NCBI GenBank assembly: GCA_051313645.2
Contig: JBNRSN020000029.1
Coordinates: 40,796,001-40,860,000 of the forward strand
From: Centroscyllium fabricii
Lineage: Eukaryota
Length of the DNA stretch: 64,000 nucleotides
Direction of reading: 5' to 3'
The notes under the pieces: model-generated
Told to the model about the DNA's origin: nothing
Databases searched by the model: none
What the model saw: the letters and a program-made list of their open reading frames with translations, nothing else
Made by a program: the position numbers and the translations under genes
Shown: piece by piece, positions 1-64,000 of the stretch
Numbering within the stretch: position 1 is the first letter of the stretch
How the letters are laid out: every line of letters begins with the position of its first letter

Positions 1-377
1 ATAATTAGACCAAACTACTTTGGGAACAATACATACATATAGACAGCAGACCCTTCGCACTCAGGCAACGAAATCCACTTTCGGCAGAGGCGCAGAAACG
101 GGCTGTAGCAGTTATCCACATTCGAGGAATTTCATTTCTATTGACTGAAGGCGCATTCTGCGTACGCGGCGAATTTAAATTTTACTCTCCCTCGAGATTT
201 TTCGCATGTTCTGAGGTGGGGGGGGGGGGGGGGGGCGTGGTTGGGGCGGCGGGGGTGCACTGATTACCTTCAATTAGCCCTCGCTTTTCCACCAGTAATT
301 TCACGCCGAATATTTGATGTGTATCAAGACAGCTCAGTTCATCAGATTGCAACAGCCAAATGCTGCTGATGCTGGAA

Positions 378-946
378 ATCTGAAATAATAAAAGAAAATG
401 CCAGAAATACTCAGCAGGTCAGACCGCATCTGTGGAGAGAGAAACAGAGTTAACAATCCAGATCGACGACCTTTCGTCGGTACTGAAAACGTTTGGAGAT
501 GTAACAGGTTGTAAGCAATTATGGATGCAAGGAATGGTGGGGCGTGTAGGCATTGAGGAATGAAGGAACAAAACGGACGGTCTGTGATAGGGTGGAAAGC
601 AGGAGAGATTAAATGACAAAAGGGATGAATCTGCAAGGCGAAAAATGGGACTAGATTTACACGTCCTCTAGACCCAATTTTTTTATTTACTTGTCTCGTT
701 ATCACCTCCTTTCGCCTTGCACCATCATCTCATTTAATCTCTTTCCCTTCCATCCTATCACAGACCTTCCGTTTTGTTCTTTCTTCACCCCCGTTGTGCC
801 TGCCTCTGTACTTGGTTTACTCCTGCAACATCTCCAACTTCTTCCAGTTCTGCCGAAATGTCATCGATCTGAAAAGTTTACTGTGTTTCTCTCCACAGAG
901 GCTGCCTAACGTGCTGAGTATTTCTAGCATTTTGTGTTTTTATTTC
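378..946. mobile_element. Old Penelope-like element remnant with inverted arms and degenerate hammerhead cores
   Basis: About 380-645 is the diverged reverse complement of about 700-946. 849-875 (ctgccgaaatgtcatcgatctgaaaag) resembles a decayed CTGANGA-stem-GAAA core. Confidence 0.7.
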
Positions 947-1507
947 AATTCATTAGATTTATGATTGCAGAATACAAAACGTGCATGATTCGTATTTTGC
1001 CAGCTAACTGTTTCGCAAAACCGCAAAGACCTCCATTAAAAAACAATTAATGCATGATAACTATAAGCAGCCCTTAGACCGAAGAGCATTCTTCGTAGCC
1101 ACCCAAGCAAGAAAATCGACCTTGTACTGATTCATATGCTTTTCCTGATCGTACACTTCAGGCTCGCTTGTCTGCATGGAATGCTTCGCCAAGCGCTGTG
1201 CATTTTGACTTCCGAATAAGCTAGTGAGCTCTCACTGGCATATGCTTCTCCCACCCATAATTCCTCTATTATTTCTAGCCGGGCGATCAAACAGCCCCAG
1301 TAGAAATGATCACTAACCCAGTAGATGCTAAAAGCAAATGAGCAGCTCGTAAACATGCACTATCTCTTGGAGCAGCCAGATAATACTCGCTTATAGGTGG
1401 TCAAAGCAGTAATTTGTGCAAATAACCTAATTCAATAGTGCAGCTTTAATCAATTTCATTCATGGACTTTAATTGGAAATACGGCATCAGTGAACTTCGA
1501 ATCTGTC

Positions 1508-1910
1508 GGGCGGTATGGTGGCATAGTGGTTAGCACTGTTGCCTTACAGCACTAGAGACCCGGGTTCAAATCCAGCATCGCGTACTATCTGTGCGGAGAT
1601 TGCTCATTCTCCCCGTGTCTGCGTGGGTTTCCTCCGGGTGCTCCGTTTTCCTCCCACAGTACAAAGATGTGCGGGTTAGGTTGATTGGCCAGGATCAATT
1701 GACCCTTAGTGTTAGGGGGATTGAATATGTGCGGTTACGTGGATAGGGTGAGATATGTACCGGTGCAGTCTCAATAGGGATCGAGGTATATGGGGACAAG
1801 GCAGGGACAGGGTACTGGGTTTGGATGATTAGCCATGATCTCATTGAATGGGGGAGCAGGCTCGAAGTGCCGAATGGTCTACTCCTGTTCCTATCTTCTA
1901 TGTTTCTATG
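1508..1910 (+). mobile_element. tRNA-derived V-SINE (HE1-like) with CR1-type tail
   Basis: A box tggcatagtgg, B box ggttcaaatcc, V-domain core (ccccgtgtctgcgtgggtttcctccgggtgctcc), and a CR1-like tail ending ttctatgtttctatgt. Confidence 0.9.
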
Positions 1911-3039
1911 TAAAGCCCAATCAATGAACTCTTTGAATTGCGTAAGTTTCAGGGAAGTTAACACAGATTGTTATGTGTTACTATAATTATTTCCAATCAT
2001 TAAATAAAACAAACAACTGTCAGCGATAAGATTTGTATGCGCATAGAATTACATAAAATACACAATATATAAAGATGCCATTCGGCCCAACTGGTCCGTG
2101 AATGTGTTTATACTCCACACAAGCCTCCTCACATCCCTCTTCATCTAACCTTATCAGCCTAACATGTTGTAGATAGACGGACGAAACAAATACAGAACAA
2201 AGCTTATGGCTCATCATATTCATTGGAATGTATCAATTAAAGCCGTCTAACCATGTATCAGTAGTAAACTGACTGTAAACATACTGTTTTGTTCTGATGC
2301 ATTTTACGTGGGCTCTATATGCCCCCATTCATTGATGCGCATTACTTTACTGTCTCTGCAGATTACCGCCTAATTTCAGCAACCATTCATAAGAGAAGAC
2401 ATAAAATCTACTTATTTCATAAGACACAGAAGTATGTGGGCAATTTTAACTTAACGCATCTGTCGGGAAACTCGTGGGACGATTTAAAAGGCCGGTTCTA
2501 TGCCGGCCCCATTTTACTGTCCACTGAAGTTGATGGGGATCGACCGCCGGTTTTCAACTCGCCCGATTATCGTTTCTTTCAGTACATTGAAATGAAAGTG
2601 AAGCTGGTTCGACAAAGGTCGGGCGATTGGCCCCGCCAGATTAACTGCCGTACGGTGAAGCCGACCGTCTGTCTTAATGTTTTGAGTCAAGACATTGTTC
2701 TTCTGCCAAATGCTACACTTCTAACCAAAGAAGCCGAGGATCATAGCTCATTTCTTTCCCTTTGTATTGACAACGATTTTCCTTGTATTACCAGCAACAA
2801 AGGGAAAACCGCGTCTATTACACTAGTAAATTGCTCGGAATATTACAGGATTAGTATGCTCAGAGTCTTTGTTGCTGGCAGCTTTTAGCTCACAGTTTAT
2901 TTTCCTAGGAATAACAGTCGTCGTACAGTTTAGTTACGTGTCTCTAAAGAAGATGCACGCTAAGCGATATTACACGCGATATGTTTGATTAAACGGTTAA
3001 GTAAATGAACAAACCAACCATGCTGATAGGTCTAAGTTA

Positions 3040-3065
3040 CTATTTTATGTGGGCACACTGCCAGG
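3040..3065 (-). CDS. Possible terminal coding exon of the microexon gene, (A)WQCAHIK*
   Basis: Acceptor tgttgcttcacag 97 nt past the 42-nt exon; the phase-1 frame reaches TAG; AATAAA on minus at 2896-2901. Tentative. Confidence 0.3.
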
Positions 3066-3162
3066 CTGTGAAGCAACAATATTGAAAATAATCTGGCAAA
3101 CCTGGATGATGCTTCCCAGCCACATAATCTGGTTGTATCGCTCATAGAGGCAAACACCTTAC

Positions 3163-3204
3163 CGGGTGATTGTGGAGCAACACTTCTCCGAGTCTTCAGA
3201 ACGT
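3163..3204 (-). CDS. 42-nt phase 1-1 exon, (D)VLKTRRSVAPQSP
   Basis: cattgtttacag|...CCCG|gtaagg; open in phase 1; same length as the exon before the B30.2 exon at 60 kb. Confidence 0.75.
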
Positions 3205-3321
3205 CTGTAAACAATGTATTATTGTAAGCTTAGATCGTGTACTGTCCATTGTGCTCAACAACTAAAAATACTTGTGATTTGTTACTTTGGTGAACAATTG
3301 ACTACGGTTTTAATGGCCATA

Positions 3322-4103
3322 AAATATTATTTAAATGGTGAAAGACTGCAGAATGCGGCTGTACAGAGTGATTTGGGTGGTATCGGACATGAAACACAAA
3401 AACTTAACTTGCAGGTGCAGCAAGTAACTCGGAAGGCAAATAGAATGTTGGCCTTTATTTCAAGGGGGATTCACTATCAAGGTAGGGAAGTCTTGCGACA
3501 TTGGTGCAGGGCGCTGGTGTGACCAAACCTAGAGTACTGCGTCCATTTTTAGTCCCCGTATTCAAAGAGGGATATATTTGCAATGGAGGCAGTTCAGAGA
3601 AGATGCACCAAGTTGAATCCTGGAATGGAATGCTTGTCTTATGAGGAAAGGTTCAGCAGTTTGGGCCTATCGACATTGGAGTTTAAAAGAATGTGTGGTG
3701 ATCTTATTGAAACATATAAGATTCTGAGAGGTGTGGACAGTGTAGCTGCTGAAATAATGTTTCCCCTCGTGTGGGTATCTAGCCCGAAGGGGCATAGTCT
3801 CAGGCTATGGGGTAGCCTTTTAAGACGCAGATGAGGAGGATTTTCTTCTCTCAGAGGGTCGTGAATCTTTGGAATTCTTTACCCCGTAAAGCTGTGAAAG
3901 CTGAGCCATTCAATATATTCAAGACTTGGATAGAGAGAGTTTTTGAGCTACAGAGGACTCAAGGGCTATGGAGAGCGGGCAGGAAAGTGGAGTTGAGGCT
4001 AAACTCAGATCAGCCATGATCTCATTAAATGGCGGAGCAGGCTCGAGGGAACGAATGCTCTACTCCTGCTCCTATTTCTTATGTTCTGATGTTCTGATGT
4101 TCT
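3322..4103 (+). mobile_element. CR1 LINE 3' fragment
   Basis: Frameshifted ORF2 C-terminus (YYLNGERLQ, RPNLEYCV, FFSQRVVNLWNSLP) and 8-mer microsatellite tail. Confidence 0.92.
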
Positions 4104-5131
4104 TAGTCTGATGGACGATTAATGGTTAACGCCCATTTTCGAAAGTAATGATCTGTAATGTTGTCCGTATCAGGACAAGTTAACTGATTTATAACCAAAT
4201 ACTTTACAAGCCTAAAAGAAAGATGCGTGAATATATTGTTTATCGTGTGACGTATGTAGGAAATGTGTGGTATCATTAAGGAAAATAATATGAATATTTA
4301 ACTTTTAATTGCGTTAAAAAGCGCCAAAAAATGATCGTTTGTGCGCTCTCAGTGGAATGGATGGGTGTACCCTTCATAGCGTACGCTAACAGCGCATGGC
4401 ATCGTCAGAAAATAAATAATCTACTTCTGACTTTGCATGGACCTAAATTGTGCACTGCGAATTGCCTACCAACTGGTATTAACCTAATTTTTTCGAAGAA
4501 TGTGAGAATTCATATTAGTTGGAATATAATGAAAATAATGGCCAATCGCACATTGGTTAGATGCTTTTACCTGACAGCAGAGGTGTGAGTACTTTTTAGA
4601 ATAAATTGTGAACATTAGATTTGATTGGTATTTCCATAATGGTGATCAGATATAGCGCATGCCTGACAGAAGATGTTCTCAGGTGACTATTATCCCAAAT
4701 GAGATTGCTATGCTGAGCAACCAGTATAATTCGTGTCAGTTATTAACAGTGCTTCAACCTTTCTCGAAGCTACTCCTAAAAGTTTCCGCACAAGTAACTG
4801 CTACGCATCTTCGACAACAATTGTTATTGCTTAGCTGTAAGAAACGGAGAATTATAGCAAACACGGTAATGGAGAACCTGCAAAATCATAAAATGAGGGA
4901 AAATGACATGAAATAGACCAGGAATGAAAAATACTGCAGGGAGAGTGAAGGAAAGCGAGCAAGTGGACAATGTGTGCTTAGTGTGTCTGAGAGAGAAACG
5001 ATTACTCGTAAAAAATTCTTTGTGTGCCAGCTTCACAGGAAATTAGAATTCTCTTATATAATCATACATAGGTAAAAACAATGCATTTGATTTTGTAAAC
5101 TTGGAAATCGTAACATGCCGTTAACATTTAC

Positions 5132-5158
5132 CTTTCTCTCTTTGCTTCAGGCTTTCCT
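5132..5158 (-). CDS. 27-nt coiled-coil microexon, (Q)ESLKQREK
   Basis: tttttctcaatag|AGGAAAGCCTGAAGCAAAGAGAGAAAG|gtaaat; clearly similar to 26249-26275, including flanks. Confidence 0.82.
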
Positions 5159-5528
5159 CTATTGAGAAAAATGTATAGTGTATAAATGATCCAAAATGCA
5201 TTGGGCCTTGAGAAGATAGTACAAAAAAATACAAGCTTTGTTGTCACGTGAATATTTGGATAAGGTGTACAGTAGCCAGCTACGATGAGCTGATGCCCTG
5301 ATCATTACAAAGCATTTTGCCATCATAAAATTTGGCTGCTATTTCCATATCAATGCTGGCTTAACATGCCGATTTTCAAGAAAGATTGTTCACACAGAAT
5401 GTGAGCGACGATCAAATAGTTTATATACGTTTTTCTTCATGTATTTTGCAGTACATAAGAGATGCACCATCAACGGGTATTATTTTAATACAAATATTTT
5501 GATGAAGTTTAGCAACGTTTTTACGCAC

Positions 5529-5564
5529 GTGTCTTTTGCAGAACTTGTTGCATGGTCTTCAGTT
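5529..5564 (-). CDS. 36-nt coiled-coil microexon, (E)LKTMQQVLQKT
   Basis: ttttgtttttcag|...GACAC|gtgcgt; phase 1-1 and open. Confidence 0.8.
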
Positions 5565-5927
5565 CTGAAAAACAAAAGCAAAGACTCGCTCTATGAAAAT
5601 TTTGTCTCGATATTTTTATCTTCGATCCACTACGTTATCGCAGTAAATCCAAGAACAGACTGATTTTAGCGATGTAGCGCATGACGCCGATGTTGCAGAA
5701 GCCACTTGGTACGTACAATGTCACACTGGTGGTGCGAAAACTCCCAAACTTCCGGCACATTTATCAGGAGCTCCATCTCTATCCAACAAGGCTTCAGCTC
5801 CTTGATGAATAGGTGACGCTAGTTCAGCCTATAGCTATATGAAAGTGAATGCATTACTATTTATCTGGACGGCGCATTATATATTAAACCTGATATTCAG
5901 ATTCTTTAAATTTGATAGAACTTGAAT

Positions 5928-8900
5928 ATAGAAACATAAAACATAGAAGATAGGAGCAAGAGTATGCTATTCAGCCCCTCGAGCCTGCTCCGCCATTCGA
6001 TGAGATCATGGCTGATCATCCATCTCAGTAACCCGTACCTGACTTCTCCCCATATCCCGTGATAGCTTAAGCTCTAAGAAATATATCTAACTGCTTCTTG
6101 AATATATTAAATGACTTGGCCTCAACTACTTTCTGTGGTAGAGAATTCCACAGGTTCACCACTCTCTGGGTGAAGAAATTGTTTCTCATCTCTGTCCTGA
6201 ATGCCCTACTACTAATCCTTAGACTGTGCCCCCTGGGTTTGAACTCTCCGACCATCAGGAACATCCTTCCTGCATCTAGTTTGTCCAGACCTGTCAGAAT
6301 TTTATAAGTTTCTATGAGATCCCCTCTCATTCTTCTAAACTCCAGCGGCGAGTATAAGCCTAATCTACCCAATCTCCCCTCATACGTCATTCCTGCCATC
6401 CCAGGTATCAGCCTTGTGAACCTTAGCTGAACTCCTTCCATGGCAAGAACATCCTTACTCAGACAAGGCGACCAAAACTGCACACAGTAGTCAAGGTGTG
6501 GTATCACCAAGGCCCTGTACAACTGCAGCAGGACATCCTTGTTCCTGTACGCAATCCCTTTCGCTATGAAGGCCAACATACCATTTGCCTTCTTCACCAC
6601 CTGCTGCACCTGCTGCACCTGCATGCTTACCTTCAACGACTGGTGCACAAGAACACCCATGTCTCGTTGCACTTCCCCGTCTCCCAATCTATTTCCATTC
6701 AGGTAATAGTCTGCCTTTCTGTTTTTGACACCAAAGTGGATAAACTCAAATTTATGCACGTTGTATTGCCTCTGCCGCGCTTCTGCCCAATAACCCAACC
6801 TATACCAAATCATCCTGGAGTTTCTCGATATCCTCCTCGCAGCACACACGCCTACCCAGCTTTGTGTCGTCTGCAAACATGCAGATATTACATCTAGTTC
6901 CCTTATTTCGATCGTTAATATATATTGTGAATAGCTGGGGTCCTAGCAGCGATCCCTGCGGTACCCATTTAGTCAGTGCCTGCCACGTGGAACAATACCC
7001 CTTTAATTCCTACTCTCAGCTTTGTGTCCGCCAACCAGTTCTCTATCCAAGTCAATATCTTGCCGCCAATCCCATGTGCCTTAACCTTAGATGCTAATCT
7101 TTTATGCGGAACCTTATCGAAAGCCTTTTGTAAGTCCAAATACACCACATATACTGGTTCTCCATAATCTATTTTCCCAGTTACATCCTCAAAAATTCCA
7201 GTAGATTAGTGAAGCATGATTTACCTTTTGTAAATCCATGTTGACTTTGTCTGATCCTGTCACTGTTTTCAAAGTGCTCATCTATTATATCCTTTATAAT
7301 GGAATCCAGCATGTTCGCCACTACCCATGCCAGGCTTTCCGCTCTGTAATTCCCCACTTTCTCTCTACCACCCTTTTTGAATAGTGGGGTAACATTAGTT
7401 ATCCTCCAATCCAACGGTGCAGTTCCAGATTCCAGCGAATGTTGAAAGATGATCAGTAATGCATCTACTATTTCTAGGGCCACTTCCTTAAGTACCCTGG
7501 GATGTAGATTTTCCGGCCCTTGCGATTTATCGGCCTTTAATCACCTCAGTTTCCCAAACACCATTTCCCTGCAAATACTGATTTCTTTCAGTTCCTCCCT
7601 TTCATCAGACCCTATGCTCTCCAACGTCTCTGGGAGGGTATGGGTGTCCTCCTTTGTGAAGACAGAACCAAGATATGCATTTAATTGTTTCTCATTCTTT
7701 TGTTCCCCATTATATCTTCCCCTGTTTCTGACTGCAAGGGACCTACACTTGATGTAACTAATCCTTTTCTCTTCAAATATGCATAAAAGCTCGTACAGTC
7801 AGTTTTTATGTTCCCTGCAAGCCTCTTTTCATATTCTATTTCCTCTTGTTAATTAATCCCTTTGTCCTCCTTTGTTGAATCCTAAACTGCTCACAATCTT
7901 CAGGGTTACCGCTTTTTCTGGCCAATTTATATACCCACTCCTTGGATGTTATGCTATCCCTAATTCCCTTGTTAGCCACGGTTGAGTCGCCCCTTTTGTT
8001 TGATTCTTATGCCAAACTGGGATGAACAAATTCTGTAGTTGTTCCATGTGGTCTTTGAATGTGTGCCATTGCCTATCCACCGTCAACCCTTTGCGTGACA
8101 TTCCCCAATCAATCCTACACAATTCGCACCTCATACCATCGTAATGTCCTTTGTTTAAATTCAGGACCCTAGTCTCTGAGTGAGCTACTTCACTCTCCAT
8201 CCTAATGAAAAATTCTATCATATTGTGATCGCTCTGACCCAAGGGGCCTCGTACAACAAGATTGCTGATTAATCCTTTCTCATTACATAATATAAAGTCT
8301 AATATGGCTGGATCTCTGGTTGGTTCCTCGACATACTATTGCAGAAAATCATGTAAACCTTCCAGGAATTCCTCCTCCACATTATTTTTACTAATTTGGC
8401 TAGCCCAATCTATATGTAAATTAAACTCACCCATGATGACAGCTGTGCCCTTACTGTATGCTTCTCAGATTTCCCTTGTAATGCCGTCCCCAACCTCCCT
8501 ATTACTGTTAGGAGGTCCATATACCACTTCCACTAACGTTTTCTGCCCCTTGATATTTCTCAGTTCTACCCATACAGATTCCACATCATCAGCGTTAATA
8601 TCCTTCCTTTCAATTGTGTTAATCCCATATTTAACCAGCAATGCTACCCCACCTCACTTTATTTTTTGCCTATTCTTCCTAAATATTTTATACTCCTGGA
8701 TGATGAGTTCCCAGCCTTGGCCACCCTGGAGCCAAGTTTCTGTAATCCCAATCAAATCATATTTGTTTACCTCTATTTCCACAGCTAATTCATCCACCTT
8801 GATCTGAATGCTCCTTGCATTAAGACACAAAGCCTTCAGGCTTGTTTTTTTCATGCTCTCAAACTTATATGAATTATTATTTCCTGTGACAATGTTTGTT

Positions 8901-10310
8901 TTAAACCATTGATTTCTCTGCCTTCTAATTTTGCTTTCCTCCTTGCTGTCTTTTGCTTTTATCCTTGTTTCCCTTTCTTCTGTCTCCCTGCTCAGGTTCC
9001 CAACCCCCTGTCACTTTAGTTTAAATCCTCCCCAACAGCATTAGCAAACACGCCCCCTAGAACATCGGTCCCGGCCCTGCCCAGGTGCAAACCGTCCCGT
9101 TTCTACTGGTCCCACCTCCCCCAGAACCGGTTCCAATGTCCAAGGAATTTGATTCCCTCCCCTTGCACCATTCTTCTAGCCACGTATTCATTTGTAATAT
9201 CCTCCTATTTCTACTCTGACTAGTACGTGGCACTGTTAGCAATCCTGAGATTACTAACTTTGCGGTCCTATATTTTAATTTAACTCCTAACTCCCTATAT
9301 TTTTCACTTAGGCCCACATCCCGTTGTTTACCTAATCGTTAGTGCCTATGTGCACCACGCCAACTGGCTGTTCGCCCTCCCCCTCCAAAATGTTCTGTAG
9401 CTGCTCTGAGACGACCTTGACCCTGGCACCAGAGAGACAACATACCACCCTGGAGTTTTTTTGCGGCCACAGACACGCCTATCTATTCCCTTTACAATTA
9501 AGTCCCCTATTACTATAGCTCTTCCCCTCTTTTTCCTCCCAGCCTGTGCAGCAGAGCCACCCATGGTGCCAAGAAATTGGCTGCTGTCATCCCCCCCCCA
9601 ACAGTATGCAAAGTGGTATATCTGTTTCAGAGTGGATGACCACAGGTGACTCCTGCACTATCTGCCTGCACCTCTTACTCTGCTTGGCGGTCACCCATTG
9701 CCTTCCTGCCTGTACAGCCTTTACCATCAGTATGACCAACGCGCCAATTTAGCTATCCACAAGGTCATCAGCATCGGGAATGCACCAGAATGCATCGATC
9801 CACTGCTCCAGCACCACAATGTGGTCTGTCAGTTTCTGCAGCTGGAGACACTTCCTGCACACAAAGTCGCCAGAGGCAACGGGAGTGTCCCTGATTTCCC
9901 ACACAGAGCAGGAGGAGCACACAACTGTGCTGAGCTGTCCTGCCATGACTTACCCTTTAGCTATTAATTAAAATTAAATGAATCCCCCCAATTTCAGTTC
10001 AATTAATTGCTATACTCAAAGCCCTTGCTTAACACTAGTCCCCGCAAGACAACAGAAACGTTAGAAACCAAAAAATATAAATTTAGAAAAATTTAGAAAG
10101 AAAATACTCACCAAACAATCACTTTCCTATTTCCTGGTGACGTCACACTTTGAATAGTTTTCCTCGCTACCCGCTGCTGAACGGGTACGACTTGCTGCTC
10201 GCCGACTTTTATAGCCGCTCCTCCTCGTCTGATCCCGCTCTGCTCTCGCGCCTCGCTGCTCGCCGACTTTTATAGCCGCTCCTCCTCCTCTGACCCCGCT
10301 CTGCTCTCGC
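5928..10310 (-). mobile_element. Near full-length decayed CR1 LINE (ORF1 zinc finger plus esterase; ORF2 endonuclease plus RT)
   Basis: ORF1 MAGQLSTVVCSSC..CRKC (9946) and RAIVIGD esterase-like motif; ORF2 CLNARSI, GITETWL, SDHNMIEF, QHGFTKGKSC and C-terminus; microsatellite tail; many frameshifts. Confidence 0.95.
10194..10310 (-). repeat. Two-copy 61-bp tandem unit at the CR1 5' end, each with TATAAAAG
   Basis: gctgctcgccgacttttatagccgctcctcctc at 10194 and 10255; TGACGTCA at 10138-10145. Confidence 0.8.
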
Positions 10311-11340
10311 TGTGTAATAAGGATTTCCCTCACATCACTCCCACATCTCTTGTCCAAAAACTTAAATCTGTGTCCCCTATTCCTTGTACCATTAACTATT
10401 GGGAACAGCCTTTCCCTGTCCAGCCTATCCAAACTCATCATAATCTTGTAGACCTCTATCAAATCACACCTCAACCTCCTTTGCTCCAATTAAAACAAAT
10501 CCAGTTGCTCCAACCTGCCCTTGTAGCTAAGATCCCCCATCCCCGGAACCATTCTGGTAAATCGCCTCTGCACCCTCTCAAGGGCTTTCACAGCCTCACT
10601 AAAGTGTGGTGGCCCGAACTGGACACAACACTCCAGTTGTGGCCTAACCAGCGCTCTATAAAGGTTCAGAATAACTTCTCTACTTTTGTAATAGAAATCT
10701 GAAATAACAACAGAAAATACTGGAAATACTGGAAGTCCAAAGATGTGCGGGTTAGGTTGACTGACCATGATAAATTGACCCTTTGTGTTAGGGGGATTGA
10801 ATATGTGGGGTTACGGGGTAGGGTGGGATATGTGTCGGTGCAGGCCCGATGGTGATCGAGGGATATGGGGACAAGGCAGGGACGGGTACTGGGTTTGGAT
10901 GATCAGCCATGATCTCATTGAATGGCAGAGCAGGCTCGAAGGGCAGAATGGCCTACTCCTGCTCCTATCTTCTACGTTTCTATGTTTACTCAGCAGGCCA
11001 GGCAGCATCCGTGGAGAGAGAAACAGAGTTAATGTTTCAGGTCTGGGACCCTTCTTCAGAACTTCTGTACCTTTGTACTCGATATCTCTATTTATGAAGC
11101 AAAGGAACACATAGGCGTTGTTAACCACTCTCTTGATATGTGCTGTCACCTTCCGGGACCTATGCACAAGAACAACAGCTCAGTCTATCAATCTACACTC
11201 TTTAAAATGTGTCGTAAATGTATATTGCCTCTCCCTGTTCATTCTGTCAAAATGCATCACCACACAATTCTCTGTATTAAATTCTAACTCCCACTTGTCT
11301 GCCCATTCTGCTAAACTTTGTATGTCCTGTTGCAGTCTAT
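10311..11340 (-). mobile_element. CR1 fragment interrupted by a Penelope end, itself interrupted by a SINE
   Basis: CR1 peptides flank 10690-11060; Penelope-like end at about 10695-10735 and 10988-11062; 5'-truncated V-SINE at about 10735-10987. Confidence 0.85.
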
Positions 11341-11961
11341 ATGGAGAGCGAGAGAGAGAGAGGGAGCGGGAGAGGGAGGGGTGATTGAGTTTCGCACAAC
11401 TGCTGTTAAACGGCATGAAAGGAACTGTATAACTTTCTCACGAGAATCGGTCGTTGAGGAAAATATAATATTGTTAGGCCATTGGCAGAAAAAATACAAT
11501 AACACGGGAAACATTAAAAAGTCTGGCACATGTCAACATGTCAAGAAATAAAGAAGAAAAGAAAGAAAAGTGGGAAAGTAATAGAACAAGAAAGAACAAA
11601 AAGAAAGAGAGAAAGAAAGAACCAAAGGAAGGAAAAAAGTAAATGGGAAGGAAATAAAAGTAAAAGTAAAAGAAAAGGCATACAAATTAATACGTCAACC
11701 ATGGCAAGATTATTATGGAATGTTATTTGTCTTTCCAATATTTTTTGTTTGCCTGCTGTTACTATTCTTCAAAGAAATTATCTGATCACATATTATTTTT
11801 TAACAATTAACAATAATTTAATAACCTGAATCAATTGGAATACGAGTCTACATCAATATCTATACAGATGTGGCAAACATCAGTATGTTAAGGAGCAAGC
11901 ATATGAGGTGAAAGGAGTTCTAATTGATTAAATTTGAAAGGATTTCTTTTTATGCACTTAC

Positions 11962-11988
11962 CCCTTTCTTTCTCTCGGTAGGCGACTT
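11962..11988 (-). CDS. 27-nt coiled-coil microexon, (E)VAYREKER
   Basis: gttcttcaacag|...GAAAGGG|gtaagt; consensus donor; phase 1-1. Confidence 0.82.
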
Positions 11989-12179
11989 CTGTTGAAGAAC
12001 AATTGCATTCATCCATAAAAAGAGAGTCATCATGCCACAAATTCGGACTGATCAAACTAATCTGTCCAAAGTTTCAAAACTTGGGGTAGGAATGATGATA
12101 ATCACCTGATGACTTGCTATTTAAATAAATATATTGCCATGTTTTAAAAAGAAATGTTACACTGCCAGGGCTCCTTGAT

Positions 12180-13668
12180 GCATGGCTGAAGACACTGGAT
12201 ACCGCAACGGCTATGGGCCCTGACAACATTCCGGCAATAGTACTGAAGACTTGTGCTCCAGAATTAGCTGCGCCCTTCGCCAAGCTGTTCTAGTACAGCT
12301 ACAACACTGGCATCTACCCGGCAATGTGGAAAATTTCCCAAGTATAGCCTGTCCACAAAAAGCAGGACAAATCCGACCCGGCCAATGACCGTCCCATCAG
12401 TCTACTCCCAATCATCAGCAAAGTGATGGAAAGTGTCATCGACAGTGTTATCAAGCGGCACTTACTCAGCAATAACCTGCTAACTGATGCCCAGTTTGGT
12501 TTTCGCCAGGGTCACTTAGCTCCTGACCTCATTACAGCCTTGTTCCAAACATGGACAAAAGAGCTGAACTCAAGAGGTGAGGCGAGAGTGACTGCCCTAG
12601 CATAAAGGAAGTTGGCTGTGGTTGTTGGAGGTCATTCATCTCAACCACAGGACATCACTGCAGGAGTTTCTCAGGGCAGTGTCCGAGGCCCAACCAGCTT
12701 CAGCTGTTTCATCAATGACATTCCCTCCATCATAAGGTCAGAAGTGGGGATGTTTGCTGATGATTGCATACTGTTCAGCACCATTCGAGACTCGTCAGAT
12801 ACTAACGCAGTCCGTGTCCATATGCAGCAAGACCTGGACAACATTCAGGTTTGGGCTGACAAGTGGCAAGTAACATTTGCACCACACAAGTGCCAGGCAA
12901 TGACCATCTCCAACAAGCTAGACTCTAACCATCTCCCCATGACATGCAATTGCATTATCATCGCTGAATCCCGCACTATCAACATCCTGGGGTTACCATT
13001 GATCAGAAACTGAACTGGACCAGCCATAAAATACTGTGGCTACAAGAGCAGGCCAGAGGCTGGGAATTCTGTGGCGAGTGTCTCACCTCCTGACTCCCCA
13101 AAGCCTTTCCAACATCCGCAAGGCACAAGTCAGGAGTGTGATGGAATACTCTCCACTTGCCTGGATGAGTGCAGCTCCAACAACACTCAAGAAGCTCGAA
13201 ACCATTCAGGATAAAGCAGGCCGCTTGATTGGCACACCATCCACCATCTTCAACATTCACTCCCTCCACCACCGGCGCACTGTGGCTGCAGTGTGTACCA
13301 TCTACAAGATGCACTGCAGCAACTCACCAAAGCTCCTTCAACAGCACCTTCCAAACCCGCGACCTCTACCACGTAGAAGGACAAGGGCAGCAGGCGCATG
13401 GGAACAGCACCACCTACAAGTTCCCCTCCAAGCCACACACCATCCTGACTTGGACCTGTATCGCCGCTCCTTCACTGTCGCTGGGCCAAATTCCTGGAAG
13501 GAATCCTGGAACTCCCTTCCTAACAACATTGTGGGTGTACCTTCCCCAGGTGGACTGCAGCGGTTAAAGAAGGCGGCTCACCACCATCTTCTCAAGGGGC
13601 AATTAGGGATGGGCACTAAATGCAGGCCTAGCCAGCCAGCGACGCCCAAATCCCATCAATGTATAAAA
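12180..13668 (+). mobile_element. Non-LTR retrotransposon RT fragment, a different family from the CR1 copies (clade uncertain), internally deleted
   Basis: QFGFRQGH, GVSQGSVRGP, MFADD, KAQVRSVMEY; the expected DxxxAFD segment is missing near 12600. Confidence 0.85.
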
Positions 13669-15624
13669 AAACTGCAGATAGCATCTTATGTTGAAAAAGG
13701 AAGCTTCTTATTTATAAATTCCATACTGCAGAATGAAAAATATGTGAAGAAATGAGGGAAAATTGAACTTAACTCGGGAAACAGACGGAAACGCATGCAA
13801 CGCTGGGTTTACAACCCACCCGATTTTACCCTCTATTGTGTAAAACCGGCGTTCCACCAGATCCCTTGGGTTTTCTGCCAAGCGGGCTAGGTTGAATATA
13901 GCCTCATTTAGAATGAAATTACACATCGTACTTTCCTACTAGTCCCTACTTGTTTTCATTGAATAACAACTAACATTGTACATTTTTCATACAATCGGAA
14001 AATGTAATCGTCCAACAACAATCAATTTAATTAATTAACATGTCCTGGTGCTTTTCTCCAATTTCTTTGCTCTCTTAGTTATTGAAAAAGGAAATGGATT
14101 GGAGTGTAAAATTAATGGCTGATTCACTATCACCCGAATTTCTTCCTCCACAAGTGCAATATTTTCTCCCTATAGTATGGTAGTTAATCTATACTTCACC
14201 TTTTACAATACTTTTGTATCCCTCCATTACATGGTTCGGAAAAGTGCATTCAATTATCCAATTCTGATCTAAGTAATCTTTTGTACATGTTCAGCGTTAA
14301 ATCTTTGCTTTTGCAGTCTATCGAAATTCGCCTTGGAGCAGTAGCACAAGATGGGCAGTGTTGAATCGTTTCCTGTTGTACACCCTATCCGATATTCAGA
14401 TCAACTGCATATTGGGTGGGACTTATAACAGGCGGCTGATGCGATGCCTCCCAATTAGCACTGCCCCCCGAGCAGAATGTCTACCCTTATGTTCCTAGTT
14501 ACAAAACCAAAGTTTCCATTTGTATTTTTATTGCTTTCGCTACTAGTGATGTTAGGTTTTTGTGATCTCCTTATCTGAATTTTAAGATGGCTCTGTGCCT
14601 CTGCAACATTTAAATTTAAATATTTCAGATGAAAACTTGAAGGTGCATTCCATTTTCTCATTTTTTTTCGAAAAAGTATGTATTTACATGACATCACTGC
14701 TTTCGTCACCTCTAGGTCGGTCCTGCACTCCTGCAGTATTTCGCAATCGTTGTCACTGTTTGCCATACCACTGAAGTTGGCGAAGCGAGCAAATATTGAT
14801 GTTGTTGCATCAATTACTACACTTACATGCATTCTGTGTAAACTAAATGGGGTCAGCTATTACACAAACCCAGTGCTGTGCCAATCTCCTCATCTATGCA
14901 GTCAGGGAAAATTCGTTTAGCTCATACATTTTTTTCTGTTTTTCAACAATCCATTCATGCTTGTTTCCACATTCACTTTAATTCTATTTGGCATTACGTC
15001 TCATAAATCAAGTTAATTGCATTTGTTTAATCGAGCAACTTATCCTTTCAATGCATTCTGTAAGGTGACCAAGCCAAAAAAAATCATGATCTAAGGTCCT
15101 GATTGAATAGTTCCTTCCTACTCTTTCGTAATTTCATCCCATTTTACAGACTCCACTAGAACTGAAATATTAAGAATTGTCTGCTGGATCGTTGACTCTT
15201 TTTGAAGAAGAAGGTCAGATTTTCTATCCTCCAGTCCTCTGGTACAATTTTGCTTTGCCAAACAATGCAACACTTAGTAAGAACCTTGATTATTTCTTCT
15301 CTAGTTTCTCTGAGGATCCTGAGGTTAACTCATCAGATCCCTTTGAAATTACTGAATTATCTTGTCTGAGTAACTCGTTTAGCATTAATTCGCCTGAAAT
15401 AATAACTTCCTGAAATTTTGCTAAGCCAAAGTTTGATGGTATCATAATCAAAATTTCAACTATCTCTGTCAAAAGTGAAGAAAATACTTATTTAACACAT
15501 GTTGAGTGCACATCTTTACTTCGTAACATTTTGCCGGTCACATAGACATTTGGCATTAAATTAAAATATTGGGAAACTTTTTCACTTTTACTGCCAGATG
15601 GAAAATTGATGGTAGCGGATAATA

Positions 15625-16040
15625 AGAACATAAGACTTAGGAGCATGAGTAGACCATACAGCCCATCTAGCCTACTCTACCATTCAATAAGACCATGGCT
15701 GAACATCAACGTCAATTCTATTTTCCTGGCCAATCCCCACATCCCTCTGGAGTCCAAAAATCTATCTATCTCAGCCCTGAATATACTCAACGACTGAGTA
15801 TCCACAGCACTTTGGAGCAGAGAATTCGAAAGATCCACAACCCTCTGAGTGAAGAAGTTCCGCCTAATCTCAGTCTCAAAATGCCGACCCCAATGCCGCC
15901 GAGTTCCAGGCTCTCCTGCCAGGGGAAACAATCTCTCAGCATCCACCCTGTCAATCCCCCTCAGAACCCTATAAGTTTCAATGAGATCACCTCTCATTCT
16001 TCTGGACTCCCGAGAGTATAGCTCCAATCTACTCAATCGG
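15625..16040 (-). mobile_element. CR1 3' fragment
   Basis: RRMRGDLIETYRVL, RRNFFTQRVV and tail. Confidence 0.88.
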
Positions 16041-17773
16041 TCGCCTGCAGTACAACCCCGCTCGATTTTCCTCTCCATTATAAAAATAGATATCAGGCGG
16101 GTTGCAAAACGGGACGGCTGATCGGCTGCCGCACGCTTTTCGCCAGGCGATTGAAGTGACAATTCAGACCACTGACTCTGTAATGCTCCATCGCCTGTTA
16201 ACCATAAAAGAAACATAAAGTACGGAACTATTTGTGCAAGTCTAATGCGACTCAGTGTTTGTGAAAACCGTTACACGTGGCACTTATGGGAACCAGAATA
16301 TGCCTGACTTCAAGAAACGTGTCAGCATTTGTTTTCCAAAGTAGCTGCATAAATGTATGTCTTTGACTGCATGTCCAGCTTGAAGAATGATTGAAATACG
16401 ATATCTCGTCCTGCTTGAGACCAGTTTGTTAGTGTGCATGAGACCGATGTAGGATATATAGCATTTTTAGCAGGACATTCTCATCATTCTATTAATACAG
16501 GCGCATATGTTGATTATACCAAAAAACATTTGGAAAACCGATGTTGGTGGTTCATCTGTGCTTGTGTTGCCCACCTAGTAGAATATAATGGTAACTACCC
16601 TTTCTACACAACAGCAGAGACTGAATGTGACTATTATGATATTTTCACTTTGCCACAAAAGGTAAATTAGTGATTTAAATATTGTTCATACCTACAAAGC
16701 AACATCTCAAAGGACAGTTAAACACTCATTACATAAATATTTAACGCAACTAAGATTCATTAGTTTGTTTCTCACCCATATCTTTCAGAATTTTTCTTAG
16801 TTCGATTTCTAGAAAGGCAAAATCAAAACTCTTTGTGTGTTTTAATGTTAAATAAAATAAATTGGATTTATTTTGTATTCGTATTATGATTGTCTTCGCT
16901 GGTTTAAGAGGAGCCATAGATTTACCACACTTACAATAAAGAAACAAAGTTGAGTTCGAAGAAAATGTCTTTACATCGAAGACGTTTAGAATACGGAATT
17001 CTGTGTCAAAAACCGTGTGGTAGCAAAGTACCTCATTTATTTAAGGTAGCTGCGTATAAGATAAAAATTAAGGACACCAGAAGGAATCAGCAGAGGATAG
17101 ATTGTTAATTTTGCATCTAAGCGTACGAATGCTGCTGTGGGCCAGCCTCCCCTTGTGGAAATCGCCCAAATTTCAGTACCATTGACATCAAATGAAATGA
17201 AAATTGGGCAGCTATTATAACGGGCGGCCAATTCATCACATCAGTCTTACACCTGTCTGGCAAGCTAAACATTTACTGCAGCATGTAATCATTAGGCAGA
17301 GAGGGTCATGCCTTGAAAAGCACCAGTGCAAATATGACAGGGCATATGGTATGTTTCTGTGCCATTCAACAGACGATTCTGAACGGGTCGGCCGCCAGTT
17401 AAAATCGGCAGAGCGCATTAATCCATCTGCCTTGAATTGCAGTCCGTTCTTCCGTGCAAGGAGCAAGAACACCATATGAAGCCAAGAGGGTAGGGTCCTT
17501 CTTTAAACATGCAGATCGATGTCCAATGACGCCAGCGAGGACTAATACAATGTTCACTGCTGACCTGAGCAGGCTACCGGTTGTGGCTATCCCACCTGGT
17601 GATAGTTCCATCAGGTGGAGGATATAGGGAAGAGGCCTGAACAGGAACGTTTTCTTCAACTTGTTTTACCATTTCTTATGAGGCCCAGAGGAGCAGGAGC
17701 TCTATACCGTGGTTGGACGTGGTTCGTAACCTAACAGGTAACCAAATGTTGGTGGTCTGTCTGGATTTAACAG

Positions 17774-18372
17774 TAATGTGGAGGTGCCGGTGTTGGACTG
17801 GGGTGGACAAATGCAAAAAGTCACACAACACCAGATTTATAGTCCAACGGTTTTATTTTAAATCACAAGCTTTCGGAGCGTCTGCCCCTTCGTCAGGTAA
17901 CAAAGAGAGACTGAAGTCAAAGATCACACATCGGGGGAGGGGAGAAATCCGATCTCATACATCTAACCCTAGAGCACACAAAGGCATATTAGCATACTTT
18001 AACACCTCAGTCTGCGAACAATGAGGCACAGTTGCAAGGGGGGGTCAAATGCTACAAAACACACAGAATGATTTTTTTTAAAGAGGCAAAAAAAAAAAAA
18101 AAGGACAAAAATGTCCCTAGTCCGGATGACTCTACGTCAGGCGGGACATCAAAGCAGTCCAAGATTCTCCAACACATCAAAAGGGTTAAAGTATGCTAAT
18201 ATGCCTTTGTGTGCTCTTGGGTTAGATGTATGAGATCGGATTTCTCCCCTCCCCCGATGTGTGATCTTTGACTTCAGTCTCTCTTTGTTACCTGACGAAG
18301 GGGCAGACGCTCCGAAAGCTTGTGATTTAAAATAAAACCGTTGGACTATAAATCTGGTGTTGTGTGACTTTT
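17774..18372. mobile_element. Young Penelope-like insertion with 189-bp inverted arms and a 12-bp TSD
   Basis: Arms 17815-18003 and 18185-18373 are reverse complements (one mismatch seen); tggatttaacag at 17762-17773 and 18373-18384. Confidence 0.88.
18287..18326 (+). ncRNA. Minimal type I hammerhead ribozyme motif (mirror copy on minus at 17862-17901)
   Basis: gttac-CTGACGA-aggggc agac gctcc-GAAAG-CTT-gtgat: conserved core, stem II ggggc/gctcc, stem I gttac/gtgat, palindromic stem III (AAGCTT). Confidence 0.75.
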
Positions 18373-18677
18373 TGGATTTAACAGAGCTGTTGTACCTTGA
18401 CAACCTGAGTTTAATCCTACCCAGAATGATGTGATAAAAATCAACGATGCCTCAGTGTGTTCTAGCGCTCGCTTTAAGCGTTCTGATGTGCACTGGCAAA
18501 CTGATCGTATTAGCAACGTCGTTTAGTCTGGGCCAGAATAGTTAGCACAGAAAATAAGCAAAGAACGTCACACTAGAGGTGATGTTCTCATCAAGCCAAA
18601 ACTTAAGCACATCTTTCAGGATGAGATAGGGAATGCTTCAGTTTACATATGCCTGAAGCGTATCCATTCTCCCCAGT

Positions 18678-19829
18678 CATATAAATGATTTGGAGGAAGG
18701 GACCAAGTGCAACATCTCAACGTTTGCAGACGATACAAAGATGGGAGGGAGTGTGATGAGTGAGGAGGAGATTACAACCTGCAAAAGGACATAGAAAGTC
18801 TAACTGAGTGGACAGAGATTTGGCAGATGGAATATAATACTGGAAAGTGTGAGGTTATGCACTTGTGCAGGAAAAATAATAGAGCGAGTTATTATCGTAA
18901 AGGAAAGAAACTGGGAAGTACCTCAGTGCAAAGGGATCTGGGGGTCCTGGTGCAGGAGACACAAAAGTTAGTATGCAGGTGCAGCAGGTGATCGGGAAGG
19001 CCAGCGGAATGTTTGCTGTTATTGTTAAGGGGATGGATTTTTAAAGCAGGGAGGTCTTGCTGCAGTTGTAAAGGTATTGGTGAGACCACTCCTGTAATAC
19101 TGCATACAGTTATGGTATCCATATTTAACAAAATACATACTTGCTCTCAAGGCAGCACAAAGAAGGTTCACTAGGTTCATTTCAGGGATGAGGGGCCTGA
19201 GATATGAGGAGAGGTTGAGTAGATTGGGCCTCTGCTCATTGGGGTGCAGAAGAATGAGAGGCGATCTTATTGAATCATATAATATTGTGAAGGGGCTTGA
19301 TCGGGTGGATACGGTGAGGGCTTTCCCATTGGTGGGTGAATGTAGAACTAGGGGGCATAATCTTAAAATAAGGGGCTGCCATTTGAAAACTGAGATAAGG
19401 AAACACTTCTTCACTCGGAGGGTGGTAGGTCTGTGGAATGTGCTGCCCCGGCGAGCTGTGGAAGCTACTACATTGAATAAATTTAAAACCGAGATAGACA
19501 GTTTCCTAAAAGTAAAGGGAATTATGGGTTATGGTGAGCGGGCAGGTAAGTGGACGTGAGGCTAGGTTCAGATCGGCATGTGATCTCCTGGACAAGTTTC
19601 GATCTCCTAGATGGGTCGGAGAGGAATTTCCCAGATTTTTCTCCCAAATTGGCCACTGTGTTTTTACCTGGTTTTTCGCCTCTCCCGGGAGATCACATGG
19701 GTTCGGGCGGGACGGAGAGTGAAAGTAGACTTGAGGTTAGGATCAGATCAGCCATGATCTTGTTGAATGACGGAGCAGGTTCGAGGGGCCGATTGGCAAA
19801 CTCCTGCTCCTATTTCTTATGTTCTTATG
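18678..19829 (+). mobile_element. CR1 3' fragment with extended structured 3' UTR
   Basis: FADDTK-like motif and ORF2 C-terminus; extra hairpin module 19577-19699 before the tail. Confidence 0.9.
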
Positions 19830-20325
19830 TCATAGCTCACTTCCTGAAATTAAGTGTATTCCATTCCCCAGCAATAGCATCTCTCACCCTGATGGGCAGA
19901 ATAGAATAAAGAGAAAATGGAAACAAATTTAGAGTAAATGGAGAAATCTTAACAACAAAGAATGAAGTTTATGGACGGGGAATGTGAACCGAAACAATAT
20001 TTTCATACAGCATATAGGTGATCCTTCCTATGACTCTTTCATTTACTTCAGCTGGTTTTGTCATTGAGAAGGGTACAACGATAAGGAAACAAATAACAGA
20101 GAGAAAACCGGGACAGAGAAAAAAATGATTGCAGGATCGTAGAAAAACATAAATAAACAACAACAACTTGCATTAATACAGCGTCTTTAACGTAATAAAC
20201 AACAACATGAACTAATTGAGTCGATGAATAATTGTGAGCATCAGAGACAAATGCAGTCACTGCTTCAAAGAATATAATAGAGACGTTAAAAATCGGAAAT
20301 GAGTGAAATGTCCTGTATTATATGA

Positions 20326-20361
20326 CATAAGTTTTCAGACTATCGTTCAAGTTTTCGATTT
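20326..20361 (-). pseudogene. 36-nt microexon homologue, (E)IENLNDSLKTY, lacking an in-phase GT donor
   Basis: Acceptor cacttcacttgtcag is intact; similar to 23355-23390; 3' end reads ACT TAT G|tcata, so GT is one base early. Confidence 0.7.
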
Positions 20362-20690
20362 CTGACAAGTGAAGTGACCAATGCCCGGGTTTGATATTGC
20401 CTCCTGGAAACGGGTGATCAATATTGATCGACATCTACAGGTTAAATATATGGCTGGAGAATTTATCTGCTGCAGGTGGCCAAATCAAAGTTCCAGATAA
20501 AGGGAAGCAGCTCAAGATAAAGAAAAAGTCTGTCAGAGCAAACTGCTGTCCATCTACAACTTGCTTTGGCATACAGTCCAGTTGAACTAATTGCAGGAGA
20601 GCGCAGTCAAAGTTTTGAGACCTACACCGAGAATGAAAAGCTAAGACGTGGTGCTACAAAACCAGAAGCCACGTTTGTTGGACTGCACTT

Positions 20691-21728
20691 AAGAACATAA
20701 GAACATAAGAAATAGGAGCAGGAGAAGGCCAATCGGCCCCTCAAGCCTGCTCCGCCATTCAATAAGATCATGGCTGATCTGATCCTAACCACCAATCTAC
20801 TATCACAGAACCATCTCCTGAATCTACCAGAATTAGACACACGAAATAGGAGCAGGATCAGGCTACATGGTCCCTAGGCCCGCTCCACTACCCACAGGGC
20901 CATGACTGATCTGAGCCTAGATTCATGTCCAAATTCCTGCCCGCTCCCCGTAACTCTTAATTCCTTTTACTTCTAGGAAGCTGTCTATTTCTGTTTTAAA
21001 TTTATGTAATGATGTAGCTTCTACAGCTTTTTGGGGCAGCATGTTTCATGGACCTACCACTCTCTGAGTGAAGTAGTTTCTCCTCATTCGCGTTTTGAAA
21101 GAGCGGCCCCTTATTCTAAGATTATGCCTCCTAGTTCTAGTTTCACCCATTATTGGGAACATCCTCCCCACGTCCACCCGATCCAACCCCTTCACAACCT
21201 TATATGTTTCAATAAGATCGCCCCAATTCTTCTGAACTCCAATGAGTAGAGTCCCAATCTACTCAACCTCTCCTCACATATGAAACCCCTCATCCCTGGG
21301 ATTAACCGAGTGAACCTTCTTTGTACCGACTCGAGAGCAAGTATGTGCTTTCTTAAGTATGGACACCAAAACTGCATGCAGTATTCCAGGTGCGGTCCCA
21401 CCAATACCCCGTACAACTGAAGCAACACCCCCCTATTTCTATACTCCATCCCCCTAGCAATGAAAGCCAACATTCTATTGGCCTTCTTGATCACTTGCTG
21501 CACCTGCATACTAACCTTTTGAGTTTCGTGCACCAGGACCCCCAGATCCATTTGTACTACAGTACTTTCCAGTTTCCTGCCATTAAGATAATGACTTGCT
21601 CGACGATTTTTCCTGCCAAAGTGCATAACCTCACACCTTCCAGTACCGCATTCGATTTGCCAAATCCCCGCCCACCTGCTCAGCCCGTCCACGTCCTCTT
21701 GCAGGAACATAAGAACATAAGAACATAA
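20691..21728 (-). mobile_element. CR1 3' fragment with doubled tail
   Basis: ORF 21192-21710 is CR1 ORF2; two tail-like segments (about 20700-20790 and 20843-20925); (aacataag)n at both ends. Confidence 0.9.
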
Positions 21729-22139
21729 GTTAACACTTGGTTAACACGTAAATGTTTTTGAAGCCTATTCAATTTAATTCGGGCAATAAATGCCATACTC
21801 TCAATTGTATGGAATTACACAACAAAATATCAGCACGACAGCGCCTATAAAGCACCTTAATTTTTGCTGTGCGATCACTTTTGAATCTTGTCCAAGTGCT
21901 TATTGCTGACATTTGGAACTTGAATGTACACACGCTGTTCCGCCTTTGGAATATCACTGGAATATCGCGAATTTCACTTTAGAGGAAGATTCACGAGAAA
22001 GCCACCTTCAGTGAAACTTTAGCAGCTTCCTTTTAACTTTTAGTAACCAGCAATATCTTCCAATTGCAGCACCTTAACATTTCAGACGGATTACATTGTT
22101 CTCAGTCAGGTCTTTGGAAGCTCGCAACTCCTGATCTGC

Positions 22140-22357
22140 CTGCTCTATTGGAAGTCGCGAAACCTCTCCGCCTCTCTACCTCTCTTCTCCTTTCCGATGC
22201 TCCTTAAATCCTATCTCTTTAACCAAGCGGCATCTGCACTAAAATCTCTTTTTGTGGCTCAGCATTAAAATAGTTTCATAACGCTCGCGTGAAGTGCCTC
22301 GGGGCGTCTTACTGCCTTAAAGGTGCTGCATAAATACAAGTTGCTGTTGTTGTTGTT
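22140..22357 (+). mobile_element. L2-type 3' end
   Basis: gtgaagtgcctcggggcgtcttactgccttaaaggtgctgcataaatacaagttg(ttg)n; similar to 50310-50380. Confidence 0.65.
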
Positions 22358-23134
22358 CCACAGTACTGTCGTTAATCACTAAAGCATTAAAGTACGTTTG
22401 CCACCTGTACTAACTATGCCGTTTGCCTTACTTTCTGACTCTTAACAGTGAAACTGACAATCATTGTTACAATACTAGTCGATCTTCAGTTCCATTCCAC
22501 AGTACAAATCAAGACGAGAGTCAACATAGAAACATAGAAACATAGAAACTAGGAGCAGGAGTAGGCCATTCGGCCCTTCGAGCCTGCTCCGCCATTCAAC
22601 GAGATCATGGCTGATCATCCATCAGTAGAAACAAATAAAGAGAGTGGGAGGCAATCAGACTAGGGTCATATCAATTTTACGGCCTTACATTCTGTCGTTA
22701 TTTTTAAGTACTTTACTATTATTAGCTATAGCTATATAGAAAAGGTTGTAGCAATTGGAGAAACATAGAAATTTCTCTAAGCAGAGGAGCTGAAAGAGGC
22801 TAAATCTGATGCTGTCACGCCACCTCTGCTTGGAGGCTGTAATTACAACCGAAAAACCTTACGTACACGTTTGCAGTATAAATGTGAAGGCAGACGTTTA
22901 TACTGGGATAGTTAATAATAAAACATGTGACACCTTTTTGCAAGCAAGAATTAAACACAGACCACAGACTTTTTATAAAATTACAAATAGATAAAAATGA
23001 ATGCAAAAAATAAATTATAGTTCAGGCAAATCCATTGTACAGAATTATACTAAAGACGGAAAAAGAGAAGCCATTGGGATACTTGACATATTTACAATAG
23101 ATTTTAAGTGATACTTTTCCCCCTCAGCATTTAC

Positions 23135-23158
23135 CTCTTTTCTCATGGACTGTTTTTT
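23135..23158 (-). CDS. 24-nt microexon, (E)KTVHEKR (short member of the 27-nt class)
   Basis: ttttccttcaccag|...AAAAGAG|gtaaat; phase 1-1. Confidence 0.75.
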
Positions 23159-23354
23159 CTGGTGAAGGAAAAATTTCAAGTATTACTTTAGAAGCAATGG
23201 GCTCATTGGACTCGCTGACATTTTACTGATCAATTGTCTCGCATTATAACCTGTATAAACATTTTGAATAACTCCAATAAATGTTTAACAAGTAACAGAG
23301 GCAATGTCTTGTAGTATAAACTACAAACTACTAATTTATTGGTTTGGTTTTTAC

Positions 23355-23390
23355 CTGTGGTTTTCAAAAATTCATTCAAGTTGTCGATTT
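23355..23390 (-). CDS. 36-nt microexon, (E)IDNLNEFLKTT
   Basis: ttttttatttcacttttcag|...CCACAG|gtaaaa; peptide resembles EIQKLNHFLEKA. Confidence 0.85.
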
Positions 23391-23461
23391 CTGAAAAGTG
23401 AAATAAAAAATGTCACTGTTTCATATTATGTAGTTAACAGGAGGACAATTTGAAGGCAAAT

Positions 23462-24223
23462 GGCCCAGAAATTCGGGTCCCAACGCGTGAGTACGCGCTG
23501 GGTACTCACACATAGGCCCATCCAAAGTGCCGGTTTCGAGCATGCACAGTCCATGCGCGTGAAACCGACACTTCCGATTCCATGACAGAAGAGTTCAGAG
23601 GTCGGGAGCGTGCGTGGGAGCGGCAACGCGTTCGCACTTTACCTCCGCTTTTTTAAAAAAGATTCTGTGTCCGGGCAACTTTGAAAAAGTTACGGCTGAT
23701 ATTTTAATGTGCAAAGCTTGGTTTTAACAAGGTAAGTGGTGAATTAATTTAAATTAAAACATTTTTTCCACAGGTTTATTATTTTTACATAATTTAAGGA
23801 AAGGTAAGTTTATTTTTAGCCCCGTCAGAAAAAATACTAAATTTTTTCAGAAATTTAAGTTATTGTTTAAAATAGTTATTTAATGTAATTGATAGTTATT
23901 TAATTTATTTTTATTTTTTAAACATTTATTTGAAGATTTAGTGATTTTTGCGGCTTGTAGTTTTCATACTTTTGACAGCTCTTCCTGTCAAACCTATGAA
24001 TAGAGCATTCTGTGCTCCGATTGGCTCTCCGTGGCCCACGTGATCCCACGCGATCCATCGCACTAACTGGGCTGCTGGGATACTCGAGCACAGCGCGCCG
24101 GAAGTTGAAGCAGACCCCGCATCGGAATTCCACGCAGGCCCACAACTCAAAGGCTGGCATGCTAGGTGAGTGCAGGTTGGAGGCTTGCACACGCGGGAAG
24201 CATTCGACCCGAATTTCTGGGTC
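23462..24223. mobile_element. ~760-bp non-autonomous TIR element
   Basis: TIR ggcccagaaattcgggtc / gacccgaatttctgggtc; AAT on both flanks; GC-rich arms and AT-rich core. Confidence 0.85.
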
Positions 24224-24532
24224 AATATACTTATTCATTGACTTAAATACAGGATAACCGATTAAACTGCATATATATTAGCAAAGCGAAACTCGAGTTA
24301 GAAGTAAAGCAGTCCATAATAATGAAAAGGACAGTTAGCTAAATGTTCAGTTCATTGTCATATTGTGGTGGCACAGAATCCACTTGTAAAAGTTACAGGA
24401 TGGCTGAATTACAGTCCGAGACCTGTACAGATCAGCACAAATTTCTAGACTTAATGGTAAACAATTTGAAGGTAAAGCTGTTGCTGTGCACTTGGGTAAG
24501 ATTTAGTTGCTTTTGAAACCTATTGAATTATT

Positions 24533-25282
24533 GGCCTCGGAGGCTTCCTGTGCATGTATGCCTCCGAAGTCCACTTGTCCTGCGCTCCTTCCTGCCTTTC
24601 TCCAAATCTGCGATGTGAAATCGCGAGTTGGAGTGTTGCTTCAGGCTCAAGGTGCCGGTCTGAGGCAACTCAGTGACGTAGTTAGTGCGAGAGCGTGCGT
24701 GGGACCACGTGATCTGCAGGGAGCCAATTAATGGAAGCAACCTCCATTCATAACTTACAGGATAAATCTGTGTAAGTTATGAAAAGGAAGAGCTTCAAAA
24801 ACACATTTGAACACAAAAATAAAATTAAAAAATACCACATTTTTAAACAATCCTCTAAGTAACATAAATTACCTATTTTAAAGAAAAAATAAAATTTAGA
24901 ATTTAAAAAAAAAGTTTTTAACTGGCCTAAAAAAATATACCTGTCTTTAAAGTTAAAAAAAATTAAAAACCTGTTAAAAATACTTAAGTTCTATAAAGTA
25001 AAGGGTTACCTGCTAAAAAGGGGTCGTTACGGATGATATTTTTCAGTGCAAAATCTTCAATACTTACCCCATAAAAAACTCTGAAAAAAATTGGAATCCT
25101 GCTGCCCACCTCCTGGTGCGCAGGCGAACGCACTTCAGCTCGCTGCAGCTCGCGACGCCCCCACCCCCCGGCTTTCATCGGGATTGCAGGTAGCACCGGG
25201 AAATAGTGTCTACCTGCGATTCGGAGCCCACTCGTGAGTAAATGGCTCCAGAACGGCCCGCGGTCACCCTAATTTTTGGGCC
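24533..25282. mobile_element. Same TIR family (left TIR eroded)
   Basis: Closely similar to 34654-35415; ends aatttttgggcc. Confidence 0.8.
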
Positions 25283-26248
25283 AATTATTATTGTGACATC
25301 GTTCACTGTCATGTAAGCTTAAAAATGAATAGTTTGAACTGAAAAATACTACCTCGCCCCTGTTTCCAGAGCAACACGATTAATCAGAGAGCACTCGCGA
25401 TGCAAACTCTGAGCGAATGGTGCAGTGTTGATATTACGAATCATAAGTACGCTATTTCAGAATTATTTTCCAATTTTACTAGAAGTAACGAAAATGAAGT
25501 TCCCAGTGTAGTTGCAATTTCAGAAAACACTGTGTGATTGAAACAAGTATACAAGGATGGTGCCAGCGGAATTCGAAGCAATATGGCAAATAATTTGCCA
25601 AGGTTCACTTTGTGAGGATCAACATTCTAGAGATAGAAACGAAAGTTTCACTATAGGCCAGTAAATGTGACCAAATATGCCATATAATTCATAATGAGTT
25701 AAAATAGAGTTTCACGGGAACGAGATGAATGTTACCGGCCATGTTATTTTCTGAGTTGAGAACGGGAGAACTTTGGCAAGCATATTCAGCAATTATAGGG
25801 ACTGTGGTAATTTTTACATTCATTGTATTAAATACGAAAAGTGAAAGATTTTATTTTATTTGCAGTGTTCAAATGAAGGTTTCCAAATTATTGAGACAGA
25901 GGAGTGCACATTCCTATTGGACGGTAGTGCAATACGATGGTGCTATCCGGTCGGCCGCCATTTTGGATATGAATAACGGGCAGGGACTAAATCGGGCGCC
26001 TGATACGATGATGCTGCTGCTCAAAAAGAATGACCATTGTATTATTGCAATTTCTATCTATTTGTAATGCTGAACATATTACTGAGAGCAATCCCGTTCA
26101 CATATTCCTTTACTTATTATAATAATAACGTAGAGCAATGAAGGTTAGACTTCAGGTCACGAGGAACAATTTTAAAAATTGATATTGAGGAGCATTTTAG
26201 AGCGTTACAATTGTAAAAGAAAACCGGCTTTATTTTTCTAACATTTAC

Positions 26249-26275
26249 CTTTCTCCTGCTGTTTAAGTTTTTTCT
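26249..26275 (-). CDS. 27-nt microexon, (E)KKLKQQEK
   Basis: tgtttcctccaatag|...GAGAAAG|gtaaat; phase 1-1. Confidence 0.85.
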
Positions 26276-26756
26276 CTATTGGAGGAAACAAATAATTAGT
26301 TTTCTAATAAACAGCAAATTTATTTGTTATCAAGACTGCACACAATTAATCGAAATAAAATCCTCATGGGGAAAGCATGGTGTATAAACTGCAACAAGGC
26401 TAACACTTCCCTAACTTGATTATTTTCTGAAACATGACATAGGCAGCAGGGCATTAGGAATATTCAGAAACGTAACGGGGTGATTTTGGTCCGGGCCGAG
26501 CACGCGAATGACCTGAGAGGGTGGAGGATCGATAGAATTCTTCCTTTGAATTCTGGGGCTAGTTGCTTTCAAGGACAGCCCGCCTCAGCAAATACATCAA
26601 ACAACAGGACTCCCTTCCTCGCCAGTAGGTTCGCGCAAGAATGTTACATTTGCATCGCACAAACCCAAATAATTTTGCAATAGGCGTCTTTCTTTTTGTC
26701 TTTCTTTCTTTCTTTCTTTCTTTCTTTAGTTCTTTCTTTCCTTTTCCCTTCATTAC

Positions 26757-27482
26757 NNNNNNNNNNNNNNNNNNNNNNNNNNNNNNNNNNNNNNNNNNNN
26801 NNNNNNNNNNNNNNNNNNNNNNNNNNNNNNNNNNNNNNNNNNNNNNNNNNNNNNNNNNNNNNNNNNNNNNNNNNNNNNNNNNNNNNNNNNNNNNNNNNNN
26901 NNNNNNNNNNNNNNNNNNNNNNNNNNNNNNNNNNNNNNNNNNNNNNNNNNNNNNNNNNNNNNNNNNNNNNNNNNNNNNNNNNNNNNNNNNNNNNNNNNNN
27001 NNNNNNNNNNNNNNNNNNNNNNNNNNNNNNNNNNNNNNNNNNNNNNNNNNNNNNNNNNNNNNNNNNNNNNNNNNNNNNNNNNNNNNNNNNNNNNNNNNNN
27101 NNNNNNNNNNNNNNNNNNNNNNNNNNNNNNNNNNNNNNNNNNNNNNNNNNNNNNNNNNNNNNNNNNNNNNNNNNNNNNNNNNNNNNNNNNNNNNNNNNNN
27201 NNNNNNNNNNNNNNNNNNNNNNNNNNNNNNNNNNNNNNNNNNNNNNNNNNNNNNNNNNNNNNNNNNNNNNNNNNNNNNNNNNNNNNNNNNNNNNNNNNNN
27301 NNNNNNNNNNNNNNNNNNNNNNNNNNNNNNNNNNNNNNNNNNNNNNNNNNNNNNNNNNNNNNNNNNNNNNNNNNNNNNNNNNNNNNNNNNNNNNNNNNNN
27401 NNNNNNNNNNNNNNNNNNNNNNNNNNNNNNNNNNNNNNNNNNNNNNNNNNNNNNNNNNNNNNNNNNNNNNNNNNNNNNNNNN
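26757..27482. other. Assembly gap (N run) preceded by a (TTTC)n tract
   Basis: Direct. Confidence 1.
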
Positions 27483-27841
27483 AGGTGAAAGCCTATTACT
27501 TAAATACATCCAATGTATTGGTCACCCAGGCATCTGATGTCATCCATTATATCCATCAGGAGGAGCGGTGAAGGAACTGCATGCAAATTGCAAGCTATAG
27601 AAGTTACCCTCAGTAAATGTAATTAGCTTTGAACTGACTTTGCCACATTTCTGCCTCTGCACCGAAATCAACTAGGCAGCAATGAGCAGATAAGGATTAT
27701 ATATTGTTTCATTTTGTCCCAAACATTAAAACCATGTTTCAGCGCTCAGCCTCCCAATGAAGATTCGAATGAGTGAGGAACCAATTTCAAAAGAAGGGCT
27801 TTAATGAACATCAAAGCATTAAAGACGGATATTGACGTCAC

Positions 27842-27877
27842 CTGCTTTTTCGAGAAAATGATTCAGTTTCTGAATCT
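27842..27877 (-). CDS. 36-nt microexon, (E)IQKLNHFLEKA
   Basis: ttttgctttattag|...AAAGCAG|gtgacg; phase 1-1. Confidence 0.82.
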
Positions 27878-30094
27878 CTAATAAAGCAAAATTAAATCAT
27901 TAACGCTTTTATATTAAACTGTATATGCTGTCAATTTCGAATTTTGAGGTATTATTATTTTCAGTCGACACATATTATAGCAATGTTACTAATAACTGCA
28001 CAAACAGTTTTTACTAATTATTGTTCTGTATTGTATAACTGACTATAACGACATATCTTACAACTTAAGCTATCCAATATATTAAAAGGTAATTCTGGTT
28101 TGCCTACCAGTATGTGCATTGTATTGTAACTGCAGTTTCAGCAAATATTGATCGTAAGCAACGCATGTTTGTCTTTATATAAGACACAGGTGAAGAAGGA
28201 ATCAGTTGCGCAACTTCCAGGGCGATTGGGAAAGAAGCAAAGGACACTGTGACGTCTGTATTCATTATAGATAGGAGACAGACATTTCTGTCTCAGCACT
28301 CGGGGGATAGGCATGTAGTCGATATCAAAACTTCCATTCCATAGCCTGCCATTTCGTCATCGTGGAGTTCTGGAACTTCGGTATCTGCGCCCTGAGCCTA
28401 GGCAATGTGGCGAATCATAAACTGCACAGAACCATTATTGCAATAATGGTCAATAATGACATACAGAAGTGGTTCACAGAAAATGCCCTTTATTTCAGCC
28501 ATGCATAACCTGGTATCAGCCACTTTACTTTGAGCATATCCGAGACTGAGTAAGATTGGCAATTCTAAGGACAAAATTTGTAGATTATTTGCAATGATTG
28601 TGGTAGGGTGGGATGGAGATCTTATGGTTCGGTGTAACTTTGGTTTAGTCGATTGTCTACCTGTTATAGAAACGGTCCCATTTTAATTGCCAGTTTACTC
28701 GAGTGAGTTCAATGGAATGGTAAACAGAGAAGTTGCTGTAACTGATGGCCGATCTACCACACCAGTTTAACACCCAAACGTAAAGCGGGCCACTTGCCGA
28801 TAAACATTGGTTCCTGACAGACTGCACAGGGTAAGGATCAAAAGCGAAATTAACTGGACGATAAACAGACTCTGATTGGTTTCCACCGGGATCTATGTCT
28901 TGGATGCTCTTTCTATATTGTTGCAGAATTAACAGTTGAGGGAAGAACAGCAACATTTATTTTGACTTGAATTGCAGCGATATTCAATCTATGTCAAGTA
29001 TTGCGGAACATTGCCAGAAGACATAGGAGGGTGAATAGGTAGGTAGCATTTTCAATTCCAAGCAGAAGATTGCAAAGTAATTCATTTCCGAAGTGCAATT
29101 CGGCAAACAAATTACACCATAAATAATATCATTTAAAATAAATGGACAATTAGGAGAAACTTGATGAGGTGGCATTAAAGATGGCAACATAAGTAGATAA
29201 GCCAATTAAATGCCACACGCAATCTCAGGCTGTTGAATTAAAAAACAAGACGGTAATGCTCAAATTGTACAAAATCCTAGTCTCTGGAATGGTCGAAGTT
29301 GGAGTAGTTGTCCGCGATTTATGCTTCCTCAATCTCAAATCGCATATGGGGAAATTCCATTTCGCAACCCATAATTTTTGCAGTATTAATTTGAACAGTT
29401 GTAAAATCACAGGCTGAAGTTGGTGCTTTTGCTCCGCGAAAAGAGTACTGAAGTCATAAATCCTAGCCATTATACAGAGATTTATGTTCCTTATCAAAAG
29501 CAGGTTATCAAAATAATGGAAAGGTGCAATAGATTCATCAGGATGTTACCATGCAATTTTAATTAGGTAAGAGCAGAAACTAGACCAAATTGATTCTATT
29601 AGGGGGGCAGATTGTTTCCACTGATGTGCGAAACAGTAAAGACTGACAGCACATATAAGAAAATGAAAACTAAATTTAAAAGAGAGCTTACAAACATATT
29701 TACATAGAGGCTGGCTAGAATTTGATTTGCCGCAACCTGTTGCTGAATCAGATCTCATCAAAGGAAATTTGTTGGTTGCTTGTCAAGTACGAGAATGCAA
29801 TTTGAGTTGGGTTCTTAGGGTTAAAAACCCACTTACTCGGCCCAATAGGCTGTTTGGTGTAACTTTTTGCACTTAGCACCGGGTGACATTAAGCATTGTC
29901 TGGGCAGAGCCCAGTAGGAAAATCTGGTGGCGAGGGTCACGCAAACTAAACCTGCCAATTTTGCTTTGCTGCCCTCCGCCCACGCAGCTATGATGGAAAT
30001 CTGCCCCTTTGTGGTCTGCAATATCATATATTCAAATAACTTATCTCTTTAAAATGAAGTATGTTGGGAAGCACTGAACTTAATAAGCATTTAC

Positions 30095-30121
30095 CCGTGT
30101 CTTTTTGAATGAGAGCGTTGT
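30095..30121 (-). CDS. 27-nt microexon, (D)NALIQKDT
   Basis: ttattcccctttaacag|...GACACGG|gtaaat; phase 1-1. Confidence 0.85.
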
Positions 30122-30402
30122 CTGTTAAAGGGGAATAAGATAGTTTATAACGTGCAAAAAAACCTTCTGTTGAGTTATGTTTTCACAATGAATTTTGGAG
30201 CAAAGGTAGATCCAGAATGAACAAAAAGGCCAGAATAGTTCACCATCGATGCATCCTGACGGTAAAATGCATAGGTTAAGAAACAAATTAAGTGACTTCC
30301 GAATGAGTTCCTGAGCAAGTGAACTGGGCTGTACCACATTATCACAGTGCCATATTAATCAGCATGATGGACTAAATATGAGAAAATTATTTTGTTCGTC
30401 AC

Positions 30403-30438
30403 CTTTCTCAGACAGCGCTATTTCAGTGGTGCCTTCTC
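30403..30438 (-). CDS. 36-nt microexon, (x)EGTTEIALSEK
   Basis: ttttattttttag|...GAGAAAG|gtgacg; phase 1-1. Confidence 0.82.
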
Positions 30439-31556
30439 CTAAAAAATAAAATCAAAACACTTCAGTTGTGCTGTGCCTGATTCAGTTTTCACAGCTGTTC
30501 GATGCCACAAGAGGAATTAATTTTATTGACTCTCTCGCAAATAGCTCCATCCGGAGAGCTTTGAAGAATAGTCGGTTCTAATCTTCAAAGGGAACTCACT
30601 GCCGAATTCCCCGCATCAGGTGCAAAAAGGGAAGAACTTGAGAAAGTAAATCCTTTGCTGTTACTCAACAAGTATTGACAATGATAGATGCATTGAAAGC
30701 AGAATCATTAGCCTAGAAATTTTATATCTAATACTGTATCGAAACATTTATTGGTGCTGTGTGAAACGATATAATTAAATGACGTTAATGAAAGTAGTGG
30801 CTTACAGTCAGTAAATAACAGTGTAACATTTATTGATATAAGAAAAGTACCTGATTAAACATATTCTTAGCACAATGCAGTGAAGTACACAGAGATGGTT
30901 ATTTGAGCTTCTGAAGTTAGTTGTAAGTTCCTCAGTTTCCATTTTTTAAAAGCGTAAAACACAAGAACTCAGCACGACCTTAATAGATATTCTGCCGAAA
31001 CAGAGTTTGATTTAAATAGGTTCAGCCTATTTAATATCGGTGGAGTAACCTAGAGCGCATCAACTTCACGAGTTTGTTATCAACCTTTCTAATAATAGGT
31101 TTTCATCAAATTTTGGCAGTTCAGATTTAACCCATTTGGTTTTAGAAACATGACCCTTGTCAGTATAACAGAGGTATGGGTGTTAACCTATAGATTTGAA
31201 GTTCTGGAATAGGTTAGACTATGTATTTTAGTCTGTGCGATGGGTAATGCGAACCCAGTCATTACTTGAATCTTAGAATGAGAAAGACGAAATTTAAGAG
31301 GTGCACTGATCATGGAGTGTGTATTTAAAAAGTCACACAACGTTGCAATTACAAATACAATGAGGAACAGCTTTGCAGACAACACACATGTCTTTCTGTT
31401 ATGGATATCTGGGATAGGATACACATGTAAACAGTGCTATAAATAGTAAAATCAATTCAATGAACAGAGTGTCGACCATGACATTTTCGAATTATACATA
31501 TAATATTGTCTGGGAAAAAAGCAGATGATATGCTATGAAGTCACTTTCCAGAATAC

Positions 31557-31583
31557 GTACAGCTTTCGTTCCTAGATCAGCTT
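31557..31583 (-). CDS. Candidate 27-nt microexon, (Q)ADLGTKAV
   Basis: ctttcgctgcttcag acceptor; weak donor C|gtattc with a competing GT 4 nt earlier; fills the missing slot in the 36/27 alternation. Confidence 0.4.
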
Positions 31584-33453
31584 CTGAAGCAGCGAAAGCA
31601 GCTCGATGGATCATATGACTTTAGTATGTATATTAAATAATGAGTACTAGAGCAAAATTCCGTCGGCGTCAAGTTTCCGCTTGCCACTTGGAACGTTAAA
31701 CTTCACCAGGGCAGAGTGAAGAAGGAAACTTGGGCAGGTCTATCACACACTGATGTCTGAATATCCTTCTATTGAAATTAAGGAAAGTCTAATAATTTTT
31801 GTCAGAGGCACATTATGCCCTTCGCTTGATTTTCCTTTCTTTGCTCACCGCGGCCATGATTACCACCAAAACGATAAAGATGAAATTTTACTCCTCAATT
31901 CACTACCGTGAACAGTAACGTAAGATGATTAGTATGGAGCCACCAAATAACGTCAATGGGACGATTTGCAAATGAATGCTTCCTTAGGGTGATGGGGAGA
32001 AGAGCTATACTGCCGTTTTCGAACTAACTCATTGCCGGGCATACATTGATTTTATGAATCAGCAGCTGGCGCATTCCAAAAGCAGCCTGCCCCTGAAAAG
32101 ACGGTAAGTCGGGCGGCTATAGCATGGAGGCCAGTCAGCGGAGTTAAGTTAATAGGGAGTGGAGCAATCGATTGGGAGGGGGCGGTTTATGTGCGACTAG
32201 CATGAGCAGAAAATATTTGAAGTAATATTTTTCTTTGTCACTTTATTGAAGGAGATTCAGTGACTTCATAGGGCTCTGATTTGCATGGGCTAATGAGCAT
32301 TGGGCCAGCTTCCCACGAGTGATGGGCCGTGGATTTTTGGTCGCCCAGCAGAATGGGAAGACACTGACATCAGTGGAAAAGGGGTGCTGTAATACACTGA
32401 CATTTTGATCCTGCTAGCACCCTTTTCCCACTCTACGTAGACGGGGAGCGAATGGAAATCGATCGAAAGTGTATGAAAAATGATACAGCCTAATGCTAGC
32501 AATATTTCGTATTCGTTGCTGGAAAATCTTTCAAAATGGCATTCCGATGCTTAGCAGCACAAAGAGCCAGCAATATCTGTATTACTGTACTATTTTGATA
32601 AGTCAACAGTAGTTTTGTTCCTGTACAAAGTCTGGGATAGACACATTTTACAATACTTTATGCAGCTCCTACCATCTGACCATAAGAAGGGCATTGTCTT
32701 TTTTTTAAAAGGCTTCAATATAAAAGCATATACAAATTATGATCTCCATTATGGTGAGCAACTGAGAACCGCAGCAGATTATGCCACGCCTAGAATATTA
32801 TTGGAAGATAAGCAAACCAATGCATTTGTCAACATACCTAAGGAAGCTACTTTTAAAGCATTATCGGAACAACTTAATTTGCAGGTTCAAAACTGCAGAC
32901 GGGATGGACACAGTTATCCTACAAAGTAATTGAATGAACTTCAATAACTCGGGGATAGGGTGGGATATGTGTCGGTGCAGGCTCGATGGGCCGACATGGC
33001 CTCTATCTGCACTGTAGGGATTCTATGATTCTATGATTCTATGAACTCAAAGGGGATCAAATCATACAGGACACCAGAAACAAGAATGAGCAAAGGATCT
33101 TTAAATATCATTCAGAGATCATGTTGTTGCAGCCACCCATGTGTAAGTACATGTCTGTGTGGCAAGTGCAATGAGTTGCTGCCACTTATCACTTCACACT
33201 GGAAAGTAAATGAGGCTACAGGAAAAACAAAGTATAATCATACCCGCTACGACCCCTCGTCGACTATCTTTTCCAGGCTACTTGTATTTGACCAGGGTGT
33301 AGACAGAACAATATTCCAACAAAAGGGCAATTTTCACAAAATTATAAATATCTTAAACCGTTCTATATTCGTTTGACAAAAGCCAATACAATAATAAGCT
33401 AAACTATTTCGTCCTGAATGTTTAATTAATTGTTAACTAGCGTTCTTGCTCAC

Positions 33454-33489
33454 GTATGCCTTTTAAACTTTCTCGCAGATATTTTAGTT
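33454..33489 (-). CDS. 36-nt microexon, (E)LKYLRESLKGI
   Basis: tttgattttcttttcag|...GGCATAC|gtgagc; phase 1-1. Confidence 0.85.
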
Positions 33490-33979
33490 CTGAAAAGAAA
33501 ATCAAAAACAAATGTAGTTGATATGCTCCATAGTAATGGCTTGTAATAACTGTACGGATGCCGCGATAACATGCATACAAGTTCCACAGTGTCACCCATG
33601 CTCCCACCAGCATCATCCCAAACCACATTATAGCCGTCCGTGTCTGCTGTCTGTATGGTTATGAATGTGTTGCAATGCAACAGCACAATCTGAAGAATGA
33701 TTGCGGCATATTGTTCTGTTGACAATTAAGACCTGCAAAAGAGTCTTGAGATTGATATCACTGATGGAAAAGGTAAGGCGGGAGTGGGACCACGACAAAT
33801 AGAGGGACAGCAACAACCGCCGCAATAGGAGTGAGAAACAATACAACAGAAAGGATCAGGGGCCAATTAGCTTTGTCAGCGGCATATTTGAGACATCTTT
33901 ACGACCTAATAACTAAAGGCAGAACCCTCTATTACAGCCTTAAAGTGTAACCAACACAACCCATTTTTGAAGTAGACAC

Positions 33980-34006
33980 CTTTCTCTTGCAGACTGAGTA
34001 AATCTT
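33980..34006 (-). CDS. 27-nt microexon, (E)DLLSLQEK
   Basis: ttttattcctcaacag|...GAGAAAG|gtgtct; ends GAGAAAG like other members. Confidence 0.78.
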
Positions 34007-34324
34007 CTGTTGAGGAATAAAAAAGTGTAATAAATGCGCAGTATTGACAGGGAATATATACATTTCCAACTGACATGAAACAAAGTAAAGCAAGCCCCGC
34101 ATGTAATGGAATAACGTGGATGTCATAACCTACAGCTAATACAGTGATTATTGATTTGAATGATATTGTTACAGAAAACACCATCTTGAACGCACTCCTT
34201 TGCCATTCATTCAATAGATATTTTGTAAATTTAAAGAGCCTCCTTGAAGCACCGTTAAATCCTATAAAATATGCATATAAGATTTCACAAATGCTAAAGT
34301 AAATGCTAGCTATATTATACTCAC

Positions 34325-34360
34325 CTTTATCAGTTAGAGTTTCAATTATTTTTTTCAATT
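34325..34360 (-). CDS. 36-nt microexon, (E)LKKIIETLTDK
   Basis: atctttcattcag|...GATAAAG|gtgagt; consensus donor. Confidence 0.87.
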
Positions 34361-34653
34361 CTGAATGAAAGATCCAATGCTTGAGTTTAATTATCTATCG
34401 TGAATTCAGTTTGTTTGCACATTTACTGCTTTCTTATTCCGTGTTGTACTTTAATGACCCGATATTCCTGCAGGCTGGAAATTAAAACTTGCAGTACTGC
34501 AGCTCGGCTATCTATATGACATTGCATTGTGCGCTATGGTTTCGGTATTTTGGCTCAACAGCAAAGAACAGAACATTAAGCCATAACTCTTCCCTCCCGG
34601 CAGGAACTGGCGATGTAAGATCATACATCCATTTTACAGTGCCAGGAATAAAT

Positions 34654-35415
34654 GGCCCAAAAATGAGCCTTGGAGCCGTCCTGCGTGTGTGTACCTCCAA
34701 GGTGCACTTACCCTGCGCTCCCGGCTTTCTGCAAAACTAAGATTTGAAATCTCGCGTTATGCAGCTGCTGCAAGCTCCAGGCGCCCTGCTGATGCAACTC
34801 AACGTCGTAGTTAGTGGGAGATCTCGCGCGGGACCACGTGATCTGCAGGGAGCCAATGAATGGAAGCAATCCTACATTCATAACTTACATGGAGAAATCT
34901 GTGTAAGTTATGAAAAGGAAGAGCTTCAAAAACACATCTAAACACAGAAATAAAACTAAAACAACACCACATTTTTTAACAATACTCTAACATAAATTAC
35001 CTATTTTAAAGAAAAAATCTAAATTTATTAAAAAAAAGTTAAAGTTTTTAACTGGCCTTAAAAAATATTTACCTGTCTTTAAAGTTTAAAAAAAGTAAAA
35101 ACCTGTGACTAAAAACTTAAATTCTATAAAATAAAACACTTACCTGATAAAAAGGGGTCGTTACGGCTGATATTTTTCAGCATAACATCTTCAATATTTA
35201 CCCCAATAAAAAACTCAGAAAAAAAATCGGAATTCCACTGCGCATCCCCTGGTGCGCAGAAAAACGCGCTTCAGCTGGCTGCAGCTTGCGATCCCCCGCT
35301 GGCCCTCATCGAAATTACAGGTAACACCGGGAAATAGCTGCTACCTGCAATTTTGAGCCCGTGTGCATGAGTAGCCGGCTCCAAAACGGCCCGCGCTCAC
35401 CCTAAATTTGGGGCC
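34654..35415. mobile_element. ~760-bp TIR element (GGCCC family)
   Basis: Starts ggcccaaaaat and ends aaatttggggcc; AWT flanks. Confidence 0.85.
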
Positions 35416-35991
35416 ATTGATGTTGGGCGATAATGTAAGCTGGACGTTTTCGGATCAGCTGAGCATTTTACTGCAATAGAAAAGAAAATTGGGAGAGATG
35501 TATACTAGGTGGGCAATCCGATATCGCCTGTTTTTAACTGTCGCTGCAAGACAACATTTTCCCCTCTGATTATACCCTTCATTGATGACAAGTTCAACTA
35601 AATTGGGCGGCGTGTAAATCACGGGCAGAACCTCGACCACCTGTTTTCCACACAGCCGTTAATTTGAAAATTCACCCCATATCACTCAACACACACTGGG
35701 CTAGAACCTAGAACTTTCTTGCTCTCATTGGCTGAACTATGCTTTATATAGACGGTCAAGCCATCTGTTGAGCACTTCAGTTTTTATAAATTGATTCTGT
35801 TACTCTCCATATGTATTTCTGGTACCAAATAGGAACGGCCAGATGTATTAAAGTAAATATGTGTATTTCCATACGGCCCGATATAGAACAGCACTTAATG
35901 TTGTAGCACAAATGTATTCCTGGTCGCAGTATGTTTAAGTGATTCGAGAACACGCAGGAATTGGTTTACATTGGTGAATGTGCTAAATAAT

Positions 35992-36818
35992 GGGCCCTGT
36001 TTTCCTGTGTGCCGGTTGGTGCGTGCGCTAGGACCCTGTGGACTCCTAACCGCACGCACCAACATTGCACAGAAGTCTCACCGTCAATTTCCTCCCCGTT
36101 CCTGCGCTGCGTGGCAGTCCAGCCACGCTCGGTGCGCAGTGTATGCCCCGCCCACAGATCCCAAATTTAAATTAAAAACGCCCCCAGATCCCTAATTTAA
36201 ATAAACAGATCCCGAGTCGGACCTTTGTGAGAGCAGGGAAGTGCGGAGCTGCACTCACAGACTCGGTGGGGGAGCAGCGCGGGCACAGCAGCTTCTCAGG
36301 GGAAGAAACGGTAGGTAAGTCTCCCATTTTGTCCTCTTAGATTTTTTAATAGCTAGAGAGTTAAAAATTTCAGAAATTTAACTTTAAAAATTAGCGATTT
36401 GAAACAGGTAAATTAACTTAAAATCGGGTTTGTAATTTTAAAAAAAAAACTTTAACTTAAAAATTTAACGCTACCGATCTGGCCACACTACTCCCAAAAA
36501 CTGTAAAAAATTAAAATAAAAGTAAAAAAATTAACTTACCTGCTTCAGTAACTAAATCTTCTCCCTCACGCATGAGTTTACTACTCGTTTTTCTGTGTGC
36601 AGCTTGTGAGCCAGTTGCACACGGAATCACTCTACAAAAATCACCGTTCTGACAGGAAATCCAGTGCAAGGACTTCCTGCGTTGGAAGCTGATGGGCCTT
36701 GCCCATCAGCACAGGAAATTACCGTTCGTGGGCATCCCCCGTGCTGCACACCCACGGGGCATTTCTGACCCCCCTTCGTGAGTGTGCAGCTCCTCTGCAG
36801 CACAGGAAAACAGGGTCC
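35992..36818. mobile_element. ~830-bp TIR element, related architecture with a different TIR
   Basis: gggccctgttttcctgtg / cacaggaaaacagggtcc; AT-rich core containing aggtaag motifs. Confidence 0.82.
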
Positions 36819-36876
36819 TATATACCGTTCTCCTTTTCTTTTAGCATGCGTTCTGATATAGCAAACAATAAACATT

Positions 36877-38360
36877 GGCCCAGAAATAAGGCCCGCAATG
36901 CGTGAGTACGAACGCGGTACTCACGTGCGGCCATCTGAAGTGCAGGTTGCTAGCATGCGCACAGAACCGGCACTTCCGATCCAGGGCCTGAAGGGGTCAG
37001 GAGCCACAGTGCGTTGCCCTGCGCAGCAGGAGGTGCGCAGTGAACTACCGATTTTATCACAGGTTTGTATCAGGGTAAGTATTTAAATATTTACGACTTA
37101 TAATTTGCAGCACAATGAGTGGATTTCATGAGGTAAGTCTTTATTTTATTCAATTTAAGCAACTTGTTCACACGTTTTAATTAATTTTTTTTAAAGACAG
37201 GTAAGTTGATTTTTAGGCCCGTTAAAAACTTTACATATTTTTTCAAAATTTTTATTTTTTGTTTAGAATAGCTAATTTATGTTAATGATAGTAATTTGAA
37301 AAAATGTAATGTTTAATTTTTTTTTTTAACGGTTTAGTGTGGTTTTGGGGCTCTAGTATTTCATAAGAACCTGGGTGTTCTTGTGCACCAGTCGCTGAAG
37401 GCGAGCATGCAGGTGCAGCAGGCGGTTAGGAAGGCAAATGGTGTGTTGGCCTTCATATCAAGAGGGTTCGAGTATAGGAATAAGGATACCTTACTACAGC
37501 TGTACAAGGCACTGGTTAGACCACACCTCGAGTATTGTGTACAGTTCTGGTTGCCTCGCCTAAGGAAGGATGTTCTTGCCAATGAAGGAGTGCAGCGGCG
37601 TTTCACCAGGCTGATTCCTGGAATGGCAGGAATGACCTACGAGGAGAGATTATGTAGTCTGGGCTTGTACTCGTTGGAGTTTAGAAGATTGAGAGGCGAT
37701 CTCATTGAGACGTATAAAATTCTGAAAGGTCTGGACAGGTTAGATTCAGAGAGAATGTTTCCAATGGCGGGGGAGTCCAGAACCAGGGGCCACAGTCTAA
37801 GAATAAGGGGTAAACCATTTAGGACAGACATGAGGAAGAATTTCTTCACTCAGAGAGTGGTGGGCCTGTGGAATTCCTTGCCACAGAGGGCGGTGGAGGC
37901 CAGTTCATTAAACATATTCAAGAGGGAATTGGATATATTTCTTCAAGCTAAAGGGATTAAAGTTTACGGAGAGAAGGCGGGGACGGGGTACTAGCTTGCT
38001 AAAGATCAGCCATGATCTCATTGAATGGCGGAGCAGGCTCGAAGGGCTGAATGGCCTACTCCTGCTCCTATCTTCTATGATTCTATGATTCTATGATTCT
38101 ATGATACGTTTGACAGAATTTTCTGTCAAATTTATGAATGGAGCATTCTTTGCTCCGATTAGCTCACCGTGGACCACGTGATCCTGCGGGAAGCCTTGCA
38201 CTATCTTCGCCCTTCAGTATCCCCAGCGTGGCGCGGGGGCTTTCAGCAGGCCAGAGGATCGGGATTTCAGGTGAGTGAAATCCAGAAAGGCAGGCGCGCT
38301 CCGTAACTGCACTTTGGAGGCTTGCAGTCTCAGCAAGCCTCCAACCGTAATTTCTAGTGC
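36877..38360. mobile_element. GGCCC-family TIR element split by a CR1 insertion
   Basis: Collinear with 23462-24223 on both sides of 37367-38105. Confidence 0.82.
37367..38105 (+). mobile_element. Young 5'-truncated CR1
   Basis: Uninterrupted 203-aa ORF2 C-terminus; (ttctatga)n tail. Confidence 0.95.
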
Positions 38361-38702
38361 AATAAATGCGATAAATATGAGATATTTTGCACATTGTGGA
38401 ATACATCCATGCATGACATATTAAATGTTACAACTTTGCGTATTGTGTTTCCAATTAGCACAAATAGTAAATAGTGTAGCATCTACGCAGGAATGTATTT
38501 TGTTACAGGAGACTTGTGAAACGGACTGAAACCTGGCAATAGCTTTGTAAAACAACATTGTCATTATTATAATGACGAAAAATATTTTAAGAGCAAACCA
38601 ATCTTTTTTAATGTTTGACTGGTATTGCGCTTACTGTAATGCACACATGTGACACTAGGTAGTTATGTCAAAAATGTACACAGTCAAAAGTTTTAGTATT
38701 TA

Positions 38703-39115
38703 GGGCGGCACGGTGGCACAGTGGTTAGAACTGTTGTCTCACAGCTCTGGAGACCAGGGTTCAAATCCAGCCTCGGGTACTATCTGTGTGGAGTTTGCAC
38801 ATTCTTCCCGTGTCTGCGTGGGTTTCCTCCGGGTGCTCCGGTTTCCTCCCACAGTCCAAAGATGTGCGGGTTAGGTTGATTGGCCATGATAAATTGACCC
38901 TTAGTGTTAGGGGGATTAAATATGTGGGGTTACGGGGATTGGGTGGGATATGTGTCGATGCAGGCTCGATAGGGATCGAGGGATATGGGGAGGGATATGG
39001 GGAGGGGTGCTGGGTTTGGATGATCAGCCATGATCTCATTGAATGGCGTAGCAGGCTCGAAGGGCCGAATGGCCTACTCCAGCTCCTAGTTTCTATGTTT
39101 CTATGTTTCTATGTT
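38703..39115 (+). mobile_element. Full-length V-SINE (HE1-like)
   Basis: A and B boxes, V-domain core, CR1-shared tail (tttctatg)n. Confidence 0.92.
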
Positions 39116-41105
39116 TATATTTCTAGTGGTCGAAAGGTGTGATACTTAATCCACGATTTTCATTGCCCAAAATTGAGAACAGTGAGTTGTAAGCGATTTG
39201 TGTTCGAAATCTGGAAATTCAAACCAGTGAGTTTGCATAAAAGGCGTCAGTCCGCAATGCTTGTTTCACATCTACGTGCCAATCTGATAATGTGCCCCGA
39301 TGACTATTAAACCGTTGTGGTGCCTATAGCAGGCAGCTGATCTGCAATGCCAGTTTTACATCCAAGCAGCAAGTTGAAAATCTACTCATTGAAAGCAATG
39401 GAAACAAAATTATGCAGGTGCTAAAATGGGCGTGTAACCCCCCTGACAGATTACTGCCCAAGTGGTGAAGGTGAAATTCAACCCCTTTGAGTGAAAACAG
39501 GAATAGATAACTGGATTCACTGCCACTTTCCGTGCTGTGAGCGAAAAAAACCTATGTAATACCTGTTGACAGCTTCTGAACCGTTTCAAAAATCTAGCAT
39601 TTGGCGCAGAACTCGCAAACTCTATCCAAACGATTACTAACAATGGAGGCTGGGGAGAAGGAAGTTTTTGATGTTCTTTGGAAAGTCAATACATATTACT
39701 AAAATGTTAATTTATGTAATGGAAATAAGCTATAAATGCTAAAAGATGACATATTATCAGGTGGTTTAATTGCTACAGTAGCCTCTATTGTACAACTGGA
39801 GTAAATTCCGTCCAGCCAGATTTCCTCCGTTTCAGTCTTTTCAATGAAGCAGACCAATAATGCAAACATAGTTTTGTTAATTTCATATACGGAACATATA
39901 CCATTAACCATTTTGCGTATATTGAGGGTCAAAGAAAAATCCATTCGCTTTTGAGCTGGTGTTTTCTTCTCGTCAAATCAACAATCAAAATCTAAATTCC
40001 CATATCCTAATAAATAAATTGAATGCCTGAATTCTATTAAATACTTTAATAAAGACTAGTAACAATCCATTGCCTTGATCTATAACTATTAATCTCCCTA
40101 CAGTCGGAAATATACAAAACAAAGTAATGCATAGCAGACACATTTTTTAGAAGTAGAAACTACATTAAAACATTTGAAGAAAGAGAAATGACAAATTATG
40201 ATAGAATTCTTTAACTTACTTTGGAGCCTAAAACGGGCGTAGTAAATCGACTGCACATAATTGGAAGAGCCGATTTTAACAACTGGTTGAGGCGCGGTTG
40301 ACAAGTTGAAAATGCATCCCAATAAGCTACATTGTCATGGGTAACAACTTGTTTGAATACCGAACAAATCAATAAAACGGAATGATCTTCTCAGTGTTTT
40401 TACACATTTTAATGTTATTAAGAAAGCAGTAGTTCATTCTTATGACATGTCTCTGTTCCTCCTGGGCAGCACTCAGACAGATGGGATCGTTTGCCTTTCA
40501 AAGAAATGGTTAGCCATTACCTTCACACTAGTATGAGTCCTGCGGTGAAAATGAGAATCTACTGATTGGCTGAGAACTAGATAACTGTATCCTAACAGAG
40601 ATTACTGACGGGAGGGGGGCGAACCTTCCAAATGGATGGAAAATACAAACGGAATAGAGAGAGATTTTGGCAGGGAATCTCTCTGTTCCTCCTGGACCTC
40701 AGAACACTTCATTGCAATTAATTTATGTCAAAGCATGGTTGATGGATCGGTTACATTGTTAAATTTCTGCCTTGTCGTGAAAATTGGTTGTGTGAGGTAA
40801 AATTCAATTTCGACAGAGGCGCCAAATGGTACGTAGCCCAATGGCCATTTGTTATACACCCCGCCCGAATTTCCATTTAAAGCAAAATATAATGACAGCC
40901 GATCCGCTATTCCGTTTGCTTCCCAGTGAAGTTAAACGTCACTGTCCTCCTGAAACACCATTCTATAAGCTACCGGATTGTTATTTCCATTTATCCGCAA
41001 TGCCAGTTTTTACGCTGGTTGCAAGTTGAAAGTTTACCCCAATCATACTTTCAGTCACATATCAGATTTCCCGTGAATTTTGACTTGTTTCCTGTATGCA
41101 ATTAC

Positions 41106-41237
41106 CTTTTGCACTCATGGCTTTGTACTTCGCTTCAACTTCGCCAACGTACATTTGGCTCGAATTGGTTTCTTCAAAGGGCTCTGTTCCAATGATGATG
41201 TACTCATCAACAGGTGCTGCCATTTCAAAATCAACAA
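41106..41237 (-). CDS. 132-nt phase 1-1 exon, VVDFEMAAPVDEYIIIGTEPFEETNSSQMYVGEVEAKYKAMSAK; possible start exon (ATG 41223)
   Basis: ctgttttatccag|...GCAAAAG|gtaatt; only the phase-1 frame is open; ATG in GAAATGG context; joins in frame to 34360. Confidence 0.78.
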
Positions 41238-41277
41238 CTGGATAAAACAGAACGGAAACATTTTTTATCGTGTTATT

Positions 41278-42332
41278 GGCCCAGAAATTACCCTCCGATG
41301 CTTCCCGCGTGCTCCGAACTGCACGTACGGAGCGCACCTGCCCTTGTTCTCTTCTGGATTTGATATCCCGATTTTCTGGCCGCCTCCAGGCTTCAAGCAC
41401 CGTGCTGAGGCAACTCAGCGTCGCTGTTAGTGGGCAAGCTCCGCACGGGACCACGTGGTCCGCGGGAGCCAATCACTATAAGGATCATCCATTCATAACT
41501 TTGACAGAGAGATTGGTCAACGTTAATCATAAAATCATAGAATCCCTGCAGTGCAGATAGAGGCAATTTCGGCACATCGAGCCTGCACTGACATATATCC
41601 CACCCTATCCCCGTAACCCCACATAATTAATGCCCCAAACACTAAGGGTCAATTTATCCTTGCCAATCAACCTAACCCCGCACATCTTTGGACTGTGGGA
41701 GGAAACCGGAGCACCCGGAGGAAACCCACGCAGACATGGGGAGAATGTACAAACTCCACACAGATTTGAAACCAGGCCCCTGGCGCTGAGAGCCAACAGT
41801 GCTAACCACCATGCCACCGTGTTGCCCTGAATTACAGGAGCCCACAAAACATACTAAACAATAAAATTAATTAAACAAAACACCACATTTTTTAATCCTA
41901 CTATTCCTAAAATAAAATACCTTCTTTCAAGAAAAAATTAACATTTAGAATTTTTTTTAAAAAGTGTTTAACTGGCCTAAAAGAATACTTACCTGTCTTT
42001 AAAGTTTAAAAAAATTAAAAACCAGTAAAAAAATACTTACATTCTATAAAATAAAGACTTACCTGCTAAAAACGAGTGGTTACGGCTAATATTTTTAGGC
42101 GTAAAATCTTCAATACATACCCCTAAAAAAACTCGAAACAATCTCGGAAATCCACTGCACACCGCCTGGTGCGCAGGGGAACACGATCCAGCCGGGTGCA
42201 GCTCTCGATCCCCCGCTGGCCATCATCAGAATTACAGGTGGCAGCGGGAAACTGCTGCTACCTGCAATTCGGAGATCGGGTGTGTTAGTACCTGGCTCAA
42301 AAAACTCCCGCGGTCACCCTAATCTTTGGGCG
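41278..42332. mobile_element. GGCCC-family TIR element with an inserted V-SINE (about 41525-41827, minus)
   Basis: TIR start ggcccagaaatt; SINE head in reverse at about 41770-41827. Confidence 0.85.
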
Positions 42333-42528
42333 AACATGATCTGTTTGTTGGAATTTCTCCCTTTCTGCAGAGGCCAATTTCTTCCAATTAGTATTAATGG
42401 ACAAGGAACTTGCAAAGGGAAAAACAGTAAAATGAGGGGATTTTAACTTTTGGCGATAGTAGGTAGCGGATTCGGCCCCATTTACCTTTCGGGGGCAGTT
42501 TAACATTGAGTGATAACAGAATAACAAT

Positions 42529-43290
42529 GGCCCAGAAATAATTGAAGTGGAGCCTTCGTGCGGGTGCAGTACCTGCTTAACGCACTTGAACTGCCCATAA
42601 TCATTTTTGCTTTTTTGCACTCAGAAATTGCAGTTAGCCCAGCCTGTCAGCGCTCCGTGCGAGTTTCATGGGTATCTGAAGGGCGTAATTAGTGCGAGAT
42701 GGCTTTTGAGACCATCTGATTGGCAGGGAGCCAATCAGTGGAACCAATTCTCCGTTCAAAACCTCCACTGAGAAATCTGTGCGAGTTTTGAAAGGAGAGA
42801 TTGCCCAAAAGACATCTAAGCACAAAAATAAAATTTTAGAAACACGACATTTTATTTAGCATTACCCCAACTAACACAAATAACCTATTTTAAAGAAAAA
42901 AATTACAGAAAAATGTTTCAACTTCCAACAGGTCTACAAAACTACTTACCTGTTTTTAAAGTTATCAACAATTCACAACCTGAAAAAACAACAAATAAAA
43001 TCAATAAAATACACACTTACCAGGTAAAAACGGCTACTTACGACTGCTTTTTCCCAGCGTAGAAAATTCTGGTCTTGGTCTGTAGAAAAACTTAAAAAAA
43101 ATATCGGAATGAGTGGACGCTCCCGTAGTTCGATGCTTCCTGCGCTGGACCTCGCAGGAACTCCAACCCCCCTGCTGGCCGGCATAGGAAAACCCGAAGC
43201 TGCGCTACCGGCTGCTTCCTGCGGGTTTATGCTCTGGTGCGCTTGCACCAGAGCTTAAACACGATATTTGCAGACTGCAATTTCTGGCCC
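42529..43290. mobile_element. GGCCC-family TIR element
   Basis: aat|ggcccagaaat ... atttctggccc|aat. Confidence 0.82.
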
Positions 43291-44323
43291 AATATAATAT
43301 TACATTTTGAATGCACAATCGAGTAGGGTGTATTCTGAATGGCAGAGGCCGCCTTTTTTATACTGTCACACAAAGTCAAACTTAACCACAAGAGCTCAGT
43401 TAATTCCAATAAACTAGGTAGATTTAAAATTATGAGGTGGTATGTTAACTCTTGTTAATTGTGCAACACTTTCCGATATCGCTTGTCGTGCAAGAGTTAA
43501 ATTAATCCCCATAGAATTTTAAATTGCTCTTCTCATAACCTTCCTTTTTCGAGTTAAATGAGTTCCTGTGGTTAATTTGGACTTTTTGCGATAGTGTAAA
43601 TTAGACAAATATTGGATCAATCATTTGTTATAGCTTTCTCCCGTTTTTGATTTCCACTGAAGTCAATAGGAATACAAATCAGGAGAGATCTAAAACGGGC
43701 TGCCGATTCGCCAAAATATTACAACTAAGTGATGAGTTATATAAGTTTAGCATTGTTTTATTTGTTTTTTATATTATATTGTCTTATTGATGAAACTTAA
43801 GATCCCATATGCATGTTTTACAATTTTCTGAATTTGCTCAGAATTTTAAAGTCTATTTTTAACTTATCCCCAAACTGTTGCCAGAACTGAATCCAGCATT
43901 AAATAGTTTCGCCTAATCAAAGGGATTTCAGCTTGGTGTAATTACAACAGCGTTTTACATTTTTATGTGCACAACGTTCTTAGGTTCGGATGGTCCAATC
44001 CTATCGGAGGGACTATAATCAAACTAAACTCACACAGCAAACCTGGCTTCATAGAAATGCACCTCATCGTTGTTAGCGAAAGGTAGCATTAACATTGTGA
44101 TATGATTGGCTTTACAATCGGTATGTAGGCGGAACGAGAAATATATGGCGACAGAAGGGGGGCTGAGACTGGAAAGAGCAGAAACAACTTAATATGGTGC
44201 TTCTCAACATTAAAGTTTAGGAGAAAGCTGATTTGATTATTTAAATGAGAGTAGACGTAACTCCGCCATATAGAAACTGTAGATTAGCGAAAATATACAT
44301 AAAGGAGCATTAAATAAACATAC

Positions 44324-44343
44324 CTGAGTTCCTCCAATGATCT
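44324..44343 (-). other. Candidate 20-nt exon (5' UTR or coding) of the microexon gene
   Basis: catttttattcag|AGATCATTGGAGGAACTCAG|gtatgt. Confidence 0.5.
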
Positions 44344-46015
44344 CTGAATAAAAATGTGCGAAAACTGTTTCTTGCTCACTTTTATTCTGAAATATATAAA
44401 AGTGAAACAGATTCCACTCGACTGATTCATCAGCTTAGGACTTCGTGGTGCATCAATATTTTCAAAGGTTAATATAAGTAGATTGTTACTTTCAGGAAGG
44501 AAACGGTTGACTGTATCAAGTTGCAGATGATAACATTCATGGTCACTTCAATTGTGTTGCCACTGGTATAACTGCAGAAATGCTGACACATTTTTGTCCC
44601 CGTCTGTTATCATTTTAAGAAGGCTATCGATGCAGTTTTGATGACACAGAAGTTTAAGTCTGATAATTATATATTTTTTCATTTGCTTGTCGCACAATTT
44701 TCCTTATATACATCGCAATGATTAGTTTACAACTGTAAACACCTCAGGTTAACTATACGTTAAATCTAAATCTGTATCCGATATGAATATTGTTTCCAGG
44801 TCCACAGAGCTATTTTCTCGCACCCGGAGACAGATTTGCCTATCAAATGATAGATTCTTCACCTCCAGCCTCTATAATCTGTATCCACATATGCTGTCTT
44901 GCGTTTCATTACATTTTTGCAGCAACGGCTGATGTATTTTCTTCCACTTGAGATCCAAATTGACATTGCAATTTGGTAGCGCCAATGCATTGCTTGTGGA
45001 CCATATTTCTGGACAAAAACATCATTCAGTTTTAATTTCCAGTTGTTAGAAAGTAATATTTCTCGCCAATCATCTGTCCCATCTATGTAGGAGTTTGCTT
45101 TTTGCCTAGGTCTGTTTGCTGATGTTCCATGCTTATTGCTCATGGACGATTCCAGAGAGTTCACATGGAAAAGGCAATCGACAGCCTGCAGACCTCGGCG
45201 ATTCCCGCATACATACAATTTCAGCTGACACTGAGGTTCCTTCATTGACGTTGTCTAAAATATTCATATAATTTGGAAACATCCTTCAAGGTACAAGATA
45301 GCTAACTCATCATCCACTAGGGATCAATGGGCTTGCATGGCAAACATACTTAACCGTATACTACCGAAACTTAGAGGGAGGATGAGATTTCATTTCCCGT
45401 GTTCTTTATGAGCAGCGAGCGTGTAACTTGTCAGTACATTGTCGTGTCTTTTCATGAAATATATCAAAGAGAAAAGTACAGGATAAATATACCGCATTTG
45501 TGAGTTTTTATCAAAATGTTCAGAACGACACAATTAAGTTAATTTTACTTGCTAGCTGGTAATATTGGCGAATTTGCATGTATGTTGATGAATTTGAAAC
45601 AAAAAATGCAAGTTGCGAAAGACAGATTTCAAAAGGAGCAGAAGATATAAATGGGGAAAACCTGCCATCTGAATTCAGGCTGAACATAATGATCTTCCAA
45701 CAATTCTATATGTTCTAATTGCAACATAGAGCGGAAGATAATAACCATGTAAGCAAACAGGAAGTAATTTTCCTCCAAAATAAGCTGGTAAACAAAACAA
45801 AGACGAAACTGTGTTGGCAATGAACACAATGATTAGGAATGACTCATAAAATGACGATGCAAATCACCAAGAGTAAACCAAACGCTCCATGAAAGTAAAA
45901 TAAAACATTAACCCAGAGCAGTGAATGAACTGGCTGTGGTTTTCCACAAATGTAACTGTTCCATTTTAAAAGGTGCCGGTTTTATACCATAATTTTCAAG
46001 AGAAGACAGCAAAAC

Positions 46016-46617
46016 TGGTTCCGGTTCCGGTTCTGGCAGGACGGCCGCCATCGGGCGGCTGTGCCTCGACTCCTCTTCGATGAGTTAATTCGTTGTGTTC
46101 GACCGCCGTTCGACCGTCGGCGGCGCCGGGTGAGAGCCGGTGGGATGCGGGGCGCAGTTCGGCCCCGGGATGCCGCATCGGTTCGGCCTCGGTCCGGAGT
46201 TCGGACCTCCGGGGCGTCGGGACGGCCTTGGCTTGGCGTTCCGAGGAGTTCGGAGCTCAGGGGAGCTGGGACGGAGCACTCGGAGAGGGCTAGGCTTCAG
46301 GCCTCAGGACGCTGCGCCCGGAGATCGGAGTTCCGTGGATTCGGGGAGTCGGACTGAGAGCGGCCACGCTAGGAACAGTGGCAGAGCGAATTGACTGGGC
46401 GAGAGAGGACAATTTTACCAACGGTTGAGTGGCCAGAGCAGGAACGGGATACTCGATGATGGCGCCGTAATTTGGCTGACGTCTTGCGGGCTCGTTCGCG
46501 CCGGGCAGCTTAAGTGTTGCGCGGTTGTTGTTGTTGCACGGTGTGTCGGGTAGCAGTAAGCATTTCGTTGTATGGTGTTTGTTCGCTGTACAATGACAAA
46601 TAAAATTGAACTTGAAC
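46016..46617 (+). mobile_element. CpG-rich non-coding retroposon-like element with Rex/Babar-type tail
   Basis: GC/CpG-rich body; ends agtaagcatttcgttg...tacaatgacaaataaaattgaacttgaac, resembling the tail at 55814-55871. Confidence 0.6.
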
Positions 46618-46620
46618 AGC

Positions 46621-46767
46621 GGGGCAAAATTGGTCATGGTCGGGAGCGTAAAACGGGTGATTGCTTGTCGACATCCCGTGGTATCTTCCGACAGGTTTTC
46701 ATTTCCACGATAGCTGCCGAATCGTTACTGCCCATTTTGTGCTACCGAACTAGACCAATTTCACCCC
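46621..46767. mobile_element. Short fold-back MITE (similar ones at about 31649-31892, 40794-41040, 58956-59139, 60238-60344)
   Basis: ggggcaaaattggtc ... gaccaatttcacccc, with about 40-bp imperfect TIRs. Confidence 0.7.
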
Positions 46768-46856
46768 CTGTAGTCAGCGCTGTCTGAATTGGTGTTACAA
46801 TCTGAGCAAAGGATCCCTCAAAATCCGACTCTCCAATCAGAGAAACCTCTACTCAC

Positions 46857-46881
46857 CCTGGATGCGACTTGTGTATCTGGT
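46857..46881 (-). other. Candidate 25-nt upstream exon
   Basis: ttttatttttatgtcctag|...CCAGG|gtgagt. Confidence 0.5.
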
Positions 46882-47193
46882 CTAGGACATAAAAATAAAA
46901 GCTAAGAAGATCAAACGGACATAAGAATAACTTAAGTTGAAGCTAGCATCAAATATATGATAGTGCAAGTTAGAGCAAAATCATTAGAAACGAGTATCCG
47001 TGACCTTTGATTCACTAAATTTTGGGCGTGGTTTGCCAATAAAACTCATAAGTCAGCAAGGTCGAACATCGACCTACCATCGGTGCAGAGTAACGATTGT
47101 TCTGGGCGAGGCGGAAGTTGTGATATATAATCGAGCTTAGCTTTACAAGAGGAAGGAGACAAACTGACAGCGTTTAGCCCCCACGTTTGTGCC

Positions 47194-48340
47194 AGAAACA
47201 TAGAAACATAGAAGAAAGGAGCAGGAGCAGGTTATTCGGCCCCTCGAGCATGTTCCACCATTTAATAAGATCATGGCTGATGACCCAAATTCAGTACCCT
47301 GCCCCTGCTTTCTCTCCATATCCCTTGATCCCTTTATCCATTTAGCCTTAAGAAACATATCTAACTCTTTCTTGAATATATTTAATGCATTGGCCACAAC
47401 TACCTACTCTGGTAGATAATTCCACAGGTGCACCTCTCTCTGTGTGAAGAAGTTTCTCCTCATCTCAGTCCTAATTGGCTTACCCCTTATCTTTTGACTG
47501 CGACCCCTGGTTTTGGACTCCCCCACCATCAGGGACATCCTTCCTGCATCTAGTCTGTCTAGTCCTGTTAGAATTTTATAAGTTTCAATGAGACCCCCAC
47601 TCATTCTTCAAAACTCTAGCGAATATAAGCCTATTCGTTCCAATCTCTCTCCGTGTGTCATTCCTGCTATCCCAGGCATCAGTTTGGTGAATCTTCGCTG
47701 CACTCCATGCATGTCAAGAATATGCTTCCTCAGATAGGGCAAACAAAACTGCACACAGTCCTCAAGGTGTGGTCTCACCACGACCCTGTACAAACGCAGC
47801 AAGACATCCTTGCTCCTGTACTCGAATCATGTCGCTATGAAGGCCAGCATACCGTCTGTCTTCTTAACCACCTGCTGCACCTGCATGCTTACCTTCAGCG
47901 ACAGGTGGACAAGGACACCCAGGTTTCGCTGCATTTCCCCTTTTCCCAAACAATTGCCGTTCAGATACTAATCTCTCTTCCTGTTTACGCCACGAAAGTG
48001 GATAAACTCGCATTCATCCACATTATACTGCATGTGCCATGCATCTACCCAATCACCCAACCTGTTCAATTCATACTCGATTGTCTCTGTATCCTCCTCA
48101 AAGCACACACGCCCACCCAGCTTTGTGTCGTCTGTAAACCTGAAGATATTACATCTCGTTCCCTCGTCTAGATCATTTATAAATATTGCGAATAACTGGG
48201 GTCCTAACAGCGATCCCTGCGATACCGCGCTAGTTACTGTCTGCCACTCAGAAAAATATGCATTTATTCCAAATCTTTGCTTCCTGTCTGCCAACCAGTT
48301 GTCTATCCATGTCAGTACCTTAACCCAATCCCATGGGCTT
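47194..48340 (-). mobile_element. CR1 3' fragment
   Basis: QGSLLGPQLF, FTDDTKLGG, ORF2 C-terminus and tail. Confidence 0.92.
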
Positions 48341-49699
48341 TGACTTTGGTTCTAAGATGAAGGGAACAGCAGAAATGGCTCTGCTTGTCGCAAGCTGCTG
48401 TTTAGGTTTACAACAGACTAGGCAGGATATGTGATATTGAGCTAACAGCGAAAGGAAATAGAAATTCAGAAAATTAATTAATAAAAACGGATCTGTGAAG
48501 AATGCTGAAATTGTGAGCCGACTCCTTGACTTATAAAATAAGCACAAAAAAGGAAAGAATGACAATAACTAGTTTGTCTCACGATGCTCGTCTCTAGTGT
48601 ATACTAAATCCCCATTATGTCATGAAGCCTCATTCGTAATTTCACTATGTTCCTATGCTGTGCGGATCTGGTAGATTTTCCAAATGTTGATCCATTAAAT
48701 AAGTTCATCCCTAAATCTAATTTAGAATTCGTTAATTTTAGACTATGTCGACTTGATCCTACGTTCCAGGTTTAAGTTAAAATAACTTGCTGTGTAGAAC
48801 ATGTCTATACGATTTGGTTTATTGTGAATATTTGGTGATCGACATTTGAAAAGGCAAAATTCGCCTTGGGCAGCAAGGCAATGTTTTATTGCATCGGCCA
48901 CCTGTTATCCGCCCCACATGATATTCAGCTTCATTGATTGCAATTGAATATTGTGCCTTGCGTATAACAGGAAGATGTTGAGGTACCACTCATTTTACCC
49001 TACCGCCAAGATAAATTCCTACCCCAAAATGTTGTGTTTTGATCTAATATGTTGTCTAAATGTTCTGCTTCCTTTAGTCCTTCACGTTAAAAGCGATACA
49101 CATTTATCTTTTGCCAGGTACCGAATGCATTTTTTCGTTTTACTTTCTCATAGAAAAGGAGTAAAACCGTATCCTGGTTCATCATGTAATATTTTGAAGA
49201 CGGGATTTATGGGCAAAGTCACAAATTGCCATTAAACAATGCTTCTCATTTATTTTTGAGTGGATATGTCTGCGCTCCATTCTCGAGTGCATATGTGCTT
49301 GTTAATTGTGAATTATACCAGTGTGATTTTTTTTATCGTTGCACGGAGATAAGCCTGGATCCGTGCATATCTACATGTTTCATTCGTAACAAGGAACGGC
49401 AGGCAGGCCAGATGTTACCCGCGATCATTTAGTAGAAAATGTAGAACCAGATTCTTTTGACATTGTTTTGTAATTTCAATTGATAAAACTGCTGTCAAGG
49501 TCACACTGAAGTCCACTATGTTTTATCTTCGGGGGTAACTGTTAAACTGTTGCATTCATTATCAATCTATTGGAATGCACTTTTATCTGCCCGCTGTGAA
49601 CACACATTGAGTCATTACGTTTCGCAGATGTTCTTTCCTCTCTTGAAATGGAACGCTGTTCTGAATATCTAATGGCATGCCTCCAAAGTTGGTCGTTAT

Positions 49700-50378
49700 T
49701 CATTTGTGACCTGTGAAAGTGAACGTCAACAGGCTTTTTGACGTAACATCGCCCGATTTTGCCTCAGTTCGTCTGCTGCTGATATGCTCATCTTTTGGCT
49801 CCTTGACAATTCCAACGCTCTCCACGCCGCCCTTGCACGTTCAACCCTTTGCAAACTTTAGGTCATCGAAAACTCTACTGACCCTGCCCTAACTCGCAAA
49901 AAATCCCGTTCACCCATCACCCCTGATCTACATTGCTCGCTGGCCAATATCGGCTCGCAGGTAAACAACTCCTCGATTTTAACATTCTCATCCTTATTTT
50001 CAAATCCCTCCATGGCATCGCCCTTCCCTATCACTGTAATCTCTTCCAGCCCTATAACCATCCGTGATATCTGAACTCCTCCAGTTCTGGCCTTTTGAGC
50101 ATTTCCGATTGTAATCACTCCACCATTGGTGACCATGCCTTCTGTTGCTTCAGCACGAAGCGCTGGAATTCCCTCCCTAAACTGTATCGCCTCCCTTCTT
50201 CTCTGTCCTCCGTTAAGACGGTTCTTTTAAGACGTACCTGTTTGACCAAACCTATGGTCATCCGTCCTAATACCTTCTCATATGGCTCGGTGTACATTTC
50301 TGTTTAATAACTCTCCTGTGAAGCGCCTTTGGACGTTTTGCTACTTTAAAGGAGCTATATAAATTGAAGTATTTGTTG
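49700..50378 (+). mobile_element. L2 LINE 3' fragment
   Basis: Decayed ORF2 C-terminus (cccatcacccctg, GDHAF...WNSLP) and L2-type tail. Confidence 0.75.
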
Positions 50379-50502
50379 AAGGAGGTCTTGTGTTCACGTC
50401 AGACGGGCGACTAGTTTGTAGCAGCGACCACTAGCTAGTATATTCAGCAATACTCACTTATTTTCGCTCACTTAATTTGGGTGCACGGAAGCAATTTATA
50501 AT

Positions 50503-52003
50503 GGGCCGTATTTTCCAGTCGGAGGCTTCCCGCGTGCAGTGGCCTCCGATGTGGAAAAATCTACGCACTTACCTGCGAGGTCCCGAGGTGCATATAGTTC
50601 GAATCCTAGGTCTCTCCAATTCCAAATGCACAGCGTCCACGTATCCCAGAGGAGCTTGGGGTTCACAAGCGTCCCGGGGATCACGTGGGCCATGGGGAGC
50701 CAATCAAAGAAGGGTAACTGTCAAATATACGAATGGAGGTCACCCCAAAGACACTTTGAAAAGCTTTGACACGTTAAATACATATTTTAAAAGTTACATT
50801 TTTTAAATTAGTTGAAATTATAATACATTTAATATTTTAAACAAAACTACTTTTTTGAAAATATAACTAAAGCTGTTTACGGGGCTAAAAATAAACAATT
50901 TAAAAAAAGTATTTTTAAAAGAGAAATGAGAGAAATTAAAAAAATACTTTTTTCAGATCTTATGCCAGTCTTAACATTTCTAAGGCCTCTCTGCAGGCAC
51001 AGGTTCCCCAGAAAGTGCAACGATCCGCCCCCACTCGCCTTTCTACCGGGCAGGCTATCGATCTCACAAGAGCATTCTTGACAGATCGGAAATGGCGGAT
51101 TTCAGAGAATGCTCTCTGCATGGCTGAAACCTGGCATTTTCGATGTCCCAATGGGTATCTGCACAACGCGTACATGCCCGTAGGCAACGGAATATCCAGC
51201 CCATTACATTTTGTTACCGCTGCATGCTTTGTGAAATGCTAACTCAGGCCATATTGACCCAGAAATTCGTATCGGTGGCTTCCCACGGGCGAAAGCCTCC
51301 GACCTGCACCTACCTAGCGCAGCGGCCGTTGATCTGTGGGCCCGTGGGGGATTGCAATCCTGGGCCTCCTCCAACTGTGGCGCGCAGTGCTTGCATAACC
51401 CAGGGGTACAGTTAGTTCAACGCGTCCACTGGGATCATGTGGACCACGGAGAGCCAATGGTAACAGGGAAAGCTTCATTCATAAGTTTGAGAGGAAGAGC
51501 TGTCAAACCTATAATTAATATAAGCCCCAAAACATAACTAAAACTTCAAATATATTTTAAAAAATCACATTTTAAAAATACATATAAATTATATGAAATA
51601 ACTATTTAAACAACAATTTAATATTTTGAAAAAATTAATTGCATTTTCTAACAGGGTGACACATAAACTCATCTTTCTTTAAAATATTTAAAAATAATAA
51701 ACCTGTGTAAAAATGTTATACTTTTAATTAATTTACCACTTAAAGCTGGCCTTGTGCCTGCTTTTTTCATGTGCAACTCCTGGAGACTTACCCTCCCGAA
51801 GAAACCTGGAAAAAAACGTAAGTTCGATGCACACGTGCAGCCTCTCCCATGCATGCGTTCCACCTCTGGACCCCTTCTTTCAGGGGAATGGAAGGTCTGG
51901 TTTCCTGCGCATGGTCAGTGCATGCACGAAAGCGGCACTTTCGTTGGGCCTACGCGTGAGTACCCTGTGCGTACTCACCCATTGGGATCCGAATTTCTCG
52001 GCC
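50503..52003. mobile_element. Two adjacent GGCCC-family TIR elements (50503-51250 and 51256-52003)
   Basis: Second copy gacccagaaattcg ... cgaatttctcggcc; both carry the E-box/CCAAT module and AT-rich core. Confidence 0.78.
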
Positions 52004-52435
52004 AATAATGATAGAACCTGAGACTTTCGTGGTCATATCGCTAATTGCTTGCTGAGTGACATGCAATTGTTCATGGTATCAGCAACGTTATGTTATATTT
52101 CTGGTTGCCGCTGAGAAGAAAATGTCTATGGAATTAAATAAGGGGGGCTTTAATGCATTCACAATTGTCCTATACTGAAACATAACTCAGAAGTCACCTA
52201 TCATTCATTGCTTTCCTTCCAGTCGATGTAAATATGGAAGCGTGTCTATTTTGCCTCCTAGGGAGTGACAACCCATTTGTTTTGAAAACCGGGTCTTGAG
52301 GCAGAAGAGCAGTAGAAATACATGATTGGTTTTCCACAGGAAGATACGTTCATTCCACAGTTGCGATCCTTCATCATAAAAACATAAGGCATGGAGGATA
52401 AAGCTCAATGGATGTATCAAATTGAATGCTTCCTG

Positions 52436-54975
52436 TCATAGTCATAGAGTTATACTGCAAAGAAAGAGGCACTTCGGCCCACCGCATCCGTGACCGCCAT
52501 CAAGCCCTATCTGTTCTAATCCCATTTTTCAGGCCTTTGCCCGTTGCCTTGTATGTTATGGCGTTTCAAGTGCTCACGTAAATGCTTCTTGAATGTTGTT
52601 GGAGTTCCTGCCTCTACCAACCTTTCAAGCAGTGAGTTCCAGATTCCAACCACCCCCAGCTGAATTGGCCCGAGTCTGTGACGGCTCATTCTAAAACACC
52701 TCCAATTAGTACCACTCCCCTGATCTTTCCCCACAGCCCTTCCTTTTTCTCATTCAAGTATTTATCCAGTTCCCCTTTGAAGGCTAATATTGCTTCATTT
52801 TCCACCAGTCTATGAAGTCTTAACAGCTCGTTGCATAAAAAGGGTTTCCTCGTATCACCTCTGTTTCTTTTAACATAAGAGCATAATAAATGGTAGCAGG
52901 ATTGTGCCATTTGGCCCTTCGAACCTGCTGCGCCATGCAATGAGATCATGGCAGATCGTCAGCCTCAACTCCATTAAACGGCCCTATCACCATATCCCTT
53001 GATGGCCTTAATATCAGAAACCTATCGACTTTCTTTTTTGAATATACCCAATGACTGAGCCTCCACAGCCGTCTGGGGTAGAGAACTGCAAGATTCACCA
53101 CCATCTGTGTGAAGAAATGTCCTCTCATCTCAGTCCTGAATGGCATACCCTTTATATTGAGGCTGTGGCCCCTGGTTCTAGAATCCTCCGCTGAGGGACA
53201 CATTCTCACAGCATCCATCCAAACACGCCCTGTAATAATTTTGTATGCTTCAATGAGATCTCCTCTCCTGAATTAAATAGAATATTGGCCTACTTTATTC
53301 AAAGTCTTCTCATAAGACAGTTCTGCCATCCGAGGAATCAATCTCCTGAACCTTCGTTGCACTCCCTCTATGGCAAGTTTATCCTTCCTTATGTAAGGAG
53401 ACCAATACTGTGCACAGTACTCCAGGTTTGTCTCATCAATGCCCTATATAATTGGAGTAAGACATCTTTAGTCCTGTACTCAAATCCTCCTGTAAAAGAT
53501 GCCAGCATACCACTTCCCTTCCTAATGGCTTTCTGCACCTGCACATTCACTTTCAGTGACTCATGTACAATGACACCGAGGTCCCTTTCATGATCTGCAT
53601 CCCGCAATCTTTCACCATTTAGGAAATACTCTGCTTTTCTGTTTTTACTATCAATGTGGATAACTTCACATTTATCCACATTATAATACATCTGCCATGT
53701 TGTCGCCCAGTCGCTGAGCCAGTCGAGATCCCCTTGAAGCCTCTTCACACCCTCTTCGCAACTGACACTGCCACCTAGCTTTGTATCATCAGCAAATTTG
53801 AAAATGTTACATATAGTCCCCTGATCAAATCATTGATATAGATTGTGAATAGCTGGGGCCCAAGCACCGATCGTTGTGGTACCCCATTAGTCCCAGACTG
53901 CCATCCTGAAAACGAGCCATTTATCCCTGCTATTTGTTTTCTGTCTGTTAACCAATTCTCAATCCGTCCTAGTATATTATCCCCATTTCATGTTCCCTAA
54001 TTGTGTTCAACAACCTCAAGTGTGGAACCTTTTCGAAGGCCTTCTGAAAATCCAGATACACCAAATCTACCGGTTTCCCTTTGTATTCCCCACTACTTAC
54101 ATCCTCAAAGAGCTTCAATAGGTTTGTCAAACAAGATTTCCCTTTCATAAATCTATGTTGACTCTGGCTAATCTTACTATTAGTTGCTAAGTGCACAGTT
54201 ATTTCATCCTTTATAATAGATTCCAGCATTTTCCCAACTACTGACGAGATGCTAGTGGTTCTGTATTTCTGCGTTTTATCTCTCGCTCCTTTCTTAAATA
54301 GCGGAGTTACATTTGCTATCCTCCAGTCTGCAGGAACCGTTCCATAATCTATAGAATTTTGGAAGATGGAAACCAATGCGTCCACTGTTCCAATGGCCAC
54401 CCCTTTCCAAACTCTAGGATGTAGGTCATCTGGTCCTTGTTATTTCTCGACATTTTGTCCCATTAATTTTGCCAGTACTGTTTTTTTGCTAATAATAATT
54501 TCTTTAAGTTCCTCATTCTCGTCACAAACTTGGTTTTCTCGTATTTCTGAGAGTTTTTTGTGTCTTCCTCCGTGAAGGCAGACACAAATAATTTATTTAA
54601 TATCTCTCCTCCATTTCCTGATTCCCCATTATAAATTCTCCAGTCTCTGACTGGAATGGACCTACATTTACCTTCGACAGGTTTTTGCTTTTGACATACC
54701 TATAGAAGCTTTTACAATCTGTTTTTATATTTTTCGCTAGTGTGCGCTCATATTGCATTTTCCCTTTTTTTAATCAATTTCTTGGTCCCCCTTTGCTGAT
54801 TTCTAAAATGACCCAATACTCAGCCTGACCGCGTTTTCTGGCAAATTTAAAAACGTTCTCCTTTGACATAATACTAGTTTTAATTTCTTTTGTTAGCCAT
54901 GGTTCGATCACTTTTGCTTTTGGGTTTTTATGCCCTCGAGGAACATATGTTTGTTACAAATTATGCATAATTTTC
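52436..54975 (-). mobile_element. CR1 fragments (several tails plus a ~2-kb RT region)
   Basis: VPADWRIANVTPLFKKG, YLDFQKAFEKVPH and ORF2 C-terminus. Confidence 0.9.
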
Positions 54976-54984
54976 TTCACTGAT

Positions 54985-55871
54985 AGCCATTGTACAGCCT
55001 GACACAGGAACAACTGGATAATAACGTTTGCCGATGACACCACGGTAATCACCCTGATTAGCAACGAGGATGAGACGGAGTACAGGGATGAGATATTTCA
55101 GCTGATGAGATAGTGTAATGATAACAAACTTGCCCCGAACGTCAGTAAGACTAAAGAACTCATCGTGGCCTTCAGGTGCCATCAAAAGAACCACCGACCA
55201 ATTATTATATGTGGGACACCGGTAGAAATAATCAGTTGCTTCCGATTCTTAGGCCTGCAGATTTCTGACTACCTGACCTGGAAGTACAACACCGAGACAA
55301 TGCTGAAGAAGAAACACCAGCGCCTCTACCCTCTATGGTGCCCAAGGAAATGCAGCATCAGCACACAGTGGCTTATGAACTTTTACCGCGGCACCATAGA
55401 GAGCGTCTTGTCAGGTGGCGTTACTGTGTGCTATGGTAACACCACTGCTCAGGACAGGAAAGCCATTCAGAGGGTCGTGAGCACAGCAGAAAAATCATCG
55501 GGTGTGCACTTCCATCAATCGTGGAGATCTTCCAGACCAGGTGTCGAAACAAGGCATGCTCCATCATCAAGTACCCCAATCACACTGGGCACGATCTGTT
55601 CTCCCTCTTGCGGTCCGGCCGTCGGGACTGGAGCATCCGAACCAGGACTAGCAGGTTTAAAAACAGTTTCTACCCACAGGCAGTGCGCCTACTTAACTGC
55701 TAACCGCACTTGTAACTTATTTATTTATTTGCTTATTATTTTTCTATATTGATACTGTTTTTTTACTTTTTGCTTTTCCTCACTTATACTTATATTGTGG
55801 GAGTGAATGGGGAGTAAGCATTCCATTGCCCCAGTTACAATTGGCAATACAATTATCTTGAATCTTGAATC
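54985..55871 (+). mobile_element. Rex1/Babar-type LINE 3' fragment
   Basis: FADDTTV, NFYRGTIESVL, RTRTSRFKNSFYPQAVRLLN; (tcttgaa)n tail. Confidence 0.85.
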
Positions 55872-55879
55872 ACTGTATG

Positions 55880-57445
55880 TGCACTTCATATCTCTCAATC
55901 TACCTTGGCCAACTTGCCCCTCAGACCCTTGTAGTTTCCTCTGTTGAGTTTTAAGACCTTAGTTTCAGATTGGTCTACATCACTCTCAAACATAATGTGA
56001 AGTTCAATAACATTGTGGTCATTTGTCCCTAAAGACCCCTTTACAACAAGATTATTGATTAGCGCTTTCTCTTTACACAGTCCCAGATCCAGAATAGCCT
56101 GTTCCCTGGTTGGTTCCTCCACATAGTGATCCAGGAAACCATCTCACATGCATTCCAAGAATTCCCCCTCCACACCATTAGTGGTAATTTGATTTTCCCA
56201 GTGAACATATAGATTAAAGTTCCCCATAATTACCGTACTTCTCTTTTTGGGAATTAAATTTCAACTACGCCCTCTTGTTAACGACCCATCATTTTCAGGA
56301 TAAGGGGTTTCCCATTTTTGACAGAGATGAGGAGAAATTAATTCACCCTTTAACACTTCCTTTATAATGCATTCCAGGAATTCGCCGATGACTAATGTCA
56401 GGCTAACTCGCCTGTAGTTCCCTGTTTCTGCTCGAGCTCCTTTCTTGAATGTGGTGTTACATTTGGTACCTTCCAGTCTGCTGGGACCATTTTAGAATAT
56501 AGGGACTTTATGAAGGTCACAACTAATACATCCACTATTTCTGCAGCCACGTCTTTTAGAACCTTAGCATGTAGGCTATTGGGTCCAGGGCAAGCATCAG
56601 CATTTAGTCCCCTTATTTATTCAAGTGATTTATCTCTACTGATATTAATTATTTTAAATTCCTCTCTCTCATTAACTCGCTGCTTTACCAATACTTTTGT
56701 ATGTTGTGTCTTGTACTTGGAATTCAGATACAAAAAATTGGTTACAATATCTGCAATTTCCATATTCCCCGTTATAGTTTCACCTGCCTCAGCCTCCAAG
56801 GAACCAACCAAGGCTCACCTTTGCTGTGCCATTCCATTTTACATAATTGTGGAAGCTTTTCCAACCTGTAGTTATATTTCTTGCTTGTTTACTCTTATAT
56901 TCTACTTTTTCCCAATTTTTATCAATTTATTGTAATGCTTTGTTTGTTTCTAAATCACTGCCATTCCTCAGGCCTACTACTATGTTGAACAACAGTATAA
57001 ACCACCTCTTTTAAATGAATACTATTTTTAACTTCTTTAGTTATCACCTTAGTTGTATCACTTTTCCCATGGAGTTCGTATTTCGCAGTGGACTATATTT
57101 TCGTTGAGAATTTTGGAAAGGTCTTTAGATGTGTGCCACTGCATATCTATCATCATACCTTTTAATAGAATTTCCCAGTATACTTTATCTAACTCGCCTG
57201 TCGTACCTATGCAATTGGCATTACTTACGTATAAGAAAGTTGTGCCTGATTGAAGTATTTCACCCTCAAACTCAACGTGAAATTCTATCATATTATGACC
57301 ACTCTTCCTCAGAGGATCCTTGTTATGAAATTACTAATTAACCCTATCTCATTGCACAATATAAGATCTAAAACAGCCAGTTACCTGAATGGTTCCATGA
57401 CTTTTTTTGCAGGAAACGGTCTCGAATGCATTCAATGAACTCGAA
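55880..57445 (-). mobile_element. Rearranged old CR1 endonuclease/linker fragments
   Basis: EPTREQAILDL, DHNVIE; a second endonuclease fragment near 57300. Confidence 0.8.
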
Positions 57446-57769
57446 CTCCTGAGGTGAACACTAATGTCCAGCTTTATGAACCTCGACATTTTAGAAGCGA
57501 TATTAGCCGATAAAGACTTCACACGTGTCTTTCTACTGCAGATGTATTAGGACCTGACCCTGAAAATTGTGATCCTATTCCAAACAAGTGCATATCATTT
57601 TTGTTGTGCTGGAACTCAACAATGCAGAAGGTGCAGAAGAAACAGACATTATTACTCAAAATACACAACAGGATGTTTTGGTAAACCCATAGGTTCTCAT
57701 GAAGACAAATAAGAGGAAACAATACATTCTGCAAACGCACCCATTTAATTATGTACCATGGACTCTGAG

Positions 57770-58150
57770 GTAATTACCATGCAATGTAAATTGATAACTA
57801 TGAAGTGATAAGTTTGTTGTCATTGAATGATAGATGCTTACCATATGAATTTAAGTTGGTGATCATTGAGTGTAAGATGTTTATCATGGTATGGAACGAT
57901 GATTCCCGCTAGTTAAAGACTGTTACCATGGAATGGTAATATGGCTAACATTGAAAATAAAGTGATTATCATGGCATGCTAAAATGTTTACCATTGAGTG
58001 TAAGATATGATTATCATGATCTGGAAAGATAGTTACCATTGCATGTTAGTTAGTCATCATAATATTGGAAGAGGGTTATCAGGAGATGTTCACCATTCAG
58101 TGTAAGATGATTATCATAAAATAGTAATGTGGTTGTCATTGAATGACCGA
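57770..58150. repeat. Degenerate minisatellite
   Basis: Recurrent gttaccat/ttatcat words at about 20-23 bp spacing; gtgtaagat three times. Confidence 0.6.
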
Positions 58151-59486
58151 TGGCTTTTATGAGATGGCAAAACTCAGGTTGTATCCATACCACACCACAT
58201 AGCATGTTCGTATTTCGATCAGTGACACCATAAAATGTTACAAATGTGGGCCCATGGAAGAAGGTACAATGAAAACAGGAGTCAACCGGATTGTATTCCG
58301 ATGATTGGCAGAGGCAGGGATAAGAACGGTTTCAGAAAAATTATGGATGAATACCTTTAACAAGTTGCTCAGCCATAATATTGTATAAATATCGAAACCA
58401 TGGCCTGGTATACAGATAGCAAAGTCGAGGATGAATGTCAGAGAAGTTTTCTTATTTATGCGCGGGCACCACCACAAGCTTCACTTTCATATCCGTTTCA
58501 TGCAACCAAATATTCATGCAACAGAGGACGCATTTGCAGGCGGCATAATCAGTTTTTATTGAGATAAGCACAGAGCAATTTATCAACTAAATGCACTCGT
58601 TTCATGCACGGTACACAACCTCGGATTAAGCACATGTACCATTTTGTTATATAGGCTGCTTATTGTTCTATTTGCTATCAAAGAGCGAGAAGAAGACTCG
58701 TGCTTGAATCTCTGATACGATCACACTCAGTGAACAGTTGGTGCGCAACAGCTACAGCGACGGAGTGAAATAAAGAGAGCTGGAGGTGCACAACTCTTAT
58801 TTTTACTAATTCTCAGTCATGAAAGATCTCAACATTTATTTTGTTCAATTTCAGGATTTGATTACTCCAATCGTGGATGGATCTGCCATTCTTTCCAAGA
58901 ATAATCAGAAGGCCATGAAGCTACAATTTGTAAATACTACTATATGAACACTAATGGGACAATTTCGTAATCCCAGTGAGAAACTATGGTCGCAGGCAGC
59001 GGGTTTGTAGATGTCGCCGTCTGCTTTAAACTAACTCGTCGGTGGTAAACCCACCGGGTGGGAAACCCACCCGAAACCCACCCGAAACCCACCCAAACGG
59101 GCGAAGCGCTGGATTTGCCTCCTGCCATAGAAATATCCCTTGGACCTCTTGATGAGTTTCTCCGTTTCTGGCACGGATATATTTTGCCAGTTATAATACC
59201 CTTTTAAATTTGGTGATCTTCATTTGATTCACGAATGTAGCACCCATGTTTTTGTTACGAAACCCAGCTTCCTTATCCTGATGGGCGCAATGACAGACCC
59301 ACAAAAGTAAAAGCCGCCAGCATCGGGATTTCACCTTTCACTGACTTTCAAAACCAAGGAAGCACCAAAGCTGAAGCAGTCTTTTGTAAACTGTCCATCT
59401 CATCTGGCTGATAATGGCTAATTAAATCCAATCCATGCAAGGAAACTGGTGACCGTCCTCATCTATATGGCCCTGTATACACTTGC

Positions 59487-60029
59487 TTACTGAATTAACT
59501 TTGGAGGTATTAGGTTAGGGTGATTGTTGGAATTCTTTTGATTCAGAATTACAAAGCATGCAGAAAGGATAAGTCTTGCATTGAATTTCCCTTCAGTCGA
59601 GTGGAGTACGGAATCGTCTTCGGGATTGGAAAAGTTCACTGCCCCTTCATGAAAGTCGAGGTACGTTCCGATTTTCAGCAAGCCGGTAGTATTGATCGTA
59701 TTGATAAGCTCTCCTCAATTCATTTTGTTTCCCTACATTCCACAGCATTGAAGTCCATAATCCTCTGCTAAGCAAAGACCTTAGCCACTTCTTCGATCTG
59801 TACGAACCTGCAGATGTACCCATATACCAGACAGAGCCGCTCTCCACTAGCAACTGATAATAATGCTTTCTGGAGGTGAACCCTTCATGGCCAGATACAT
59901 ATAACGTGGCGAGATGCATCTTCTGAGTGCTGATGGGCTAGCCGATGTCATTGCCCCATGTGCTACTGATCTGCTGTGCATTCACCACGAATCTAGAATC
60001 CGACTGAGACTCGTTGAGTGTAACAGCAG
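59487..60029 (-). pseudogene. B30.2 (PRY-SPRY) exon of a butyrophilin/TRIM-like gene, disrupted
   Basis: Phase-1 acceptor ttctccag; AVTLNE...VSGHEGFTSRKHYYQLLV...WYMG...GLWT...LKIGTYLDFHEGAVNFSNPEDDSVLH matches the PRY-SPRY pattern (LG.EGFTSGRHYWEV, IGVYLDY..G.VSFYN); TAG at 59938-59940; frameshift near 59715. Confidence 0.85.
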
Positions 60030-60174
60030 CTGGAGAAATGGAAAAGGATCAATCAAAATTAGCTGGCACCACAATTTACCTTCTCTGTCCATCCGTCTTG
60101 ATTTCTGACTCTGCCCATCTCTGTCTCTCACCCCACTCCTGACTCTTAATCATTCTCTCGCTTTGCCAGTTTAC

Positions 60175-60216
60175 CATGGGTTATTTCTGTTTCTTCTTCG
60201 CTGGTGACAAATTTAA
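60175..60216 (-). CDS. 42-nt phase 1-1 exon before the B30.2 exon, (x)KFVTSEEETEITH
   Basis: ttactgcccttag|...CCCATG|gtaaac; in frame with the 60029 acceptor. Confidence 0.55.
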
Positions 60217-60627
60217 CTAAGGGCAGTAATGTATAGTGGGGAGTATCCAATTGGTTTTCCAATATGCACCCCGCCCCGATTTCTCGTCTAATCAAAAGGA
60301 AAATCAGGCGTGGTGTATTATGTGTGCCTAACTGAATATCACCCACTTTAGACCATAGACCAAAGTTAAAACATCTGCTGTCCCTGTCTCTTTATCTATT
60401 TCTTTTTTCCTCTCTCAATTTCTCTCAGCATATGTTGCTCTCTTTACATGTCTTTCTCTCCCTTTAACACTTTTTATCTCAGCCTCTCTTTTGTAACACT
60501 TGTCCTGTCAGTTCCGAAAACTGAGTTAATGATAATGGGGTGATATTGGACAATTGCATTAATGGAAAACGTGCGGTATCGCAACTGCTGCTTGTTAACC
60601 ACACTGCCCGATATTCTTTTGCTTTGA

Positions 60628-61757
60628 TTTAGATTCACGTCCACTTCCCTGCCCGTTCCCCGTAACCCAATATTCCCTTATCAGCCAGGAAGCTGTCAAT
60701 TTCCGATTTAAATTAATTTAATGTCCCAGCTTCCACAGTTCCCTGAGGCAGCAAATTATACAGACTCACCACCCTCAGAGTGAAGAAATTCCTCCTCATC
60801 TCAGTTTTGAAAGGGAAGCCCTTTATTCTCAGATTATGCCCCCTAGTTCTAGTGTCACCCATCAGTGGAAACATCCTCACCGCATCCACCCGATCAAGCC
60901 CCCTCACAAGCTTATATGTTTCGAGGAGTAGAGGCCCAACCTACTCAACCTTTCCTCATAAGTCAACCCCCACATCTCTGGAATCAACCGAGTGAACCTT
61001 CTCTGAACTGCCTCGAGAGCAAGTATATCTTTTCTCAAATATTGTAGCGAAAACTTTACGCAGTTCCAGATGTGGCCTCACCAATACCCTGTATAACTGC
61101 AGCAAGGCTTCCCTGCTTTTATACTCCACCCCTTGCAAGAAAAGCCAAGATTCTACTGGCCTTCCTGATCACCTGCTGTACCTGTATACTAACCTTCTGT
61201 GTTTCATGCACCATGAACCCCAGATCCATTTGTACTGTAGCACGTTGACGTTTCTCTCCATTCAGATAATAACTTGCTCTTTGATTCTTTCTGCCAAAGT
61301 GCATAATCTCACACTTTCCAACATTATATTCCATCTGCCAAATTGTTGCCCACTCACTTAGCCTGTCTATGTCCCTTTGCAGGTTTTTAATGCCCTCCTC
61401 ACTCATCACTCTCCCTCCCACCTTAGTATCGTCGGAAAACCTGGATACATCACACTCGGTCCCTTCCTCCAGATTGTTAATATAGATTGTAAAAAGTTGG
61501 AGTCCCAGCACTGACCCCCGCGGAATAGCACTAGTCACTGATTGCAAATCTGAGAATGAACCATTTATCCGAACTCTCTGTTTTCTGTTAGATAGCCAAT
61601 CTTCCACCCATGCAAGTGTACTACCACCAATCCCGTGATGTTTTATCTTGTGCAGTAATCGTTTGTGTGGCACCTTGACAAATGTCTTTTGGAAGTCCAA
61701 ATACACTACATCCACTGGTTCCCCTTCATCCACCCTGTTTGTTACGTCCTCAAAGAC
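60628..61757 (-). mobile_element. CR1 RT fragment lacking the terminal tail
   Basis: VDVVYLDFQK, FSDDTKVGG, RRNFFTLRVV. Confidence 0.92.
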
Positions 61758-62891
61758 TCACGATGTTATGTGCTAATCAGTGAACGTCAGTAAGTAGTCG
61801 GTTAAACATATATTTTGCGCTGAAACCTTTTATAGATTGATGAAGATATTATCTCGGTGAATAGTAAATGATTGCATGGAATCTCTTCCTGCTTACTAAG
61901 TGGGTAAGAAACGCATCTTTGCATGTGATGCCAAATGGATGGTACCGCATCGCAGCCTATTTATTATATGCGCTGGTTCAGATCGACTGAAGGCACTGCA
62001 ACTGAATATGGGCGGGGAGTATAATAGGCCGGCAGTTTCGCATTACAGTCCAACGAATTCCTACCCCATCGGTGTGTCTTAGTTTATTGCAAATTCCAGC
62101 ACATGTGTTTTATAAACTTTTCAATTTGAAATTTAAAAAATCCTTTTAGAAATTGATTGCTGGCAAACCTGTATCTGTACAGATTCTGCATTGACTTTAC
62201 CTCACATTATAAATTTTCCTAATCATACATTGTTTGAAACAGGTAATCGCAGACAATTTGTCAAACAACACAAAGCAGCTTGACAAGATGCACTAATTTA
62301 TTTTTACCTAACTTTTATCATCTAATAGCTATTGCTGAAAAAAAAAAGCAAGGGATTGAAATTCCTCTTTTGCAATGGAAAACTATATAATATTTAAATT
62401 ACTTATTTTGTGTTTACTTGTTAAGTTTACTCAGTTTATGTGCAATGATTGGGAGGTGCAACATTTCTGCGACGATTTCCACATGACGATTTCGTGATGT
62501 GGAGGTAAATCTTGTTCAGTAGTCAAATACGTTTGGTACAATACCGGCCACGTCTTATACAGCACAGCTGATATTGAGATATATTGAAGTCAATACAACT
62601 GAATATTCGGTGGACGTACGAGGCCGCCCCCCTCCATACGAGCTGTAGGGCTATTTATTTATTCCAAGGAAGCAATAAAAATGTTCATGTCTCTGTCTGT
62701 AGAGAAATTAATTCGTGGCGTCTTTCCATTTGTTTTGGTAGTGATTTAGATCTTTATACCATTTGCAGTGGTGCGACTTTTGACACATCGGGAGGAATGG
62801 TAGGGAACGCTGGTTGTTATGGTGAGTAGTCTGCATAAAATACAGAACAAAATCAAACCATTTCTGACTGGTTATTCCAATTGGATGCAAA

Positions 62892-62964
62892 GATGGATGG
62901 ATGGATGGATGGATTGATGGATGGATTAATGGATCGATTGATGGTTGGATGGATGGATGGATGG
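62892..62964. repeat. (GGAT)n microsatellite
   Basis: Direct. Confidence 0.95.
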
Positions 62965-64000
62965 GTGAACGGACGGAGTGAAGCAAAAGTTTGCTGGAGA
63001 AATATATAAATGTTACGCTCTGTCCCCTCAGCTTTTTCTGAAAATGATTTTTAAAACGGATGTTCTCTGATTAAGCAGCATTGACCTCAGGTTGTGCCCG
63101 TAATGTATAATTTCTCAGGAGAGATTTTGTTTTGCCACTGGCAATGTCCATGCTGAAAGAAATGTTGTTGGTTTGATATCGAGATGTAACATCTCAGAGT
63201 TGGCTAATCGTATTATACCTCGGTATGTCTGCTTACTGAAACACTCAAATATTAACAACATCTTGTTTACACTGAGCTAAGGTTTGCACTTTTTGCCTTA
63301 TGCTGCTGACATCATAAATCTTGCAGGATAATTAATTTGAGTATTATTTCTAGAGGAATCGTGATTCTATTATTTTCTAATATTGTTTGCAAATTTGTCA
63401 GGAATAGTATAAAATATGAAATCTTCTGCAATGCTTGTTATATTACTGACACATACATGCAGCAAAGCACGTATTACCCAATGTGATAATACAGTTAATG
63501 TTTAAACAGCGTCAACATATTTAATTAGTTCACCTTCATGTTATGATCATACATTCACTGCTTGTTGATCAGATTTAACATAGCATAAGTTATCAATATC
63601 TCAGGGCCTCATTAATTCTATCGTTTTCCTTTCCATTAAAACATTACTGTTCCATGAGAATGCATTCACACTTCGCTCTGTATTCCTTCATTTACAAACT
63701 ACCTGAGCGACGCACGTTACAGCACTTGTCCATGGGGAAGCAGAGTGGGCTCGGATGAACAATTAAAACCGCCTTCATTCATTTATTTACTTGCTCTTTT
63801 ATTTGTTTCGCTTTCTCGCTCTCCACTGCTGCCATGTAGTAACAATTATATTCATCTTAACTGGGTAACATGTCAGGACTAGAGGGATGGCCAGTCTGCG
63901 GTGGAAAGAGAGCGCTGGGAGTTCACCACTAATTAGAGAAGAAGTCATTTACTCACATTGGGGACAGTATACCTGCTCTCGCATTAAAGAGGGAAACCAA

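Follow-up and report, generated by a model that had tools for sequence, protein, structure and literature searches.

A candidate gene of about 570 kb with in-frame microexons and a terminal B30.2 exon in Centroscyllium fabricii

A window of 64,000 nucleotides from Centroscyllium fabricii (contig JBNRSN020000029.1, positions 40,796,001 to 40,860,000) has been analysed, and its minus strand is read here as carrying the opening 17 exons of a single gene of ~570 kb (gene A), with at least 107 in-frame microexons encoding a heptad rod followed by a B30.2 domain. The product would be a cytosolic coiled-coil tether with B30.2 cargo at one end and a docking motif, DEYxxI, at the other; this joint reading is held with moderate confidence. 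The architecture is extreme, with ~85% of a ~1,400-codon frame in exons of 24-36 nt across 570 kb, and about four such genes in tandem.

Exons of the window

All exons of the window gene lie on the minus strand, are phase 1 and are bounded by AG..GT in segment scans. The preliminary description had listed thirteen microexons, a broken 36-mer and flanking exons of 132 and 42 nt, and each of them was found again by AG..GT scans. That list had missed two exons (27 and 33 nt), included a 27-nt exon that is doubtful and closed with the 42-nt exon, which is not the last. The corrected order is 132, 27, 36, 27, 36, (27?), 36, 27, 36, 27, 36, 24, [36 broken], 33, 27, 36, 27, 42, and these exons, when joined, give 207 codons with 0 stops. 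In the following list (forward coordinates), microexons without comment were found by AG..GT scan and are placed on catshark models.

41106..41237, minus strand, first coding exon (132 nt), made up of a 14-nt leader, ATG and 39 codons, with the invariant start M-A-A-P-x-D-E-Y-x-x-I-G-T-E
36826..36852, minus strand, 27-nt microexon, missed previously: splice scores 17/6, placed on catshark P0009 and P0017
34325..34360, minus strand, 36-nt microexon: AG..GT scan, on catshark models, adjoining its neighbour in the catshark model
33980..34006, minus strand, 27-nt microexon
33454..33489, minus strand, 36-nt microexon
31557..31583, minus strand, doubtful 27-nt microexon: donor score -2.1, 9-residue gap in catshark alignments
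30403..30438, minus strand, 36-nt microexon
30095..30121, minus strand, 27-nt microexon
27842..27877, minus strand, 36-nt microexon
26249..26275, minus strand, 27-nt microexon
23355..23390, minus strand, 36-nt microexon
23135..23158, minus strand, 24-nt microexon: 8-residue counterpart in S. canicula P0017, no placement on P0009
20326..20361, minus strand, broken 36-nt exon: acceptor intact (8), in-phase GT donor absent (-10), 12-residue piece here in both catshark models
16776..16808, minus strand, 33-nt microexon, missed previously: catshark counterpart one codon longer
11962..11988, minus strand, 27-nt microexon
5529..5564, minus strand, 36-nt microexon
5132..5158, minus strand, 27-nt microexon
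3163..3204, minus strand, 42-nt exon with proline: internal, next exon 26-52 nt past the window edge, placed on catshark models

The 27-nt exon at 31557..31583 is doubtful because its donor is poor and a counterpart is absent from both catshark models; a 39-nt form of it, ending at 31545, has a better donor. The broken exon at 20326..20361 is likely skipped in splicing, as predicted from its sites, and the 42-nt proline exon is a likely hinge. A 36-nt exon that the catsharks carry after the ATG exon was searched for in the window and not found.

The splice scores are partly circular because the matrices were trained on these same exons; counts against chance were made with untrained rules and with the plus strand as control. 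By the untrained rule, 9 stop-free segments of 27 or 36 nt were found on the minus strand of 3100-41300 versus 1 on the plus strand, and 100 local dinucleotide shuffles of that region gave a mean of 0.99 and a maximum of 5.

The leader of the ATG exon measures 14 nt in gene A versus 13 nt in its upstream paralog, gene B, and the distance from ATG to donor is 118 nt in both. The start methionine is also the start of three of the four relatives' models. Two other identities of this exon were ruled out: the decayed start of a B30.2 exon, for which alignment gave nothing, and an internal exon through which the coding region of gene B would continue, which is excluded by the differing leader frame between the paralogs and by the B30.2 remnant of gene B upstream. 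Two further features lie upstream.

45284..46894, minus strand, non-coding stretch common to paralog B (~70% identity), likely a promoter or non-coding exon(s)
59510..60029, minus strand, broken B30.2 exon at the 3' end of gene B: in-frame TAG and later frameshifts, 52% identity, E 6e-30

Extent of the gene and terminal domain

The gene had been described as covering ~38 kb, a figure that falls far short of its span, since gene A runs ~530 kb past the window, to a total of ~570 kb. At least 107 phase-1 microexons have been catalogued in it (65 of 27 nt, 23 of 36 nt and 13 of 24 nt; 3 on the control strand), with a single 21-nt exon among the 107 and 33 kb as the widest gap between successive microexons. 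These symmetric exons provide ~3,460 of the ~4,120 coding nt (~85%). A second ATG exon was looked for between the window and 40.496 Mb, and none was found.

The terminal exon (C811:40270088-40270621) encodes a B30.2/SPRY domain with its frame intact (Pfam SPRY, E 3.6e-9; the Pfam PRY model did not match it). This domain is 56% identical to that of catshark XP_038671249.1, within a range of 56-63% across sharks, and its best match among solved structures is BTN3A1 (E 4.7e-24). In a B30.2 tree it groups with the catshark and bamboo-shark domains (100/100), in a clade (100/99) that leaves out one frog TRIM and 8 TRIM-type copies from the genome, the tree being midpoint-rooted, free of butyrophilin rows and subject to a long-branch warning.

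No Ig family was detected in 123 minus-strand ORFs of at least 40 aa, taken from the interval that runs from the ATG exon to where the upstream paralog ends, nor in the proteins of five relatives, and no zinc-finger family (RING, B-box) exceeded the cut-off in the upstream ORFs or in P0001, P0009, P0017, P0020 and P0013. The acidic N-terminus has no hydrophobic run that could form a signal peptide, the B30.2 is of the cytosolic type, and the architecture of gene A lacks a membrane domain. Because RING, Ig and membrane domain are absent, gene A belongs neither to the TRIM nor to the butyrophilin genes.

The window has one broken exon and lacks another, and the B30.2 of gene B is broken; this would fit a locus that is decaying in this species, with the exon array as a relic. 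Such decay is very improbable: losing a symmetric exon leaves the frame unchanged, and gene A has strong splice sites, an intact B30.2 frame and 107 catalogued exons that join with 0 stops.

Counterparts in sharks and rays

The joined exons match shark and ray protein models, and for 15 of the 16 small window exons a counterpart in the same order is present in RefSeq proteins of catsharks. The window model is identical to Scyliorhinus canicula XP_038671248.1 at 109 of 197 positions, with a score of 480 (maximum 121 in 200 residue shuffles and 313 in 200 exon-order shuffles), and to S. torazame XP_072329363.1 at 113 of 197, with 475 versus 123 and 349, respectively. Over the full length of gene A, a chain of 42 exons (32 abutting) runs along residues 61-569 of P0009 (917 versus 308-450 in 10 block shuffles) and one of 54 exons (34 abutting) along residues 1-775 of P0001 (1023 versus 465-696). 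Residues 570-683 of P0009 overlap residues 1-114 of P0001, and the two halves of the gene are therefore bridged; 28 of the 107 catalogued exons have no placement on catshark proteins.

Orthologs or close paralogs were found in catsharks, electric ray and bamboo shark (XP_038671248.1, XP_038671249.1, XP_038673008.1, XP_072329363.1, XP_072329362.1, XP_069775418-28 and XP_043533989.1). In four of the four genera where the gene was found, standard annotation splits it into misnamed pieces, the automatic names being CENP-E-like, zinc-binding protein A33-like, golgin A6-like and BTN1A1-like. The ray model stops without B30.2. The splicing of gene A rests on the annotation of these other species, and the overlapping models of the two catsharks point to a probable single continuous transcript of ~1,400-1,500 codons.

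The window exons could instead be part of a shorter gene that encodes coil only, or of a dominant short isoform, separate from the downstream B30.2 part. RefSeq gives two models for the locus in both catsharks, database searches (lengths up to 2,000 aa) found no full-length protein model, and the middle of gene A (~40.50-40.65 Mb) maps weakly to catshark proteins. However, the split points vary by species and the models overlap by the 114 residues mentioned above, their non-coil tails resemble what may be intron read-through, the microexons carry on across the locus, and in paralog B the equivalent ATG exon is linked with the middle block. A separate coil-only gene is given a low probability.

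As a protein query, the 43-aa first exon alone scored with none of five candidates. A two-sequence profile of this exon matched 6 proteins, 3 of them at residues 1-39 and the remaining three (P0019, P0021 and P0022) internally and in several stretches. The N-terminal coil gave generic coil matches only against the Atlas. No description of this gene family was found in the open-access literature.

The coil and its exon modules

The coil has a computed hydrophobic period of 3.5 residues, and the periodic, stop-free heptad coil proposed from the window was upheld. A 36+27 exon pair spans three heptads, with the core at module positions 2, 5, 9, 12 and 16, and a near-identical 27+36 pair is present twice in S. 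torazame, both of which agree with the proposed two-exon 63-nt module spread by tandem duplication. However, strict 36/27 alternation is a local feature only: over all of gene A the commonest neighbour pair is 27-to-27 (34 of 106; 27-to-36, 20; 36-to-27, 19), and the 63-nt module is for this reason one of several building blocks. Tandem duplication, not only of exon pairs but also of single exons and larger blocks, would account for the growth of the rod.

The codon split at the exon joins encodes Glu in 66 of 106 cases. Owing to phase-1 symmetry and G-ending donors, any gain, loss or skip of an exon is frame-neutral, a property that probably accounts for the very large number of exons. All 5,671 possible downstream exon joins were tested and gave 0 stops, and the nine isoforms annotated in the electric ray show five distinct internal deletions, four of them of 8-12 residues. 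The suggested in-frame skipping holds, but the tuning of coil length by splicing is only half borne out: the ray isoforms lose single pieces of 8-12 residues, none of them drops 21 residues, and a skip of 9 or 12 residues, while keeping the frame, shifts the heptad register.

These data, and Atlas clusters in which proteins combine a long coil with PRY/SPRY and isoform names run up to X51, could also be explained if combinatorial skipping were itself selected, as in schistosome micro-exon genes, to yield many rod lengths or binding surfaces. Such a diversity device is distinctly improbable, given that skips disrupt the register and that five deletions over ~50 exons could equal splicing noise on weak microexons. 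On the preferred reading of a tether, the coil would dimerise into a rod of up to ~170-190 nm, interrupted by proline/glycine hinge exons.

Paralogs and genomic location

About four such genes form an array over 1.9 Mb on an MHC class I contig. Gene A's contig holds 29 of the 30 MHC class I matches, at 0.7-21 Mb, with the array ~20 Mb further; a search for MHC class II gave no match anywhere. The broken B30.2 of gene B matches the B30.2 exon region of gene A at 457 of 619 aligned bases. Over 25 paralogous A/B exon pairs, chosen at >60% identity, dN/dS was 0.53 (bootstrap 0.35-0.81), which is moderate constraint only. A B30.2 exon for a third gene, C, was searched for and none was found. A 410-nt stretch ending in AATAAA is common to two gene junctions and has no coding match.

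The coil persists in gene B with a broken B30.2 and in gene C, where none was found, and it can therefore outlast the head. This favours a structural or cytoskeletal rod, lying along actin or in filaments, in which the B30.2 and the N-terminal motif merely anchor; coil makes up ~85% of the coding sequence, and gene B keeps constrained microexons. Against it, frequent single-exon gains, losses and skips move the heptad register, and B30.2 is kept at the above identity across sharks. Tropomyosin has a fixed actin repeat, in contrast to the shifting register here. A precedent in the same superfamily is the zipper protein of chicken, which consists of a soluble BG tail and displaces tropomyosin (PMC5938342). 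On balance a structural rod is unlikely, although it deserves serious weight.

N-terminal motif and proposed role

The DEYxxI motif is invariant in five of five aligned N-termini, while about half of the remainder of the exon is identical. As a sequence match in a non-coil region, it fits the LIR consensus F/W/Y-x-x-L/I/V with acidic residues at -2/-1, and the core of NBR1 is YIII, the same as in gene A (bioRxiv 10.1101/2024.05.09.593318). It matches tyrosine-kinase or YxxPhi sorting sites equally well, and chance copies occur (the ray coil contains one acidic copy, the acidic tail of P0018 two). Its putative partner would be ATG8/FIP200 as a first guess and an SH2 or AP-2-type partner as a second.

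In the tether reading, the B30.2 would bind a cargo protein at one rod end and the invariant acidic motif would dock at the opposite end, in what would be an immune or trafficking role. A more specific version, speculative and rather doubtful, is an undescribed MHC-linked family of cartilaginous fish acting as ubiquitin-independent autophagy/trafficking receptors, with a LIR at the N-terminus and a B30.2 cargo head at the C-terminus, up to ~180 nm apart on a rod of at least 120 microexons, whose reach and register would be set by regulated skipping. The locus is a natural setting in which to study how microexons are spliced outside neurons and how coiled coils tolerate register shifts.

Comparison with known systems

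The architectural kinship with butyrophilin and BG genes that had been noted from the window is strengthened by the B30.2 end and the MHC class I contig. Gene A joins a BG-like long small-exon tail with a butyrophilin B30.2 head, without the membrane half, and this combination of modules bears on the assembly of the superfamily near the early MHC. Butyrophilins (BTN1-3, BTNL) are described as MHC-linked and as having heptads followed by a terminal B30.2 (PMC4046983), like gene A; unlike them, gene A lacks a signal peptide as well as Ig and membrane segments, and its coil exceeds 1,100 residues versus a few heptads. Chicken BG genes carry their coil on numerous tiny exons, whose first codon is split and whose number varies, and form a tandem cluster near the MHC (PMC5938342, PMC4046983). 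The tiny-exon coil, split first codon and tandem cluster are shared with gene A. BG genes have 13-37 exons of 21 (18/24) nt and an IgV plus membrane segment, and B30.2 is absent, whereas gene A has at least 107 exons, mainly of 27/36/24 nt, and a probably cytosolic product with B30.2.

Enterophilins of the guinea pig, of ~65 kDa and with up to ~30 heptads, combine a long leucine zipper with B30.2 and have no membrane segment. They resemble gene A in the long heptad stretch, the B30.2 and the absent membrane segment, a comparison of architecture. Enterophilin-1 is reported to bind sorting nexin 1 (PMC13749957).

TRIM PRY-SPRY proteins share coil plus B30.2 with gene A, which differs in lacking RING and B-box and in a coil about ten times longer. 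Some of them (among TRIM5, TRIM20 and TRIM21) are reported to be autophagy receptors that couple target capture by SPRY to ATG8 binding (PMC4576868, PMC6254359). Schistosome MEGs also have coding sequences made mostly of micro-exons that can be skipped in frame (PMC4015677), but their products are small, for the most part secreted, and bear signal peptides, and they have no relation to gene A in sequence or taxon.

Microexons in the window

The window, which corresponds to G000:C811:40796001-40860000 in a genome of 7.2 Gb, was scanned with a generic AG..GT rule and then with a splice matrix for weaker exons. All thirteen microexons of the preliminary description, together with its 132-nt and 42-nt exons, were recovered on the minus strand, the matrix scan supplying the weaker ones, and the broken 36-mer was present at 20326-20361 (-), without an in-phase donor. 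Nearly all of that exon list stands, with one doubtful entry and two intact exons that had been overlooked:

36826-36852, minus strand: intact microexon of 27 nt, overlooked
16776-16808, minus strand: intact microexon of 33 nt, overlooked
31557-31583, minus strand: doubtful exon of the original list

The corrected 17-exon model of this gene (gene A) translates into 207 codons without stops. Shuffled sequences did not yield equally many stop-free 27/36-nt segments under an untrained rule (9 on the minus strand and 1 on the plus strand versus a shuffle mean of 0.99 and maximum of 5, n=100), and it is practically certain that the window exons belong to a real gene. LINE-type retroelement fragments, three of whose ORFs match reverse transcriptase, are located in introns or between genes at 6067-8335, 12606-13755, 37338-37994, 47968-48351, 53389-54439, 55114-55752 and 61119-61757.

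Comparison with shark protein models

A profile search with the first exon (132 nt) and its one paralog has revealed that proteins of the catsharks Scyliorhinus canicula and S. torazame open with the same motif, and additional related proteins were recovered by a coil search. The window model shared 109 of 197 residues with XP_038671248.1 from S. canicula (score 480, versus maxima of 121 over 200 residue shuffles and 313 over 200 exon-order shuffles) and 113 of 197 with XP_072329363.1 from S. torazame. On the latter, 14 small window exons out of 16 fell into collinear order, and almost all of these directly adjoin their neighbours across a single split codon. The 24-nt exon is matched in the S. 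canicula model, so that the proposed comparison with other elasmobranchs gives catshark counterparts for 15 of the 16 at the protein-model level. These models from other species support the predicted splicing of the window exons, and they presumably rest on RNA junctions because exons of this kind would hardly be predicted ab initio. Another S. torazame protein, GCB74337.1 (P0018), shares the N-terminal exon, after which an acidic stretch with two more acidic aromatic-x-x-Ile motifs takes the place of the coil; this protein is possibly a variant or else mispredicted.

Extent of gene A

The extent of about 38 kb initially assigned to the gene was too short, since microexons run far past the window. 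On the window's contig (C811 of the source genome, G000), 107 microexons were catalogued on the minus strand from 40.271 to 40.837 Mb, versus 3 on the plus strand. Those on the minus strand (65 of 27 nt, 23 of 36 nt and 13 of 24 nt) join into 1,014 codons with no stops, and up to 17 weaker exons were added by homology, the union comprising 124 exons and 3,462 nt. The run terminates in an intact B30.2 exon at C811:40270088-40270621 (Pfam SPRY E 3.6e-9), whose nearest database relative is S. canicula XP_038671249.1 (56% identity over the domain), a coil and SPRY protein of 945 aa. Downstream exons chain onto the coil of this protein (54 exons, 34 abutting, score 1023, versus 465-696 in 10 block shuffles). 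An N-terminal torazame model and a C-terminal canicula model overlap by 114 residues, which gives a composite catshark protein of ~1,490 aa.

On this sequence evidence gene A is read as one gene of ~570 kb, and it very probably terminates in B30.2. The middle of gene A maps weakly to catshark proteins and 28 catalogued exons were left without placement on them, which counts against the one-gene reading, and no full-length model was found in the database; a separate, coil-only gene is nevertheless improbable. Within gene A, one 36-nt exon (G000:C811:40657598-40657633, minus strand) has GC as its donor and maps well, and abutting, onto a catshark protein, and a recent tandem duplication at G000:C811:40681881-40703717 (offset 12,344 nt, >90% identity over ~9.5 kb) has copied exons, including at least one 27-nt exon candidate.

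Coil, start motif and exon skipping

Hydrophobic residues peak at a period of 3.5 in the gene A model and three catshark proteins. Positions 2, 5 and 9 of the 36-nt exons (n=51) are hydrophobic in 73, 88 and 73%, and among the 27-nt exons 59% have a hydrophobic residue at position 4 and most have Lys at position 7. These hydrophobic positions agree with the proposal that a 36+27 pair makes three heptads; strict 36/27 alternation fails as a general rule, 27-to-27 being the most frequent neighbour pair over gene A (34 of 106). At 66 of 106 joins the split codon encodes Glu.

The leader of the first exon is 14 nt in gene A and 13 nt in its upstream paralog, gene B, and the coding part measures 118 nt in either gene, so that this ATG is the start. 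The first 14 residues, D-E-Y-x-x-I included, are nearly invariant. Ig, RING and B-box families were found neither upstream of the ATG exon nor in five relatives, and one torazame model is extended by 22 residues that match no family.

As anticipated, every exon is skippable in frame (0 stops among 5,671 possible downstream joins); the frame always survives, whereas the heptad register survives only losses in multiples of 7. Among nine Narcine bancroftii isoforms, five different internal deletions occur, which remove 8, 8, 11, 12 and 23 residues; those of 11 and 12 look like single gene A exons, and a 21-residue (exon-pair) deletion is absent among the five. Species differ by the gain or loss of single exons, and a 27+36 pair is duplicated in S. 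torazame. Skipping thus occurs in annotated isoforms, which bears out only in part the idea that coil length is tuned by splicing, and regulated length control is at most putative. A device for isoform diversity is an improbable explanation of the gene.

Gene array and genomic setting

Like exons span C811 from 42.211 to 40.27 Mb, as surveyed in contiguous sequence at 40.20-41.56 Mb and in sampled stretches above. The array and a relative elsewhere include:

C811, 41.0997 Mb: gene B start, paralogous ATG exon
Window ~59510-60029: gene B end, broken B30.2 exon
C811, above gene B: gene C, with no start (ATG exon) located in the stretches covered
C811, 42.045 Mb: gene D end, intact B30.2
G000:C1233:1629917-1640654, minus strand: related intact B30.2 exon (L165, L188, L189) on another contig

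Genes A and B have introns in common, with ~70-80% identity. Over 25 A/B exon pairs with homologous flanks (1 of 26 was dropped for low flank identity) dN/dS was 0.53 (0.35-0.81). Decay of the locus, despite the broken exon of gene B, is highly improbable. A non-coding stretch of 410 nt, 65% identical between window 49249-49614 (-) and G000:C811:41113007-41113413, is located upstream of each of the two ATG-exon regions, and in both copies the similarity stops exactly at AATAAA; the stretch is possibly the upstream gene's distal poly(A) region or a co-duplicated regulatory element. No B30.2 exon was detected for gene C, whose microexons stop at G000:C811:41105800-41137200; a 965-codon open LINE-type ORF inside its span (G000:C811:41190276-41193170, plus strand) suggests a young insertion.

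The B30.2 of gene A clusters with catshark and bamboo-shark domains (support 100/100, 15-row tree). The A, D and C1233 copies separate from TRIM-type copies (100/99, in a tree without butyrophilin rows that carries a long-branch warning). The C1233 relative, with only 3 microexon candidates in 70 kb upstream, is possibly a short family member. TRIM-type B30.2 exons are very numerous, many of them on C811 (15-21, 31-35 and 44-57 Mb) and others on contigs C25, C125 and C800; scoring covered 150 of the 549 candidates, and every scored candidate matched. C811 also holds 29 of 30 MHC class I matches, at least 20 Mb from the array.

Possible function and comparison with known systems

The layout would comprise a docking motif, a long rod with hinge exons and a ligand-binding head, and the preferred reading, with chances about even, is that the protein is a cytosolic tether or adaptor. 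As a first guess among partners, the start motif may be a LIR, since it matches the LIR consensus with acidic flanks; it fits kinase/SH2 or YxxPhi sites equally well, and chance can produce it. In gene A its core is identical to the NBR1 core (bioRxiv 10.1101/2024.05.09.593318), and TRIMs employ SPRY domains in selective autophagy (PMC4576868). A cytoskeletal rod resembling zipper proteins would make use of the same coil and is unlikely.

Enterophilin has an architecture comparable to that of the gene A protein. It is cited in PMC13749957. The ESM Atlas contains chordate clusters of PRY/SPRY proteins of 1,277-1,802 aa with automatic names (scores 0.93, 0.91 and 0.76), so that, by length and domain names alone, similar long forms occur in annotation elsewhere. 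No description of the gene family was found in the main texts of open-access literature; new elements are the gene's 5' end and start motif, its full span from end to end and the layout of the cluster. Gene A lacks defining features of butyrophilin, BG and TRIM genes, and its protein resembles a many-fold elongated version of the cytoplasmic portion of butyrophilins or BG proteins (PMC5938342, PMC4046983 and PMC12841164).
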